Origin: Bilabrum cf. latius
Taxonomy: Eukaryota
Assembly (NCBI GenBank): GCA_965178125.1
Contig: OZ237747.1
Coordinates: 992,001-1,056,000 of the forward strand
DNA length: 64,000 bases
Reading direction: 5' to 3'
In this document: one piece after another, positions 1 through 64,000 of the stretch
Layout: every line of letters starts with the position of its first letter
How positions within the stretch are numbered: the first letter of the stretch is position 1
The notes under the pieces: generated by a model
Database searches by the model: none
Seen by the model: only the letters and a program-made list of their open reading frames with translations
What the model was told of the DNA's origin: nothing
Position numbers and translations under genes: made by a program

Positions 1-734
1 CTTTCATAAAAATCGTAGTCCTCTGGCACTCGTTGGGCCGGGACGAAAGGTGCTGCTGCCGTTTCAAGAGACCATCGAAGTAGACTACTGCGGAGACAAC
101 TGCTTTGGTGCAACACCCACGAGCAGCTGCTTTGCCTATGCAGCACGCTTGTTGAAAGTGTGCAGAGCGGTGATGCGGACTGCCGTAACACCTGCCGACT
201 TGAAGCAGCCACATCTCGCATCCATGAGAACGAGAAGGTTCAACAAATTCATCTGACACTATGAATGTACACGCCACTTTCCCAATGCACGCGACTGGAT
301 GGCCCTATTCTCTTAGCTTGCACGCGCCGGTCCTGGCCGACCTGCCGTGCGCCCCATCTGTCCACCCGCCTGTTGGCCCTCTGCGCGCTGCTGGCCGTGC
401 AGCCCGCTGCCACTCGCGTCTCCCTCGTGCCTTGCACCTGGAGCCCCCATCCACCCGTTGTGTTCTCCCTGTTGACACCGCACTATCGTCGCCTGTGCCG
501 GTGTCCCCTCTGTTCTTCTCCACTTCCTGTCCTCCTGCGCCCACCTCATCTTCCAGCTCACCTCTGCTCCCCGTCGCTTCAATCCTGATGTCCGAGTACA
601 TATAACAGATAGCAGCCACAACAATCCATGGGCACCCAGCAGTCTGCTGGATGATAGCAGCCACAACGATCGTTCCCGGGATGATTGTGACGCGAGCGTT
701 GTAGGCGCGTCATCTGCACAACCGGAACCTGTCC

Positions 735-922
735 ACAACAGGACCACTACCCCCAGTCGATCAAATGAACAAGCCACCTGTCAACAACAGGGCCTCTACC
801 CCCAGTCGATCAAATGAACAAGCCACCTGCCAACAATAGGACCACTACCCCCAGTCAATCAAACGAACAAGCGACCTGCCAACAACAGGACCACTACCCC
901 CAGTCGATCAAATGAACAAGCC
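735..922. repeat. 49-bp tandem repeat, ~3.7 copies
   Basis: Unit ggaccactacccccagtcgatcaaatgaacaagccacctgtcaacaaca recurs at 741, 790, 839 and 888. Confidence 0.9.
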
Positions 923-1140
923 AACGAGGAACAGCACGGCCACAGCATGCCGTGCAAGACAGAGGAGAACGTTGTCGCACACGCATCATCACCAAATTAG
1001 ATGCTCTCCCAAGCCCCTCATTCGTACCCAGTATTGCCCGCTGTATCCCTCAGTGTAGCCACTCCGAAACATACTGGTCTTGCCACCAAACTCGTTTTGC
1101 AGCATACACACTCACCGCAAGCAACGTCGTGTAATGCAAG

Positions 1141-1288
1141 GTAAGACCGGAACTGTAGAAACTGGGATTGATTTGCGTGAAGGCCGACTCATCTTCCCGA
1201 GGGTACGCCGAAGATACTGATCTCGGCAGTGCTCAAGAAGACACGTACTACAATGTAGTGTAGTTCTGAGTCAGCTTGCAAAAGTTTT
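1141..1288 (+). repeat. Split direct repeat A1 (148 bp)
   Basis: gtaagaccggaactg...ttgcaaaagtttt is identical to 7156-7303. Confidence 0.95.
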
Positions 1289-1599
1289 AAAAGTTTTCGA
1301 GAGGCCTATCGGCTGGCTCCAAGGGCAATCGGGATGTGTTCGTCTCAGGTTGATCCCTATAAGGAAAAAGTAAACATAACCCATGTCAAACGCACGCTGG
1401 TATATGCACTTATTGCATAGTTGCTGCCAAAGGTCTGCTGCGAGTGCATTTCACCCGGCGCTGCTTCATAACGCACACGGCACGTCAAGGCACAACACTG
1501 CGCAACTCGACTTATGCTTGTATTGCATCCCAAAAACCATAGCAAGGCCGCTAGTGAATCGTAAATCAAGATTATTATTAACATTGTGTCGCAAACGGG

Positions 1600-4500
1600 G
1601 CCTGCCACTGGCCACCTTGCTGCTGTGGGCAGCTTGGCGAGCCTGGGTGGGTTGCTGCGCGTCGTCCATTTGACGTCCGCTTGCCTTTGTCTGTGATGGC
1701 GCCTTGATGCGCCTGCCACTGGCCGCCTTTGCTGCTGTGGGCAGCTTGGCGAGCCTGGGTGGGTTGCTGCGCGTTGTCCATTTGACGTCCGCTTGCTTTT
1801 GTCTGTGATGGCGCCTTGATGCGCCTGCCGCTGGCCGCCTTGCTGCTGTGGGCAGCTTGGCGAGCCTGGGTGGGTTGCTGCGCGTCGTCCATTTGACGTC
1901 CGCTTGTTTCTTCTTTGATGGCGCCTTGATGCGCCTGCCACTGGCCGCCTTTGCTGCTGTGGGCAGCTTGGCGAGCCTGGGTGGGTTGCTGCGCGTCGTC
2001 CATTTGACGTCCGCTTGCCTTTGTCTGTGATGGCGCCTTGATGCGCCTGCCACTGGCCACCTTGCTGCTGTGGGCAGCTTGGCGAGCCTGGGTGGGTTGC
2101 TGCGCGTCGTCCATTTGACGTCCGCTTGCCTTTGTCTGTGATGGCGCCTTGATGCGCCTGCCACTGGCCGCCTTGCTGCTGTGGGCAGCTTGGCGAGCCT
2201 GGGTGGGTTGCTGCGCGTCGTCCACTTGACGTCCGCTTGCCTTTGTCTGTGATGGCGCCTGACTGCGCCTGCCACTGGCCACCTTTGCTGCTGTGGGCAG
2301 CTTGGCGAGCCTGGGTGGGTTGCTGCGCGTCGTCCATTTGACGTCCGCTTGCCTTTGTCTGTGATGGCGCCTTGATGCGCCTGCCACTGGCCGCCTTTGC
2401 TGCTGTGGGCAGCTTGGCGAGCCTGGGTGGGTTGCTGCGCGTCGTCCATTTGACGTCCGCTTGCCTTTGTCTATGATGGCGCCTTGATGCGCCTGCCACT
2501 GGCCGCCTTTGCTGCTGTGGGCAGCTTGGCGAGCCTGGGTGGGTTGCTGCGCGTTGTCCATTTGGCGTCCGCTTGCCTTTGTCTGTGATGGCGCCTTGAT
2601 GCGCCTGCCGCTGGCCGCCTTGCTGCTGTGGGCAGCTTGGCGAGCCTGGGTGGGTTGCTGCGCGTCGTCCATTTGACGTCCGCTTGCCTTTGTCTGTGAT
2701 GGCGCCTTGATGCGCCTGCCACTGGCCGCCTTTGCTGCTGTGGGCAGCTTGGCGAGCCTGGGTGGGTTGCTGCGCGTCGTCCATTTGACGTCCGCTTGCC
2801 TTAGTTTGGGATGGCGCCTGACTGCGCCTGCCACTGGACGCCTTTGCTGCTGTGCGCAGCTTGGCGAGCCTGGGTGGGTTGCTGCGCGTCGTCCATTTGA
2901 CGTCCGCTTGCCTTTGTCAATGATGGCGCCTTGATGCGCCTGCCATTGGCCGCCTTTGCTGCTGTGGGCAGCTTGGCGAGCCTGGGTGGGTTGCTGCGCG
3001 TCGTCCATTTGGCGTCCGCTTGCCTTTGTCTATGATGGCGCCTTGATGCGCCTGCCACTGGCCGCCTTTGCTGCTGTGGGCAGCTTGGCGAGCCTGGGTG
3101 GGTTGCTGCGCGTCGTCCATTTGACGTCCGCTTGCCTTTGTCTGTGATGGCGCCTTGAAGCGTCTGCCATTGGCCACCTTGCTGCTGTGCGCAGCTTGGC
3201 GAGTCTGGGTGGGTTGCTGCGCGTCGTCCATTTGACGTCCGCTTGCCTTTGTCTGTGATGGCGCCTGACTGCGCCTGCCACTGGCCACCTTTGCTGCTGT
3301 GGGCAGCTTGGCGAGCCTGGGTGGGTTGCTGCGCATCGTCCATTTGACGTCCGCTTGCCTTTGTCTGTGATGGCGCCTGAATGCGCCTGCCACTGGACGC
3401 CTTTGCTGCTGTGGGCAGCTTGGCGAGCCTGGGTGGGTTGCTGCGCGTCGTCCATTTGACGTCCGCTTGCCTTTGTCTGTGATGGCGCCTGACTGCGCCT
3501 GCCACAGACCGCCTTTGCTGCTGTGCGCAGCTTGGCGAGCCTGGGTGGGTTGCTGCGCGTCGTCCATTTGACGTCCGCTTGCCTTTGTCTGTGATGGCGC
3601 CTTGAAGCGTCTGCCATTGGCCACCTTTGCTGCTGTGCGCAGCTTGGCGAGCCTGGGTGGGTTGCTGCGCGTCGTCCATATGACGTCCGCTTGCCTTTGT
3701 CTGTGATGGCGCCTGACTGCGCCTGCCACTGGCCACCTTTGCTGCTGTGGGCAGCTTGGCGAGCCTGGGTGGGTTGCTGCGCATCGTCCATTTGACGTCC
3801 GCTTGCCTTTGTCTGTGATGGCGCCTGAATGCGCCTGCCACTGGACGCCTTCGCTGCTGTGCGCAGCTTGGCGAGCCTGGGTGGGTTGCTGCGCGTCGTC
3901 CATTTGACGTCCGCTTGCCTTTGTCTGTGATGGCGCCTGACTGCGCCTGCCACTGGCCGCCTTTGCTGCTGTGCGCAGCTTGGCGAGCCTGGGTGGGTTG
4001 CTGCGCGTCGTCCATTTGACGTCCGCTTGCCTTTGTCTGTGATGGCGCCTTGATGCGCCTGCCACTGGACGCCTTCGCTGCTGTGCGCAGCTTGGCGAGC
4101 CTGGGTGGGTTGCTGCGCATCGTCCATTTGACGTCCGCTTGCCTTTGTCTGTGATGGCGCCTTGATGCGCCTGCCACTGGCCACCTTGCTGCTGTGGGCA
4201 GCTTGGCGAGCCTGGGTGGGTTGCTGCGCGTCGTCCATTTGACGTCCGCTTGCCTTTGTCTGTGATGGCGCCTTGATGCGCCTGCCACTGGCCGCCTTTG
4301 CTGCTGTGGGCAGCTTGGCGAGCCTGGGTGGGTTGCTGCGCGTCGTCCATTTGACGTCCGCTTGCCTTTGTCTGTGATGGCGCCTTGATGCGCCTGCCAC
4401 TGGCCACCTTTGCTGCTGTGGGCAGCTTGGCGAGCCTGGGTGGGTTGCTGCGCGTCGTCCATTTGACGTCCGCTTGCTTTTGTCTGTGATGGCGCCTTGA

Positions 4501-4686
4501 TGCGCCTGCCACTGGCCGCCTTTGCTGCTGTGGGCAGCTTGGCGAGCCTGGGTGGGTTGCTGCGCGTCGTCCATTTGACGTCCGCTTGCCTTTGTCTGTG
4601 ATGGCGCCTGAATGCGCCTGCCACTGGCCGCCTTTGCTGCTGTGGGCAGCTTGGCGAGCCTGGGTGGGTTGCTGCGAGTCGTCCAT
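1600..4686. repeat. 111/112-bp tandem satellite, ~27.5 copies
   Basis: Unit gcctgccactggccgcctttgctgctgtgggcagcttggcgagcctgggtgggttgctgcgcgtcgtccatttgacgtccgcttgcctttgtctgtgatggcgccttgatgc starts at 1600, 1711, 1823 and onward. Confidence 0.97.
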
Positions 4687-4727
4687 TGGATAACTTAAGG
4701 TTGTGTTACGATGCTCAACCGCGACAT

Positions 4728-5069
4728 CACTAGCCGCCAAGGAGGAGATGACCACCCCCAAGGCAGCCTGTGTGAGCAATTGCACCATATGCACCATGAA
4801 ACAGCTCGACCAGAAGGTCTTGTCATAGCGACAGCACTAGCTGCCAAGGAGGCGATGACCACCCCCAAGGCAGCCTGTGTGAGCAATTGCACCATATGCA
4901 CCATGAAACAGCTCGACCAGGATGTCTTGTCATAGCGACAGCACTAGCTGCCAAGGAGGAGATGACCATCCCCAATGCAGCCTGTGTGAGCAATTGCACC
5001 ATATGCACCATTGAACAGCTCGACCAGAAGGTCTTGTCATAGCGACAGCACTGGCGGCCAAGGAGGAGA
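4728..5069. repeat. 107-bp tandem repeat, left part (~3.2 copies)
   Basis: Unit cactagctgccaaggaggagatgaccacccccaaggcagcctgtgtgagcaattgcacc...gtcatagcgacag occurs at 4728, 4835, 4942 and 5049. Confidence 0.95.
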
Positions 5070-5886
5070 ACATCTACTAGCGGCGCGACGACAGCACCCC
5101 CAGCGCGAGGCGCAGAAGGGCCAGGTCACAGGGCAGCCGCGGTAGTAGGAAGCAGCACGAACATCAGCACCGACGTAGCAGCAGCAAGGCGGCAGAGTGC
5201 CTCCGACGTTCGCACTAGAAGGAGAGGTCCGACTAGGTCACGGCGAAGGGGGACTCATACTGCCTGTCAAATCCACGGGACCATCCCTTGATGCTAGAGT
5301 TAGCCTTGGGGGGACCCGGGAGGAGGCTTCGAGGAATTAGTCGTCCGCTGTAAAGCAGGCCACCCAGGAGCGAACTCTCGTAGCCCGTCAGGGAGCCAGA
5401 GCAGAGCACACCGAGAGGGCTATTGTGGAGCAACGTAGCGGCATGAACTCGCAGAGCAGCGCACTGAGGAGCATGCAAGTGCACAGTGGGGACAAACTGT
5501 ATTGGATGCAGCCAGCTACATTCTCAATCTGCACCACGCAGTGTTGTCCGGTGGCGGAGGTGTTGCACGTCTTACGCAAGTATGGCGCGCCTTTCCACTG
5601 GTACCTCGAGCCTGACGCAGCGATCAAGGCTCCACGAGACGGTGGGGACGCCGACTGGCACGAAGGTACCTCAACGCAATCAGCCCTGTTTACTGAGATT
5701 CGCAAGCAGGTTGAGGCAGGATTCATTCGAGTTACATCGACACCAGCAACATCAGATATGCCGAGAGCCTTGCTGGTCCGGAAGTACGCTTGGAAGCTCA
5801 GCCCCGGCGTGGGCATGCAGCGACGCATAGTACCAAGTGAATAGGCCAGGATCGTCGTGGATTTCTCGGGACTACGACCACATGCA
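5070..5886 (+). pseudogene. Truncated reverse-transcriptase (DIRS/Ngaro/LTR-type) N-terminal fragment
   Basis: The frame of ORF 5425-5844 reads ...FTEIRKQVEAGFIRV...RALLVRK...(TAG)ARIVVDFSGL, resembling the first RT motifs (EI..L...G.I; V.K; R.IVDF). It is truncated before YxDD. The whole 817 bp is open if TAG is sense. Confidence 0.65.
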
Positions 5887-6650
5887 AAGGAGGAGATGAC
5901 CACCCCCAAGGCAGCCTGTGTGAGCAATTGCACCATGTGCACCATGAAACAGCTCGACCAGAAGGTCTTGTCATAGCGACAGCACTAGCCGCCAAGGAGG
6001 AGATGACCACCCCCAAGGCAGCCTGTGTGAGCAATTGCACCATGTGCACCATTGGACAGCTCGACCAGGAGGTCTTGTCATAGCGACAGCACTAGCTGCC
6101 AAGGAGGAGATGACCATCCCCAAGGCAGCCTGTGTGAGCAATTGCACCATGTACACCATTGAACAGCTCGACCAGAAGGTCTTGTCATAGCGACAGCACT
6201 AGCTGCCAAGGAGGAGATGACAACCCCCAAGGCAGCCTGTGTGAGCAATTGCACCATGTACACCATTGAACAGCTCGACCAGGAGGTCTTGTCATAGCGA
6301 CAGCACTAGCTGCCAAGGAGGAGATGACCACCCCCAAGGCAGCCTGTGTGAGCAATTGCACCATGTACACCATTGAACAGCTCGACCAGGAGGTCTTGTC
6401 ATAGTAACAGCACTAGCTGCCAAGGAGGAGATGCCCATCCCCAAGGCAGCCTGTGTGAGCAATTGCACCATTTGCAGGGACGCAGCTCGACAACAGAGTT
6501 TTGTAAGTTCCGGATGAACAGCACTAGCAACGACAGGACAAAATGAGCAGCACCATATGCACCATTTGTAAGCTAGACTGGGAGGTCCTGTCGAATGGAT
6601 AGCACTAACAACGACGAAAGCGATGATCACTCCCGCAGCAACCTGTGTAC
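5887..6650. repeat. 107-bp tandem repeat, right part (~5.5 copies plus degenerate copies)
   Basis: The same unit as 4728-5069 resumes at aaggaggagatgacc (5887). It is conserved to ~6471, with degenerate copies to ~6650. Confidence 0.92.
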
Positions 6651-6978
6651 TTGAATGCATCTTAGGCACCAGTATTAAGCTCGGCGAGGATTTCGTATAT
6701 AATTGACATCTCTGGTTGCGATCAACGACTAGGCTCATCGGTGGTACGGTGAATGCTGCAGATCAGCCACCATAACCTGACAGTTCAACACAACAGTCGA
6801 TGCAAGTGGCTCCACGGTGGTCACCACCGACAGATGACTACCACTAGTGGCAAGCAAAGCGGACAGCAGCCATCGTGGCGACTATATCCAAGGAGCGGAT
6901 TAATGTGACCCACAGGTCAGTATGCGTAGGGCGGCAAGCCGCAGTGGCCACAGGTGGCCAAATCTGCGGGTCAGTACG

Positions 6979-7131
6979 GCGCAGGCTGCACCAGCAGCCG
7001 GGTCCCCTTGTGGCGCCACGGGTGGTCAACCGCCCGAGGAGCCGGGGCCCAGCACGCCCTCGCATTTTCTAGCAACCCTAACCGGAGGTTCTAGAACTGA
7101 TTCGATGTAACGTACAAATCAATGTCAGTTT
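6979..7131 (+). repeat. Split direct repeat B1 (153 bp)
   Basis: gcgcaggctgcaccagcagcc...aatgtcagttt is identical to 7859-8011. Confidence 0.95.
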
Positions 7132-7155
7132 TTAGCAGGTCTGGGGTTACAATCA

Positions 7156-7303
7156 GTAAGACCGGAACTGTAGAAACTGGGATTGATTTGCGTGAAGGCC
7201 GACTCATCTTCCCGAGGGTACGCCGAAGATACTGATCTCGGCAGTGCTCAAGAAGACACGTACTACAATGTAGTGTAGTTCTGAGTCAGCTTGCAAAAGT
7301 TTT
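7156..7303 (+). repeat. Split direct repeat A2 (148 bp)
   Basis: Identical to 1141-1288. Confidence 0.95.
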
Positions 7304-7858
7304 CCCGCCCACCCGCAAAGTGTAGAGGAAGTGCAGAGAGGAGTGTCATGACTCAAGTCCCTGAATGATGGGGCAAAGAGCCCACGCGTACCACAGCAAT
7401 TTGGAGCGCGAGGACAGCCCAGGGCCTGCGATTTGGCGCAACGATAGCGCATATCTTGCAGGGCAGGGATCATGACTCAACACCCAGAGGTACAGGGGTC
7501 GCCACCGGACACCGAAGGGCGGCACCCAGGATCGCGCGTGAGTTTGTCGGCATCCTCAGCCAACAAATCACACCGCGGGACAGTCAGCAGAAGACGGGGT
7601 CGTCATCTCAACGAGAGGGCGGCACCCAGGCATGGATAGTTTTCTTCCGGAACATTTTCGGTCTTTATAGTCCAGGCCATGCAGACACTCTGAGGGATTT
7701 GGATGTAGGGGTCGTCACCTCACTGAGAGGGCGGCACCGAGCTCGGGTGACTTTTCCCAGCCACTGGCTGGGTGTTTAGATCTTCGAGCGCATCTGCTTA
7801 CATTGTATGATTGAATGATACCTCCGGTGGGTAGGCACTTTGCTTACCCGCGTCAGGC

Positions 7859-8011
7859 GCGCAGGCTGCACCAGCAGCCGGGTCCCCTTGTGGCGCCACG
7901 GGTGGTCAACCGCCCGAGGAGCCGGGGCCCAGCACGCCCTCGCATTTTCTAGCAACCCTAACCGGAGGTTCTAGAACTGATTCGATGTAACGTACAAATC
8001 AATGTCAGTTT
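7859..8011 (+). repeat. Split direct repeat B2 (153 bp)
   Basis: Identical to 6979-7131. Confidence 0.95.
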
Positions 8012-8046
8012 ATGCAAGCGCACCTGTTGTTCGGTTCAAGCGGCCC

Positions 8047-8907
8047 TCAGCTGGACCCATTCTTCTCCTTTTTACCACCTTTAGCCTCTCGATTCTGACC
8101 CAGCCGCATCAGCGAGTTCGACACTGCCGCACCCCCCGACCCAGCCTCACCCCTTCCTTCACAAGCACCCTCACTGCCAGTCGCCTGCCCCTCCCACGCC
8201 TCCTACAGCACAGCCACACACCTCCCATGACCCCCCACACGAGCCGCCTCCATTGGACTCAGCAGCCGCACCGCTGCTGCTCCCCATGCACCAGACCCCG
8301 CACGGCCCGCCCGGGTCAGCCCACCCGCCAGCTTGCCCAGCCTCAGCCTCTTCTCCAGCTCCATGGGCCTGCCCTCGCTCGCCGCCCGGAACACCATGCT
8401 TGCGTCCCTGTGGGCCTCATGGGCCCGCCTCCAGCGGATGACTGCATCGGCCCGGCGAGGGTCCAGGCCTTTCACAGGATCCAGCACGGCGTCAGGTGCG
8501 ATCTTGAAGAGCCTCCGCAGGATGTGGCGCGGGTTGTCCTTGATCAGTGCAGCGAGCAAATGCCCGAAGCCACGATCGTCGAAATCCTTGCGACAGATTT
8601 CAGTGTCATCGTCATCCCCAATCCTACGATGCAATCCATAAGATAGACCATTGGACCACGTTTTAGTCCCAGGAAACTTATCCACTGCCTGCCTCCATTG
8701 ATCTTGGCCCCAACGCAGCAGCAAGGCAGCTCCAGAAGGGTTGCCGAAATATCCCGCATCATACCCTGCGACATACCAAGGATTCGAAGGCGTCTTGCGC
8801 TCCCTGAATGATCTCTCCCAATCGATCTTCTGCCACGGATCGTTTCCAGCTCCCGCAAGCAGAAGATGCCAAGCGCACTCCAGGCTGAAGCAGGCCACCG
8901 GTCGCAT
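8047..8907 (-). CDS. Protein with C-terminal ankyrin-like repeats, copy 1 (~286 aa; start uncertain)
   Basis: VFRAASEGRPMELEKRL...LSPMEAARVGGHGRCVAVL(TAG)EAW resembles ankyrin repeats. It reads through TAG 8203 to TGA 8047. The start was placed at MRPVAC because a 7-bp insertion in copy 3 breaks the frame upstream. Confidence 0.6.
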
Positions 8908-9829
8908 GCTGAATGCAAGGGCCCATTCCAGCGGCTGCGAGAAGCACCAATAACAAATCCAACACTCATCGTGATTCAATGGAGCACGGATCAAACCTAG
9001 GATATTGGTCGGACGGCAGCCAGTTACAAATGCCTCACGTGTGCAACTGCCGATGGATGTCGAAGCAGCTTGCCGAGCAGCCCAACACTGTCGCATGCCA
9101 CGATGCATTCCAGACATGAGTGTACCTGAGTGCATGGATATCACATTCCACAACATACGGATGGAGCCAATCTATGCAACGGAAAGCGATCCACTCAGTC
9201 TACAGCGTGATTCTCACTATCAACCTACACACATCGCCATTCGGTGCAGTCAAGCGCGCTTGCACCCGAAGCAAGACGCCACAACCGCTCCACCCAGCCA
9301 GAAGAGCGGCATTCTCGTACAGCTGCTGCTCGGCCACATCGACCTTGCCCGCAGCGATTGCAGAAGCGAACTGAACAGCGGCTTGCTACACCCTCCTGCA
9401 AGAGTGCTACGCGAGTGCCAAAGCAGCCGCTGGTATCATCGACATGGCATGTCAAGCTGATCTCAGACAAGGGGGCAAACTCACGATCGAAGCTCTTGGC
9501 TGAAGGGCGTTCGCATGCCGTGATCTCGCAAGTATTGCTGACCCTGTCCCTCTCTGCGCCTCTGCAGCAAGGACGAATACAGCCTGCATGGAGTCATGGG
9601 GATCAATGATAACGTACGAATCGATCCATCGAAGCTGGAGTCCAAGGTTAGCCCAGCTCTATCTAGTCTGCTCCGCTGAAATCCTCCGATCCTCCGGAGG
9701 GCTTGCAGTGCCCTGCATCTCCGCGTGCAAGGCAGAGCCGCTGAGGAAGCGCACTGGACAGAGAGCTCGGATGAGCCATCAAGTCGTGGGCGTGGCAGAT
9801 ATGAAGGCGATGGGGGAAGACATGTGGAC

Positions 9830-9990
9830 AAAGGGGAGGAGGAAAGGAAGCGCTGGGGTGGTGGCACCCACTGGCAGGGAGAAATCGGGAGACGGGAGGA
9901 CAAGGTGGAGGAGGAAGAAGAAGCACCACTAGCACTGGGGTGGTGGCACCCACTGGCAGGGAGGAATCGGGAGACGGGTGGACAGACGAG
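9830..9990. repeat. Short ~66-bp tandem repeat in the intergenic part of the 6.17-kb unit
   Basis: ggggtggtggcacccactggcagggagaaatcgggagacggg is repeated. A related array with a different arrangement lies at ~15990-16160. Confidence 0.75.
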
Positions 9991-10131
9991 GAGAGTAAGC
10001 GTTTCCCCCATCCAGATGCCGTCAACAGAAGGATCGACAGTCACAGGCAAATCGGGCGCGATGCTACAGACGCAGGCGCCAATGGAGCCAGGCGGGGCAC
10101 TTCGAGCATTACGAGCCGTGTGCACCCAAGG

Positions 10132-12538
10132 TCACAGATCGTCATCGCCCGACTCCATCCCACTTTGGCCACTCGTGCCCCCCTCTGCATCGTCCAGGTA
10201 TCCACTTCCAAGATCCGAGGCCCCGTCCGCCCGGTCACGCCCAGCACCGGGAGATGATCCCATTCGAGAGCGCCCAGGCCTAGATGCTGGGCTGCTGGCG
10301 CCTGCTTGCTTCCCTTCACTGTGGTGTGGCCGTGCAGATGATGAGCTGCCTGATGCTCCGCCATCTGACGGCCTCATGCCTGCACCTTGCTCATGGCTCG
10401 TAAGGATGCCGTGTGGCGACTCCACACGCCCCCTGGCAGGACCAGACGTCTGCTCCCCATGACTGCGCAGTTGAGCTGCCTTCCGGTGGACTTGGCGGTC
10501 CAAGGCTTCCCGCACCTAGAGCTGCATGGCTGAGCTTGCTGCCTCATTGCCGCCGTACTGCAATCCGATGGATGGCCGTGGACGGCGGAGGTTCGCCGCA
10601 AAACACAATCCACTCTTCGCTGAGTCGATGCGTCCCCGTTTGGGCAGCGGCTGCTCCTCCAACTGAGGCAGGCTAGCGCTCCCTGCACCGCTGGATCGCA
10701 CCGACTCGCCCGAATCCACCAATGCTCGCGGATCCTGCAGATGAGCACCGACGGATCCACTGCCAGTCTCGGGGAACGACCGTGCTGTGAGTCGCGTCAG
10801 TGAATTGACCCAGGGCGTCCCTGCGGACTGCGCCGCGCCACTGCCACTCTCCGCCTCACCTGCAGCCGTGGCCTCTCTGGCCCGCTTGACAAGCAGACCA
10901 GACGACTGACTGCCACCACCAGCGCTACCGTCCATTGCAACTGATTCTGAATCCATCGCAACCTACCTTTCCACGGGCATCCTGGCGTCTTGGCTGCGGC
11001 ACCACCAGGTAGGCTGCTGCTGGCTGATCCGCGCTACTTCTTGCTGCTTCTACCGAATGAAATCGGCTGTACTAGGCATGTGCTCTGTATCTGGCACTTC
11101 GTCACTCTTAGGCTCAGAGTTCGGCTCATGGTCAAGCACGAAGCTGACCACACGCGAATCGGGCAGCCCAGGCCCTGGACCGAACCGGAGTTGGACCTGA
11201 GCGCCAACATCAGAGGAATCAACCGCGCCACCAGCTTCAGTTGGTGAAGGTAAGTAGGATGCAGCTGAGGTCGAAGGCGACGAGTACGATGAGGATGCGG
11301 ATGATGATGACGACGATGAAGCCGTGCCTCGGGCTGCAGACGACAGTGGTTTCGCTTCTTGACCAGGACCTGCGCCACTCCGTTCGTGTTTGCCTCCTTG
11401 CGATGGCTGCACCTGCCCTGTCCGCTCCAGCACGACGCCCAAACTCGTCACTCTAGCGATGATCCGGGCAGCCCACTCGACGACTTCCAGCTGCCCTGGT
11501 CCCTTCTCGCCCGCCCCTTCGGCATTGTGTGCGCGAGAATCTCTGGGCTCAATTGTCTTCACGCGAGCTTCGGCAAGCAATGAGTTGAACACATTCTGGA
11601 CAATCTCAGCAAACTCTCTAGCGGGGGCATTCGCACAGAACGCCGCCCAAGCTTCGGATGTGGCCAGCGCAGCACTGAACCGAGCTCGTGCCGCAGTTAG
11701 CACGCCGATGCGGAGCTGGGCCATGAATCTGTCATCGAGCAGCACGGAGTACCTGCGAAGCAGCTCTGTAGTTTTCCGCATTTGTTTCTTGATTGCTCTT
11801 GTGATCTCTTCACCCTTACCACGGTCGTCCATCGTCTGGAAACCTGGAATATGGGCAACATGCTTCTCTATATCCAGCCCAAACATCTCGGTGCTGCCTT
11901 TCTTGTCGCCCATCCTCCGGAAGCCAGCCGCCACCACCGACAGATGGCTTGCGTGCTCGTACCTCTGAGGCGCGGGAGAAGAGAAAGACTCCTCAAACCC
12001 ATTCTACGGGCAAGGGCCAGTCACACGGTTTACGAATAGCCGGCACGCCGTTTGTTGCAATGCATCGATGACAGGTGCGCTCCCGTTCTCACGAGGAGCC
12101 ATCGGCTTGAACTCCGACATGTCCAGCTCTTTGAGCGCACGCTGCAGCCCTTCTGTCCTGGCAAGATGCGCGTGTGGGTGCCTCCCCTCGGCAAGGCGAA
12201 CTGCATCGCCCAGCTCTGCCCTCCATGACGCCCAGCCGATCACAGAGGTGACATGCAATGGATTGCGCAAGCACATGAGCTCCCCAGCCACTTGGAACGA
12301 GAACGTTGGCGCAGGCTGACTTGCTGCCGCGCCGCTTGATGCTTGCTCCGCTTGTCGCCGCTGCTGCTCATGGCATTCAACTCCCACCTGAGTATTAGTC
12401 TCGACGGCATCTCCCCAAATACTATACTAGCGCCTTTTAACGCTGTTCTCGATCGATACCATCGCCTGCGATGACCGCGCATGCACCTGAAAGCACACGT
12501 CTGACGACCCGGCAGGTGCAGACATCGACGACGATGAC

Positions 12539-12579
<41 letters not shown>

Positions 12580-13641
12580 TGATGACGATGATGGCGATGA
12601 TGATGAGCCTGCTCCCATAGCCGTCTGGGCGGCCCCCGCCGCCGTTGAGCCCGCCCCTTTGATGCTGCCCATTTCCACTTCCATCGAGCTTGTGCTGGCC
12701 TCACCTGCAGCCACTCGATGTAGCTCGCACTGAATGCCAGGTCTGGCTTGACCCGCCGGGAGCGTTGACAGAGAGAACACGCTTGCGTCGCATGCGCCTC
12801 CCTTGGGCGGGCCGCGGCACCTCTAGAACACCATCCCTGATGGCTGCGACGTTGCGGCTGCTTCGAACATTTGCCCCACGAGATCCAGCTGTCGAGGGTT
12901 GTCAGAAACATGGATCGCACCGGCGCCCGACTCTTCCAAGCCAATCTTCATGAACACGTACTCTTGCCCATGTATTTCTCCATCTCCTAGCCACGTGTAT
13001 ACTGCTTCGGGTATGATGCGGCCAAGTGCAGCCGTCCCCGGGCCTGATTGCCCCCCGGCGCCCTGGGCCAGCAGCACTTGACCCAGTGGCTATCCAGGAA
13101 TGCTTGCAAGTGCATGAAGTGCCGCCCACGCAGATGCCTGGTTGAGGAACATTATAGCCGCCACCGACCGACCCACGTTCATGGAATACCCCAGTATCGG
13201 TCCGAATCTCTGGAACATCGCATGTACCCATGCTTCAGGGTCGGCCCCGTGGAACAACGGCACGTGCCTTTCCCCGGGCGAGGCAAGAGGAACTTCACCG
13301 GGGCGCGCACCAGATGGTGAAGTATTCATCCCACCCAAAGTACCTACCAATCCTTCTCCTTCATCGGTGCGAGCTCGGGCTTGCTCTGGGTCCGGCGGCC
13401 GCGACCACAGCACCAGTGAGGCCCCGTGCGGCCTTGCCTGCGGACGGGCCGTGACGACCCTGAAAGGACGATGAGCCTCCGAGCTCTCCTGCAAGAAGGA
13501 CTAGGGCAGCGCGTGGAGATCTGCCAGAAGGAGGTAAGCTGGGACACTGCGAACCACTAGGCCAGATCCTTGGGCTACCGTCCTCCTAGCAGCGCAAGCT
13601 GCGACCAAGGCCAGCACAGCGATACGAAGCATGCGGAGCAT
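10132..13641 (-). CDS. Large hypothetical protein with signal-peptide-like N-terminus and RRM-like segment, copy 1 (~1170 aa)
   Basis: Seven listed ORFs (13090-13494, 12823-13077, 12427-12780, 12004-12387, 11050-11937, 10516-10956, 10132-10515) share one frame, are separated by TAG and end at TGA. The N-terminus is MLRMLRIAVLALVAACAA. VHAMFQRFGPILGYSMNVGRSVAAIMFLNQASAWAALHAL is RRM-like. Confidence 0.65.
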
Positions 13642-14260
13642 CAGCTAAAACTCCACCCTGCGATCAATACGAAAGGACACTGAACCAACATCATAATAGC
13701 TTCCGAAGAAGAGAGGGCTGAGGCCGCAAAATAGAACGATTAGCGGGGCAGTCGACACTGCTGGTTGTACAGCGCTGCCAGCCCGGAGATTGAGCCGGTA
13801 GAGCAGGCTGGCAAGAATTGCAAGCCGATACTGCCAAACGATCCAATACTTGGTACAAATGACGCGCGAGCGATCTACCTCTGGTCGAGTTGCGGCCTAC
13901 CGTAAGCAATGTCGACCAAATCGCTCCCTTGCCCGCCGAACGAAGGGGGCGCAAGGACTAACAACTAGCACTCCAAGGGACAAATGCGGGTTGCCTGGTA
14001 ATGATCAATACAAGCATTACACTTGCATCCCGCAAATGGACTGCAATCTCTCTCACGTGCTCAAGATGCTGTTCGCACTGCGGTTATCGATTCCAGCGGT
14101 TGCAACCACCGTCGGCCAAGGACAGGGGGTTCGAACACAGACCCGAAGCACGGATGCAGCACTCCGCGGCAACAGCATGCGAGCAGGAACGCGTGCCGCT
14201 CCTTTCTGCCGCCGCCTGTGGCCGAACAGCTTCCTAATCGAATACGCACTCAAACCCACT

Positions 14261-15088
14261 TCAGCTCGTAGTCTGACCCAGCCGCATCAGCGAGTTCGAC
14301 ACTGCCGCACCCCCTGACCTAGCCCCACCCCTTCCTTCACAAGCACACTCACTGCCAGTCGCCTGCCCCTCCCACGCCTCCTACAGCACAGCCACACACC
14401 TCCCATGACCCCCCACACGAGCCGCCTCCATTGGACTCAGCAGCCGCACCGCTGCTGCTCCCCATGCACCAGACCCCACACGGCCCGCCCGGGTCAGCCC
14501 ACCCGCCAGCTTGCCCAGCCTCAGCCTCTTCTCCAGCTCCATGGGCCTGCCCTCGCTCGCCGCCCGGAACACCATGCTTGCGTCCCTGTGGGCCTCATGG
14601 GCCCGCCTCCACCGGATGACTGCATCGGCCCGGCGAGGGTCCAGGCCTTTCACAGGATCCAGCACGCCGTCAGGTGCGATCTCGAAGAGCCTCCGCAGGA
14701 TGTGGCGCGGGTTGTCCTTGATCGTTGCAGCGAGCAAATGCCCCATGCCACGTTCACGAAACTCCTTGCGTTTCAATCCAACGTGATCAGCACGATCGAT
14801 CCGTCCGGAAAGTCCACGTGACAAAGCAAACGTCCATGTGTCAGTCCCAGGAAACTTATCCACTGCCTGCCTCCATTGATCTTGGCCCCAACGCAGCAGC
14901 AAGGCAGCTCCACAAGGATTCAACACAGAGTATCCTGCATCATACCCTGCCACATACCAAGGATTCGAAGGCGTCTTGCGCTCCCTGAATGATCTCTCCC
15001 AGTTGATCTTCTGCCACGGATCGTTTCCAGCTCCCGCAAGCAGAAGATGCCAAGCGCACTCCAGGCTGAAGCAGGCCACCGGTCGCAT
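14261..15088 (-). CDS. Ankyrin-like protein, copy 2
   Basis: Paralog of 8047-8907; reads through TAG 14381 to TGA 14261. Confidence 0.6.
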
Positions 15089-16308
15089 GCTGAATGCAAG
15101 GGCCCATTCCAGCGGCTGCGAGAAGCACCAAGAACAAATCCAACACTCATCGTGATTCAATGTAGCACGGATCAAACCTAGGATATTGGTCGGACGGCAG
15201 CCAGTTACAAATGCCTCACGTGTGCAACTGCCGATGGATGTCGAAGCAGCTTGCCGAGCAGCCCAACACTGTCGCATGCCACGATGCATTCCAGACATGA
15301 GTGTACCTGAGTGCATGGATATCACATTCCACAACATACGGATGGAGCCAATCTATGCAACCGAAAGCGATCCACTCAGTCTACAGCTTGATTCTCACTA
15401 TCAACCTACACACATCGCCATTCGGTGCAGTCAAGCGCACTTGCACCCGAAGCAAGACGCCACAACCGCTCCACCCAGCCAGAAGAGCGGCATTCTCGTA
15501 CAGCTGCTGCTCGGCCACATCGACCTTGCCCGCAGCGATTGCAGAAGCGAACTGAACAGCGGCTTGCTACACCCTCCTGCAAAAGTGCTACGCGAATGCC
15601 AGAGCAGCCGCTGGTATCATCGACATGGCATGTCAAGCTGATCTTAGACAAGGGGGCAAACTCACGATCGAAGCTCTTGGCTGAAGGGCGTTTGCATGCC
15701 GTGATCTCGCAAGTATTGCTGACCCTGTCCCTCTCTGCGCCTCTGCAGCAAGGACGAATACAGCCTGCATGGAGTCATGGGGATCAATGATAACGTACGA
15801 ATCGATCCATCGAAGCTGGAGTCCAAGGTTAGCCCAGCTCTATCTAGTCTGCTCCGCTGAAATCCTCCGGAGGGCTTGCAGTGCCCTGCATCTCCGAGTG
15901 CAAGGCAGAGCCGCTGAGGTAGCGCACTGGGCAGGGAGCTCGGATGAGCCATCAAGTCGTGGGCGTGGCAGATATGAAGGCGATGGGGTAAGACGGGTGG
16001 ACAAAGAGGAGGAGGAAGAAGCACCACTAGCACTGGGGTGGTGGCACCCACTGGCAGGGAGAAATCGGGAGACGGGTGGACAAGGTGGAGGAGGAAGAAG
16101 CACCACTAGCACTGGGGTGGTGGCACCCACTGGCAGGGAGGAATCGGGAGACGGGTGGACAGACGAGGCGAGTAAGCGTTTCCTTCATCCAGATGCCGTC
16201 AACAGAAGGATCGACAGTCACAGGCAAGTCGGGCGCGATGCTACAGACGCAGGCGCCAATGGAGCCAGGCAAGGCACTTCGAGCATTACGAGCCGTGTGC
16301 ACCCAAGG

Positions 16309-19300
16309 TCACAGATCCTCATCGCCCGACTCCATCCCACTTTGGCCACTCGTGCCCCCCTCTGCATCGTCCAGGTATCCACTTCCAAGATCCGAGGCCC
16401 CGTCCGCCCGGTCACGCCCAGCACCGCGAGATGATCCCATTCGAGAGCGCCCAGGCCTAGATGCCGGGCTGCTGGCGCCTGCTTGCTTCCCTTCACTGTG
16501 GCGTGGCCGTGCAGATGATGAGCTGCCTGATGCTCCGCCATCTGACGGCCTCATGCCTGCACCTTGCTCATGGCTCGCAAGGATGCCGTGTGCCGACTCC
16601 GCATGCCCCCTGGCAGGACCAGACGACTGCTCCCCATGACTGCGCAGTTGAGCTGCCTTCCGGTGGACTTGGCGGTCCAAGGCTTCCCGCACCTTGTCCT
16701 GCATGGCTGAGCTTGCTGCCTCATTGCCGCCGTACTGCAATCCGATGGATGGCCGTGGACGGCAGAGGTTCGCCGCAAAACACAATCCACTCTTCGCTGA
16801 GTCGATGCGTCCCCGTTTGGGCAGCGGCTGCTCCTCCAACTGAGGCAGGCCAGCGCTCCTTGCACCGCTGGATCGCGCCGACTCGCCCAAATCCATCAAT
16901 GCTCGCGGATCCTGCAGATGAGCACCGACGGATCCACTGCCAGTCTCGGGGAACGACCGTGCTGTGAGTCGCGTCAGTGAATTGACCCAGGGCGTCCCTG
17001 CGGACTGCGCCGCGCCACTGACACTCTCCGCCTCACCTGCAGCCGTGGCCTCTCTGGCCCGCTTGACAAGCAGACCAGACGGCTGACTGCCACCACCAGC
17101 GCTGCCGTCCATTGCAACTGATTCTGAATCCATCGCAACCGACCTTTCCACGGGCGTCCTGGCGTCTGGGCTGCGGCACCCCCAAGCAGGCTGCTGCTGG
17201 CTGATCCGCGCTACATAACATCTTGCTGCTTCTACCGAATGAAATCGGCTGTACTAGGCATGTGCTCTGTATCTGGCACTTCGACACTCTTAGGCTCAGA
17301 GTTCGGCTCACGGTCAAGCACGAAGCTGACCACACGCGAATCGGGCAGCCCAGGCCCTGGACCGAACCGGAGTTGGACCTGAGCGCCAACATCAGAGGAA
17401 TCAACCGCGCCACCAGCTTCAGTTGGTGAAGGTAAGTAGGATGCAGCCGAGGTCGAAGGCGACGAGGACGATGAGGATGCGGATGATGATGACGACGATG
17501 AAGCGTGCCTTGGGCTGCAGACGACAGTGGTTTCGCTTCTTGACCAGGACCTGCGCCACTCCGTTCGTGTTTGCCTCCTTGCGATGGCTGCACCTGCCCT
17601 GTCCGCTCCAGCACGACGCCCAAACTCGTCGCTCTAGCGATGATCCGGGCAGCCCACTCGACGACTTCCAGCTGCCCTGGCCCCTTCTCGCCCGCCCCTT
17701 CGGCATTGTGTGCGCGAGAATCTCTGGGCGTAATAGTCTTCACGCGAGCTTCGGCAAGCAATGAGTTGAACACATTCTGGACAATCTCAGCAAACTCTCT
17801 GGCGGGGGCATTCGCACAGAACGCCGTCCAAGCCTCGGATGTGGCCAGCGCAGCACTGAATCGAGCTCGTGCCGCAGTCAGCACGCCGATGCGGAGCTGG
17901 GCCATGAATCTGTCATCGAGCAGCACGGAGTACCTGCGAAGTCGATTCACTGTTCGTCCCATCTATTCCTCAATCGCTGTCTTGATCTTCTTTGCCTTGT
18001 CATGCTTGCTCAATGCTTGAAAGCCACGCACCCTCCGAATCTGACTTTCAATATCCAGCCCAAACATCTCGGTGCTGCCTTTCTTGTCGCCCATCCTCCG
18101 GAAGCCAGCCGCCACCGCCGACAGATGGCTTGCGTGCTCGTACCTCTGAGGCGCGGGAGAAGAGAAAGACTCCTCAAACCCATTCTACGGGCAAGGGCCA
18201 GTCACACGGTTTACGAATAGCCGGCACGCCGTTTGTTGCAATGCATCGATGACAGGTGCGCTCCCGTTCTCACGAGGAGCCATCGGCTTGAACTCCGACA
18301 TGTCCAGCTTTTTGAGCGCACGCTGCAGCCCTTCTGTCCTGGCAAGATGCGCGTGTGGGTGCCTCCCCTCGGCAAGGCGAACTGCATCGCCCGGCCCTGC
18401 CCTCCATGACGCCCAGCCGATCACAGAGGTGACATGCAATGGATTGCGCAAGCACATGAGCTCTCCAGCCACTTGGAACGAGAACGTTGGCGCAGGCTGA
18501 CTTGCTGCCGCGCCGCTTGATGCTTGCTCCGCTTGTCGCCGCTGCTGCTTATGGCATTCAACTCCCATCTGAGTATTAGTCTCGACGGCATCTGCCCAAA
18601 TACTATACTAGCGCCTTTTAACGCTGTTCTCGATCGATACCATCGCCTGCGATGACCGCGCATGCACCTGAAAGCACACGTCTAACGACCCGGCAGGTGC
18701 AGACGACGACGACGATGACGCAGCAGCAGCAGCAGCAGCAGATGATGACGATGATGATGATGATGATGAACCTGCTCCCATAGCCGTCTGGGCGGCCCCC
18801 GCCGCCGTTGAGCCCGCCCCTTTGATGCTGCCCATTTCCACTTCCATCGAGCTTGTGCTGGCCTCACCTGCAGCCACTCGATGTAGCTCGCACTGAATGC
18901 CAGGTCTGGCTTGACCCGCCGGGAGCGGTGACAGAGAGAACACGCTTGCGTCGCATGCGCCTCCCTTGGGCGGGCCGCGGCACCTCTAGAACACCATCCC
19001 TGATGGCTGCGACGTTGCGGCTGCTTCGAACATTTGCCCCACGAGATCCAGCTGTAGAGGGTTGTCAGAAACATGGATCGCACCGGCGCCCGACTCTTCC
19101 AAGCCAATCTTCATGAACACGTACTCTTGCCCATGTATTTCTCCATCTCCTAGCCACGTGTATACTGCTTCGGGTATGATGCGGCCAAGTGCAGCCGTCC
19201 CCGGGCCTGATTGCCCCCCGGCGCCCTGGGCCAGCAGCACTTGACCCAGTGGCTATCCAGGAATGCTTGCAAGTGCATCAAGTGCCGCCCACGCAGATGC

Positions 19301-19804
19301 CTGGTTGAGGAACATTATAGCCGCCACCGACCGACCCACGTTCATGGAATACCCCAGTATCGGTCCGAATCTCTGGAACATCGCATGTACCCATGCTTCA
19401 GGGTCGGCCCCGTGGAACAACGGCACGTGCCCTTCCCCGGGCGAGGCAAGAGGAAACTCACCGGGGCGCGCACCAGATGGTGAAGTATTCATCCCACCCA
19501 AAGTACCTACCGATCCTTCTCCTTCATCGGTGCGAGCTCGGGCTTGCTCTGGGTCCGGCGGCCGCGACCACAGCACCAGTGAGGCCGCGTGCGGCCTTGC
19601 CTGCGGATGGGACGTGACGACCCTGAAAGGACGATGAGCCTCCGAGCTCTCCTGCAAGAAGGACTAGGGCAGCGCGTGGACATCAGCCAGAAGGAGGTAA
19701 GCTGGGACACTGCGAACCACTAGGCCAGATCCTTGGGCTACCGTCCTCCTAGCAGCGCAAGCTGCGACCAAGGCCAGCACAGCGATACGAAGCATGCGGA
19801 GCAT
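16309..19804 (-). pseudogene. Large hypothetical protein, copy 2, apparently frameshifted
   Basis: Paralog of 10132-13641. A 1-bp deletion near 17503 and a 5-bp gain near 17215 shift the frame relative to copy 1 (offset 6181 versus 6177). This could be an assembly error. Confidence 0.5.
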
Positions 19805-20423
19805 CAGCTAAAACTCCACCCTGCGATCAATACGAAAGGACACTGAACCAACATCATAATAGCTTCCGAAGCAGAGAGGGCTGAGGCCGCAAAATAGAAC
19901 GATAAGCGGGGCAGTCGACACTGCTGGTTGTACAGCGCTACCAGCCCGGAGATTGAGCCGGTAGAGCAGGCTGGCAAGAATTGCAAGCCGATACTGCCAA
20001 ACGATCCAATACTTGGTACAAATGACGCGCGAGCGATCTACCTATGGTCGAGTTGCGGCCTACTGTAAGCAATGTCGACCAAATCGCTCCCTTGCCCGCC
20101 GAACGAAGGAGGCGCAAGGACTAACATCTAGCACTCCAAGGGACAAATGCGGGTTGCCTGGTAATGATCAACACAAGCATTACACCTGCATCCCGCAAAT
20201 GGACTGCAATCTCTCTCACGTGCTCAAGATGCTGTTCGCACTGCGGTTATCGATTCCAGCGGTTGCAACCACCGTCGGCCAAGGGCAGGGGGTTCGAACA
20301 CAGACCCGAAGCACGGATGCAGCACTCCGCGGCAACAGCATGCGAGCAGGAACGCATGCCACTCCTTTCTGCCACCGCCTGTGGCCGAACAGCTTCCTAA
20401 TCGAATACGCACTCAAACCCACT

Positions 20424-21251
20424 TCAGCTCGTAGTCTGACCCAGCCGCATCAGCGAGTTCGACACTGCCGCACCCCCTGACCCAGCCTCACCCCTTCCTT
20501 CACAAGCACCCTCACTGCCAGTCGCCTGCCCCTCCCACGCCTCCTACAGCACAGCCACACACCTCCCATGACCCCCCACACGAGCCGCCTCCATTGGACT
20601 CAGCAGCCGCACCGCTGCTGCTCCCCATGCACCAGACCCCACACGGCCCGCCCGGGTCAGCCCACCCGCCAGCTTGCCCAGCCTCAGCCTCTTCTCCAGC
20701 TCCATGGGCCTGCCCTCGCTCGCCGCCCGGAACACCATGCTTGCGTCCCTGTGGGCCTCATGGGCCCGCCTCCACCGGATGACTGCATCGGCCCGGCGAG
20801 GGTCCAGGCCTTTCACAGGATCCAGCACGCCGTCAGGTGCGATCTCGAAGAGCCTCCGCAGGATGTGGCGCGGGTTGTCCTTGATCGTTGCAGCGAGCAA
20901 ATGCCCCATGCCACGTTCACGAAACTCCTTGCGTTTCAATCCAACGTGATCAGCACGATCGATCCGTCCGGAAAGTCCACGTGACAAAGCAAACGTCCAT
21001 GTGTCAGTCCCAGGGAACTTATCCACTGCCTGCCTCCATTGATCTTGGCCCCAACGCAGCAGCAAGGCAGCTCCACAAGGATTCAACACAGAGTATCCCG
21101 CATCATACCCTGCCACATACCAAGGATTCGAAGGCGTCTTGCGCTCCCTGAATGATCTCTCCCAATCGATCTTCTGCCACGGATCGTTTCCAGCTCCCGC
21201 AAGCAGAAGATGCCAAGCGCACTCCAGGCTGAAGCAGGCCACCGGTCGCAT
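20424..21251 (-). CDS. Ankyrin-like protein, copy 3
   Basis: Near-identical to copy 2; TAG at 20544, TGA at 20424. Confidence 0.6.
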
Positions 21252-21671
21252 GCTGAATGCAAGGGCCCATTCCAGCGGCTGCGAGAAGCACCAATAACAA
21301 ATCCAACACTCATCGTGATTCAATGGAGCACGGATCAAACCTAGGATATTGGTCGGACGGCAGCCAGTTACAACTTGCAAATGCCTCACGTGTGCAACTG
21401 CCGATGGATGTCGAAGCAGCTTGCCGAGCAGCCCAACACAGTCACATGCCACGATGCATTCCAGACATGAGTGTACCTGAGTGCATGGATATCATATTCC
21501 ACAACATACGGATGGAGCCAATCTATGCAACCGAAAGCGATCCACTCAGTCTACAGCGTGATTCTCACTATCAACCTACACACATCGCCATTCGGTGCAG
21601 TCAAGCGCACTTGCACGCATTCTGGGCCTTGATCCGGAAGTCTCCCCGATGCCCTTGCTCCTTGCAAGGCC

Positions 21672-24600
21672 TCACCCGAGCGGTCCAAGCACGCTGCCGA
21701 ACTCATGCGCAACAGCAATCGAGTCGCCCAAGTTCAGCACCGCGTGCGATGACCCATGAGGCACGATCACCACATCCCCTTCGCGCTGCAGGCAGACACC
21801 AGCCATCGGCGTCCGCAGCGGCCCCGCAGACGACGGCAACGCCTCAGCTGTGGGTCCACCGACGTGCCCGAAAGTGCGCGCCACAGCTACCACGCCTGGG
21901 TGCATCAGCACCTACATGGCCAGCAGGCGGGCCAGCTGCCGTGCATCGCACTTCTGCCCGCTGCTGGTCGAGTCAACCTCGGTTGTGTTCTCGTTCCCTC
22001 CACCAGTGACTCGCATCATTTCTCCGATCTTGCAGCCTGGCGTAGAATCACGAGAGCAGAACCTGCACAGCCGCAGCAGCTGCTTCGGCGACACACGGCC
22101 ATCGCGTTTCGTCCAGTGGTGCAGCCCGGTTCCACATGGCAGCGCGCACGTAAAGAAATCTACCGACGGCATGTTGGAATACAAACCCACGACAGGCGGA
22201 GCCACCCACCACAGCTTCATCCCCCGCAGCAACGCGTTCGCTGCGTGCTTGTGGGTATGAGGCGGTGCACCGCTCCCTGCTGGCCCGACCGCCAGCTACG
22301 GGCGCGTCTGCGCCGTCATCGTGAACCTCGTGCTGCTGTGCGGTGCGCCTGGCTCGCTGGTATTGATACCGTGGCCCTGTACGGTACTTGACGATATCGC
22401 AGTGCTGATGCAGGGCAATGGGTGCGGCACTACTCTCGACAATACCGGGATACTATTTTGCGTGTGCTTCTGGTGCTTATCATCAGCATCATGCAATGTT
22501 CCGTGCGCACGGTGGGTGCGAGTGTGATCAAAGAGGTACATTGGCGGCTATGGCAGCGCACCTGCTGTTTTTGCACCGGTGGTGCTCAAGCAGCTGCTTC
22601 CTGCGCCAGTACCAACACAATGTGCCTGCTGCTGCTGCTCCTGCTGCGAATACTGCTCATGCGACGATGTCTGCTGCTGCATCGGCCCCTGCAGCAGTCT
22701 AGTCCAACTGCCGTCGGCGCTGATATCGCGCACTACGCCCGCATTATCTGGGTACAATAGCCTAGGAGTGTGTTCCATCATGAACTGCCCCATTGTCGTG
22801 GTTGCTGCCGAGCTTCCAGAGGCTTGCCCCGCGGCCGCGACGCTTGGCTGGTCGGCAGCGTATGGGACGGTCCCCACTGCGTAGGACTGGCTGGCGCTAT
22901 CCAAGACCTCTGACATCTTGCCAACATCCAGAACAGTGTGATCGAAGAATAGCGCGCTTCGGTCATTAACCGCTGCGTTGCCAGGCGTAGTCATAGTCAC
23001 ACCAACATGCCCCTCCACGGCTGCTCGACCGGCCACTGCACTTGTTATTCGAGCACCGCCTCGCACGAGCACTGGCATGCCGCGGGCGAGTGATGACACC
23101 ACCGTCCTCGCCACAGATGTTTGTTCTGCAGATCTTGATCGAGAGGACCCGTCAATTGTCACCGCGCTACAAGGGAACGCAGCTTCGAAGGGATCGGCTG
23201 CCATGTCAACATTAGATAATGCAGATCCATTCGGTGAAGCTTTGAAGCCCTCAAGTTCTAGCCGCTGTGCCAATGCAAGCGGCTCTAAAGCAACTCCAAT
23301 TCGCTGCTAAAGTCTGCCGCTGCTGGTGGCAACACCACTTTGTTCGGGAATGGAGTCTTGTAGATCAGCGCTCTGTGAAGGTCGAGGCGCTGGATCGGGA
23401 TCGGACACATCTGCCTGGGATATCCCGGCGAGCTGAAGCAGCTGGCCCGCTAGCACCGAGTCCCCGCTGGCAGCAGCAGCTTCAGCTGGGGTGCGTCCCA
23501 CACAGTCGCGCTCCTAGGCTGCGCGAGCTGCACCCGACTGCGTGCCACCCATCGCAAGCATGGCGACGGCGGCGCGGTTGCCCGACCTCGCGGCCAGATG
23601 CAGCGCATTGCCGCACCACGGCGCGGACACTGCAGTAGAGTTACTCGGATGTATGACGCTCCGGTCCGATGTGAGGTTATCTATCACCGTTGCAGGCCCA
23701 CTGTCGGTGGCACGCGTCGACTGCGCAGTGGCAGCAAGCACTATGCGGACTGCTGCAGCGGTGGCAGCATTCGCCAGCTCTGAGGCAATCTTCCATGGGA
23801 GCATGTTGCCTTGTGGCCCACTTGTACTACGCGGGTCACGATCAGACGCCTTCTTGCTGGCAGCCTTCTCGGAGTTGTGTGCAGGCTGCACCGCCAGTCC
23901 CGGCAACCGCAGAAGCGGCAGTGTCGTATCGTCCGCTTGATTACCGACAGAAAGATCCGCTGTGGCACCGACTGCAGCGGCATGAAATGTCCTAGCAAGC
24001 GCTGACTTGGTTCGAAGGAAAGCATCGCGCCTCTCAGCACGGAGCGTGCTCGCGCTCGCAGCGCCCTGCCCCTGACTCGTTTGAAGATGGCCGGGAAGGC
24101 GGAGGCTGGCGCAGGCACGGCGGATGGATTGGGCTGTAGCTCGGGGCAGGATCTCTGGAAGTGCAGTGCACTGCTACGAGATCCATGCCTGGTTCGAGAG
24201 GGCCTACTCCCTGCTGGGTGAGGGAGACAGGAGCCTCTTGACGATAGATAGCTGAAGCGCAGGTGCCGCTCTCAAGATGGCATGGATCACGCCCCCACCG
24301 CCTGCGAGCTCGCACGCCAGTCCCCTCGCCAAGTTTGGCAGCGTCAGTGGTTGGCCCGGCGCGAAACCTGCTGCGGTCGGGCCCGCGCGCCCCAGCGTGC
24401 TACCATCCCCAGCACCTCTCAGCAGGCAGGGCCAGCAGCCAGACGACATACCAAATTCATCAATGTCCTCATTGGTTCCACCGCTGCTCGTGTCTGCTGT
24501 CGCGATGGAAGGGGATTCTGGCGGACATCCCGCTTGGACTAGCGCCTGCAGCGCGGACGGCTGCATACTTGCTGCAGCCAAAACAATCGCGGCCCATTGA

Positions 24601-24896
24601 ATGCCTATATCTAAGCATTGCCCGGACGCAGACTTCGAGCAGCATAACTACGATATCTGGACCCAATCTATTGCGCGACGCTCGGACGGCTGTTTCACAT
24701 ATCCAGCGATTTGGCTGGCAGCCACCACAGAAGGTGGCAACATGACGCCTCTCTGCATCGCAAGTGTATAAAGTTCGCCAGCGATCCGCACCTCCGGTCT
24801 ACCTGCGCGAATTGCGCGGCCAGTAGCTGGAGCGCATAGCACCAGGGCAATCAACACAATCAGCATCGCTCGAGCCAGTTTGTAGCTGCCCGTCAT
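21672..24896 (-). CDS. Secreted ankyrin + JmjC (JMJD8-like cupin) domain protein (~1070 aa)
   Basis: One frame with 8 TAGs (24648, 24204, 24174, 23514, 23307, 22548, 22296, 21912) and no TAA/TGA until TGA 21672. Signal peptide MLIVLIALVLCAPATG; ankyrin-like GNALHLAARSGNRAAVAMLA; JmjC (TAG)LAVGPAGSGAPPHTH..A.NALLRG.K.W...PP and CLQREGDVVIVPHGSSHAVLNLGDSIAVAHEF. Confidence 0.88.
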
Positions 24897-25038
24897 CTAC
24901 AATTAAAGCCGGACAAGGAGCCAACTCGATTTGTCATGTATTCTGCTTTATTCCGAACTTGCAGGGAGGCGACCAAATTGGGCTCTCGTTTCCGGTCTCG
25001 TTGCCGGCGACGCCAACATGCACAGTCACAACGTAAAT

Positions 25039-25692
25039 ATGGAGTTGGACACGAGCACCACTTTATCAATAGTCTCAGTTTTTCTGTGTCATATCTGGTG
25101 GTGGGTAGCGCTCTCTGCCATGAGAATAGCTTAGTTCGGTGTCGATTCGTAGCCCGAGCGTGAGGCACCAGCAGTCCGTATAGCAATCAGGGCATGCCCG
25201 CAATAGCAAAAAATGATTTATCACAAACTAGCCAGCGAATAGCGTGGATTACGTGTTCGGAAGCCATGTTGACCGACTGGGTGACGTGTCGCTGCTTCCT
25301 GATGATGCCCTCACGTTATTCCCGCAGATGCCAACGCCAACCCTGGGACTGCGCTGAGCACAGGCTAGCCAAGTTCGGTGAAGTACGATAACTCAAATCC
25401 GACTGAAAGCAAGAAAGCTCTGACCGGTTGGGGGAAAAGGGCTTTGAACACTATGAACAACCATGCCGAACAATTTGGATTCTTCGCAGCCGCAGTGGCT
25501 CTCTCCATTGCGACAAGGGGGCCTAACAATGGTTCCTGGATTGTATCTGGTATTGGGCTAGGGTATGCCTCGTGCAGGCTTGCGCATCTGCTTTGCTACA
25601 TCTACGACTTGGCTTCGCTCAGGTCGATTGTTTTCTTCATCGGCGCCCTGGCTGTTATAGCAATGTACATTGTTGTGCTGATTGGAGAGTGA
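25039..25692 (+). CDS. MAPEG family membrane protein (join 25039-25138, 25328-25692)
   Basis: YDNSNP...WGKRALNTMNNHAEQFGFFAAAV...YASCRLAHLLCYIYDLASLRSIVF is MAPEG-like. The first TM helix lies in an upstream exon, joined by a phase-compatible GT..CAG intron 25139-25327. In-frame TAGs at 25132 and 25366; ends TGA. Confidence 0.8.
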
Positions 25693-25924
25693 ACTGTTGA
25701 CTGTAGTATAGATCTTAATTGCCGGCACAGCTCCCGCGTGCAGCGCAGCATGACGCAGCTACGCACACACGAATCAAGAACCATGTACCGGCTGCTCACG
25801 CAGCAACGTGAGTTTGCACGCCGCAGCTGCAAGAAAGCACGGGATGAAACATCCAACCAAATTGCATCGCATGCACAGTTGCTGGCACCAGCGTCATGCC
25901 GCTTTCAACGCGCACGCCTCGCGA

Positions 25925-26548
25925 TCAAAACGGGCTGATGCGCCGGAAGATCTTCTGGCCCCTCGCAGCATGGAAGAATGCGGCACCCACGTGGATTGGC
26001 AGGAAGTACTCTAGGCCCTGTCCAACCAGCTTGTGCGCCTTGAACGCGTTTTTGGCGATATCCCCGCGCTTCTGGTCTCCCTTGGCCCCTGGGATAGTCG
26101 TTGTCCAGAATGGCAGGCCCTTGCCGCCAAAGTATCCCATGGCAACACCGGTGGCGGGCATCGCGATCAGCATGCCATACAGAGCAATATGGGACGCATT
26201 CGCTGCCATGTGCTCGATGGCAGATCCGGGCAGGGCCGCCGGGATCTTGGACGCGAGCCGGATGCCAACGCGTGCTGGAACCAGGACTGCCAACGTTGTC
26301 CCCAAAGACTTGTGGATCCACATCATCTGGCCCTTCAACTTCTTATCCTTGCTGTTCATCTGAACTTGCACGGTACCAATGCAGCCCAAAGTTCCAGCAG
26401 CAATGACCCAGTGCATCCACGACAGTGGCTTCGAGTACCTCTCCTCCACAGTGGTTCCCTCTGACATAAACCTCTTCTTTGCACCCGCAGCTGCCCGCTA
26501 GAACGCAGGCACCACTCTTCCTCTCGCTACGGTGACGAGCTTCTGCAT
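25925..26548 (-). CDS. Bacterial-type cytochrome b561 (CybB/YceJ family) with mitochondrial-like presequence (207 aa)
   Basis: RYSKPLSWMHW, WIHKSLG, HIALYGMLIAMPATG and AHK...IHVGAAFFH...IFRRI give the four heme His. The upstream in-frame extension is MQKLVTVARGRVVPAF(TAG)RAAAGAKKRF-MS. Ends TGA. Confidence 0.88.
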
Positions 26549-27401
26549 TGTGTCGATAGTAGGATGAAGTTACCTTTGGAACGTTTCAGCCGAATATCTG
26601 TATAAATTTCTGTAGCGTGCTTTTTCCATTGCAGAGCGTGGCCGCGGGCGGGCAACTTGCAAGCGTCAATCCACTGGCTGCAAGAATGCAAAAGGTCTCA
26701 GACGCCACACCTACTGCATACATGCAGATATATTTCACTCCCTGAGGGTTTATTGCTACGCTTGACAGCCTCTCAATGGAGAAGGAATCCCCTGCTGGCC
26801 GGTCACTGCATGATCTTGGGTGGAGGCCCTTACAGGCTCGCGTGGGCCAGTCACTGGCAGGGTTTAGCGAGCAGAAGAGGTGCGGCGTTCTCCCTGCTAA
26901 ACGCCCTCGCTACATTGGACAAAGCGGGCAATCTCCGTGCTGCCACTCCGCTGATTCCCACTGCAAGTATGTATGCTGGGCTGGCAGCGCGATAGTCTAC
27001 TACCTCGCTACTGAAGCAGATCTAGTCGATCCGACCATGACATGAGACTCTGTCTGTACCGGACTTCAGGCTCCCACCCATAGACCATTTTTGGTCTACT
27101 AGTCCGCTTCAACTCCGCCCAAAAAGGGTGAAACTATGCTGGTGCCCTTGCTTGGCTGCCCGGGGGTTGCCCCCATCTCGACCAGTAGTTGCCTAGCTTC
27201 ACCCATGCAAACGGAGGCTGGGCGCACACCGACTGGACACGATCACGCACGATCGGTCATGGAGGCGAGGCGAGGCGCTGCGGCGCCCCATCCATCTGCT
27301 CTGGTTTGGCGCTGTCTGCAAATCGGCAAGGCCATGCCAGGCCCGGCCTAGCCCTCTCGCTGCTGTACTCCAGCGAGTGCACCTGGATCTGTGCGGTCCT
27401 C

Positions 27402-28285
27402 TCACTTGCCACCTCCCGGCGGAGGCTTTGGTGCGTCAGGTAGTGGGGGCAGCGGCTTTGCCTGCCCCGTCAGGACGTCGAACCTTTGCCCCGAGGAAAC
27501 CGCTTGCAGGTGCTGTGCGCGCATCGCTGCCCTGTACTTGACGCGGTCGTCCTGGTAGCGGAGCTTGTCCCCGCCCTCGCCCGAGCGATACTGCAGAGTG
27601 ACGAAGTCGTAGGGCATGCTTCCGACGTTCTTCGCCGCCTTGCCCCCGTCCTCTCGCATGCGGCGGACCCGCTCCTCTTCCTCCTTCTTGGCCTCGTCCA
27701 TGCGCTTCCAGCGAAGCTCCTCCCTCTGCCGACTCTCCTCCCGTCGCCGCAAAACTGCCGCTGCTTTTCTGGCGGCCTGTTCTTCGCGCTGCAGCTTGGC
27801 TTCGCCAGCAACATCTGTGATGAACCTCTCGCTTTCGGGCATGTATCCCGCAGAATCGGCGCCGGCGGCCGACCCAGCCACATTGCCAGGATCTGCATAC
27901 CGCTCGAAGCCACCCACTCGCTGCAAAATTAAATAGGAAATAGCCGGAATTATGCAGCGAGTTTGAGTTTTCGGGATTTTGTAGCGCAGGGGAGCGAATG
28001 GAATGGAAAGCAGCTCACCGATGCGAGCCTCGCTTTTTCCAGGCTTTCTTTGTCGAGAACAGCTCGTCGCTCCGATCTTTTTCTAGGTTTCAAATTATGA
28101 AACCGGACCCAGTCTCCGCCGTCGCTTCCTGGTGCTCCCCCGTAGCCGCCAGCGGGCAACTCGGCAATCGGAATGGGGCCGACATGAGGTACTCTCCGGT
28201 CCTATCTGCGAGCTTCTGGGGCTGCACCGTAGCCAAATTCTTTATTTCCACTCAATGGGTCATCTCCCCGGCTTCTACCGTACAT
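27402..28285 (-). CDS. Hypothetical coiled-coil protein (join 28019-28285, 27402-27920)
   Basis: A GTGAG...TTTTGCAG intron 27921-28018 joins KARLAS|RVGGF in frame. ATG 28285, TAG at 28202, TGA end. The C-terminal PYDFVTLQY...FDVLTG looks conserved but I cannot assign it. Confidence 0.7.
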
Positions 28286-28426
28286 CAGATCTGTCAGAAT
28301 GAAAAAATGAGCCGTTGCGCCGTTGGCCTCTAATTATGAAGATGACCGCGTGGAATATCCGCGCATGCACAAATGAGGAGCGGCGAGGGGCCTGCCGGCA
28401 AGATATTCAGCATTTCATTACGATTT

Positions 28427-29662
28427 TCAATCAGGGGCAACGATCCACCTCTCGCACGGCAGCCCAAGCCGGTAGCAGACCAGCCGCATGAAGTACGTCC
28501 GGAAAGTGAGGTGGTCGTCGTTCACTCGCGACACGCCCACGCCCCCCTCCACCATCTCTTCGCTCCCCAGCTCCAGCAGGGCACCCCTCCACGCCCTGTT
28601 CAGCTTGCCCCCGGACTCCTTGATGGACAGCAGCGACAGCAGCAGGTCCTCCCCGTGCCCCCACGGCTTCTGGTGCACCAGGGTGTCCTCAAGGGCGAGC
28701 ACGTGGGCAAAGTACTGGTGCGCCCGGCTCCGGTCGAACATCACTAGCCGTGTGACGAGTATTGGGCAGGCGTGCTGGATGTCCTCCTCGCTCCTCTCTG
28801 CGGGCGGCTTGTACCCCGGACCCACGGGCGTGGCAGGCACGGACACGTCGCGGTGTGACGAGTGTGTCGCGCCCGGCGGAGCACTGCGGTGTGACGAGCG
28901 TTCCCTGCTCCAGGACAACTGCTCGGCCACCACTCCCGGGGTCGCCTTCCAGTCGTTCCAGAAGTACCGGTACGAATCGGCGCCCGGTGCCGTTGGTAGA
29001 TCACTGGAACCCACAGGCACGTCTCCAGCGTCTGAAGGAACAGGCCCCCTGCATTGAACCCCGTGCACCCGATCGGGTTCCGCGGCCCACCGGTTGTAAA
29101 GTTCCCTCACGGTCGCTTCGGAAAGGAGCATGTCGTCGTCTTGAGTGAGCACAGCTCTCGTGCGCGCCAGCGTGGCTGCGAAGAAACGGTTATTCCCGAT
29201 GCCGAGGTTCCGGGAGGAGTCTATTATGGTGACACGGTCGTCGCCACCCTACCACGTCGAAGACGTGGCCGACAGATCGTCGCGAGGCGAGTTGTTCATG
29301 ATTATAATGTCCTAAATGAGCTCGCGCGGCATGCTTTGGTACCGAGATAGGATACGGCGCATATGGTGCGGTCTTTTATAGTTGAGTAGTACTACAGTAA
29401 TTCCTTGTTCCCGTACCGCGGCCCCCGGGCCGCCTACTGTTGCCGCAAGGCCTGGTCCATCAATCGCGGCAGCGACCGATTTAGCAGGTGAAGCCGAGCG
29501 CAGGATGTTCCACTCCGCATACTGCAAGAAAATTGGCCCGACAGTTCTCCAGTAAATGGACGTTAAGACTGGTAGCAGCATCACACCGAGCACACAGCAG
29601 CACAAGGCGCCGGCAGCGAATGACGGCAGCTGAGTGCTGGACACCGCCGATCCTCCATGCAT
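28427..29662 (-). CDS. Glycosyltransferase family 64 (EXTL2-like), type II membrane protein (411 aa)
   Basis: N-terminal TM, then ITVVLLNYKR...I(TAG)DIIIMNN...GNNRFF...TRAVLTQDDD...GEDLLLS. Two ORFs in the same frame are joined across two TAGs. Ends TGA. Confidence 0.85.
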
Positions 29663-29885
29663 TTTACTGCCCTACCTCGGCATATATAGCTATTTACGAC
29701 TATCTGCGTTAGCATTGTGCTATTTTCTGTGGCGATACATTCAAAATTGGCTCGAGGAGCTATCGAGCGTCCGAACCCCTGACGAAAATTCCTCAAGGTG
29801 GCGCCGCGCAGGCCTCAGGCTTTTACGGAACCTATATACGAACTGACCCCGAAGGACCACAAGTACTCAGGTCAATTTCAGAGGA

Positions 29886-30578
29886 ATGTCAAACCAATCC
29901 TACCTTCCAGCAAAGGAGAACCGCTATACAAGGTATTCAACACAATCCAAGTCCAAGTGGGGCCTCGGAGGCACACTGAAGCGCACGCTTAGCAGGTTTA
30001 CGTCGACATCGGGATATGCCACCTTCCGAAAATGCAATAGCAGCATCAGGGAGTACGCTAGGGAAGAGTTGGGCTTAGCTACTACTTCAACTGCTACTAT
30101 TTCGGAGACTGATGACTACAGAGAAGCAGCGCCAGCTTCAGATTGCCACCGGGTGGAAACTACGACACGTCGAAGCAAAAAGGGGAAGCTGCCATCTCTT
30201 CCCGTGGAAACGCTAGCTATGCGGCTGCAGCGTGAAGAGAAGAAGCCATTTCTACCCAACATTGTATCCCCTGCCGTGAGGAGCTGTACCGCCGTTGTGC
30301 GTTCGGACGATGGTCTGAGCCGACAGAGATTGGAGAGCAAAGCGATTCTGGAGGAATTTCGGCGCGATGTCACCCAAATGGAGCGAGCTGATACGGTATC
30401 TCGGGAGTCTACAAGAGAGATAGAGTCCTTTGCTTCCGATTGCCTGGAGGAATTGAGTGGCGTTTCCGTTGGGTGCGATACGGATCGACCGAGCGTCTCT
30501 TCACCCGCCGGTGTTGCAACGCAGGGACCATGGGTGGGGTTTAGTCGGCGACAGCCGCTTGGTCCTATTCGAATGTAA
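29886..30578 (+). CDS. Hypothetical protein (230 aa)
   Basis: ATG-TAA ORF that shares a motif with the downstream gene. Confidence 0.6.
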   Translation: MSNQSYLPAKENRYTRYSTQSKSKWGLGGTLKRTLSRFTSTSGYATFRKCNSSIREYAREELGLATTSTATISETDDYREAAPASDCHRVETTTRRSKKGKLPSLPVETLAMRLQREEKKPFLPNIVSPAVRSCTAVVRSDDGLSRQRLESKAILEEFRRDVTQMERADTVSRESTREIESFASDCLEELSGVSVGCDTDRPSVSSPAGVATQGPWVGFSRRQPLGPIRM

Positions 30579-30937
30579 TTAAATTCAGTATACAACTATA
30601 TCAAGCAGTGACTACTGTGCGCAAATCCAGTCTGTGTTCATCGAAATCCACAGTGTTCTGCGTCCACCCGAGTGAGGATTCGGCCCGGCCCGGGGAGGCG
30701 CTGCCGTCGTCGCTGGCGGCGTGACGAGTCGCCCGAGCGATGCGAATGGGTGGATGAGTTGCAGACGCGTTCACCGCACGGCATCGATACCAAACTTCTC
30801 GGCGCCTGTTGCAAGAGCATCAGGCCATCATCTGATATCGTATTTGACAGTGGTAGAGCTGCTCCAGACCGAACTGCTCCATCCTTCGCCGACTTGGCCA
30901 GCCAGAGGCCTCTTCGCGAGGAAGCAAAGCCAGGGAC

Positions 30938-31537
30938 ATGGAAGAAGATGAAAGAGTGGAGCTTACATTGAGCAATAGTTTTGACATCTCTGAAATGGAT
31001 GCCCTCCCGGAGATAGAGCCGGCGGCGGTAGGGTGTGAGGAGGTTGGGGGTGAAGAAGCTCTGCGAAGCGTGCGAGGCAACCAGCTGCCAAGCCTGCCAG
31101 CGACTGCACCATCCACGCGATCGGTGGAAGAGTAGGAGCACCGGGCTCAATCATGGTCTATCCAGCCGGCAGGGCGCAGCCAAACTGCTTTGGTGCGTCT
31201 GGAGGACGGTCTGAGCCGGTGGAAAGGCAACAGTGAGGCGGTTTTGAGGAGCTTCCGGCGGGACGTACTGGACATAGAGAGGAGTTAGGGCAGAGCATTT
31301 CGAAGATTCAGACCAGCTCCTATGGCTGAAACGGCTGGATCGGGCGAAATCTCCGTAGGGGATGGAGGGTACCTCGGGCAAGACGCCAACCAGACCACCG
31401 CAGGCGCTGCGTGCGGCACAACTGCAAGTGCCCACCTATCAGCCGCGGCTGGACAATCCAGCCTCGCATCAGCGGAGGAAAAGCCAGGACAAGCAGAACT
31501 GCGGGCGAATATATCCATCGGTAATACAGAATTATAA
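30938..31537 (+). CDS. Hypothetical protein, diverged paralog of 29886-30578 (5' end uncertain)
   Basis: ORFs 30938-31135 and 31322-31537 are joined across two TAGs. The intervening read-through segment matches the upstream gene. Ends TAA. Confidence 0.55.
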
Positions 31538-31677
31538 TGCTTGAAGCTACTCGTGTTTATTTTGCGTTTCAAGGCGCGATTCAAGGTATCACCCACGTGC
31601 GCGCTCACTGCCAGCACTGCCCTGCTCGTGCTCGCTTCGTGGGATCTGTGCGTGAAATCCGGATGGAGAGCCAATAC

Positions 31678-32110
31678 TCACACACCCACGCCAGCTACAG
31701 CAGATTTCCGCGGCCTCAACCGGATTCGCCGCGCCCCGCCCACGGAAGCACCCAACGACTCGGTTGCGGTTGCAGCCAGGCCTGCTGCTGCCCCAGCCGC
31801 CGCAGCTTGGCCGACCTTGCCCGATGGACTTGCTGCAGCCACTGCGTTTTCTTTCACAGCGCTACTGCCAAGTGGCACTCGCTTCGACGGCTGCTGCTGC
31901 AGGTGCTGCGATTGCCCAACCGCCGTCGTCGCGGTGCCCTCCGGCTTGCCCTCGACCTCGGCAGCGGCAGGTGACCCTCCTGCAGCAGCAGCAGCAGCGG
32001 TGGCGGCGGCGCTAGGCACATGCGAGACTCGAGAGGAGGACGATAAGGGGGCCCTGGTTCTCGAGCGGCGGGCAGCAGCAGCAGATGCATGTCGGTGGCG
32101 CTGCCTGCGC

Positions 32111-32142
<32 letters not shown>

Positions 32143-35100
32143 ATGCTGCTGCCCCGTCCGGGCTGCTGCCCCGTCGGTCGAAGGGGCTCGCGCGGCGACG
32201 GCAGGCGCAGACTGCCGCGCCCTGCCACGGCTACCAGAGCTGGCCGTGGAGGCAGTGCGCGACCTGGCTCTGCGCCTGCCGCCCGTCGCACCCGCTGCTG
32301 CGGAACCGGCGCCGCGCAAGTAGGCGGGCACCGGCCGTGCCCTGAACTGCAGCTCCTCTCGCCTGCGCCTCTTGACCTCCTCCTCCTCTTGTTCCCTGGC
32401 CCGGGCCTCCTCCTCCGCTTGTTCCCTGGCGGCTGCCTCCGCCCTCTCCTGCCTCTGCGCCTCGAAGGCAGCCCGCTGCGCCATGCGCTCCTCAAGCCTC
32501 CGCGCCCCCGCGGACTTGGCGGGATGCGTGGGGGCGCGCTTGGGGGCCTGGGCCTGGGCGTGGCTGCTGTGGTTGTTCCCTGCTGCGGGGGGTCCGTGCA
32601 GTACCCCCTGCGGGACGGGTCGGGCGCGGAACACGCGCTCCCGTTGTTCCCTGTCCTGTTCCTCGGCCAGCTTGCGCGCCTCCTCCTAGGCGGCGCGCGC
32701 GTGCAGCAGCTCCGACTGCAGCTGGAACGGCTGCGGAACCGTGGGAGCTGGCGGCGCCACATGCGCGGCGCCACTTACGGAACCTCCAACACCCTCCATG
32801 ATGCCGCGGGCGTGGAACTCGCGCGCCTTCCGCTCCTGCACCTCCTGCTCGTGCTGCTGCCTCCTCATCGTCTCCTCTGCGGTCGCGTGGCGGCCGTCGG
32901 TGGCCAGCGCGAACGGCTTGGGCACGGTGAGCCTCTTTGGTGCAGGGGCAGCACCATGCGATGCACCCTGCGCGGCCATGGCTGCGTAGTCCGGCACGGG
33001 CCGGGCCTTGAACGCCACTTGCGTCGTCTCCCGGGCTCCTCCTGTTCCCCCAGCACCCGCGCCCTCCCCGTGCTGCTGCTGCTGCTGCTGCTGCTGCTGG
33101 GCCTTGGCCGCAGCCCGCGCCTTGCTGGCTAGAGGGGGGGAGAACGGCGTGGTCAGCTCCGTCACGCTGCGGCCCCTGCCTCCCACCAGCGGGGCCACAT
33201 CGAAGCGGGGCATCGGGCGGGCCCTGAACTCCGGCTGGTGTGACGAGTGATCGTGCTCATGGTGTGACGAGTGATCGTGGAGGGTCTCACGCTCGGCGGT
33301 GTGCAGCTTGGGCGGCTGGGGGACAGTAGGCGCGCGCCGGGGAACAAGGCGGATCCCCCTGCTGGCCTCCTGCTGGAGCGCGGCGGCGTCGTACGGACGC
33401 GCGCGGAACGGCCCGACCGCCTGCGCCTCGGCCAGCTGGCGCTCCTCCGTGGACAGCGGAACTTCGTGCGCGGCGCCGTGCTGCGCGAGGACGTCGTCGG
33501 TCGCAAAGTGGAACGGCTTCGGCTCCGTGGGGTGCCGCGGCGCCGCGCCTGCGGAACCGTCGGCCTCCTCGTGACGGAACGCCCTCTCCGCCTTCGCGAC
33601 CTGCTCGGCCAGCGGAACATACCCCTCGCCTGAATGCGCGGCGCCGGCAGCGGGCGCCCGCCTCGGACCCCCAAAGGTGGGGGTCTTCGGCCTCGTGGGC
33701 GAGCGGTGCTGGTGCTGGTGCTGGTTTCCACCGGCTCCTGCGCGCTGTTCCCTGGCTGCGCGGGCGGCTGCCCTCTCTCTCTCCTTCCTCTCCTACTCCA
33801 GCTGCTGCTGCGCCCGCCGGATCTGCAGCTCCTCGGTGGTTAGGGCCGGTTCCTTAGAGGAGGTCCCCGCCGCATTTGCCGAGGCGTGGCTCAGCTTGGG
33901 CGTGTGCGGAACCGTGGTGCGCGGCACCCACGGCTTGGAAGCGGGAGAGCCGGGCTTGCTGCGATGACCTTGCTCCTCACCGTCGCTGTCCTTGGGCCGT
34001 CGGGCCGTGCGTCGCGCTGCTGCGGCGGCGGTCTGCTTCAGGTATCCCGGCGTTGCGGAACCGCCATCCCTGGTTGCGCGGCGCCGCGGGGTCTTCGGGC
34101 GAGGTTTCGCCGAAGCGGTTGCAGCAGTCGCCATCTTGGAACGTTCCGCAGCCGATGCGCGGCGCCGCGCCTCGATCGCCTCCCTCTTCCGGCGGGCCAG
34201 CGCCGCCCTCGCCCTCGAGGCCGTCGTCCCTTTGGCGGCCATCGGAGTCACCGCCTCCATTCGCGCGGCGCCGGTTCCGTTCGTGGGAGCGGCAGCAGTC
34301 GGACTGCTGGGGGCGCCCGTCGCTGCTGCATCACCGTCTGGGGCGGCTGCGGCTGCGGTTGCGGTTGCGGTTGCCCGTTTGGATCGGGCGATGGGGTGTG
34401 CAGAGGCCGCGCGTCTCCTGCTCGTCCCTAATGGTGCCTGTGCATGTGCATGTGCATGTGCATGTGCCCGAGGCTTGCGGGCGCTCGTCACACGCTTGGA
34501 GTGCGCTGGGGCTGCGGCGGCGGTACGCTTCGCTGCGGCGGGCCTTGGTCGCCTTGCCACTGGGTGCACGCTCCGCGCCCGCCTGCCAGCAGCAGGGGGC
34601 GCCGAGGGGGCGGCAGCGGGGCGGGACCGGGGACGAGCTGCGGTGGGAGCTCCCGGCGTCTTGCTAGCGGCCTTCTCTTTCTTGTTCTTCAATGCGGCGC
34701 GCTTCTCTTGTACCCTGGCCCTAGCCCTTGCGCGCGCCTGCGCCTGCGCCTTGGCCACGCGAGCCTTCGCTGCCTCAACCGCCTTGTCGTACTTGGAGGC
34801 GCGCTGATCCGCAGTGCTTCGATCACTGGTCTTACTGTGGGCAGGCCTCTTGTAGGCAGAACGCGCGGCGCCAGATTTCTTGGTTCCGCTCGGCTTGGCT
34901 CGTCGGGAGGTCTTGGCCGTGGGTTGTTGGCTAGAGGGGGCAGGGGCACGCGCGACGACCCGTCGGGCACCTCCAACCGTGCTGATTTTAGACCTTGTTA
35001 GAGCGGCTGCAGGAGACGCCTGCTCGTCCTCCTTGCTGGTTTCCTCTGCCTTGGCCTCGGCGTGATGCTTTGCCGGGCTTGGCGACGGCTTGCCCGCGGG

Positions 35101-35677
35101 AGCTGAGCTGCCCTCTTCCTGGTTCGCGGCGCCGGTTGATTCGGCGGCCTCGCTGTTTTCTCCTTTTGCTGCTTCCTCTGCAGCAAGATCAGCCGCTGCC
35201 ATCATTGATTCTGCAGTGACCATTTCCTCTGGTGCGATGGACTCACGGATGCTTTGCCGCCCTCCGTCATCAAGTGAGAGCTTGCCGGCCATCGGAGAAG
35301 TATCAAAGGAGCCCAAAGGAGGTCTATCATCTGTTGAAATATTCACGTTCTCTGGAGATTGAAGCCTAGCCCTAAATCTTTGCGCAACCTCGCTGCCAAA
35401 CTGGTCCATGAATGCGAGATTCTCGCTACTAGCTAGCCGGTCTGGGCTGATTGCAGACTCTGACATTCTGTCCGGATCTGCAAAAATAGAATCAACTTAG
35501 AATGCGATTGTTGTGGCTGGTGAAGTCGGGATGCGGCGGACAGAGAGAGACTCAGGATGCGAACTCACCAAAGTAGCCGTCATCCTCGGGCTCGCACGCA
35601 TCATTAGCGTCATCTGGGGCAAGGGCTACCGGTGCATCGAAGTTAAAGTCATTCTCATTACCATTGCTCGATGCCAT
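31678..35677 (-). CDS. TPX2: TPX2-like microtubule/spindle protein (join 35569-35677, 31678-35477; ~1300 aa)
   Basis: N-terminal FNFDAP...DGYF resembles the Aurora-A-binding motif. Also YVPLAEQV and repeated T.PKPF.(F/L)ATD and F(K/R)ARP motifs. GTGAG..TTTGCAG intron 35478-35568; TAGs at 33793 and 32686; TGA end. Confidence 0.82.
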
Positions 35678-35733
35678 GGTCCGAAGATTCTGAACTCGGC
35701 GCAAGGTCCGTGCCCAACGGTTGCCAACACTGC

Positions 35734-38700
35734 ATGGCGCCGCGCACTGTAGCAATTGCGGAACTTCTGGCGTGGATTGACCAGATTTTCGTCCGGTACT
35801 CCACAGCAGGCAGAGGTGCTGGCTGGTAGAACAGGCACGCCAGGTTGGAAAACAACCTAATTTTTCTCAGTGATGCGGATTGACATTGTATGTACGGCCG
35901 CCTTGGCTTGCATGGTTGCAGCAAGTGAGCGAAGGCGACTTGGCAGTATGGTGTTCGCCTGCATTCTAGAGTCCACATTCTGCCGTTACCGACCAGCATG
36001 CTTCATTTCAATCGCAGATCTACCAACACGATAGCAAGCTCTACCGAACGGAACGACGCCAGAACACCAAAAGCTACACAACTTGCTGGATAAGGACGGC
36101 GATGGAGTTGTGTCTCTCCAAGACTTGTCAGCATTCTGTACTGAGAATGAAGCATGCACCTCAATTGAGCACATGCTCAATTTAAGTCGAGCTGCGGTAC
36201 TGCTGGACATTGGCCAAGCTGGTACGCCAGCAACTGGCAACGTGGAAGCAACTGCTGAAACTCAATAGTAGATGAGTTTGGACGACTTGCCTCTCTGCTC
36301 GGATGTCCAGTCTCAGAATTCATCTGAGAACCGAATGTCAAGTTTCCAGAGTATCATCAATGCAGTGTTTGGATCGGCGCAAGCACAGCAGAGCGCCTCC
36401 GTAGACATCGACTGCATTGATGATTCGGATGACCTCGGCGACGAGCAGTACGAGGAGCTTCTCGCCTCCTTGGAGTACCAGAACGGGGATCACTGGGTCG
36501 TTTCCAGAACTAATGGCACGAATGGCACGGCACAGACCTCTCTTTAGTACCTTGGACACCCGGACGACCTCTACTGGGAGCTCGCTGCCAGCAAGCCGCA
36601 GGATTCGGGCACAGCCTCAGGAATCGAGGCAGATGAGGAGTCATCCTCGTCCTAGGCTGCGGGCGCAGATGACAGTGGCGACGGTTAGGCAGATTAGACG
36701 AGCGCCACAAGAGAGGGTGCTAATTGGGTAGGTGCAGATGGAGGAGCTGGCAGCAGGCTAGATGATGGTGAAGGTGGTGACGATGATGGTGAAGGTGGTA
36801 GTGGCAGTGGAATCGATAGGGGTGGCGGGGCGACAGCCAGTGACAATGCGTCAAGAGTAGATGCTGCTTCAGATGGGCAGGTAGGGACCGCCGCTGGCGA
36901 TGAGGTTGCAACCGATGCCGGGCCAGCTCTAGAGAGGGGGAAGCCACCCAGGCAATTATCCAGACACCCGCCCAGCATGTGCGCCCTCGCTGCTAGCAAG
37001 GTCAAATCCAAGGGTGGAAAGCAGGTGCCGGTGGGGCAGCCGACCACCGTCCGGGAAACGAAGCAGTGCTGGCGCTTGAGGATGCAGAACGCGGGGTTTG
37101 AGACCCCCGATGGAGTCGCGAGGTGGATCACGCACGGTGCCAGGATACACCCGCAGGCAGCTGCTGCAGCCATTCGAAGCAACGTGTCACAGCCTTCGTT
37201 CCCTCGTCTGCTGCAGACGCAAGGAAGAGTGAATGCTGGCAGCGGCGCAAGTGCAGGGAACCCCTGGCAGAATCTGCCGGTCAACACTCCTGCGCTATGG
37301 AAGCGATTCGAACTCAAGACACAGAACCTGCTCATGGGCGGTCCTCCGCCCGCTGCCCTCCCTGCAGGATCCGTGCAGGTCCAAGTGGCTCCAGAAAAGC
37401 CTGGCAACACTGCGAGCTCTCCCGGCAGCCCGCCGCGCGTATCCGCTACGTGGACCGCGGACATTTCCCCGCGGGCCTGGCAGCTGCAGGACCCGACCAG
37501 AAGTTCCGGAGGCTTGCCCGGAACTGGAATGCTGAATGGCGACCATCATAGCAACGGCACGCGCTTTCTTTCGCCCAGCACGGCGATCGGACCCCACAGC
37601 AACGGCACAACCGTCAAGTACTTGACCCCCGAGGGCGTCCCCTTGAGCAGCGTGGTCGTGAGAAGACGCCCACTGTGCGTCCTGAAAGGCGACCACGGAC
37701 GCGCTGGCGGTGTAGTGGAACGGGTGCTTGGGGTTGATGGCAGGGAGCTTGAAGTGTTGATGCAAGGTGCGTGCGACCTGGACCACGTTGTGGATCTCGA
37801 GCACGAGCAACTGGAGGACGTTGCGGCCCTTGAGCCTGCCCCGAATGGCTCATGGCATAGCAGGTGTCCTTGGCTATGGCCAGGATCGAGCGCAAATAGG
37901 CAACAGGCGCAGCAGCTGGAGGCATCAATGCGGAACCGTAGCGACAGTTTCGATGACCGAATGATCCTGTGGCAACTGGCCGTTGAGCTGTGGAGCGTGG
38001 CTGGAACTGCACCACCGGACTCGATGGAGTCAGTGCTTGTCACCGTTCCGCATGGCCATGGAGCGGCCGCAAGCAGCTCGCACAGGGCATCGAGCGAATC
38101 ATGCCTCGAGTCGTTCCCCACCGTGATGCGCGAGGCGCATGACGTCGTCCAGGAATCGGTCGATTCATCTGCACTACGGACAGCTGCGGAGGCATAGTCA
38201 TTCCGCGATTCACAGCCAGACATGGCTGCTCCTGCCGCACGCTCCGTTAACACGCAAGGAGGTGTTGTCAACGTGGTGCGAGCTCCATCGACCGGCGACG
38301 TCCATACCGTTCCAGTCGCAGGAAGGGTGGACAATGCGGAGCTACAAGCAATCTCAAGCTCCATTGCTCATATGCAGCACAAGCTGGACACACTGGTGCA
38401 GACTACAGCTGCGCTGGCTGATATTGTGAGGCCACTCGCGCAGGCCGTTGGTTCCCTGGAAAGCAAAGCCAGCGACAGGCTCGAGGACTTGGAGCAGACG
38501 ATTGCAAGCGTGCTGGCTACTGTGACGGAGCTGGAAAGCGAGTAGGAGCGGCTGGTCCAAACGCAATGTGCATCATCTGTACGACACAGCACAAGTCCGA
38601 GCGGTGCGGCTCCTACGAGCGGTGGCTCACCCGGGCTCGAGTAGCAGCAGCAGGGTACCGGAGTGCATGCAACCGAGCAGGGGCAGACCCAGATGCCACC

Positions 38701-39766
38701 GCCAGCCTCTGATGCGCCTCGAGATTCTCCACGGCATGCACCGCCACTATAGTCAAGTGCCGGACAGGGCCTCGGCTTAGCACCGGACAGCCCAGGGGGG
38801 CCTCCGTTGGACACTGGGGCCGAAGCCACGCAGGTTGACGACGTGCCAGCCCACCCGTCTCAATCTGATATCGGAGCACGCGGAGCCCTCGAATGCGGTG
38901 ACGGCAGTCTCTCTGGCTTGAACGCAAGGTGCAAGGGTAGGATTGGAGGTGCATTTGGTGGAACCATCCAGCTGCAGGACGGCGGTGATACGGCGGCACC
39001 AAAGAACGATGCAAATGTCGTGCCGGATGGAATGCCAGATAGCAGTAGGAACAAAGGAAGCAGGCGGGGTGCACCCTCAAAGATGCATAACTGTGCCCAT
39101 GGCAATGTTGATCATGCTGCCAACTCGCACCAAAGCAGCCAGAACGGTGGTATGCATCGATCGGAGGAGCCGATCCAGTCCTTCGATATCTCCATCGATA
39201 AGGACACGTCTGGCCTTAGTCCCGGGGCGGGCATGGGCACACATTCCAAGGCTGGGCAAGCGAGACGAGGCCGGCTAGCACCGGAGTTCCTTAACATTGG
39301 TCATGGGCAGGTGCTGGGGGGAGCTCAAGATGAAAGAGAGTACGTCACTGACCCGGACTGGCGAGAGGGCAGCGGATTCGAAGAGCTGGACACGCTCATT
39401 GCTCCGAGCAGTGATGCGGATCGTCCTGGCGGTGCTAGTATTAGTGGTACAGTTCCAGCGAGCGGCAGCGACGTGCAGGGGGTCGGGGAGCGCTCAAGCA
39501 AAACCACCAGCGCACCCCCCGTGCAGGTCAATTAGCAGCAGCAGCAGCAGCATAGCCCAAGCGCAGTTCCCAACACCGGGTGGTTAGGATCCGAGTATTG
39601 GAGCAAGGTAGACACCCCGGAGGAAATCGCGGCTCTAGTCGCACTGGTACTGATTGTGATAGGTATGTGCTCGGTCGGTGCGTTGTGGGCTAGGATGCCC
39701 TATCAGCGTGGCAAGCAGGAGACATTCAAGACTCTCTTCGGTCGTGTGCCTAGCACTGGTACCTGA
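35734..39766 (+). CDS. Large EF-hand-containing protein with C-terminal transmembrane helix (putative intron 35816-36017)
   Basis: LDKDGDGVVSLQDL is an EF-hand. Five listed ORFs share one frame from ~36018 and are separated by about a dozen TAGs and no TAA/TGA. Coiled coil near 38340-38540; TM IAALVALVLIVIGMCSVGALW; TGA 39764-39766. The first exon is tentative. Confidence 0.7.
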
Positions 39767-39940
39767 TTGTATTTGTGGCGTGGTTGCGTGTCGTCGCTCG
39801 AAGCAATTTCGTTGCAGTGGAACTCAAATCGTGCGATCGCAATTGCTAGTTGTGCCGTGCACACATCCAATGATTTGACAACGAGCTTCCATCACGTCGG
39901 ATCACTCGCCAGGAGAGCGCGATCGCCCCCGACGCTAGCC

Positions 39941-40816
39941 TTATGTCATTTCCTCGGAAGTTTGCTCCGTCGCCTTTCCCCCTGTATCAGCCTCATCGTC
40001 CGCCCCTTCCGGCCCATTCAGCGGTGCCTGGTCCAGTCGGTGGTGAGTGGATTCCGGCCCCTTCATTCTGCTGCTGCTCGCGCTCTGCTGCTCCGCACTC
40101 CCAGTACTAGTGCCATGCTGCTACCCGTCTGTATCCTGGTGCCTGCCTTCGACTGGGCGCCTCTTTCGGAGCTCGCTTGCGGATTCGTCCACCCTGTCCA
40201 GGTGCTCCAAGCTGCCCGTCCCTGCCTTGGCCACGCCCACGCCCTCGGGTGAACCTACCTTGCGGTCCCCACAGGGACCAGTTTTCAGGAAATATAGATG
40301 CTCTTTGATGGCCATGTCTATTTTTGGCTAGAGGAGGGCCAGAAGGCCGCGCTATAATGCGGACTCCAGAAAGGTACGTTCCTCCAAAGCTACCAAGACG
40401 TTGCCACTCTTCGACGTCACAAGCCTGTATGTCCACACGCATTTAAGTCCCTTGTCGGCAAACGAACGCTTCAAAAGCATCGGAGATGAAATCGTGTGGT
40501 CCATCATCATGACTGCTCCGCCGTCTTCTTGTACAATGTAGGCAGCCATGGCTCCCTTTGGCAGCCTACCGGGTGGTATGGACCGCACGCGCTGAACATG
40601 AGGCAGCCACTTAGGAAATTCTTCAACATTCTAAATCGCCTCGAATACTTCCTCGATGGATCTACCCTCAATCTCAACGCGAATAGCAATAACCTTCTAA
40701 TTTGGTATTCTCCATCCCCAGCACACCAGAGCTAGCACGAATAGTCCTCCAAAAAGCCCCAGCGCTAACCCTACTGAGATAACAGCATCGATTATAGGGC
40801 TTCCAGTTGATAACAT
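39941..40816 (-). CDS. Membrane-anchored SRPBCC/polyketide-cyclase-like protein (~291 aa)
   Basis: N-terminal TM, then IRVEIEGRSIEEVFEAI(TAG)NVEEFPKWLPHV, typical of the START/SRPBCC N-terminus. Five in-frame TAGs; ends TAA 39941. Confidence 0.7.
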
Positions 40817-40961
40817 GTTCCTGGGCTGCAGCAGAGTGAATTTTGCACTTTCTTTCCGGAACGATCCGACATCGTGCAGTGCAGTGCACCGAAGGTTCGT
40901 TCGTCCGAGATTTCGATCCGGGGCTTCCGGCAGGTAATTCGACCCTTGCCCAGGGTCGACC

Positions 40962-43900
40962 ATGCAGGGAACGTGGGCACAGGTACGGTCAATATTTCGG
41001 AAACCATCTGACATCGTGGATGAGCTTGGTGCCACATTGTCATCCATCATTGCAGCGTGTTTTTGCGCTTCGCCAGTTATGCTAGGAGTTGCTGCAGTGC
41101 TCATCATCGCAAGCCTTTCCACTGAATTTGCGAGATTGCAGACTCTATATATTGGTGCTGTGTAGCGATGGACATCAGAGGACGCCATTTGGTTCGCAAG
41201 TACGGGGCCATGGTTAGCGTCGGGGTCTGCGAGCGTTTCAAGCAGCGATCGGTTGGATTGGTTGACCCCCAACTTGACCCTTCGCACATCGGAGGAGCTC
41301 CGTCCGTTGTAGCAAGGCACTGTTAATTTTGCTACTGAGCAATTCGCCCGATTTCGAGGTGCTGGTCGGCTGTACCTCGACCCTCAGCTGAACATCAGCT
41401 CGACGACTGTCTCCCGCACTGCGATTCGGACAGCGCGAGGCACGTTCGCCGTGATGCCATTGGGGTTCAAACCCCCAACAGACGAACTAGAAGACTAGCA
41501 GATGTCACGCACGCCATTTAGTCGCGTTGCGAACGAGACAGGATGGCTCGAATTGCTGGGCAACTCGACGCTGGCAAACCGGTTCCGAGACGCCATCAAC
41601 GGCAGCACGCCTGCCATCAACGGCACGGGCTGGGAGTGGCTCATCGGAGAGGCCTTCTAGCGCAGAAGGGCCGGGCCGAACGGAACGTTCTCCTCGCTGC
41701 CCTAGTTCACAGCAGACGAGCTTGAAGCCCTAGCGGTGCTGGCAGCGGCCGGGGATCCGGCGGCATTCCAGCCGAGGGAGGGCCCAAATGGCACGGTACT
41801 TCCGCCTCTGGTTAATCAGACTACGGACATCCCGCCACTGCTGCAGCAGAACGCGTCGGGTCCCGCGCCGCACGTGCCCATCGTGATCGAAGGGGTGCCC
41901 GTCGTGTTCTCGGCGGTCCAGGTTCTCCAGTGCGAGAGCGAGGACTTGAGTGCTTCGGGTCCTGTAACCAACAACGAGGAAGTGCTCGACGATGACGCAG
42001 TAGGACAAGGAGACACAATCGATGGCGGGGTTGATGATGCGAACTCGACAGCAGGAGGAGGAGGGTCCACAAGCATAGGGGCCAGACGCGCGTCCAACCG
42101 CCAAAGCCATGGGGATGACATGTTGCACCCAAGCAGGGAAGCAGACCATCACTCCGCACCCAGTGACGCATATCAATACGGCTCGTATCCCCGCAAGAGG
42201 CTGCAGAGCAGGTCAGGCGATGTTGTGTACGCTGACGAGTCCACCGCGTCCGGCAATTTGCTTCGTTGCCTCACTGCGTGCAGGGGCACGTTCCAGCCCA
42301 CCAGTGGCAGCGGCAATGACGTGGCCACGGGTCTCTGCACGACGTACTGGCGCCTCAGCCACGCCTGCATCGTAGTATCGCACGCGCGGCCTACTCGGAT
42401 CGACGACACGGCTGCGACGCCTGGTTGTGCCGTGCTGGACGAAGCGCTGGGTAGGATAGGCCTAGCAGGACTACCGGTCGTGTTCGATTCCACGACCAAC
42501 CTTGGCCCCTTTGGATACAGCCTCATTGACATCGTTAGGGGTGACGAAGACGAGGACTTGCGCAATGCCACTGGTTCTGGTAGTGCGCGCCGTGAGCTGC
42601 AGCGCGGGGAGCTTGGCTCCACGGCAGCTGGCTTGGATCGCTCAGGATCAAATGTAGGCGAGAAAGATGCCGCAGAATATCCCGACGAAGCCCACCATGA
42701 CCTAGAGGAGCAGTGGTTCGGTCTGCAGCCCGGCCCGTATGACCTGCTCACAGAGGAGGAAGCGGGCCCACCAGACAACCAGCTTGGGTTGAGATAGCTG
42801 CAAGACGATGGCCCGGTGGTCGTGTACAGGCAGCCTCCAATAACGGTGGACCTCAGTAGAGTGTCGTTGACTGTCAGAAGCAACCGCGATCCGTACGTTG
42901 CTGCGCTTCGGCTCAGCCGAGGTACCCTCACGTTCGGCACCGAACCTCAGGACCTTGTGATCACTGCCCTCAGTCTGTTTCTTGCCGGCGTTCTAGTCTG
43001 TTTCGCCCCTCTTGGTCTGCTCTATTGTGCCGTTGTGTGCTGCTTACTCGGGGACAGGCGTAGCATAGAGGAGGCCCCGGCTTCATTCCTGAGCCTTGAG
43101 GGGCAGTGGGGCAGGCGCAAGGCGCTGGGCAACTCTAGTCGCAGGTATCAGGCAGACCTCGACTGGCGGGAGACCATCCTGTTCATGAGGCAGGGAGATA
43201 TCCTCGGCGCGGGCGAGGCACTGGCTCGCAACCTCCGCGGAGTGATCCAGCAGGTTGCGATGGACGTAGGTCAGCTTGGGGCAGCTGGGGATGCCGCTGG
43301 CGGACATGGAGATGGCATGGGGCAGTTTGCCGGGAGCGGTGCAGACCTGGCGATGTCTCGAAGAGGCAGCGAGCTCATGCCCATAGAGGGCAGACGGGGC
43401 AGGGGAAGCACCATGCAAAGCGTGGCAGCCGCAGCTGTGGCAGCTCAGTCCCAGTAGCCAGCAGGGGACTCGTCTATCGGTGTTGCTGGCAGCTTGGATC
43501 GCAGGCGCACGCATCGGGCAGGCACGACCGTAGATGATTGGCACTTGGTCGGAGCGACGCCATCGAAAGAGGGCAGTGCTGTAGCAGGTGGGGCGGCGGG
43601 CGTCACAGCTGCCACCAAAGGGGAGCTGGATGAAGAAGGAATCGCGCGAGATGGCGCAAAGCAGAGGGACAATTTGGGTGGTGAGTACATGCGTAGCACT
43701 CCCGGGACAATGAGAACGCCCGGTGTGGCAGGCAGCAGGCATTCTCGCGCTGCTACGATGATGTCCCCGGATATGCTGGGCGGTCATGGGAGCCGCGGAC
43801 TGGCGTCCGAGCTGGCTGGTCCACCGCCCGGGCCACACGTGTCCCCGTTCGTGTCCAACGCTGGGGCTCGGAGGCAGCTCGAGCGCACGGGTGGCTTGCA

Positions 43901-45719
43901 GCGAGTGCAGAGGGGCAGCTGGGCCGCTCTCGATGGCCAGCAGCATAACAGCACTGGAAAAGGGGGCAGCGGTGGGAGCGCCGGATCCACCGTCATAGGT
44001 ACTCCGGGCGCCGTCATGGATGCATCCACCGCGGAGATACTTGCAGAGGCACCGATGTGGGCGCTTCCTTCCGGTGAGCTGCTGCGAGCGGGCGGTGTAT
44101 CGGCAGAGGGCGCCAGGCACCTGTTGGCCCCTTGGTCAGTGGCCGGTGCTGCTCGCAGCGGGCGCCGTGCCGGGAGGCAGAGCGTAGTGCCGCAGCCTGG
44201 CTCTGCGGATGGTAGGCGTGTCTCGCACGATGCCTCTAAGCCTCGTGCAATTGCTCCAGCGGGTTCTAGAGGGGGGCGGCATGAACCCCTCGATAAGAGC
44301 CGAGTAGCTACGACAGGAAGCGACCAAGGGGGGCAACAAGGCCCCAGCCGTGATGCTGAGGAGCATCGAGATGGGAGTCAACTGCCTAGCTTTCTATCCG
44401 GAGGTGGCAAACACGGCAGATCCAGGTCTGTCGTGGACAGCGCGCACGGCACGGCGTTCGTTCGAAGGGCCGCATCGGCGCTGCGCCGTGCAGCCAAGCA
44501 CGCCTCACATCCTTCGCAGCGCATGTTAAATATGCTCATAGACAACGCTGCAGCACGAGCGCACCTGGGAATCGTTCCCGCCATCGGAGGCGGTAGCTGT
44601 GACCTGATCGCTGACCGCGGCGTATTTGCGGTAGAGACTCACGGCAGGCTGTCTCTGGTTGAAGAGACAGGGGTGCCACACATGGAAGCGAGACAGTGGA
44701 GAAGGTAGGAGTGGCGGGAGCTGCTGCCGATCACACCCAGAGGAAATGATGCCCAGGGTAGGCAAGGTTGGGCGGCGCGGGCAAGATTCCTGTACGCATT
44801 CGCAAAGATGCTAGGTTGGTCGGGGGTCCCCCGTGTCGTGAGCGCGCCCTAGGGCAGCACGTTTGGGCCAAGCATGGCCTGGTCTGGTGCTTAGGAGCGC
44901 AGCATACACGCGATCTCCAGACTGACTTCAATGTGGTACCACGGTAAATTGCTGCACCCGCTGGATCTGCCAATCGGGTCCAGCTGGGTGGATGCAGTGG
45001 CGCAGGTGCAGAAGCGGTCGGACGCAGGAGCCAAGCCGAACTCTGGCAGGCATCTGCTTGTCCAGATGCCGCACGGCATGCCTTCGCCGCAGAGATCCAC
45101 TGGGCTTGTGTTGGGTGTGAGCGCGTGGGAAGGCGCCGCTGATTTCGTGCTAGCCGTGGCAGGATCGAGCTCTAGCTTCGACGCGGGTAGACTGCGAACG
45201 CTGCGAGCTGCCAGCCGACGGCTGGCTTCGGCGCGCGGATAGGCAGGCGATCGAAGCACCAGAAGAGTGCTTCGGGACCCTGTTCGAGGTAGAACCCAGG
45301 CGTAGGATGATTCGGACGACTCCGATGGTAGCATTCTGCAGAACCCAGACGCGCCGCGCATGGCGGGCGACGGCGCTGCAGCTGGAATGTCATACCTTGC
45401 ACGCCGACCGGTAAAGCAGGTGTCCATTCGTTCGCCGCAGGCTGCTAGGGGTGCACTCGCTAGCGGTAGGTTGTAGTAGAGTAGTGCTCTAGGTATGGTT
45501 GGCGCTAGTGCATCGTCTTCGTTTACACCGGTCCAGCGTGGAGACAAGGAGGCAGACACTGGAAATACCGGATTCAGCACAGGCCCACGCGAGTCCCGCA
45601 GTCCAATGGACAGATCTGTCGGTGCTGAGTCAGCCGTTGAGCACGACTCGTCGGTTCCCAGGGGGCTAGCAGGGACGATGAAGTTGCGTCAACACCGGGG
45701 GCAATCGCGAGCAACTTGA
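40962..45719 (+). CDS. Large membrane protein of unknown function (~1585 aa)
   Basis: ORFs 40962-41165, 41736-42797, 42816-43457, 43494-44708, 44931-45242 and 45495-45719 are all in one frame and separated only by TAG. Hydrophobic helices near 41040-41110 and 42955-43045, with many N-x-S/T sites between them. Ends TGA. Confidence 0.72.
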
Positions 45720-46122
45720 GCCTTGCTTTACTTATGGGGGTGGATCAGAATCGCTTGCTGTAGGCCTGCTCCGGATAGATAGATCCGGATATACTACAGT
45801 AATTTGTATTTGTGGATCGATGCGAGTGCTGTGCATGAAGTTCCCAGTTCCTGTATTAGATATTTAGCGTTCAATTAAATTATCCTAATTTTAAAAATTA
45901 GCTCCAAGTATTCCGAAATCCGGATCGCCAGGTGTTGTTCCTCATCACGGCCATGCTAGTTGGTGCGTAATGCCGTTGCCAGCCATGCGGAACCGCATAT
46001 CCAGATCTTGGTGATGTGTGCCAAGGACATTGGAAGGGACGGGGGCTTCTGCAGGCCGTGCCAATATCCATTTCAGCTGGGCATACCGGTTCATTCCCAG
46101 GATTCTAGACTCCGGGTACAAC

Positions 46123-49100
46123 TCAAGGCCGATCACCGCTGCTGCCGTTCGACTGGCTAGCAGAGGATCCGTGATCAGACCCCAACAGAGAAGCGCTTTG
46201 ACCGCCCGCACTGCTACCTCCCACGGACCCTCCATGCCCACCAGGTCGCGGGAGCCGGTACGCAATAGAGCGCCCGGACATGCTCTGAGCTCCCACGCTA
46301 CTGCCATCAGTTGACGCACTCCCTATGCTAAACGCACGTTCAGCCTCAGCTCGTTGCAGGGCGCTCGTGGCCCCGGGCGAGCCCACCCCATGCCAGGGTA
46401 CTGAGCGCCCCCCGACCACCTCTGCATCCTTGCCAGTCTGCAACAGCAGCGCCGAAGACACTGACACGTCGTCTCGATCCTGGCTGGCTAGACTAGCCCC
46501 GTCCTGCATTCCGCCCCTCCCGTAGCCCTGACCAGGGGGAGGGATCCCTATGCTGCCAGGCCTCCCGCCGGACACTGAATGGACGGCGGATTCCTGCGAC
46601 TGGCGGCTCATGGGACGCTACGAGGAAAAGCTACCTGGATCAGTCGGCATGTGCCTGTCTGCCTCTTTGACCTCCTGCACGCCAGAGCTAGCTCGAAGTA
46701 GCTGCTACCACTGGTCGACACCGCTGCTCGGCTGCGCCTTTGGGCCAGTGTCTTTGCCAACAGATAGCAGTCGTGGCTCCTACCCGCCGGAACTCGAGAA
46801 AGATAGGATGTTAGCAGAAGCATGCCGACCGTGCGAACCAACAGAGGATTGAAGCACGCCCAAAGGACGGCGAGGCATCTCGCTAGGATACAAAGGCCTT
46901 CGCAAGCCGCCTGATAGTGGATCAGACGAGCTCAAGAGGCTCCGCAGCGCAAATTTACCGCCTGTCAGCTGGGCCCAATCGTGCTGGCCTGGACGAGCGT
47001 GCGAAGGTTGGTACGGTTCATGCCGCGGTCGCTCACGAAAAGAGCTGGCGCCTTCGTCATTCTATACTGCAGGAATTTGATCCAGACTCGGCTAGCGCGA
47101 GCTGGAGGCAGGCAACTTGATGCTCGCGCTGGCACCTGACACCTCGCGTGATGCACCCCCAGGAGCTGCAGCTGAGCTCGAAGGTGCACTGCTTTGGGTT
47201 TGCGATGGGTCGGTAGATAGAGGTCCATCGGTAGATCGAATGCCATGGTCGCTGCCGACTGCCCCACTCAGCCCCACCGATTGGGTCTAGCCCGCATTTC
47301 CGATCGCCGAATCTGACGAAGAAGAAGGCAGATCCCTGCTGCCGCCTGACGAAGACCCCGTTGGGCCTGACCTGCATGCCTGCTAGTCTCCGCCACCATT
47401 GGATACTTTCAACTGACTGCTGCCGGCTGCACTAGTCCTAGCTCCAGGCGCCGACCCAATGTCTGATTGCGACGGCAGCATCGAGCTCCTGTCGCTATCA
47501 GCGTTGCTGCCAGCAGGCAGGCGCCCCGTTGGCAGGCTTTCCGTGGCATCGCTACTGCGATATGCAATCGTGCCAACGCTACTAGTGGTCGTCCCCTCTC
47601 CCCTACTGCTGCTTTGGCTCTAGTCTTCGCCCTGTTCCAGCCTCAGTGCCTGCTCTTGAAGCAGCTTAGCCTGCCTCCGTAGCATTTCGGCGCGCTACAA
47701 AAGATCGTTGCGACTTGAGGTCCCGGATGTGAAAGAGCGTGCCACGCTCGGTCGCTCAAGCACCGGGCCATCGGCCTCACTTTTGGTGTGCTCCCCCTGG
47801 TCAGTTTTCAGTGCAGCGTGCGGCGGGCTGGTGTAGGCTACTGCACCATTCTCGCCAGGCCTGGGCTGGCCCACTGCGCGCCGAAGTGACTAATCTGTTC
47901 CGTGCTGGGACTAGGACTAATGCTGCTGCAAATGAACCTAACTAGCGTGGATATCGTTCATATATTGCTGCTACTGATGCCCTTGGTGCTGCATCGGTCC
48001 CGACGCGCCCCATTCTGTGTACGAAGACTAGGCGCTCGGTGACTGCACCTGGTGAGCTGAACCGTCTCGGCCGCTTCCCATTGAAAAGCTCTCGACCCCA
48101 CCTGAAGGTGCTTCAGTATGATAGCCGTGCTGCGCACCTGGTGGCCGGATCGGCTCAGAATCGCTGCGAGAGAAGCCGACGCCATGTGCCTGGGCCTAGC
48201 CTGGACCGCCAAAGGGCGGATATTGTTGTCCCGCACCGTGATGGAAATGGCTGGGCGGAACGGACACCTACCCCTATCCCTGCCCCTCCCCCTGCCCCAG
48301 TCCCTGCCGCTGCTGGCCGCGATCATTGCCTCGGCGCTCGTCGATGGCCACGAGATGGAACTTCCTGCCATCTGCCAGCTGGACCACCTGGTCGGAACCG
48401 GTGGTCATACCGTTGCTCGAATTGGATCCGAAGCTATATGCTCGCTGGAGGTGTAACCCATGCTGCCTGCCATCAGTACCACTACGGACCATGGGGTCGT
48501 GCGATGAGCTAGGGTAGTGCTATGAGCCGGGGTCGTGCTACTTTGAGGCATGCGCACCAGAACCGTCGGAATGCTGCGGTTGCTGCATGCTCTACCCAAG
48601 CTCCTGAAGTGATTGCAGCTGTTCTGCTACCTGCCTCTGCTCATGTGCATCGTATTGAGCGCCATCTAGCGCGTGGCGATGATGCATCCCGTTTCCTGCT
48701 GGCCCTGGATGTCGTTCATGCGGCATTGTGAGCACCTCTGGTCTGAAGGGCCGCAGACTGCTGCTCAGCTCTAGCCTGGCCTGGGCGAGTCGGAGCTGCT
48801 GCTGCTGCATCCGCAGGCGGTAATCGATCAGGCTGGTCTGGGAATCGGCCCCGCTGCTATCGAGGGAGTACGCGGTGGCTCGCCCTCCAGCTGCCATGAA
48901 GTCACCGCTCTGCGGCCCCTGCCCGGGGGGTCGCATCCAGTCTTCCACTCCTCGCCCGCCCCCCCTTGGGCCCCTTCCATTGCCGAGGTGCTACGAGGCC
49001 ACGTCTGCCAGGGAGGCGAGACCGCCACCGGATCCATTCGAGAGAACTGATCGCGACCGCGACCCTCCTACCACATGCCCGTCCTCCCGCGATGAGCGTT

Positions 49101-50020
49101 GCCTCTTTGCACCCAGCCCGCTGGCGTGGCCGGCGCTGTATTGCCTGCCGCAGAGCTGCTCTCTGCTGCCGTACATCTGTTCAAAGTCAGCCCCACTGAT
49201 GAAAGGGGGCTGAGAGGGGCTGATGATCTCGAATGGCTGGAGAACCAGAGCTGGCCGAGGGCTGGGGGCCCGGAGCTCGTGCTCCCAATCGTCGTCGTCC
49301 CGCACGCGCCGCAGCCGGATGGCCGCCCACGCAGTGCCATGCGTGGCGGATCCCTGAGAATAGTGCACGGATTTGCCCTTTCCCTTTCCTCCTCGTTGCC
49401 GGGGCGCGAGGGCGCCAGGCGACAGATGGCTCTCGCTCGCAATGGATTCGAGCTGCTGCCTTGCCCGCTTTGCTGCCCGCACCATCGAGCTCTAGCTCTG
49501 GTTGTCCGAGCTGATGGAACCACTCACACTGGGTGCCCTGCTCGCCGAGTGGTATGGAGGGTACACGCTCCGGCCACCCAAATCCGAAAAGGCCCTTGGC
49601 TGGGGGGGGATCCCGACACCGGCGGGGTCCTCGGCGCCCTCGCGCGGGTCGTCTCGCCCCTTCGATGTGCTACTATCTGCGGCCATGCCTGAGCCGCCGC
49701 TGGAGCTCCTCTACGGCCCGTGATCACGCTCCTTTGCAGCGGATACGTTGGTGTTGCCCGCTCGCTCGGCGCGCGCCTTCGCTCGTCCGCCCGACGAAGA
49801 GGAGGCCTGTCCAGACTGAGGCGCTGGCTATTCTGCGACAGCGGAAGCGTCTGACTATGATCTTCGAAGCTCTGCTTGTGCTTCGGCGGCCACTAGCTTG
49901 TACTGTTCCAGCCCTTTCTGCTTCTTCTTGGGGTCGGAAGAGCGGAGCGCCGCCGTGAGAGCGGCTTGCGTGGCGTTGTGCCCACTGCGCACCCTGTGAA
50001 GGTGCACAGCTGCACGATCA
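46123..50020 (-). CDS. Large low-complexity (S/G/Q-rich) hypothetical protein; 5' exon(s) probably extend beyond 50160
   Basis: About 1300 codons in one frame with ~26 TAG and no TAA/TGA until TGA 46123. Probable acceptor TTTCGCAG near 50021. Confidence 0.65.
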
Positions 50021-51037
50021 GCTGCGAAACAAGTAAAAATATATACTAGAGATCTTTCTAAATCCCGTAATAGGTGTAGGGTCCGGTATATCTCTCTGAA
50101 ACTAGTAGACGAAACCATGTGATGATTTAGTGACGACAAACAGTAAATAAAGCGAAACTCTAACCTTCTGCCTTTCGTAGTTTTGCTGTATTCGTAGCTC
50201 GTACGACTAGGAGCCACGTCGAAGGGTCATCGCGTCGCAGCGACGGGTGCCAATAGGACGCTGGGATGCCGGCAGACACATCACCGACATCCTTGGAAAA
50301 GCAATACATGTTTAGGCTGCGCTGTATCCTCTAACTTTCTTTGCATCGTCTTGCTCTGCGAAGGGCTTTGGCGGGCATTTGTTTTGCATCACGGGTGAAG
50401 CAGAGGGCACGCGAAGGAGGCGACGCAGGCTCTGATAATGTGACTTACAGTCTGGTAGACTTGCCGGGCGCCTGAGCGCGGTCTACGTCCGAAATAGAGC
50501 GTGCAGATCCTACTGGCATGCAGGAGTAAAATACGCGGATGAATTCAAGGTCGTCAAACAGCAATATTCTGTCCCCTGCATCATTCCATGACGCAGTCTC
50601 CGGCTAATGTTCCTCGCAAAAACGCACCGTCCAATACATTTGTCGAATAAATCCAGGCACAGAATTTAGCTGATCAATTGGCAACTCATCTCTGGCCGGC
50701 ATCGGACTTGCGGCCTAGGGGGACGCCACCTTCGATACGCGGCTTCGTGTTCCGTTTCGGTTACGCCGCCGGCACCCGACTTGGAGCCGCGTACCGATGG
50801 AGATTCTGCGCACAGTTCACTAGGACTGTGATTAAAATACCAACGATATCTGCTTGGAGGAATATGTCGAGGTTGTGCGTTGTTTGCGACCGGAGGGACG
50901 CCACGGCGAAAATGTTGCTGACTGCTAATAACGAAAGATGAAGATAGTCCGCAAATCGATTCAGATATTCATTCCTAGAGTGCACGTTGTATCAGTTGTT
51001 GTCTTTTTACAGCTCGAAAATGATAAAATATGAATAG

Positions 51038-52984
51038 ATGGATGACTTGGTGCGCGCACTTGCGGCTGCACCCACTGCTGAAGCCGCATCAAACTTTCTC
51101 GCTATTGAAGCTGCTACTGAAGCTCGCCTTGCGATATCTTCCGCTGGGCACCCCGCCAACAAGCGGTTTTGTGCTTGGAGCACCGTTGAAGGTATTACTT
51201 GTGGTATCCACCCTGGGCGGCAGCGACGCTGGATGGTTGGACCGATTAGCCATCAATCGCTTGAGATTTGCAAGGCCGCCAACCAGGCCGCCGAACCGGC
51301 TGCAATGGTACGCATCAGACGCGTATGCCGCAAACTGGCCGGAGAAGTTCTGAAGAATCGAGAAGAGCTCCTGGAGGTCAATCGCCGCGCCATCGAGGGC
51401 GGTTCCGCGGGGTTCCCGCTGCTTGCGGACGACTTGCTCGCTGGCGGAGGACCGGTCGCTGGAATTCTCCCACTGGCACGAGTGTTTGCCGAGGAGCTCT
51501 GCCTTGCTGAGACACAAAGAAAGATGGAAACCGCGGCCAAAACTGTTCGTAGCGGCATCCCAGCTGCGCCGGCAAGCGGTGAGCACGACCTCCAGGCGAA
51601 GCCAGGTGCCCCCCCGGCAGTCAAAGAGCTGATGCGAATGAGAGTATTTTTTAGAAGCCTCAGGCCGAGTCTCGGGGTGTCTACTGAGGCAGGCAGTTGT
51701 GCTGCGGGTGAAAAGCCAATGGGATGGTGTTGTGGGTTTCCAGAAACGCCAGCTTCACACTCTGGCACTGGCACTGGCACTGGCACTGGCACACCTGTTG
51801 AGCCAGCACTAGCACCTGCGATACTCTGCACGGATGCGTGTACGAGCGTGAATCTCCGGATGGATCGCGTGCATGCAGATTCGGTACGCCCATCATCATC
51901 TTCAGGACCCCAGCTCATCCGCGGTCTGCACTGTCATGCGTACGAGCTCAAACGAAACGACACCAGCGCCAGCTCAGCATCAATGCAAGCCGGCACAAAT
52001 GCATCGCTTCCAGCACCTCCATGCGGTACCTCGCCTGGTGCAGGGCCCGAAAGCGCAGAAGATGGCGCGTCACGGCCGGATCCTCGGACGCGAAGCCTGT
52101 GGGTGCTTGTACCTGTTCCCAAGCCCATGCATGCGCCGACATTGGGTAGCACCACCACCTCATTGAGAACATCTTGCGCGTCCAGCAAGCGTGGTGCGCC
52201 CGCTCCTGCAGCAGGCACACCCGGTACGGAGACTATGGCACAGCGAGCACCACCAGCACATACCGCCGCAGCTGGTGCAGGAGCGTCGACCAAGGCAGCA
52301 GAGAACGTATCATTTGCACAGGCAAAGGAGCTTGTGGCAGATTGGATGGCTTGGTTCATGCACCATGTGTGGGAGGATACATCGCACCGCGATGCAAGCA
52401 AACCTAGCGAGCCAGCTGCTGCTGCTGGTAGTGACGACGGTGCCTCAAAATCAAGCTCGCGTGGCAGTGACAGCCGCTCGACCCATGGCGGCTCTGACGG
52501 GAATTCAGAGCCACGCATATCGATGACAAGTCGTGGGCAGAGTCAAGGCACACGCAGCGAGCAGCGCCGCAGCCCTGGCAGCACGGAAAGGGCGGCAGGC
52601 GGCGGTTCATTCCCATCTGACAAAGCCGTGTCCCAAGGAGCAGCCGTCGCAGAGAGGTTGCTATCCACGGGGTGCTTTTGCTTATTATGCGAGCGCACGA
52701 TGGTCGAGGAAGGGGAGATGGTCTACTCGGCCGTCGGGTGCTCCGCTCTTGCTGGTCTCGCCGGTGACGTGTGCCGAGTCGGAATGGTCTTCGTGCCTCC
52801 CACTGGTCGCGGTAGAGGGTACGGGAGGGCTGCAACGGCGGCAGCGATGGAGGTCGGCAGGCTATTGCATAGGTGCAGGACGGCCGTCATATTTGCGGAC
52901 TGGAGCTATGCCACCACGACCCACCTATACTCGAGCATCGCCACACCGCTGGGCGACGACATCCCATTTGCTTTGGTGGGGTGA
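51038..52984 (+). CDS. GNAT-family acetyltransferase with long low-complexity insertions (648 aa)
   Basis: The C-terminal RVGMVFVPPTGRGRGYGRAATAA...VIFADWSYATTTHLYSSI carries the acetyl-CoA motif A. ATG to TGA, with no internal TAG. Confidence 0.8.
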   Translation: MDDLVRALAAAPTAEAASNFLAIEAATEARLAISSAGHPANKRFCAWSTVEGITCGIHPGRQRRWMVGPISHQSLEICKAANQAAEPAAMVRIRRVCRKLAGEVLKNREELLEVNRRAIEGGSAGFPLLADDLLAGGGPVAGILPLARVFAEELCLAETQRKMETAAKTVRSGIPAAPASGEHDLQAKPGAPPAVKELMRMRVFFRSLRPSLGVSTEAGSCAAGEKPMGWCCGFPETPASHSGTGTGTGTGTPVEPALAPAILCTDACTSVNLRMDRVHADSVRPSSSSGPQLIRGLHCHAYELKRNDTSASSASMQAGTNASLPAPPCGTSPGAGPESAEDGASRPDPRTRSLWVLVPVPKPMHAPTLGSTTTSLRTSCASSKRGAPAPAAGTPGTETMAQRAPPAHTAAAGAGASTKAAENVSFAQAKELVADWMAWFMHHVWEDTSHRDASKPSEPAAAAGSDDGASKSSSRGSDSRSTHGGSDGNSEPRISMTSRGQSQGTRSEQRRSPGSTERAAGGGSFPSDKAVSQGAAVAERLLSTGCFCLLCERTMVEEGEMVYSAVGCSALAGLAGDVCRVGMVFVPPTGRGRGYGRAATAAAMEVGRLLHRCRTAVIFADWSYATTTHLYSSIATPLGDDIPFALVG

Positions 52985-53269
52985 CCTAAGATCTCCTTAT
53001 TGTATCCTGTATCGGATCATCCTGTATCGGATCATGTTTTAGTTTTGATGCTCTACACTCTCATGGACCTGGCCTTCTCTCCGCGATTTGCTCATTAGGC
53101 CCTAAGCAAGCAAACGGGCGCCGCGCAACTATTCCGGAATCAAAATTCCAAGCACTGCTGCGGAACACCCTCGAATGACCACCCACTTCTAGTAGCGAGA
53201 ACGAAACCAAATTTCTTGTTTGCTACTGTTTCCGGCTAGTATTTGCTAGAAAGTACATATAGTGATATA

Positions 53270-56200
53270 ATGTCGCTCAAGCTAACTGTTCAAGTGAAGC
53301 CGATCGGAGGGAAACTACGAGTTCCTGTCAAACCAGATTCGACGGTCAAGAAGCTCAAATCACTGGTTGTAGCGTGAGTGTATGGATGAATCGAGTAGTA
53401 TTTCAAGTTGTGACACATTATATAGCTTTTTTGAATGCACTCTAGATCGAACCCAGTATCGCAGGCGATCCAAGAAGCTCAAGGAGTTCAAGGCGCTTGG
53501 GCTGAGTGCCGCTGAGGCTGACGCCATCATTTGCGATGGACTGTACGAAGATGGAGCCGCACTCGATTCCGATGACGAAGTGGGTGACGCGATTTCGTCT
53601 GATCAGGTCGAAGCCGTCCTGGAAGGTCCCAGGCTGGTGGGATCCGGTGCGGGCCGTGCCGCCGATCCAGGAGCACCTGCAGTGCAGCCCCCTCCACTAC
53701 CAGGCTCGCGGGTCCCACCACCTGAGGGTTCTTCTTCAAAGAAAAAACCGAAGAAATCTGGAGGAAAGAAGAAGCCGAGGGGGGGGTCGGAAGGCACGTC
53801 GAGCGGAAGCTCGGCCTCGTCGCTCGGCGAACTCCTGCCCATCCCGGGGCAGAGCGCCCCGGTGCCTCCAGCCGATGTGGAGCCCGGCAGCCTGTCGCGG
53901 ATCCCTGGATTCGCTACAGGCAGCCACACGGTGTGCTACCGCCTTGCAGCCTCCGCTCGCTTCGTCAGGCTCCCCGTCAACCCCAAGACCACGACCTTCG
54001 CTGGGCTGCGTCGGGCGATCGCGCGGGTGGAATCGATGGCCGTGTACGACAGCAGCAGCACCAGTGGTGAAGACAAGACAAAGTAGAAGAAGAAGACGAA
54101 GAAGCAGAGCACTGGTGGTAAAATGAAAAAGAAGGTGATTAGCGACCCCACCTCCGGGGATGGATCCCCGGACGAGCACACTGTGACGATGCACCTCGCC
54201 ACTCGGGCGTTCCCCCTTGACCCACCGACCTCAGCATCGGGTGGCGGGAGGGGCGGCGGCGGGCACGATGAGGATCCGTCCGGCAGCACCACGGGCGATG
54301 GCAAGGCCCACCGCCTTAGTGACGATCTGACGCTCGAGGAGTGGGGCTTCACAGGGGCTCTTGCCGACTGTGAAGCGGCGCGATCCATCCACCCGGAGGC
54401 ACCCAGCTTCGCGGGGATCGGCCAGGCCACAACGGCCGCTGCGGCTAGTATGGCCGGTGAGCCGCAGAGCACGACCGTATTTGTCACACTGTGCAACAGA
54501 GACAAGGACCCGACCGCGGTGGCAGACGAGGGTGCCGATGGCTCCGCTGTGACTCAGGCAGAGATACTGACCAAGGCAGCCGAATGGCAGCCGGTGCTGG
54601 GCGGGGAGCAGGCGCGCTGCATCGGACTGCCACCGGAGAACGATATGCAGTTCGATCCTGAGAGACTGGTCACGGGCATCGGTGGCGGTGGTGGCGGTGG
54701 TGGTGCGGCCGATGGGGGTGATCCAGTCGTGGTGCCTGCAGCGAGCGGTGCAGGGCTCGGTGGCACGGACCGCGTGGCGGCCCCTCCTGTCACGGCTGCT
54801 CGCCGACACACAAGGGACACCATGCTGAAGAAGCAGACTGACAAGGGCATGTCCGAGATGCTGGGATGCTTGCTCGTGCTGCAAAACAGGCTTGATTCCT
54901 CCCAGGTCAGGCAGCTGGTCGGCTTCGTGAGGCGCGTCACGCAGTTTGCGCCTGCCGCTCACTGTCTAAGCATGGTGCTTCAGAAGAGGGCAATCACGAG
55001 GGCCGGCAAGGCAGCCATCTCCTCTGCTCTCTTTACCATCGGGCGCGCCCTACTGTCTTCGAGCGTTTCGGATGAGCTGGTGTTTGAACACGCTAGGAGC
55101 ATCTTCTCCTTCTTGCTGCTCTCGGGCCAAGACAAGGTATTGGTGGTCAAGCCTGACAGCAAAGTCGACGACATTGAGTCGACGGACCAGCTGCTGCTTA
55201 CACGATACCCCACCAGATGCACAGACGGCGACAAGTCGTTTGTACTGCGGGAGCTGCACTGCGAGATCACCAACGAACGGCTCGTTGACCCAGTCAAAGT
55301 GGCCAAGGAGCCAGAGGCAGGTGGGAAGAAGCTGAGCAATGCCGTGATGGCCTTGCAAGCAGGCAAAGTCTACACGAAGCAGGCTGCGCTATCGAAGATA
55401 TCAAAGAAGAACGGCGGGCTGCGGAGCGACAGCGAGTCTGTCTCTGCTGGCTGGGCCGGTGTCACAGCCAAGCACCTGGTGACTGACGAGCTGTCTCTCC
55501 TGCTCATGCGGTCGACACCTCAGAGCCTCACCGCATGCGAGTGGAGGCCACAGCCACTTCACGCGGTTGATTCCGCGCATGCGACAGAAGTTGGCCTTGG
55601 TTCTGAAGACACTGTCGTGGCCAAGCCGTCGGCCTCCTCTGGTGCTGGTGGTGCAGACCAGCTGGAGCTGCCCCGGAGGTGCCGCCCGACCGCCGCATGC
55701 TCTGCCAACGGGCCTCCACCGCTGCTATCGCTAGTCAGCCGCCCACAGATGATGTCAGAGCTCCGTGCAAAGCTCAAGAACGCATCCACGACCACGCTCC
55801 GAATGGTGCCCGGCATGCAGAGGTGCCACCCATCCAGCCTGAACGATGCCACACCGTATTCCCTCACTGTGGATGGCACAGGTCGCACGGTGGTGTACGT
55901 GGAGAGGTCGAAGAGCCCCGGCAAGTCTACACGAGTGTTTGATCCGCTGACAGGGGAGTGGTCCGACATCGACAAGGACGCAGTGGCAGACGAGCTGAAG
56001 AGGAGTGGCGTAGAGATTTAGGACGATGGGGGCGACATGGCACCTCGCGAGCCTGAGGAAGCAGTGGTGCTTGCGGTGGATTGTTCAGCATCTATGTGGT
56101 CCTACGGCTTCGAGGATCCGTGGGAGATCAGCCAGAGCGACTTCAAGCGGGAGCTGAGGGCGATCTACGACAAGTCCTTGTCCTCCTCGAGCGCGGCGAC

Positions 56201-58682
56201 GAGAGAGCTGGCCAGGGAGCGTCTGCTAAACATCGGCTTTGCAGACCATCAGATTCACCTTGAGTCTTCCGATGGCGACAAGTTCATCGGTCGCCTGGAG
56301 GCATGCGTTGAGCTACCGATGCTGCGCCGGCTTTGGACCACCAAGTTGTCCTCTCGATCTGCCGGCGACAAGTTCAACTTCATTTCGCGTGAGTTGGCTT
56401 ACCTTCTGATGACACCGGAAGAGCACCAGCAGGGCAACAAGAGGCGTAAGCTGAGAGAGGCCCGAGTGGTGTGCTCCGTATACGCTTCAAGGATCGTAGA
56501 AAAGCTGTCAAGCGGTCCTGGGGCTCGAGCTGGCGGTGGTGGGGCAGCGGCAGGTTCAGCCTCTGGGTATGGGGGTGTACCATCTTCGTAGCGCTGGCAG
56601 CTTGTGGAGCCATCCATCATCGGTAGAGGCTGCCCCGACAGCGTGCGGTGCCCACTGAGCGGCAAGCTGTACATCGATCCAGTGCGGACTAGCAACGGCA
56701 AGGTGTACGAACGCAGCGAGATCGTCAAGCATCTGCAGCGGCACGAGAAGCTGCCGGGGTCGAGCTCCAGGGCGACATCAGAAGAGGATCGCACGCTGAA
56801 GGCAGACGCCGAGAAGCTAAGGGCGGTGCGTCGCTGGCTGGAACGACACTCTTGCGGAACCGCAGATAATGCGTTCGGTGGGTCGGGGCACTGGTTTGCC
56901 ACGAGATACAGGATGAATTACGGGATGGGGTACTTCTCACACGACGCATGGAAGCCAGTCTTTGTACACAGCAAGACAGAGCCAGCTGGGCTGCGTCTGC
57001 TTCTCTGGGAGCAATCTGGATTCGATGAAGAGCTTGCGCCGTCCCAGCAGACTCCGTGGTATGGCATGGTCAGTTCTTCCGATGGTTTCGTTAATGGCCA
57101 GGTCGAGCTGTTGTCGTACGGACGAGGGACTCTTCCAACCAAGAGCGTGGGGCTTGCCTACACAGTATCGCCCGAAGGGCTCGCTTGGCCCCCTGCTGTT
57201 GAAAACGAGACGTTGGATGCCGACTACACGCAGCCCACGATCAGCAGCGAGGCGCTACTGAAGGAGAAATGCGGAGGCACTCTGGCAGTGCCTGCCGGCA
57301 GCCTATACATCTGCGAAGAGTACGACGATCAGGGTAACGATCCGGAGCGCAAGAACCGCATGCTTACTGTGAAGGTTTTGTTCCAGGCATTCATAGACAG
57401 GACGGCGGCTTTCGATCTGCCCCATCATCTCGGACTCGTGACCTTCTCAAACAAGCACGAAGAGAAGTGCGGGCTGACTGCAAGCTTTGACGACCTTCGC
57501 ACCAGCCTAGAGGAGATGGAAGAAGATGGCGAGACTGCGATGAACGACGCCATCCAGCACGCTGGCACGATGCTCAGCAGCTGGAAGGCTAGTGTCTTGG
57601 CAAGAAGGCGGGACCAGGGTCAGGGCCACTTGCCGCCGCCCAGGACCCGGATCGTGTGCTTGTCCGATGGCGAGGACACCAATTCCACCAAGCCCCTGCA
57701 TCGGGTGGCTCGAAAGCTCAAACAGGATGGTATCGTGCTGGACGGCGTGCTTGTGGGCACGAGCTCGAACGAGGAGCTGCATCGCATTGCAAAGTTTACG
57801 GGCGGGTACTCCTTCCACCCCAAAACCATGTTCGATGGCCTGCAGCTGTGCGAGCTCGAGACGTTCCTTTCCTCTGCCGACCGCCCCAAGCTGCGCACGG
57901 TAGAGGGCGCAGTGAGCTCCAACTCCGACCTGAGCAGGTGGTCCTCGTACTCCGTGCCCCGCGACGTGTGCTCAGACACTATTGTTCCCCAGAGGCGAAG
58001 GGATCCCAGGCAGACCAAGCGAGCCCTGCCCCTGGCGAAGGCAGTGGCAGCTGTCACCGCGGCTGCAGGGACTCCGGCTGGCATGGCACCACCTGCAGCG
58101 CCTGGCCGTCGCAGCGGCGGCACGGGCACAAGCGGCGGATCGAAAGGAGCGAAGCCCAGCTCCGGCGGAACAGACGCCGCGGCACTCGTCACGCGCAATC
58201 GTCGGATCCTGCGCGAGATGCACGACCTCGTCAAGCGGCCCCACGATGCGTGCCAGGTGTTCCCGAACCAGGACGATGTGGGCTACTGGCGAGTCCTGAT
58301 GAAGGGAGCAGACAACACTCCGTACCAAGGAGGCATCTGGTGCCTGCAGGTGGCCTTCCCGCCAGAGTACCCGACCAAGGCGCCCAGCGTGCGGTTCCTC
58401 ACACCCATCCGGCACGTGAACATCAGCATCCAGGGCAAGGTGTGCCACGCCATTCTGGATCGCGCGTGGACTCCAGAGCAGACGATGAGGGACGTTTTGT
58501 CTCAGATCTACGGGCTGATGATGACTCCGGAGAAGGATGACCCACTGGATTCCAATCTGGCTGCCATGCTGAGCAAGCCGGAGACCAGGGGGAAGTACGA
58601 GGCCACGGTGCAGGCGTTCGTGGACGAGCACGCCAAGGGCAAGACGATGGCTGAGTGGCGGCGGGAGCTGACGGGGCAGTGA
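53270..58682 (+). CDS. Ubiquitin-like/U-box/VWA/UBC (E2) multidomain protein (join 53270-53373, 53426-58682; ~1785 aa)
   Basis: Ubl-like MSLKLTVQVK...VKPDSTVKKLKSLV; intron 53374-53425 GTGAG..TAG. U-box-like CEITNERLVDPV and CPLSGKLYIDPVRTSNGKVYERSEI. VWA VLAVDCSASM / GLVTFS / GETAMNDAI / IVCLSDGED. UBC PYQGG...FPPEYP..AP.VRF.TPIRHVNISIQGKVC. In-frame TAGs at 54084, 56019 and 56589; TGA end. Confidence 0.88.
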
Positions 58683-58856
58683 GTCACCCAGCGTGCTGCA
58701 GGTAGTGGGAACGGATTAGGGCACCATCGGAAGCGAGCACTGATTGAAATTGCGTACTTGGCGAACTTAGTACCATACTTCATGTAACTAGCAAGCAATC
58801 GTGAGGGGGGAAAACACGCAGTCAAAACGAGCCATCGCCTAGCTAACATCCAAGGA

Positions 58857-61001
58857 TCAATCTGAAAGCCGGGCTGCAACTTTTTGCTGTGCCTCCCGAA
58901 TCAGAGTCACGTTGATTGTGTACCCATCATTGGGAATGGGTGGCTCCAAGTGCTGCGCACTCCATTGCACCGTGAAGTTCCACACCGTGCTCAGGACCTC
59001 CTGCGGGATTCCGGACGCGGGGCTGCCAAGGAGTGCTGCATCGTGCGCGACGTCGCCAGCATTCCCGCTATCCGAAGGCAGTGCATCGCATTTCACAACC
59101 CCCTGTTGCTTTTCTTGCAGCAGATAGAGGGCCTCTGCATCTTGGATGCCCAGCCAGAGATGCTCGTGCCTGATGGAGGGCAACACGGCAACTCCAGCGG
59201 CCTCGGAGCTCATGCTCGGCGGCACGGAATCGGGTCGCAGCGGAGGGTACAGCTGCACGCCGAATCCGGAGCTGTTGTGGTACAAAGGAAGACCGTGCCA
59301 GGGGTTGCTATACCTGCCTTCGGGATTCCTCCAGTCGTTCGCGTCGTACCACGACAGGGTGCCTCTGAGCCCCTGTCCCTTGGGCACACCGTTCCAGCCC
59401 TCGTCCACGCCGCTGTCAGTCCGCCATACCATCCACGCCTGCAGCCGGATGCGAGGCCACGGCATGTCCACGAATAGCATCCCGTTGTCGTAGATGGTGA
59501 TGGTTTTGCCGGCCTTCCGAAGCCCAGCCAGCTGCAGAGGCACGCCTGGGGTGGACCACTGATTCACGTGGACGCACCACGTGTCGACCGTCTTGACCAG
59601 CTGGGCCATCACCTTGGGGTCTTGTGGGGCAACGGGCATCACGGGCCACCTATCTTGCCAAATGCGGATGTCCTCGCCCAGAGTCTCGGTGGCAAGCTGC
59701 ATCATCTGCAGCGTTGCCTGCGCGGTGGTGTTGTCGTTCCACTCTGGCTCATCCACGACAAAGTACGAGTAGGTGATGGAGCTGAACCAAGGCTGTTCCT
59801 TCAGTTGCGACCACAGGGCGGTCGCAAGCGCTCGCCAGTGCGCCTTGTACTGCTCTGCCAAAGCGACCGATCCGTCTGGCAGCGACTGCAGCAGCGGGAT
59901 GTGACACACGCCAGCTTGCGGGCCCTCAGTCCAGAAGAACGCAGTCGCATTCGTGGTCACGTAGTGAGTCTCGTGGTGCAAACTGACTGGTATAGGGAAG
60001 TGAAACCTCCGCACGGACGAAGTAGCGAGCACCTCCCGCATCTGGGCGAAGTACAATGTCAGGTTGATTGAGTAGTGCGGAGTCAGCGTGCTGCAGTCGC
60101 CTCCAGCCAGGTTCGCCTTGGGTACGGGCCACCAGTCGTTCTGGTACTCGAGGGAGTTGACCCCGTGGGAGGTCATCGCTTGGATTGCGTGCATGAAACT
60201 CCCCGTTGTGTTACCCTTAAACTGCCCGGGCTGGGCGTACTCGAGTGCCACCCCTTGCGAGTGGCAGTCTGTCAGCTGGTGGAGCTCAGGGCTGTCTGCA
60301 TCGAGCTTCTTGGGAGCAGCGACATTCTTTAGCACTGCTTTAGACGTGCCGATAGGCTAGGTGATGACGCGAATAGGCACGGGAAGCGCGTCAGTCGAGC
60401 ATTTGACCCGGGATGGTCCGGCTCCATCTCCGGTCTCCTGGAACGTGACGTCGAAGGCAAGCTGCCCCGAGCTATCCTGGCTCACAGCAGCTGCCTTCAA
60501 TCGAACCCAGATCGGCCATGTGGTCTGCCCTTCGATTGCCTTGAATGCAGAGTTGTTGGCGAGGCTAGTGTAGCCGGTCACGATCGGTGTGAGAGGGTCC
60601 GGGAACCACCCTGTCAAGTTCTCGGGATTGCTTGGGATCGGCACGTGGACGTACCCAACACCAAACCACGATGAACCTTGAACGAGGGGCGAGCGGCCAG
60701 TCCCACCAGCTGTGCGTACGTTGATAGCTTCCACCCTGTCTGGTACGTTTGAGCCATCAGCACGGCTGATTGCAAGCTAGAGTGCGATCTCTTGGTTGGA
60801 AAGGGCGCTGAAGGATACCTGCTTCGGTATTCCAATTGCACCGGCTTTAGATCCGTCAGGAAACACCTTAACAAGCGAATCAACAATAGAAATGTCCCAA
60901 ACGGATCGGCTCCCATCCATTGATGGCTCGCATGCGATCTATGACGATTGCACAGGGTCTAGCAGAGCAACACAGCACATAACCTATAGAAAGCTGTGCA
61001 T
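58857..61001 (-). CDS. Secreted GH123-like / DUF4091 glycoside hydrolase (714 aa)
   Basis: Signal-like MHSFL(TAG)VMCCVALLDPVQS; SLVKVFPD...ALSNQEIAL(TAG)LAI; WFPDPLTP; YFVVDEP; C-terminal GVQLYP...PSIRHEHLWLGIQDAEALYLL. Four TAGs; TGA end. Confidence 0.78.
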
Positions 61002-61132
61002 GGTCTTTATAGGTGATCGCATTTTGCACCTTCCTACTATTCTGAGCACAGTTTTTTCTGTCGACGTGCCGCGTGAGGCATGCCTGACAGTAATCGGAGC
61101 ACCACGAGCGGAACAACTCGAAGAAGCAGGTG

Positions 61133-62260
61133 TCACAGCTCGTCGTCTTCGGCAGCTTCAAAATACGCCCCAGGGATCTGCGATCCTACTGCCATGCCCG
61201 CTCGATGGGAGAGGCCCGCGCCCGGGTCACCAACATCCCTTGGGCCGGCAGCACCGCCGCTTTTGGCACCACCGGCACCAAACCGAGTAGAGCTGGAACC
61301 GGCTGCCGGGCGGGAAGCCGGCTGCGCCGCAGACACGGACGCTGCATCTAGTGCCGCAGCACTGCCCATCGCTCCGGGTCCGGGGCCAGATACCCCCTTC
61401 GTCCCTGCGGCTTGTTCCCTGCGGCTCCGGATCATCGCCCGGAGCCCCTCCCTGCTCCTGTCCCCCTTTGCCCTCACACGGGCCCGCACTGCAGCATCCC
61501 TATCGATGGAGGCGGTGGGCCGCTTGTCCGGGCCCCGGCCGATCCCTCCCCCGGCGCTGCGCGATCCTCCGGGTGCGGAACCTGCGCCCGTCCCGGCTCC
61601 CGCGCCGCTCGACGGCAGCATCCTCCTCGGCATGCCCTCCCTGTCGGGCGCGAAGCAGTTGCGCGGGCCCCTCAGTGCATCCGGCCCCGAGCGGCCCAAC
61701 GGACCCATGGAAGCCGCGCTGAGCATTTCAGCCACGGCGCCTGCAACGCCAGGGGCCCTCGGGATCCTTCTCTCGGAGAATTCCAGGAAATGCGACGAGA
61801 AGGGATGGTCGCAGTTGCAGATGAATGGCGAGTCGTACTTCGTGCAGTCGCACCTGGAGTTCTTGCAGGGGTGGTCGCCAGGCCCCGCTTCGTGCTCAAT
61901 GGCCTTATGTTTACACCGACAGCGCAGAAGCAGGGCCCCTTGACCGAAGATGTAGTTGAACTGGCCACATTTGCAACCTCGCTCGTCGCAGTGCCAGCCC
62001 CTGCCACCTGCTGCACCTGCATTGTGCTGCCGAAGCCTGTGGCCACAGAGGCATCGACTTTCTGAAATGCAATTTACGCAATGCTGATTGCATTCTCTAC
62101 ACTTCCAGCGGACTTGCATCGCTGCGAGCCGCTATGCCCTCTGCCTCGCCGACAATGGTTTGGCAGATTTTCCTGGCATGCCCACGGGTCGTCTGGAGCT
62201 GGGCGCATATCCAGTTGTAGAATGACTTGTTCGGCCACTAGCCCCACCCGATGCTGCCAT
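61133..62260 (-). CDS. FAM221: FAM221 (DUF4475) family cysteine-rich protein (375 aa)
   Basis: CISESRCLCGHRLRQH...CKCGQFNYI...CRCKHKAIEH...CDCTKYDSPFICNCDHPFSSH. Extends upstream through TAG 62132 to ATG 62260. TGA end. Confidence 0.75.
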
Positions 62261-62399
62261 ATGGAGGTATTTTGTGCCAGAAGTTCACGCTTGCAACGGA
62301 CGTGAAAGGAACGTTCCATGTTCCAACGAAGGTCTATTTTCAACGGCCGCGTGAGAAGCAAAATAGATACTAATTCCACTGTTCAGGTACCAGCATCAT

Positions 62400-63881
62400 T
62401 TACCTCCTTCCACCCGTTGCAGTACCGTCGGCGGCATTGATTTCGGAATGCAGAATGCCAGCTAGCAGCGCAGCCACCTCCCTCGGACGCTCTGCATGCA
62501 GCCAGTGCCCCGCTGCAATGGAATGCAGCCTGCAGCTACCCGTGCTAAGAGAATAGGATTCGACAGAAGCTTTGTTCAGCGTAGACACAGCTGATCCACC
62601 GCCGTCACCGCCACTATCAGACACCCCGTCCGGAGCACTTGCTCTGGAGCGAGCATGGTCAAGAGACAGCCCTGAAGGGTCCAACGCCCGAGGCAGAGGC
62701 GCAGGCGATGCAGGTGAGAGCACGCCTGCGGAACCAGACGGACCATCGCGGCGCCGCGCATCCTGCGCCTCGAGCACGCCCTGCAGCCTTGCGACCACTT
62801 TGGGCACTCCCCAGCGAGCCCCCCGAGTGCCGAGCACGAAATCGATCGCGGCGCCGCGCGGGGGGTTCCGCAGCAGGTCCCACGAGTCGATATCAGCCAG
62901 GTCATGGTAAGCGTTCAATGCCTCGACTGGATCAAACGTCCACACAAACCCATCACTGCCACCATGGTCGTCAGCATGGTCGCGCCCGCTCAGTGGCACC
63001 CCGCGCTCGTCACACGCTGCTTCCGTCACGTTCGTCGTCATCCACTGAGAGAGCGATTTGCTGAAACCCAGCTGCGAAAAATACTCACCCGCCGCGCGGC
63101 GGCTGGGAAACGGAAGCGGCGCAGCACGCACCGCCTCGAGCACGACCTGCACACCATCCTGGTCCCGCCGAGCCTTATGCGGTGTGACGAGTGGATTTCC
63201 TGTTTGTGTTCCCTATGATTGCGAAGGGTGCGTTCTCCACCTTCCCGGGTACGTGTCCAGCACCACGAGGCGTCGCCGGCGGTGCTTCGCGCTGGTGTTG
63301 CTGCTGGGGCTGCTACTGCTGGTGGCAGTGCTCGGCCCGCCCTGCGAATGCAAAATTACTTTGCCGCCCATGGAGTGCCCGATCACCACGTTGATCGGAG
63401 TGGGGGATAGTGTCGGCAATGATGCTTCGTCCAGTCGAACCGCTGACGGCGGAACAGCCGAGTGTGGTCTGTGAAGAGCCGTCCCCGCTGGCACGTCCAG
63501 AGCATGCAAACCAGTCGTGCCCTCGATCTCAATCTCAGACAACAGGCTATTTAATTTCGCTGCGCACCTTTTTACAGATACTGGACGCACGTCGCTGTGC
63601 AGTGATCCAGCGTGAGATGGTAAATCGACGAGGACCGCTGCCCATCGGTTGGCCTCCCGCTCGCCCACTCTGTCCTTTAAGGCACGAAGTACTAGCCTTG
63701 CCACGGACCGCCAATTCTTGCCTGCACCCATCAGTCCATGCACGACAGCGAAAGCTTTGGTTGGGCTTCTTGCTCCCGGGAGAGCTACAAGCTAATGGGC
63801 CAGGGATGACGCATGCCGCCGCGACACAACGACTTCTTGAGCTTTCAAGCACTTTTTCACAAATCTGCGACTAGATCTCAT
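62400..63881 (-). CDS. ABHD11-like alpha/beta hydrolase with mitochondrial-like presequence (493 aa)
   Basis: VHGLMGAGKNWRS, VDLPSH, GHSMGGKV nucleophile, VVLD, QWMTTN and AGHWLHAERP. The catalytic halves are joined across TAG 63213. A second TAG lies at 63792; ATG 63881 MRSSRRFVKK; TAA end. Confidence 0.85.
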
Positions 63882-64000
63882 GCAGCACACCTGATCCAAC
63901 CAGCTAAACTTTGGCTGTCCGGATTTGGGTGGAACGAACGTTCGAAAGTGGCCGCCGGAAGAGGTTCGTTCCTCGGTGCGGAGTTTATCCGCGGCATCCG

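What the first reader, a model, noticed from the sequence alone, without database searches (positions are those of the whole stretch)
21672..63881. Nuclear genetic code variant: UAG is a sense codon, most likely glutamine
Seen in sequence: more than a dozen genes are split only by in-frame TAG, often in the middle of a domain. Examples are the ABHD11-like hydrolase between its Ser and His halves, JmjC, GT64, the VWA/UBC gene and SRPBCC. Evidence for Gln: TAG heads CAG runs (39533 TAG CAG CAG CAG CAG CAG; 38642 TAG CAG CAG CAG; 5176 TAG CAG CAG CAA). TAG 17963-17965 aligns with CAA 11782-11784 in the paralog. TAG occupies the Q of the JmjC Q-x-x-x-GP-x-GSGAP motif (22296) and of the GH123-type N-terminal N-E...QL motif (60777). 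Established knowledge: nuclear UAG-only reassignment is rare; I recall Iotanema (Gln), a rhizarian (Leu) and some ciliates. Inference: this GC-rich, intron-poor protist may be an undescribed independent case.
Basis: partly seen in the sequence, partly recalled or inferred. Interest (0 to 1): 0.97.

Follow-up and report, generated by a model that had tools for sequence, protein, structure and literature searches.

The report
Nuclear code: UAG read as glutamine
This GC-rich eukaryotic contig comes from an organism that reads the stop codon UAG as an amino acid, most likely glutamine, while still stopping at UGA and UAA, a rare kind of genetic-code change.

Summary
In 12 gene frames (12,588 codons) there are 95 in-frame TAG, 0 TAA and 0 TGA. 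Homology runs in frame across TAGs: GT64 against EXTL2/EXT2, the JmjC homologs, and an NPC1-like gene on a related metagenome contig.

The TAGs are neither spliced out nor edited. Three runs from two other studies carry GT..AG spliced forms and cover 42 of 43 in-frame TAGs in 44-64 kb with no differing letter.

TAA is still a stop. 4 of 22 window frames end in TAA. In the relative L001 the UBC ortholog ends in TAA exactly where the window has TGA.

Glutamine is the best-supported meaning:
- One TAG (22296-22298) sits in a column where 112 of 120 homologs have Q.
- Pfam scores summed over seven families are highest for Q.
- TAG neighbourhoods resemble Gln sites more than any of the 19 other residues.

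Variable sites give mixed residues (T, S, E, K, and Q twice). No tRNA, eRF1 or peptide evidence could be obtained.

The code type (TAG=Gln, as in NCBI table 15) is known from Iotanema and some ciliates. The lineage is unidentified and looks like a new, probably independent case. The GH123 motif claim could not be tested.

The parts
21672..24902 (-). JmjC + ankyrin gene frame, 1076 codons, 8 in-frame TAG after the first Met, ends TGA
   Evidence: Pfam JmjC 8.3e-06. 924 homologs at E<=1e-3 for the C-terminal 307 aa. Fragments of a close relative, 72-78% identical.
22296..22298 (-). TAG opposite a nearly invariant Gln column (motif P-Q-[FL]-x-x-G-P)
   Evidence: Of the 150 best homologs, 120 align here: Q 112, E 4, M 1, K 1, S 1, gap 1. 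The relative's fragment P0001 ends just before this position.
28427..29740 (-). GT64 glycosyltransferase frame, 5 TAG, two of them (29312-29314, 29249-29251) inside the domain match
   Evidence: Pfam PF09258 9e-12, stretch 114-231. EXTL2 and EXT2 alignments cross both TAGs. Score by TAG meaning: K 46.9, Q 46.8 ... L 44.2, W 43.3.
31678..35496 (-). TPX2-like gene frame, 2 TAG (33793-33795, 32686-32688)
   Evidence: Pfam TPX2. TPX2_importin score (below cut-off) by TAG meaning: Q 24.0, E 23.4, K 22.3, S 21.6, L 20.0.
35861..39766 (+). Frame of 1301 codons with 12 TAG, no Pfam family. TAGs at 38642 and 39533 head CAG runs. A TAG-TAG pair lies at 36266-36271.
39941..41383 (-). SRPBCC-like frame, 5 TAG, ends in TAA (39941-39943)
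   Evidence: Pfam Polyketide_cyc, weak. Stop codon.
40938..45719 (+). Frame of 1593 codons with 14 TAG, no Pfam family. A TAG-TAG pair lies at 45474-45479.
   Evidence: Transcript contigs cover 44001-45869 with 0 other letters.
46123..50702 (-). Gene with a Q/S-rich body (26 TAG in the 46123-50226 frame). Two 5' introns at 50022-50164 and 50356-50448. Start Met at 50702. The 5' exons resemble an HSF-type DNA-binding domain and hold 2 more TAG (50604-50606, 50331-50333).
   Evidence: Joints in X5, X6 and X7 but not in X1. Spliced frame. HSF_DNA-bind E 0.04-0.1 on one exon, below cut-off.
50942..52984 (+). Frame of 680 codons, 1 TAG after the first Met (51035), ends TGA
   Evidence: X6 contig 50991-51791 has 0 other letters.
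53270..58682 (+). Ubiquitin-like / U-box / VWA / UBC gene. Start Met at 53270, intron at 53374-53464. 3 TAG in the coding sequence (54084, 56019, 56589). Ends TGA.
   Evidence: Pfam UQ_con 2.1e-33, U-box, VWA. GT..AG joint in three runs. Spliced start. The L001 ortholog ends in TAA at the same position.
58857..61157 (-). GH123-like frame, 4 TAG, including 60777-60779
   Evidence: No Pfam, PDB or word-index hit. Atlas look-alikes are GH123_cat at 0.95, 29 of 30 hits, a lead only. Transcript contig 53465-61029 has 0 other letters.
62400..63998 (-). Alpha/beta-hydrolase frame (runs off the window). TAG at 63792-63794 and 63213-63215. Ends in TAA (62400-62402).
   Evidence: Pfam Abhydrolase_6 1.2e-05..
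10132..14004 (-). Paralog A of a 6.18-kb tandem duplication, 8 TAG after the first Met. CAA at 11782-11784.
17033..20167 (-). Paralog B, 96.5% identical to A, with a 1-nt deletion after about residue 978. TAG at 17963-17965 lies opposite CAA of A. 7 TAG are shared with A in the same frame.

Best explanation
The window is nuclear DNA of a GC-rich eukaryote that has spliceosomal GT..AG introns. Its translation system decodes UAG as a sense codon, most likely glutamine. UGA is the main stop and UAA a minor stop. This is the pattern of NCBI table 15.

**Shown**
- TAG is abundant in frame and kept in mature transcripts.
- TAG is crossed by homology.
- Related organisms behave the same way.
- TAA and TGA are absent in frame and end the genes.

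**Inferred from established knowledge of other reassigned codes**
- A tRNA-Gln with anticodon CUA (or an equivalent efficient decoder) exists.
- eRF1 has lost UAG recognition but keeps UAA and UGA.
- Once UAG was freed, C-to-T changes in CAG and other one-step changes at weakly constrained sites seeded TAG codons. TAG now makes up about 14% of putative Gln codons (95 TAG, 418 CAG, 146 CAA).
For: **Sense codon**
- 95 TAG, 0 TAA and 0 TGA in 12,588 codons of 12 frames.
- 9 frames of 1000 aa or more with TAG read through, against 0 under the standard code.
- The GT64 alignment crosses 2 TAGs.
- Relative L001 has an NPC1-like frame with 10 TAGs, collinear with human NPC1 in 5 blocks.
- Fragments of a second relative's ortholog, 72-78% identical, are cut at or near our TAG positions.

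**Not spliced, not edited, not sequencing error**
- X5, X6 and X7 (two studies other than X1's) show three GT..AG joints that X1 lacks.
- Their contigs cover 42 of 43 in-frame TAGs in 44001-64000 without a differing letter, 22 of them in two or more runs.

**UAA and UGA are stops**
- 18 TGA and 4 TAA end the 22 window frames.
- 3 of 3 L001 frames end in TAA. The UBC ortholog's TAA is at the position of the window's TGA.

**Gln**
- JmjC column: Q in 112 of 120.
- Pfam bits summed over 7 families: Q 172.6, S 170.9, K 170.1, E 169.8, L 165.7.
- TAG neighbourhoods fit Gln. For each of the 19 alternatives, at most 2.3% of resampled true sets reach the TAG score.
- TAG flanks 2 of 20 ends of Q runs of 3 or more, against 0.15 expected, p=0.01.
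- At 6 orthologous sites with TAG on one side only, Q occurs twice (p=0.027); T, S, E and K occur once each.
- CAA lies opposite TAG between the paralogs.
Against: **Strength of the Gln evidence**
- Only one TAG lies in a strongly conserved column.
- At variable columns the profiles are mixed. SRPBCC prefers S (23.5 against Q 22.3). The sub-threshold NPC1_MLD match in L001 prefers L (16.7 against Q 14.5). The HSF half-domain slightly prefers S and K.
- The close relative has T, S and E opposite 3 of 4 of our TAGs.
- Paralog B has TCG and AAG opposite two TAGs of A, although in its frameshifted part.
- In PDB alignments the residues opposite TAG are K, N, P and I.

**Limits of the context test**
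- It may be confounded if TAGs simply gather in disordered, Q-rich regions.
- Its sites are not independent: 26 of 90 come from one gene.

**Missing evidence**
- No tRNA gene in the window or in L001.
- No genome is held, so tRNA-Gln(CUA) and eRF1 could not be examined.
- No peptide evidence.
- The RNA status of X5-X7 is inferred from the spliced joints. The tool itself labels them a guess.
Confidence: 0.8

Rival explanations
1. UAG is a sense codon but stands for another amino acid (Glu, Ser, Lys, Leu ...), as in Scotinosphaera (Ser) or the rhizarian exLh (Leu), or it is read ambiguously by several tRNAs.
For: - The relative has T, S and E opposite 3 of 4 of our TAGs.
- The SRPBCC and HSF profiles slightly prefer S.
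- NPC1_MLD prefers L.
- TCG and AAG lie opposite TAG in paralog B.
- E is the second residue in the JmjC column (4 of 120).
Against: - In the JmjC column S is 1, K 1, L 0 and E 4 of 120, against Q 112.
- The summed Pfam score is highest for Q. L is 6.9 bits lower.
- Context resampling rejects S, L, E and K: 0 of 300 true sets reach the TAG score at both window sizes.
- The residues seen at variable sites are, as far as codons are known, one-step neighbours of TAG. That is what gain and loss at weakly constrained sites would give.
Confidence: 0.09
2. Both UAG and UAA mean Gln (table 6 type, as reported for Amoeboaphelidium, ulvophytes and many ciliates). UAA is only rare because the genome is GC-rich.
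For: - Two of the 12 analysed frames that end in TAA have a TGA 12 and 19 codons further on, so read-through cannot be excluded there.
- TAA is rare overall: 369 against 971 TAG on both strands.
Against: - 0 in-frame TAA against 95 TAG, while CAA:CAG is 146:418. About 33 TAA would be expected.
- In-frame TAAs lie just upstream of four start regions.
- The L001 UBC ortholog stops at TAA exactly where the window stops at TGA. 3 of 3 L001 frames end in TAA while holding 14 TAGs.
- Amoeboaphelidium genomes are about 40% GC (PMC10608142, Table 1, passage read). The window is 60% GC.
Confidence: 0.04
3. UAG is context-dependent. It is sense inside genes but also a terminator at some gene ends, as in Condylostoma-type ambiguous codes.
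For: - Frames were delimited by TAA and TGA only, so a terminating TAG would go unnoticed.
- TAG-TAG pairs at 45474-45479 (79 codons before the TGA) and at 36266-36271 could mark true ends or starts.
Against: - Where orthologs are available, the ends coincide with TGA or TAA and not TAG: the UBC gene and the JmjC C-terminus against P0002.
- Nothing in the window requires a TAG stop.
Confidence: 0.06
4. There is no code change. The TAGs are nonsense mutations in pseudogenes, assembly errors, chance, or are removed by splicing or RNA editing.
For: - Paralog B carries a frameshift.
- Long open frames arise easily in GC-rich DNA (TGA read-through control).
Against: - Only TAG, never TAA or TGA, interrupts 12 frames.
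- The TAGs are identical in runs from three studies, including spliced transcript contigs.
- The three introns found do not coincide with TAGs.
- Relatives show the same pattern.
- One TAG sits in a 93% Q column and appears conserved in the relative.
Confidence: 0.01

Closest known systems
Iotanema spirale (fornicate) nuclear code: UAG=Gln, UAA kept as stop (Panek et al. 2017, PMC5304391; abstract and passages read)
   Same: Same code pattern: UAG alone is reassigned, to Gln, in a non-ciliate eukaryote.
   Different: Iotanema is an anaerobic metamonad. Here the lineage is unknown. Identity with Iotanema cannot be formally excluded with these tools.
Protocruzia tuzeti and two phyllopharyngean ciliate lineages: UAG=Gln, UAA not reassigned (McGowan et al. 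2024, PMC11687900; discussion passages read); NCBI table 15
   Same: Same assignment (TAG=Q, with TAA and TGA as stops).
   Different: The window is a conventional multi-gene contig of at least 64 kb, 60% GC, with genes on both strands. That it is unlike ciliate macronuclear DNA is my own knowledge, not tested here.
Scotinosphaera (green alga): TAG=Ser, with TAA and TGA as stops (Li et al. 2021, PMC8271138; abstract and passages read, supplements not seen)
   Same: UAG-only reassignment, TAA and TGA retained as stops, in an alga.
   Different: Ser is disfavoured here: S is 1 of 120 in the JmjC column, and 0 of 300 resampled true-Ser sets reach the TAG score.
Amoeboaphelidium protococcarum (aphelid, algal parasite): TAG and TAA appear to encode Gln (PMC6299283 and PMC5304391, passages read)
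   Same: Stop-to-Gln reassignment in an alga-associated organism.
   Different: That code includes TAA, and its genomes are about 40% GC (PMC10608142, Table 1). Here TAA is a stop and the GC content is 60%.
Uncultured rhizarian exLh: UAG=Leu (PMC5304391; passages read)
   Same: UAG-only reassignment in a non-ciliate protist.
   Different: Leu is the worst of the five meanings tested across the seven Pfam families (165.7 against Q 172.6 bits). It is absent from the JmjC column (0 of 120).

Membership tests
UAG-only to Gln nuclear code (NCBI table 15 pattern; Iotanema / Protocruzia type) | In-frame UAG inside conserved protein-coding genes, present in mature mRNA | tested here: met
   95 TAG in 12 frames. 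Alignments cross TAGs. 42 of 43 TAGs are covered by spliced-transcript runs without change.
UAG-only to Gln nuclear code (NCBI table 15 pattern; Iotanema / Protocruzia type) | UAG aligns with Gln in conserved columns of homologs | tested here: met
   Met at the one strongly conserved column: Q in 112 of 120. The summed Pfam score is highest for Q. Variable columns are mixed, so the sample is small.
UAG-only to Gln nuclear code (NCBI table 15 pattern; Iotanema / Protocruzia type) | UAA and UGA retained as terminators, absent in frame | tested here: met
   0 TAA and 0 TGA in 12,588 codons. Stops are TGA 18 and TAA 4. The L001 ortholog has TAA at the position of the window's TGA.
UAG-only to Gln nuclear code (NCBI table 15 pattern; Iotanema / Protocruzia type) | Cognate tRNA-Gln(CUA) gene | not testable with these tools
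   No tRNA in the window or in L001. No genome is held.
UAG-only to Gln nuclear code (NCBI table 15 pattern; Iotanema / Protocruzia type) | eRF1 with altered stop-codon recognition | not testable with these tools
   eRF1 is not in the window. No genome is held.
UAR to Gln code (NCBI table 6) | In-frame UAA as well as UAG; UGA the only stop | tested here: not met
   0 in-frame TAA against about 33 expected. TAA ends frames in the window and in L001.
UAG to Ser (Scotinosphaera type) | UAG at conserved Ser columns | tested here: not met
   JmjC column: S 1 of 120. The context test rejects Ser. Small preferences for S at SRPBCC and HSF columns only.
UAG to Leu (rhizarian exLh, some phyllopharyngean ciliates) | UAG at conserved Leu columns | tested here: not met
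   JmjC column: L 0 of 120. The Pfam sum is lowest for L. Only the sub-threshold NPC1_MLD match prefers L.
Ambiguous stop/sense codes (Condylostoma type) | The same codon also terminates genes near their 3' ends | tested here: inconclusive
   Two ortholog-checked ends use TGA or TAA. The other ends cannot be checked. TAG-TAG pairs were noted.
GH123 glycoside hydrolase (for the frame 58857-61157) | Sequence match to GH123 catalytic and N-terminal domains, with a conserved Q at the TAG position | tested here: inconclusive
   No Pfam, PDB or word-index match. Atlas look-alikes are GH123_cat at 0.95, a lead only. The column at 60777-60779 could not be aligned.

The most novel reading that the evidence does not exclude
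This is an undescribed, independent origin of a UAG=Gln (UAA and UGA as stops) nuclear code in a GC-rich, non-ciliate eukaryote clade. The clade already has at least two, perhaps three, divergent members in public data: the window's organism, a relative that is 72-78% identical at protein level, and the L001 organism. The same TAG is kept at an invariant Gln site in at least two of them. A reassignment of UAG in a 60% GC genome whose main stop is UGA would be an awkward case for AT-pressure 'codon capture' accounts of stop-codon loss. It would also offer a tractable system, since DNA and RNA data already exist, for studying how UAG and UAA recognition by eRF1 are uncoupled.
Probability: 0.5. 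Interest if true: 0.85.

Novelty: new member of a known kind. Interest (0 to 1): 0.78.

Why it matters
**Rarity.** Nuclear code changes that separate UAG from UAA are rare. The papers read here list Iotanema, a rhizarian, Scotinosphaera, Protocruzia, a few phyllopharyngean ciliates and one other uncultured ciliate in which UAA and UAG encode different amino acids. Another lineage, apparently with several members and in a GC-rich genome, adds an independent data point on how eRF1 and suppressor-type tRNAs evolve.

**Practical consequence.** Any standard-code annotation of this organism and its relatives will cut most genes into fragments. The public protein collections already hold such fragments (P0001, P0002, P0151, P0152). 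Gene catalogues, orthology and phylogenomics for this group will be wrong until table 15 is used.

Tried and rejected
**Searches that led nowhere**
- Whole genome: none is held.
- tRNA and Rfam scans of the window, and a tRNA scan of L001: nothing.
- Word-index protein searches with the GH123-like protein and with L001's NPC1-like protein: no hits. The candidates were probably swamped by low-complexity words.
- PDB sequence searches for the GH123-like, abhydrolase and SRPBCC frames: none, even at E<=10 for two of them.
- Genome contigs and viral-contig scans for relatives: none.
- Second atlas call, on the U-box/VWA/UBC fusion: the architecture occurs in other eukaryotes, so no lineage lead.

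**Ideas tested and dropped**
- Aphelid (Amoeboaphelidium) origin: rejected on GC content (about 40% against 60%) and on TAA use.
- HSF exon 1 alone: no Pfam match.
- The 112-nt satellite at 1600-4687 has a TAG where other units have CAG. Its period is not a multiple of 3 and all three frames are open, so I did not count it.
- No correlation between TAG density and GC3 (rho -0.08).
- No shared 5' motif between genes 50942 and 53270.

**Sequencing runs**
- No RNA holder is listed on record. The RNA nature of X5-X7 is inferred from the joints only.

**Literature**
- Seven searches found no description of a GC-rich non-ciliate UAG=Gln lineage other than Iotanema. An eighth served only to find aphelid genome statistics.
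- Subscription journals and supplements were not searchable.
- The supplementary alignments of PMC8271138 were not seen.

Full report
**1. The observation**

The window is 64 kb, about 60% GC, and has no N. Under the standard code no stop-to-stop frame reaches 1000 aa. With TAG read through, nine do, up to 1794 aa. I did not accept this alone. Reading TGA through also gives three frames of 1000 aa or more, because TGA is the commonest chance stop in GC-rich DNA.

The stronger statistic comes from twelve frames chosen as gene candidates, 12,588 codons in all. They hold 95 TAG, 0 TAA and 0 TGA, beside 418 CAG and 146 CAA. TAG-interrupted frames also occur left of the stated range, at 4990-21491.

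**2. These frames are genes, and homology crosses the TAGs**

Pfam finds the following in TAG-interrupted frames:
- JmjC, GT64, TPX2, U-box + VWA + UBC and an alpha/beta hydrolase, all above the curated cut-off
- a weak SRPBCC match

MAPEG and cytochrome b561 genes are also present; their only TAG lies outside the domain match.

The GT64 match (residues 114-231) contains two TAGs. The phmmer alignments to human EXTL2 and EXT2 run through both TAGs, with one short gap between them.

An exhaustive HMMER search with the JmjC C-terminal 307 aa found 924 homologs at E<=1e-3.

**3. Not splicing, editing or error**

Nine public runs were listed for 53200-63100. I laid four of them on 44001-64000.

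X1 matches the window exactly and has no GT..AG intron-type joint. It may be the source sample.

X5 and X7 (one study) and X6 (another study) each contain three joints with GT..AG ends on the strand of the gene:
- 53374-53464, 91 nt
- 50356-50448, 93 nt
- 50022-50164, 143 nt

All three introns end in TCGCAG. X1 lacks these joints, so I read X5-X7 as transcript-derived. The tool itself calls that a guess.

Splicing gives sensible starts. One is a ubiquitin-like N-terminus from a Met at 53270. The other is an HSF-like DNA-binding region from a Met at 50702.

None of the three introns removes a coding TAG. Of the 43 in-frame TAGs after the first Met in 44001-64000, 42 lie inside listed contigs of X5-X7, and 22 lie in two or more runs. 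The one missed is at 48274-48276, in a microsatellite. The only differing letter reported anywhere is 48872 G>T in X6, which is not in a TAG. Contigs can hide rare variants, but the unedited TAG form is the assembled form in three runs.

**4. The same behaviour in relatives**

A metagenome scan found one related contig, L001. It is 5840 nt and 56% GC. Its UBC end is 71% identical in protein and 76% in DNA.

Downstream it has a 1276-codon frame with 10 in-frame TAGs. The frame carries a sterol-sensing domain (3.6e-19). It aligns with human NPC1 in five collinear blocks over residues 272-1205.

The protein collections also hold four short fragments of a JmjC ortholog that is 72-78% identical: P0001, P0002, P0151 and P0152. 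The last two come from one 30,498-nt contig. They begin at the first Met after one of our TAG positions, or end just before one. This is what a standard-code gene caller produces from a TAG-containing gene.

**5. UAA and UGA**

The 22 window frames end in TGA 18 times and in TAA 4 times. If TAA were a Gln codon used like CAA relative to CAG, about 33 in-frame TAAs would be expected among the 12,588 codons. None is seen. In-frame TAAs do occur just upstream of four start regions.

In L001 all three frames end in TAA. The UBC ortholog's TAA lies exactly where the window has TGA. I therefore read TAA as a working stop. The table 6 pattern (UAR=Gln) is not met.

**6. Which amino acid**

The literature shows that UAG-only changes can mean Gln, Leu or Ser, so I tested all of these (PMC11687900 and PMC8271138, passages read).

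(a) *Conserved column.* Of the 150 best JmjC homologs, 120 align over the TAG at 22296-22298. They carry Q 112, E 4, M 1, K 1, S 1 and one gap. The query carried X there, so the hits were not selected for Q. The relative's fragment P0001 ends exactly before this position, so the relative has a stop-type codon there too. The other two TAGs of that region were each covered by only one homolog (T and R).

(b) *Profile scores, in the manner of Codetta.* I translated the same DNA with TAG as different residues and compared whole-sequence Pfam bit scores.

| Family (call) | Q | L | S | E | K |
|---|---|---|---|---|---|
| GT64 PF09258 (55) | 46.8 | 44.2 | 46.3 | 46.3 | 46.9 |
| SRPBCC PF03364 (56) | 22.3 | 21.4 | 23.5 | 22.8 | 22.3 |
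| JmjC PF02373 (56) | 30.0 | 29.6 | 29.6 | 29.7 | 29.8 |
| NPC1_MLD in L001, below cut-off (57) | 14.5 | 16.7 | 15.0 | 13.3 | 13.9 |
| HSF half-domain, below cut-off (67) | 14.5 | 13.6 | 14.8 | 14.3 | 14.6 |
| TPX2_importin, below cut-off (75) | 24.0 | 20.0 | 21.6 | 23.4 | 22.3 |
| Ank_2, below cut-off (75) | 20.5 | 20.2 | 20.1 | 20.0 | 20.3 |
| Sum | 172.6 | 165.7 | 170.9 | 169.8 | 170.1 |

For GT64 five further readings were scored: T 45.7, R 45.5, X 45.2, Y 44.9 and W 43.3. For the other families only these five meanings were tested. The margins are small and three individual families do not put Q first.

(c) *Context.* I built a composition classifier trained on the same frames. It was applied to the 90 TAG sites after the first Met, and sets of true sites were resampled as controls. 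It places the TAG neighbourhoods with Gln. For each of the 19 alternatives, at most 2.3% of true-alternative sets reach the TAG score, at windows of ±4 and ±15. Two caveats apply. The sites are not independent. A tendency of TAG to gather in disordered Q-rich regions would mimic the result.

(d) *Repeats.* TAG flanks 2 of 20 ends of runs of three or more Q, against 0.15 expected (p=0.01). In a (NAG GGN)n tract near 48270-48300 the first codons read CAG, CTG, CAG, GAG, CAG, TAG, TAG.

(e) *Orthologous and paralogous sites.* Opposite four of our TAGs the close relative has T, Q, S and E. Its fragments end opposite our AAG and our CAG. So at six sites with a TAG on one side only, Q occurs twice (p=0.027 at a 4.5% background) and T, S, E and K once each.

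Between the tandem paralogs A and B, seven TAGs are shared in the same frame. One TAG lies opposite CAA. In B's frameshifted part, two lie opposite TCG and AAG.

In PDB alignments the residues opposite TAG are K, N or P, and I.

These sites are clearly fast-evolving. They neither establish nor contradict Gln.

Taken together, Gln is favoured mainly by (a), with (b) to (d) in the same direction. I put Gln, given that TAG is a sense codon, at about 0.9.

**7. Mechanism**

Shown: UAG is decoded inside genes at high density, up to 26 per gene. That requires efficient decoding, not leaky read-through. UGA and UAA terminate.

Inferred from what is established for other reassigned codes: a cognate tRNA-Gln(CUA), and an eRF1 that no longer recognises UAG. 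Neither could be examined. No tRNA gene lies in the window or in L001 and no genome is held.

**8. Comparison with what is known, and novelty**

The assignment equals NCBI table 15. UAG=Gln with UAA kept as a stop is reported for Iotanema, Protocruzia and two phyllopharyngean ciliate lineages. UAG=Leu is reported for a rhizarian and some ciliates, and UAG=Ser for Scotinosphaera. UAR=Gln is reported for Amoeboaphelidium, ulvophytes, diplomonads, an oxymonad and many ciliates (PMC11687900, PMC5304391, PMC8271138 and PMC6299283, passages read).

I considered Amoeboaphelidium because of the alga link. I rejected it because its genomes are about 40% GC (PMC10608142, Table 1) and its code includes TAA.

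The organism could not be placed. The window has no rRNA or tRNA. The protein tools give no taxon names. The second atlas call gave no lineage lead.

Seven literature searches found no description that fits. That covers open-access text only.

I therefore file it as a new member of a known kind, with about even odds that it is an undescribed, independent origin.

**9. What remains open**

- The residue at TAG by direct evidence (peptides, or a genome-wide tally).
- The tRNA and eRF1.
- Whether any gene ends at UAG.
- The lineage.
- The GH123 motif claim, for which only a look-alike lead exists.

Noticed in passing
window 8047-21616: A tandem segmental duplication with a period of about 6.18 kb, three copies 95-99% identical. 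The large paralog B (17033-20167) has a 1-nt deletion that shifts its frame after about residue 978. It also has a short patch that is much more divergent than its surroundings, around 17900-18000 against 11720-11820.
   Followed up: partly
window 1600-4687: A satellite-like tandem repeat: 112-nt unit, 27.6 copies, 95% matches, with a higher-order period of 447. All three minus-strand frames are open across it. Strong AT skew (-0.29).
   Followed up: partly
window 4721-6006: A 107-nt repeat (3.3 copies), followed by a frame with 7 TAGs whose C-terminal part resembles, from memory and not tested, a retroelement reverse-transcriptase N-terminal region.
   Followed up: no
window 53374-53464, 50356-50448, 50022-50164: The three introns seen are all short (91, 93 and 143 nt) and all lie near the 5' ends of their genes. 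All end in TCGCAG, with GTGAGT, GTAAGT or GTTAGA at the 5' end.
   Followed up: partly
window 50165-50702 (minus): The spliced 5' exons of the Q/S-rich gene resemble an HSF-type DNA-binding domain (...SLNMYCFSK...). Pfam HSF_DNA-bind reaches only E 0.04-0.1 on exon 2 alone, because the domain is split by an intron.
   Followed up: partly
window 51338-52004 (around 51760-51792): Read depth jumps about 30-fold in all runs, and many contigs end here with loose ends. This is a dispersed repeat or microsatellite inside the frame 50942-52984, which encodes a GT-dipeptide run.
   Followed up: no
window 63306: A 3-nt deletion relative to the window in runs X5 and X7, inside the abhydrolase frame. It keeps the frame.
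   Followed up: no
window 36266-36271 and 45474-45479: Two TAG-TAG pairs. The first is followed directly by ATG. The second lies 79 codons before the TGA. They could mark a real start or end if UAG keeps some stop function.
   Followed up: no
window 25306-25692 (+) and 25925-26569 (-): MAPEG (8.8e-19) and prokaryote-type cytochrome b561 (2e-22) genes lie side by side. The MAPEG frame lacks a start Met and the first 26 profile positions, so an upstream exon is likely.
   Followed up: no
window 29847-30578 and 30848-31537 (+): Two neighbouring frames that share a motif (..DGLSR....EA.L..FRRDV...ER..), so they are probably paralogs. Both end in TAA and neither has a Pfam family.
   Followed up: no

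What the first reader, a model, noticed from the sequence alone, without database searches (positions are those of the whole stretch)
29886..62402. UAA is still a stop: UAA and UAG are decoupled
The gene ends I could define are TGA (18 cases, e.g. 21672, 25692, 31678, 58682) or TAA (30578, 31537, 39941, 62400), and never TAG. No in-frame TAA was seen in any read-through ORF. Most nuclear reassignments (the ciliate-type code) change UAA and UAG together, so this needs a UAG-specific CUA tRNA and an eRF1 that distinguishes UAA from UAG.
Basis: partly seen in the sequence, partly recalled or inferred. Interest (0 to 1): 0.8.

Follow-up and report, generated by a model that had tools for sequence, protein, structure and literature searches.

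The report
TAG is sense; TAA still stops
This stretch of nuclear DNA from an unidentified GC-rich protist reads the stop codon TAG as an amino acid (most likely glutamine) while TAA and TGA still end genes, a rare split already described in a handful of other protists.

Summary
With TAG read through, the window resolves into about 24 long ORFs with eukaryotic domains, and introns are visible in RNA-like contigs.

- **Codon counts.** A conservative set of 20 ORFs (15,608 codons) holds 110 in-frame TAG, 0 TAA and 0 TGA. About 40-50 TAA would be expected if TAA were used like TAG (P about 1e-18 or less).
- **Coding signal.** Codon-usage signal continues across TAG but drops after both TGA and TAA.
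- **Relative.** A metagenome contig from a relative (71% identical UBC ortholog) also carries in-frame TAG. Its ortholog ends in TAA at exactly the residue where the window's gene ends in TGA.
- **Meaning of TAG.** Most likely glutamine, from the closest homologs, sequence context and a Pfam score scan. A family-profile test did not decide.
- **Not tested.** No genome is held, so tRNA(CUA) and eRF1 could not be examined. "TAG never terminates" cannot be proven from ORFs alone.

UAG-only reassignment has been in print since 2017 (Iotanema, a rhizarian, Scotinosphaera, several ciliates). This is a new member of a known kind. It differs in its 59-60% GC and in TGA, not TAA, being the main terminator. 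The organism was not identified.

The parts
30576..30578 (+). TAA terminator of ORF 29886-30578 (230 codons, no TAG)
   Evidence: The next in-frame TGA is 11 codons on, at 30609-30611. RNA-like contigs X6 (29871-30604) and X7 (29876-30593) both end before it. Contig ends are only a weak hint.
31535..31537 (+). TAA terminator of ORF 30938-31537 (199 codons, 2 TAG), a diverged tandem paralog of the gene before it
   Evidence: The next in-frame TGA is 199 codons on. RNA-like contig X6 covers 30774-31569 and ends 32 nt after the TAA.
39941..39943 (-). TAA terminator of ORF 39941-41320 (weak START/SRPBCC-like match, 5 TAG)
   Evidence: The next in-frame TGA is 13 codons on. Codon-usage signal falls from 0.339 before to -0.027 after.
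62400..62402 (-). TAA terminator of the alpha/beta-hydrolase ORF 62400-63998 (5' end runs off the window; 2 TAG)
   Evidence: Solved esterases align so that their C-termini fall about 11-13 residues before this TAA (1r3d_A ends at query residue 487 of 499). The next in-frame TGA is 20 codons on.
53367..58682 (+). VWA/U-box/UBC protein gene, 1771 codons, 4 in-frame TAG, TGA terminator at 58680-58682
   Evidence: Pfam UQ_con 2e-33, U-box and VWA. The ortholog on L001 aligns to the last residue and ends in TAA.
46123..50217 (-). 1364-codon ORF with 26 in-frame TAG, 0 TAA, TGA end
   Evidence: RNA-like contigs start at 45847/45869 and run into it.
40962..45719 (+). 1585-codon ORF with 14 in-frame TAG, 0 TAA, TGA end
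   Evidence: Contig X5 covers 40950-45869 with no differing letter, so the TAGs stand in that contig. Public fragments at 79-91% identity lie between its TAGs.
35870..39766 (+). 1298-codon ORF with 12 in-frame TAG, TGA end; holds a 93-nt intron
35925..36017 (+). Spliceosomal-type intron (GT..AG, 93 nt)
   Evidence: The joint 35924>36018 is seen in X5, X6 and X7 but not in the DNA-like run X1.
35478..35568 (-). Intron (CT..AC on the + strand, i.e. GT..AG on the - strand, 91 nt) upstream of the ATG of the TPX2-domain gene
   Evidence: The joint 35477>35569 is seen in X5 and X6.
31678..35466 (-). TPX2-domain gene, 1262 codons, 2 TAG, TGA end
28427..29740 (-). GT64-type glycosyltransferase gene, 437 codons, 5 TAG (2 inside the domain), TGA end
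21672..24902 (-). JmjC-domain gene, 1076 codons, 9 TAG, TGA end; the domain runs to within 8 residues of the end
58857..61136 (-). 759-codon ORF, 4 TAG, TGA end
61133..62260 (-). FAM221-domain gene, 375 codons, 1 TAG, TGA end
10132..13983 (-). 1283-codon ORF, 10 TAG, TGA end; paralog at 17033-20146

Best explanation
The window is nuclear DNA of an unidentified, GC-rich (59-60%), intron-poor eukaryote. Its cytoplasmic translation reads UAG as an ordinary sense codon, most likely glutamine, where it makes up about 14% of Gln codons. UAA and UGA remain the only terminators, and UGA is the commoner of the two. A relative sampled in a metagenome shares the code.

Shown here:
- TAG is in frame throughout genes.
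- TAA and TGA are absent from reading frames.
- TAA stands at gene ends and behaves like TGA.

Inferred from established knowledge (PMC5304391, PMC11687900) and not tested here:
- A tRNA-Gln with anticodon CUA decodes UAG but cannot pair with UAA.
- No UUA-anticodon suppressor exists, because it would also read UAG and UAA together.
- eRF1 has lost efficient UAG recognition but keeps UAA and UGA.
For: 1. TAG is sense. Opening TAG raises the number of ORFs of 1000 or more codons from 0 to 9. Opening TAA instead leaves it at 0. Twenty ORFs with 15,608 codons hold 110 TAG, 0 TAA and 0 TGA.

2. The DNA is eukaryotic and nuclear. Pfam finds UQ_con, U-box, VWA, TPX2, FAM221, JmjC and GT64. Two GT..AG introns appear only in RNA-like contigs.

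3. The TAGs are not edited away. Contigs X5 36018-40772 and 40950-45869 carry no differing letter across two genes that hold 26 TAGs.

4. TAA is not sense. Expected in-frame TAA is 50.0 from the off-frame rate, 41.9 from CAA/CAG, and 19.7 from TTA/TTG. None is observed. With TGA as the only stop, TAAs in real genes' frames lie only upstream of the ATG or 13-20 codons from the end.

5. TAA behaves as a stop. Four ORFs end in TAA. The mean codon-usage log-odds per codon is 0.131 before and 0.121 after 103 in-frame TAGs. It falls from 0.171 to 0.012 after 16 TGA ends and from 0.178 to -0.021 after the 4 TAA ends. Only 0.7% of random quartets of coding segments score as low. RNA-like contigs of two studies end at 30604 and 30593, before the next in-frame TGA at 30609.

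6. The relative agrees. Contig L001 has 3 ORFs (221 + 1269 + 275 codons) with 14 in-frame TAG and 0 TAA or TGA, and all three end in TAA. Its UBC ortholog (135/190 identical) aligns to the very last residue of both proteins, TGA here and TAA there.

7. TAG is probably Gln.
- In L001's NPC1-like gene, TAG66 aligns with Q in a 66%-identical fragment. TAG208 aligns with Q in 2 of the nearer homologs, and TAG770 with Q in the 4 of the 11 homologs aligned pairwise that have Q there; all 4 are among the 5 nearest.
- The GT64 Pfam score is highest with Q or K (50.0 bits) and is 47.3 bits with L.
- One paralog pair shows TAG opposite CAA.
- A neighbour-context classifier ranks Q first, with L 5.1 nats behind. 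None of 150 held-out true-Leu, true-Ser or true-Glu samples reaches that margin, against 84% of true-Gln samples.
Against: - Only 4 TAA ends lie in the window, and all are ORF-defined. For 3 of them the next in-frame TGA is only 11-20 codons on, so ORF length alone cannot tell a TAA stop from read-through.
- The homology support for the hydrolase C-terminus is weak (E 0.004).
- Contig ends are unreliable. X6 and X7 contigs also stop at 39719/39716, before the TGA of gene 35870-39766. X5 is flagged by the tool as 'probably DNA' although it carries both spliced joints.
- The best TAA evidence (L001) comes from a relative, not from this genome.
- The meaning of TAG is not settled. A profile built from 6 to 135 NPC1-family homologs ranks M first and Q and L within 0.2-0.7 bits of each other. 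In the wide alignment L is the commonest residue at 2 of the 4 alignable TAG columns. True-His contexts reach the observed Q-over-L margin in 34% of trials.
- No tRNA or eRF1 was seen, so the mechanism is inference only.
- An occasional or context-dependent stop function of TAG is not excluded.
Confidence: 0.8

Rival explanations
1. UAA is reassigned together with UAG (the common UAR=Gln code) and is merely rare because the genome is GC-rich.
For: TAA is the rarest of the three triplets in the window (369 on both strands, against 971 TAG and 1673 TGA). Three of the TAA ends have a TGA 11-20 codons further on.
Against: A-ending codons are not that rare in these genes: CAA/CAG 186/488, GAA/GAG 246/547, AAA/AAG 122/339. 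That predicts 40-50 in-frame TAA for 110 TAG, and none is seen. Off-frame TAA occurs at 0.32% per codon in the same ORFs. Coding signal drops after TAA. The ortholog in L001 ends in TAA at the conserved C-terminus.
Confidence: 0.02
2. UAA is neither sense nor a working stop (unassigned or avoided). Only UGA terminates, and the four TAA 'ends' are chance TAAs just upstream of the real TGA.
For: TGA ends 20 of 24 ORFs. A TGA follows within 11-20 codons at three TAA ends.
Against: - All four in-frame TAAs would have to fall by chance in the last stretch of their genes, with none among about 15,600 other codons.
- For ORF 30938-31537 the next TGA is 199 codons on, well beyond the RNA-like contig's end at 31569.
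- In L001, 3 of 3 ORFs end in TAA, one of them at an ortholog-defined terminus, with the next TGA 109 codons on.
Confidence: 0.03
3. [quoted passage not shown] On this reading 'never TAG' is wrong while the rest stands.
For: - ORF calling with TAG read through cannot detect a TAG terminator.
- In several ORFs the last TAG lies 6-60 codons before the TGA or TAA. The values 6, 10 and 18 belong to doubtful ORFs, and 40-52 to the three-copy paralog family.
- L001's NPC1-like ORF has TAGs 15 and 10 codons before its TAA.
Against: - TAGs are spread evenly over gene length, with no depletion towards the 3' end.
- Coding signal is unchanged across TAG.
- Genes whose C-termini are fixed by a terminal domain (UBC, JmjC, cytochrome b561) end in TGA, not TAG.
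- The base after TAG (C 39, G 34, A 21, T 16) resembles that after CAG.
Confidence: 0.08
4. UAG is sense but encodes leucine (as in the rhizarian exLh and some phyllopharyngean ciliates) or another residue, not glutamine. The decoupling from UAA stands either way.
For: In the 135-sequence NPC1-family alignment, L is the commonest residue at TAG203 (50) and TAG770 (56). The family-profile test does not separate Q from L.
Against: - The nearest homologs have Q at TAG66, TAG208 and TAG770.
- The GT64 score is 2.7 bits lower with L than with Q, and EXTL2 and EXT2 have K at the aligned site.
- In the context classifier, 0 of 150 true-Leu samples reach the observed Q-over-L margin.
Confidence: 0.1
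5. The in-frame TAGs are artefacts: pseudogenes, assembly errors, RNA editing of UAG, or a non-nuclear (phage or bacterial, code 15) origin.
For: None specific. TAG=Gln is also known in phages (PMC9523058, seen in a search listing only).
Against: - 110-128 TAG with 0 TGA and 0 TAA cannot come from decay.
- Independent runs hold the same letters, with only one differing base in 20 kb.
- Spliced introns and eukaryote-only domains are present.
- The same pattern appears in a separate metagenome contig.
Confidence: 0.01

Closest known systems
Iotanema spirale (Fornicata): UAG=Gln, UAA and UGA stops (Panek et al. 2017, PMC5304391; abstract and sections 6, 7 and 9 read)
   Same: The code table is the same as far as tested. 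In-frame UAG probably encodes Gln, there is no in-frame UAA or UGA, and UAA and UGA are the terminators. The predicted mechanism is the same: tRNA-Gln(CUA) plus an altered eRF1.
   Different: Iotanema ends genes in UAA 104 times and in UGA 15 times. Here the counts are 4 TAA and 20 TGA in a 59-60% GC genome. Iotanema's eRF1 T32G change could not be looked for. The relationship between the two organisms is unknown.
Ciliates with UAG=Gln only: Hartmannula sinica, Trochilia petrani, Protocruzia tuzeti (McGowan et al. 2024, PMC11687900; abstract, introduction and discussion read)
   Same: UAG is reassigned to Gln and UAA is kept as a stop. UAG is widely used inside genes.
   Different: In the phyllopharyngeans UAA ends 86.9-98.3% of genes and UGA is the rarest stop. 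Their GC content is 27-54%. The window is a multi-gene 64-kb stretch at 59-60% GC that ends genes mostly in TGA.
Rhizarian exLh (Sainouroidea) and TARA phyllopharyngean MAGs: UAG=Leu, UAA stop (PMC5304391, PMC11687900)
   Same: UAG-only reassignment with UAA and UGA as stops. In exLh the organism turned up inside another organism's transcriptome. Here too the runs that hold the sequence carry several different organism labels.
   Different: The encoded residue there is Leu. Here the nearest homologs, the GT64 score and the context test favour Gln, although one profile test is undecided. In exLh UAA is the dominant stop (56 of 71).
Scotinosphaera (green alga): UAG=Ser, UAA stop (cited in the discussion of PMC11687900; the primary paper was not seen)
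   Same: UAG is decoupled from UAA in a nuclear code.
   Different: Ser contexts do not fit: Ser lies 18.7 nats behind Gln, and 0 of 150 true-Ser samples reach the observed margin.
UAR=Gln codes (NCBI table 6: many ciliates, hexamitin diplomonads, some ulvophytes, Amoeboaphelidium, Streblomastix)
   Same: UAG is read as Gln.
   Different: Those codes also read UAA as Gln. Here in-frame TAA is absent against 40-50 expected.

Membership tests
Nuclear UAG-only reassignment with UAA and UGA kept as stops (Iotanema / exLh / phyllopharyngean type) | Many in-frame UAG in genuine protein-coding genes | tested here: met
   110 TAG in 15,608 codons of 20 ORFs. They include genes with Pfam domains. Two TAGs lie inside the GT64 domain.
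Nuclear UAG-only reassignment with UAA and UGA kept as stops (Iotanema / exLh / phyllopharyngean type) | No in-frame UAA or UGA in coding sequence | tested here: met
   0 TAA and 0 TGA, against 20-50 TAA expected. TAAs in TGA-bounded frames lie only at the gene extremes. L001 has 0 in 1,765 codons.
Nuclear UAG-only reassignment with UAA and UGA kept as stops (Iotanema / exLh / phyllopharyngean type) | UAA marks bona fide, homology-defined ends of coding sequences | tested here: met
   The L001 ortholog ends in TAA at the residue where the window's gene ends in TGA. In the window itself there are 4 ORF-defined TAA ends, with a drop in coding signal (p = 0.007) and one weak homology anchor.
Nuclear UAG-only reassignment with UAA and UGA kept as stops (Iotanema / exLh / phyllopharyngean type) | UAG never used as a terminator | tested here: inconclusive
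   No ORF needs a TAG end, TAGs are spread evenly, and coding signal continues past them. ORF logic cannot detect a TAG stop, and no 3'-end data were available beyond contigs.
Nuclear UAG-only reassignment with UAA and UGA kept as stops (Iotanema / exLh / phyllopharyngean type) | Cognate tRNA with a CUA anticodon and no UUA-anticodon suppressor | not testable with these tools
   There are no tRNA genes in the window or in L001, and no whole genome is held.
Nuclear UAG-only reassignment with UAA and UGA kept as stops (Iotanema / exLh / phyllopharyngean type) | eRF1 N-domain change that weakens UAG recognition (for example T32G in Iotanema, A at position 69 in exLh) | not testable with these tools
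   eRF1 is not in the window, and no genome is held.
UAG=Gln subtype (Iotanema, Hartmannula, Trochilia, Protocruzia; the old NCBI table 15) | UAG aligns with conserved glutamine in homologs | tested here: inconclusive
   For: Q in the nearest homologs at 3 of the 4 alignable TAG sites of L001's NPC1-like gene; GT64 score best with Q or K; the context classifier. Against or undecided: the wide alignment favours L at 2 sites, and the profile test ranks Q about equal to L. Only a handful of sites are informative.
UAR=Gln code (NCBI table 6) | UAA used in frame as a sense codon alongside UAG | tested here: not met
   0 in-frame TAA against about 42 expected from the CAA/CAG ratio.
UAG=Leu subtype (rhizarian exLh, TARA phyllopharyngeans) | UAG aligns with conserved leucine | tested here: inconclusive
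   L is commonest at 2 wide-alignment columns. The nearest homologs have Q, T or F there. The GT64 score is 2.7 bits lower with L. In the context test, 0 of 150 true-Leu samples reach the observed margin.
Context-dependent stop/sense codes (Condylostoma, karyorelicts, Blastocrithidia) | The same codon is both sense and terminator, and is depleted just upstream of true stops | tested here: inconclusive
   No 3' depletion of TAG is seen, but there are too few genes and no ribosome or 3'-end data.

The most novel reading that the evidence does not exclude
This may be an independent, so far undescribed origin of the UAG-to-Gln-only code in an uncultured eukaryotic lineage. All its nearest protein relatives are unnamed metagenome or read-archive sequences. 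Its genome is GC-rich, and UGA, not UAA, is the main terminator. Every described UAG-only lineage is UAA-dominant, and AT pressure or codon capture is usually invoked to explain them. A GC-rich case would show that UAG can be captured without AT-driven loss of UAG stops.
Probability: 0.4. Interest if true: 0.6.

Novelty: new member of a known kind. Interest (0 to 1): 0.5.

Why it matters
Codes in which UAG and UAA differ are rare, and they show that the eukaryotic termination machinery can tell the two codons apart. That bears on how codes evolve and on engineering amber suppression in eukaryotes.

This case adds a GC-rich, UGA-dominant example with genomic DNA in hand. A whole-genome search for the tRNA(CUA) gene and the eRF1 sequence would therefore test the proposed mechanism directly; the 2017 transcriptome-only study that first described such codes (PMC5304391) could not look for the tRNA gene.

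There is also a practical point. Standard-code gene callers cut this lineage's genes at every TAG. Public protein collections hold L001's NPC1-like gene as separate fragments (six hits at 99-100% identity: P0001-3, P0005, P0009, P0051). Annotation of this genome therefore needs TAG read as sense and TAA and TGA as stops.

Tried and rejected
- **Whole genome.** None is held, so genome-wide stop counts, a tRNA(CUA)/tRNA(UUA) search and eRF1 analysis were impossible.
- **tRNA and RNA families.** There are no tRNA genes in the window or L001 and no Rfam match in the window.
- **Sequencing runs.** No holder is on record as RNA. Three runs are only guessed to be RNA. I treated them as RNA-like because they alone carry the two spliced joints.
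- **Contig ends.** They gave only weak hints, and one counter-example (39716/39719, before a TGA) shows they are unreliable.
- **ESM Atlas.** It turned down a translation with X and then one under a non-standard code. I dropped that tool.
- **Word-indexed protein search, GT64 protein.** No hit.
- **Word-indexed protein search, 1585-aa protein, shorter mode.** It found three fragments at 79-91% identity that lie between the TAGs and so say nothing about the meaning of TAG.
- **Paralogs within the window.** Most TAGs are shared. The three differences (GAG, TCG, CAA) are too few to use, and two lie in untranslated or frameshifted parts.
- **JmjC against solved structures.** The alignments did not reach the TAG sites.
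- **Family-profile test of the 20 possible TAG meanings on L001's NPC1-like gene.** Undecided.
- **TAG share against GC3.** No relation between a gene's TAG share and its GC3 (Spearman -0.08, p = 0.72).
- **Naming the organism.** The nearest homologs carry no organism names, so the lineage stays unidentified.
- **Earlier notes of this scan.** Nothing for this genome or for look-alike stretches.
- **Literature.** Searches found no paper describing a GC-rich, UGA-dominant UAG=Gln eukaryote. Those searches cover only the held open-access library.

Full report
**What the window is**

The 64-kb window is 57-67% GC, about 59-60% overall. Under the standard code it has no ORF of 1000 or more codons. 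With TAG read through it has nine. Opening TAA instead of TAG changes almost nothing: 0 ORFs of 1000 or more codons, and 8 of 500 or more in both cases.

The TAG-open ORFs carry eukaryotic domains:
- UQ_con, U-box and VWA in one 1771-residue protein
- TPX2
- FAM221
- JmjC
- a GT64-type glycosyltransferase
- an alpha/beta hydrolase
- a cytochrome b561

Public runs hold the stretch. Four were laid on 28000-47999. Three of them (X5, X6, X7; two studies), which the tool only guesses to be RNA, carry two spliced joints that the DNA-like run X1 lacks. One is 35925-36017 (93 nt, GT..AG). The other is 35478-35568 (91 nt, GT..AG on the minus strand).

This is therefore nuclear DNA of an intron-poor eukaryote. 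The contigs that span genes 35870-39766 and 40962-45719 show no differing letter, so the 26 TAGs of those genes stand in the contigs and are not edited away. No whole genome is held.

**Checking the observation**

I listed 24 ORFs with TAG open. They total 16,561 codons with 128 in-frame TAG, 0 TAA and 0 TGA. Twenty end in TGA and four in TAA, at 30578+, 31537+, 39941- and 62400-.

Four ORFs without a domain and with weak codon bias were then dropped: 5011-6006, 25311-25856, 26586-27038 and 27091-27966. The remaining 20 ORFs have 15,608 codons with 110 TAG and 0 TAA.

Because ORFs were bounded by TAA and TGA, a zero count could be circular. I therefore also bounded frames by TGA alone:
- In the frames of the real genes, TAA occurs only upstream of the ATG. 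Examples are codons 10, 32 and 111 of a 1705-codon frame, followed by 1593 TAA-free codons, and codon 165 of 1467, followed by 1301 TAA-free codons.
- Otherwise it occurs 13-20 codons from the end.
- Antisense and off-frame ORFs carry TAA mid-body.
- The ORFs cover most of the window, so there is no room for genes that TAA would have split.

Expected in-frame TAA:

| Basis | Expected TAA | P(none) |
|---|---|---|
| Off-frame TAA rate in the same ORFs | 50.0 | 2e-22 |
| TAA used relative to TAG as CAA is to CAG (186/488) | 41.9 | 6e-19 |
| TTA/TTG ratio, the most extreme (34/190) | 19.7 | 3e-9 |

GC bias cannot explain the absence.

**Is TAA a stop, or only absent?**

Four lines bear on this.

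1. Codon-usage signal. This is the log-odds of in-frame against off-frame usage, averaged over 25 codons.

   | Site | n | Before | After |
   |---|---|---|---|
   | In-frame TAG | 103 | 0.131 | 0.121 |
   | Terminal TGA | 16 | 0.171 | 0.012 |
   | Terminal TAA | 4 | 0.178 | -0.021 |

   Only 0.7% of random quartets of coding segments score as low as the four post-TAA segments.

2. Contig ends. For gene 29886-30578, contigs of two studies end at 30604 and 30593, before the next in-frame TGA at 30609-30611. For gene 30938-31537, a contig ends at 31569, while the next in-frame TGA lies 199 codons on. Contig ends are weak evidence. Two contigs also stop at 39716/39719, before the TGA of another gene.

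3. Hydrolase C-terminus. The catalytic-His motif of the hydrolase aligns with the C-terminal residues of solved esterases, whose chains end about 11-13 residues before the TAA. The E-values are poor, 0.004 at best.

4. A relative; this is the best evidence. A scan of metagenome contigs with the TAG-free C-terminal 692 residues of the UBC protein found one relative, L001 (5,840 nt, 52-57% GC).
   - L001 has three ORFs of 221, 1269 and 275 codons, with 0, 10 and 4 in-frame TAG and no TAA or TGA.
   - All three end in TAA.
   - The UBC ortholog is 71% identical (135/190) and aligns to the very last residue of both proteins. The window's gene then has TGA. L001 has TAA, with another TAA three codons on and no TGA for 109 codons.

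   TAA and TGA therefore replace each other as terminators in this lineage, while TAG is sense in both members.

**What TAG encodes**

Evidence for Gln:
- In L001's NPC1-like gene (Sterol-sensing and Patched domains), a full HMMER search found 1045 relatives.
- In pairwise alignments of 11 chosen homologs (P0099, P0004, P0006, P0007, P0008, P0017, P0043, P0071, P0010, P0011, P0012), TAG66 faces Q in a 66%-identical fragment.
- TAG208 faces Q in P0004 and P0007. TAG770 faces Q in P0004, P0006, P0007 and P0008. TAG203 faces T, F or M.
- In the window, the GT64 Pfam score with each of the 20 residues at the two TAGs is highest for Q and K (50.0 bits). L scores 47.3 and W scores lowest at 46.3.
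- EXTL2 and EXT2 have K at the first of those sites.
- One paralog pair shows TAG opposite CAA.
- A naive-Bayes classifier on the eight neighbouring residues ranks Q first for the 99 TAGs of 17 non-redundant ORFs (three paralog copies left out). L is 5.1 nats behind, E 7.6 and S 18.7.
- With held-out models, none of 150 samples of true Leu, Glu, Ser, Arg or Met contexts reaches that Q-over-L margin. 84% of true-Gln samples do, and so do 34% of true-His samples.
- The base after TAG resembles that after CAG, and TAG would make up 14% of Gln codons.

Evidence against, or undecided:
- In the 135-sequence alignment, L is the commonest residue at TAG203 and TAG770.
- Profiles built from the 6, 15, 40 or 135 best homologs rank M first, with Q and L within 0.2-0.7 bits of each other.

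I put Gln at about 0.85.

**Does TAG ever terminate?**

ORF reading cannot show this. No ORF needs a TAG end, TAGs are evenly spread along genes, and coding signal continues past them. Genes whose ends are fixed by a terminal domain (UBC, JmjC, cytochrome b561) end in TGA. A minor or context-dependent stop role for TAG stays open.

**Mechanism (inferred, not tested)**

This follows PMC5304391 (section 9) and PMC11687900 (introduction and discussion). A UAG-only sense codon needs a tRNA with anticodon CUA, because a UUA anticodon would read UAA as well. It also needs an eRF1 that has lost efficient UAG recognition while keeping UAA and UGA. Iotanema has T32G in the GTS motif, and the rhizarian exLh has Ala at position 69.

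Neither a tRNA gene nor eRF1 lies in the window or in L001.

**Comparison with what is known**

Decoupled nuclear codes are in print:
- Rhizarian exLh: UAG=Leu, stops 56 UAA and 15 UGA.
- Iotanema spirale: UAG=Gln, stops 104 UAA and 15 UGA (PMC5304391, sections 6 and 7).
- Scotinosphaera: UAG=Ser.
- Protocruzia tuzeti, Hartmannula sinica and Trochilia petrani: UAG=Gln.
- Three TARA phyllopharyngean MAGs: UAG=Leu. In the phyllopharyngeans UAA ends 87-98% of genes (PMC11687900, discussion).

The window fits the UAG=Gln subtype. It differs in base composition (59-60% GC) and in using TGA for 20 of 24 ends. Its relative L001 (52-57% GC) uses TAA for 3 of 3.

The nearest protein relatives are all unnamed metagenome or read-archive sequences, so the lineage could not be named. 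I cannot say whether this genome's code has already been published. My four literature searches found no GC-rich, UGA-dominant case in the held library.

**Verdict**

The mechanism was not tested. The finding is a new member of a known kind, and of moderate interest.

Noticed in passing
window 1600-4687 (also 727-923 and 4721-5069): There is a large tandem array with a 112-nt unit (27.6 copies, 95% matches) and a higher-order period of 447 nt. Several frames on the minus strand stay open across it, so ORF lists there are unreliable.
   Followed up: partly
window 8047-13983, 14261-20146, 20424-21452: This is a segmental duplication. The roughly 360-codon gene is present three times (93-99% nt identity) and the roughly 1280-codon gene twice (96%). 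The second large copy (17033-20146) is out of frame with the first over its last 150 or so codons and may be a decaying copy. TAG positions are shared between the copies.
   Followed up: partly
window 35925-36017 and 35478-35568: Two short GT..AG introns (93 and 91 nt) sit at the 5' ends of a divergent gene pair and are seen only in RNA-like contigs. The 93-nt intron is a multiple of three and has no TGA or TAA, so it is invisible to ORF calling.
   Followed up: partly
It lies antisense to my doubtful ORF 25311-25856 and may be the last exon of a multi-exon membrane-protein gene. Its gene structure was not resolved.
   Followed up: no
window 45847-45869: RNA-like contigs of the convergent genes 40962-45719(+) and 46123-50217(-) end or begin within about 20 nt of each other in three runs. 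That suggests abutting 3' ends, with UTRs of about 150 and 255 nt.
   Followed up: no
L001 970-4779: Public protein collections hold this NPC1-like gene as separate fragments: six hits at 99-100% identity (P0001-3, P0005, P0009, P0051). Where I checked against the TAG positions (66, 91, 203, 490, 770, 1113), fragments begin or end beside a TAG. Examples are 8-65, 102-202, 247-489, 512-769, 935-1112 and 1118 onward. Standard-code gene calling therefore fragments this lineage's proteins.
   Followed up: partly
L001 and homologs P0004/P0017, P0008/P0043/P0153: More distant NPC1-like homologs (30-38% identity) from other metagenome contigs are also recorded as two or three separate proteins on one contig. 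They may come from further lineages with in-frame stops or introns. Their DNA could not be fetched.
   Followed up: no
window 29886-30578 and 30938-31537: Two small tandem paralogs share a conserved block (…DGLSR…EEFRRDV…). Both end in TAA, so two of the four TAA ends in the window come from one gene family, although their C-terminal tails have diverged.
   Followed up: no
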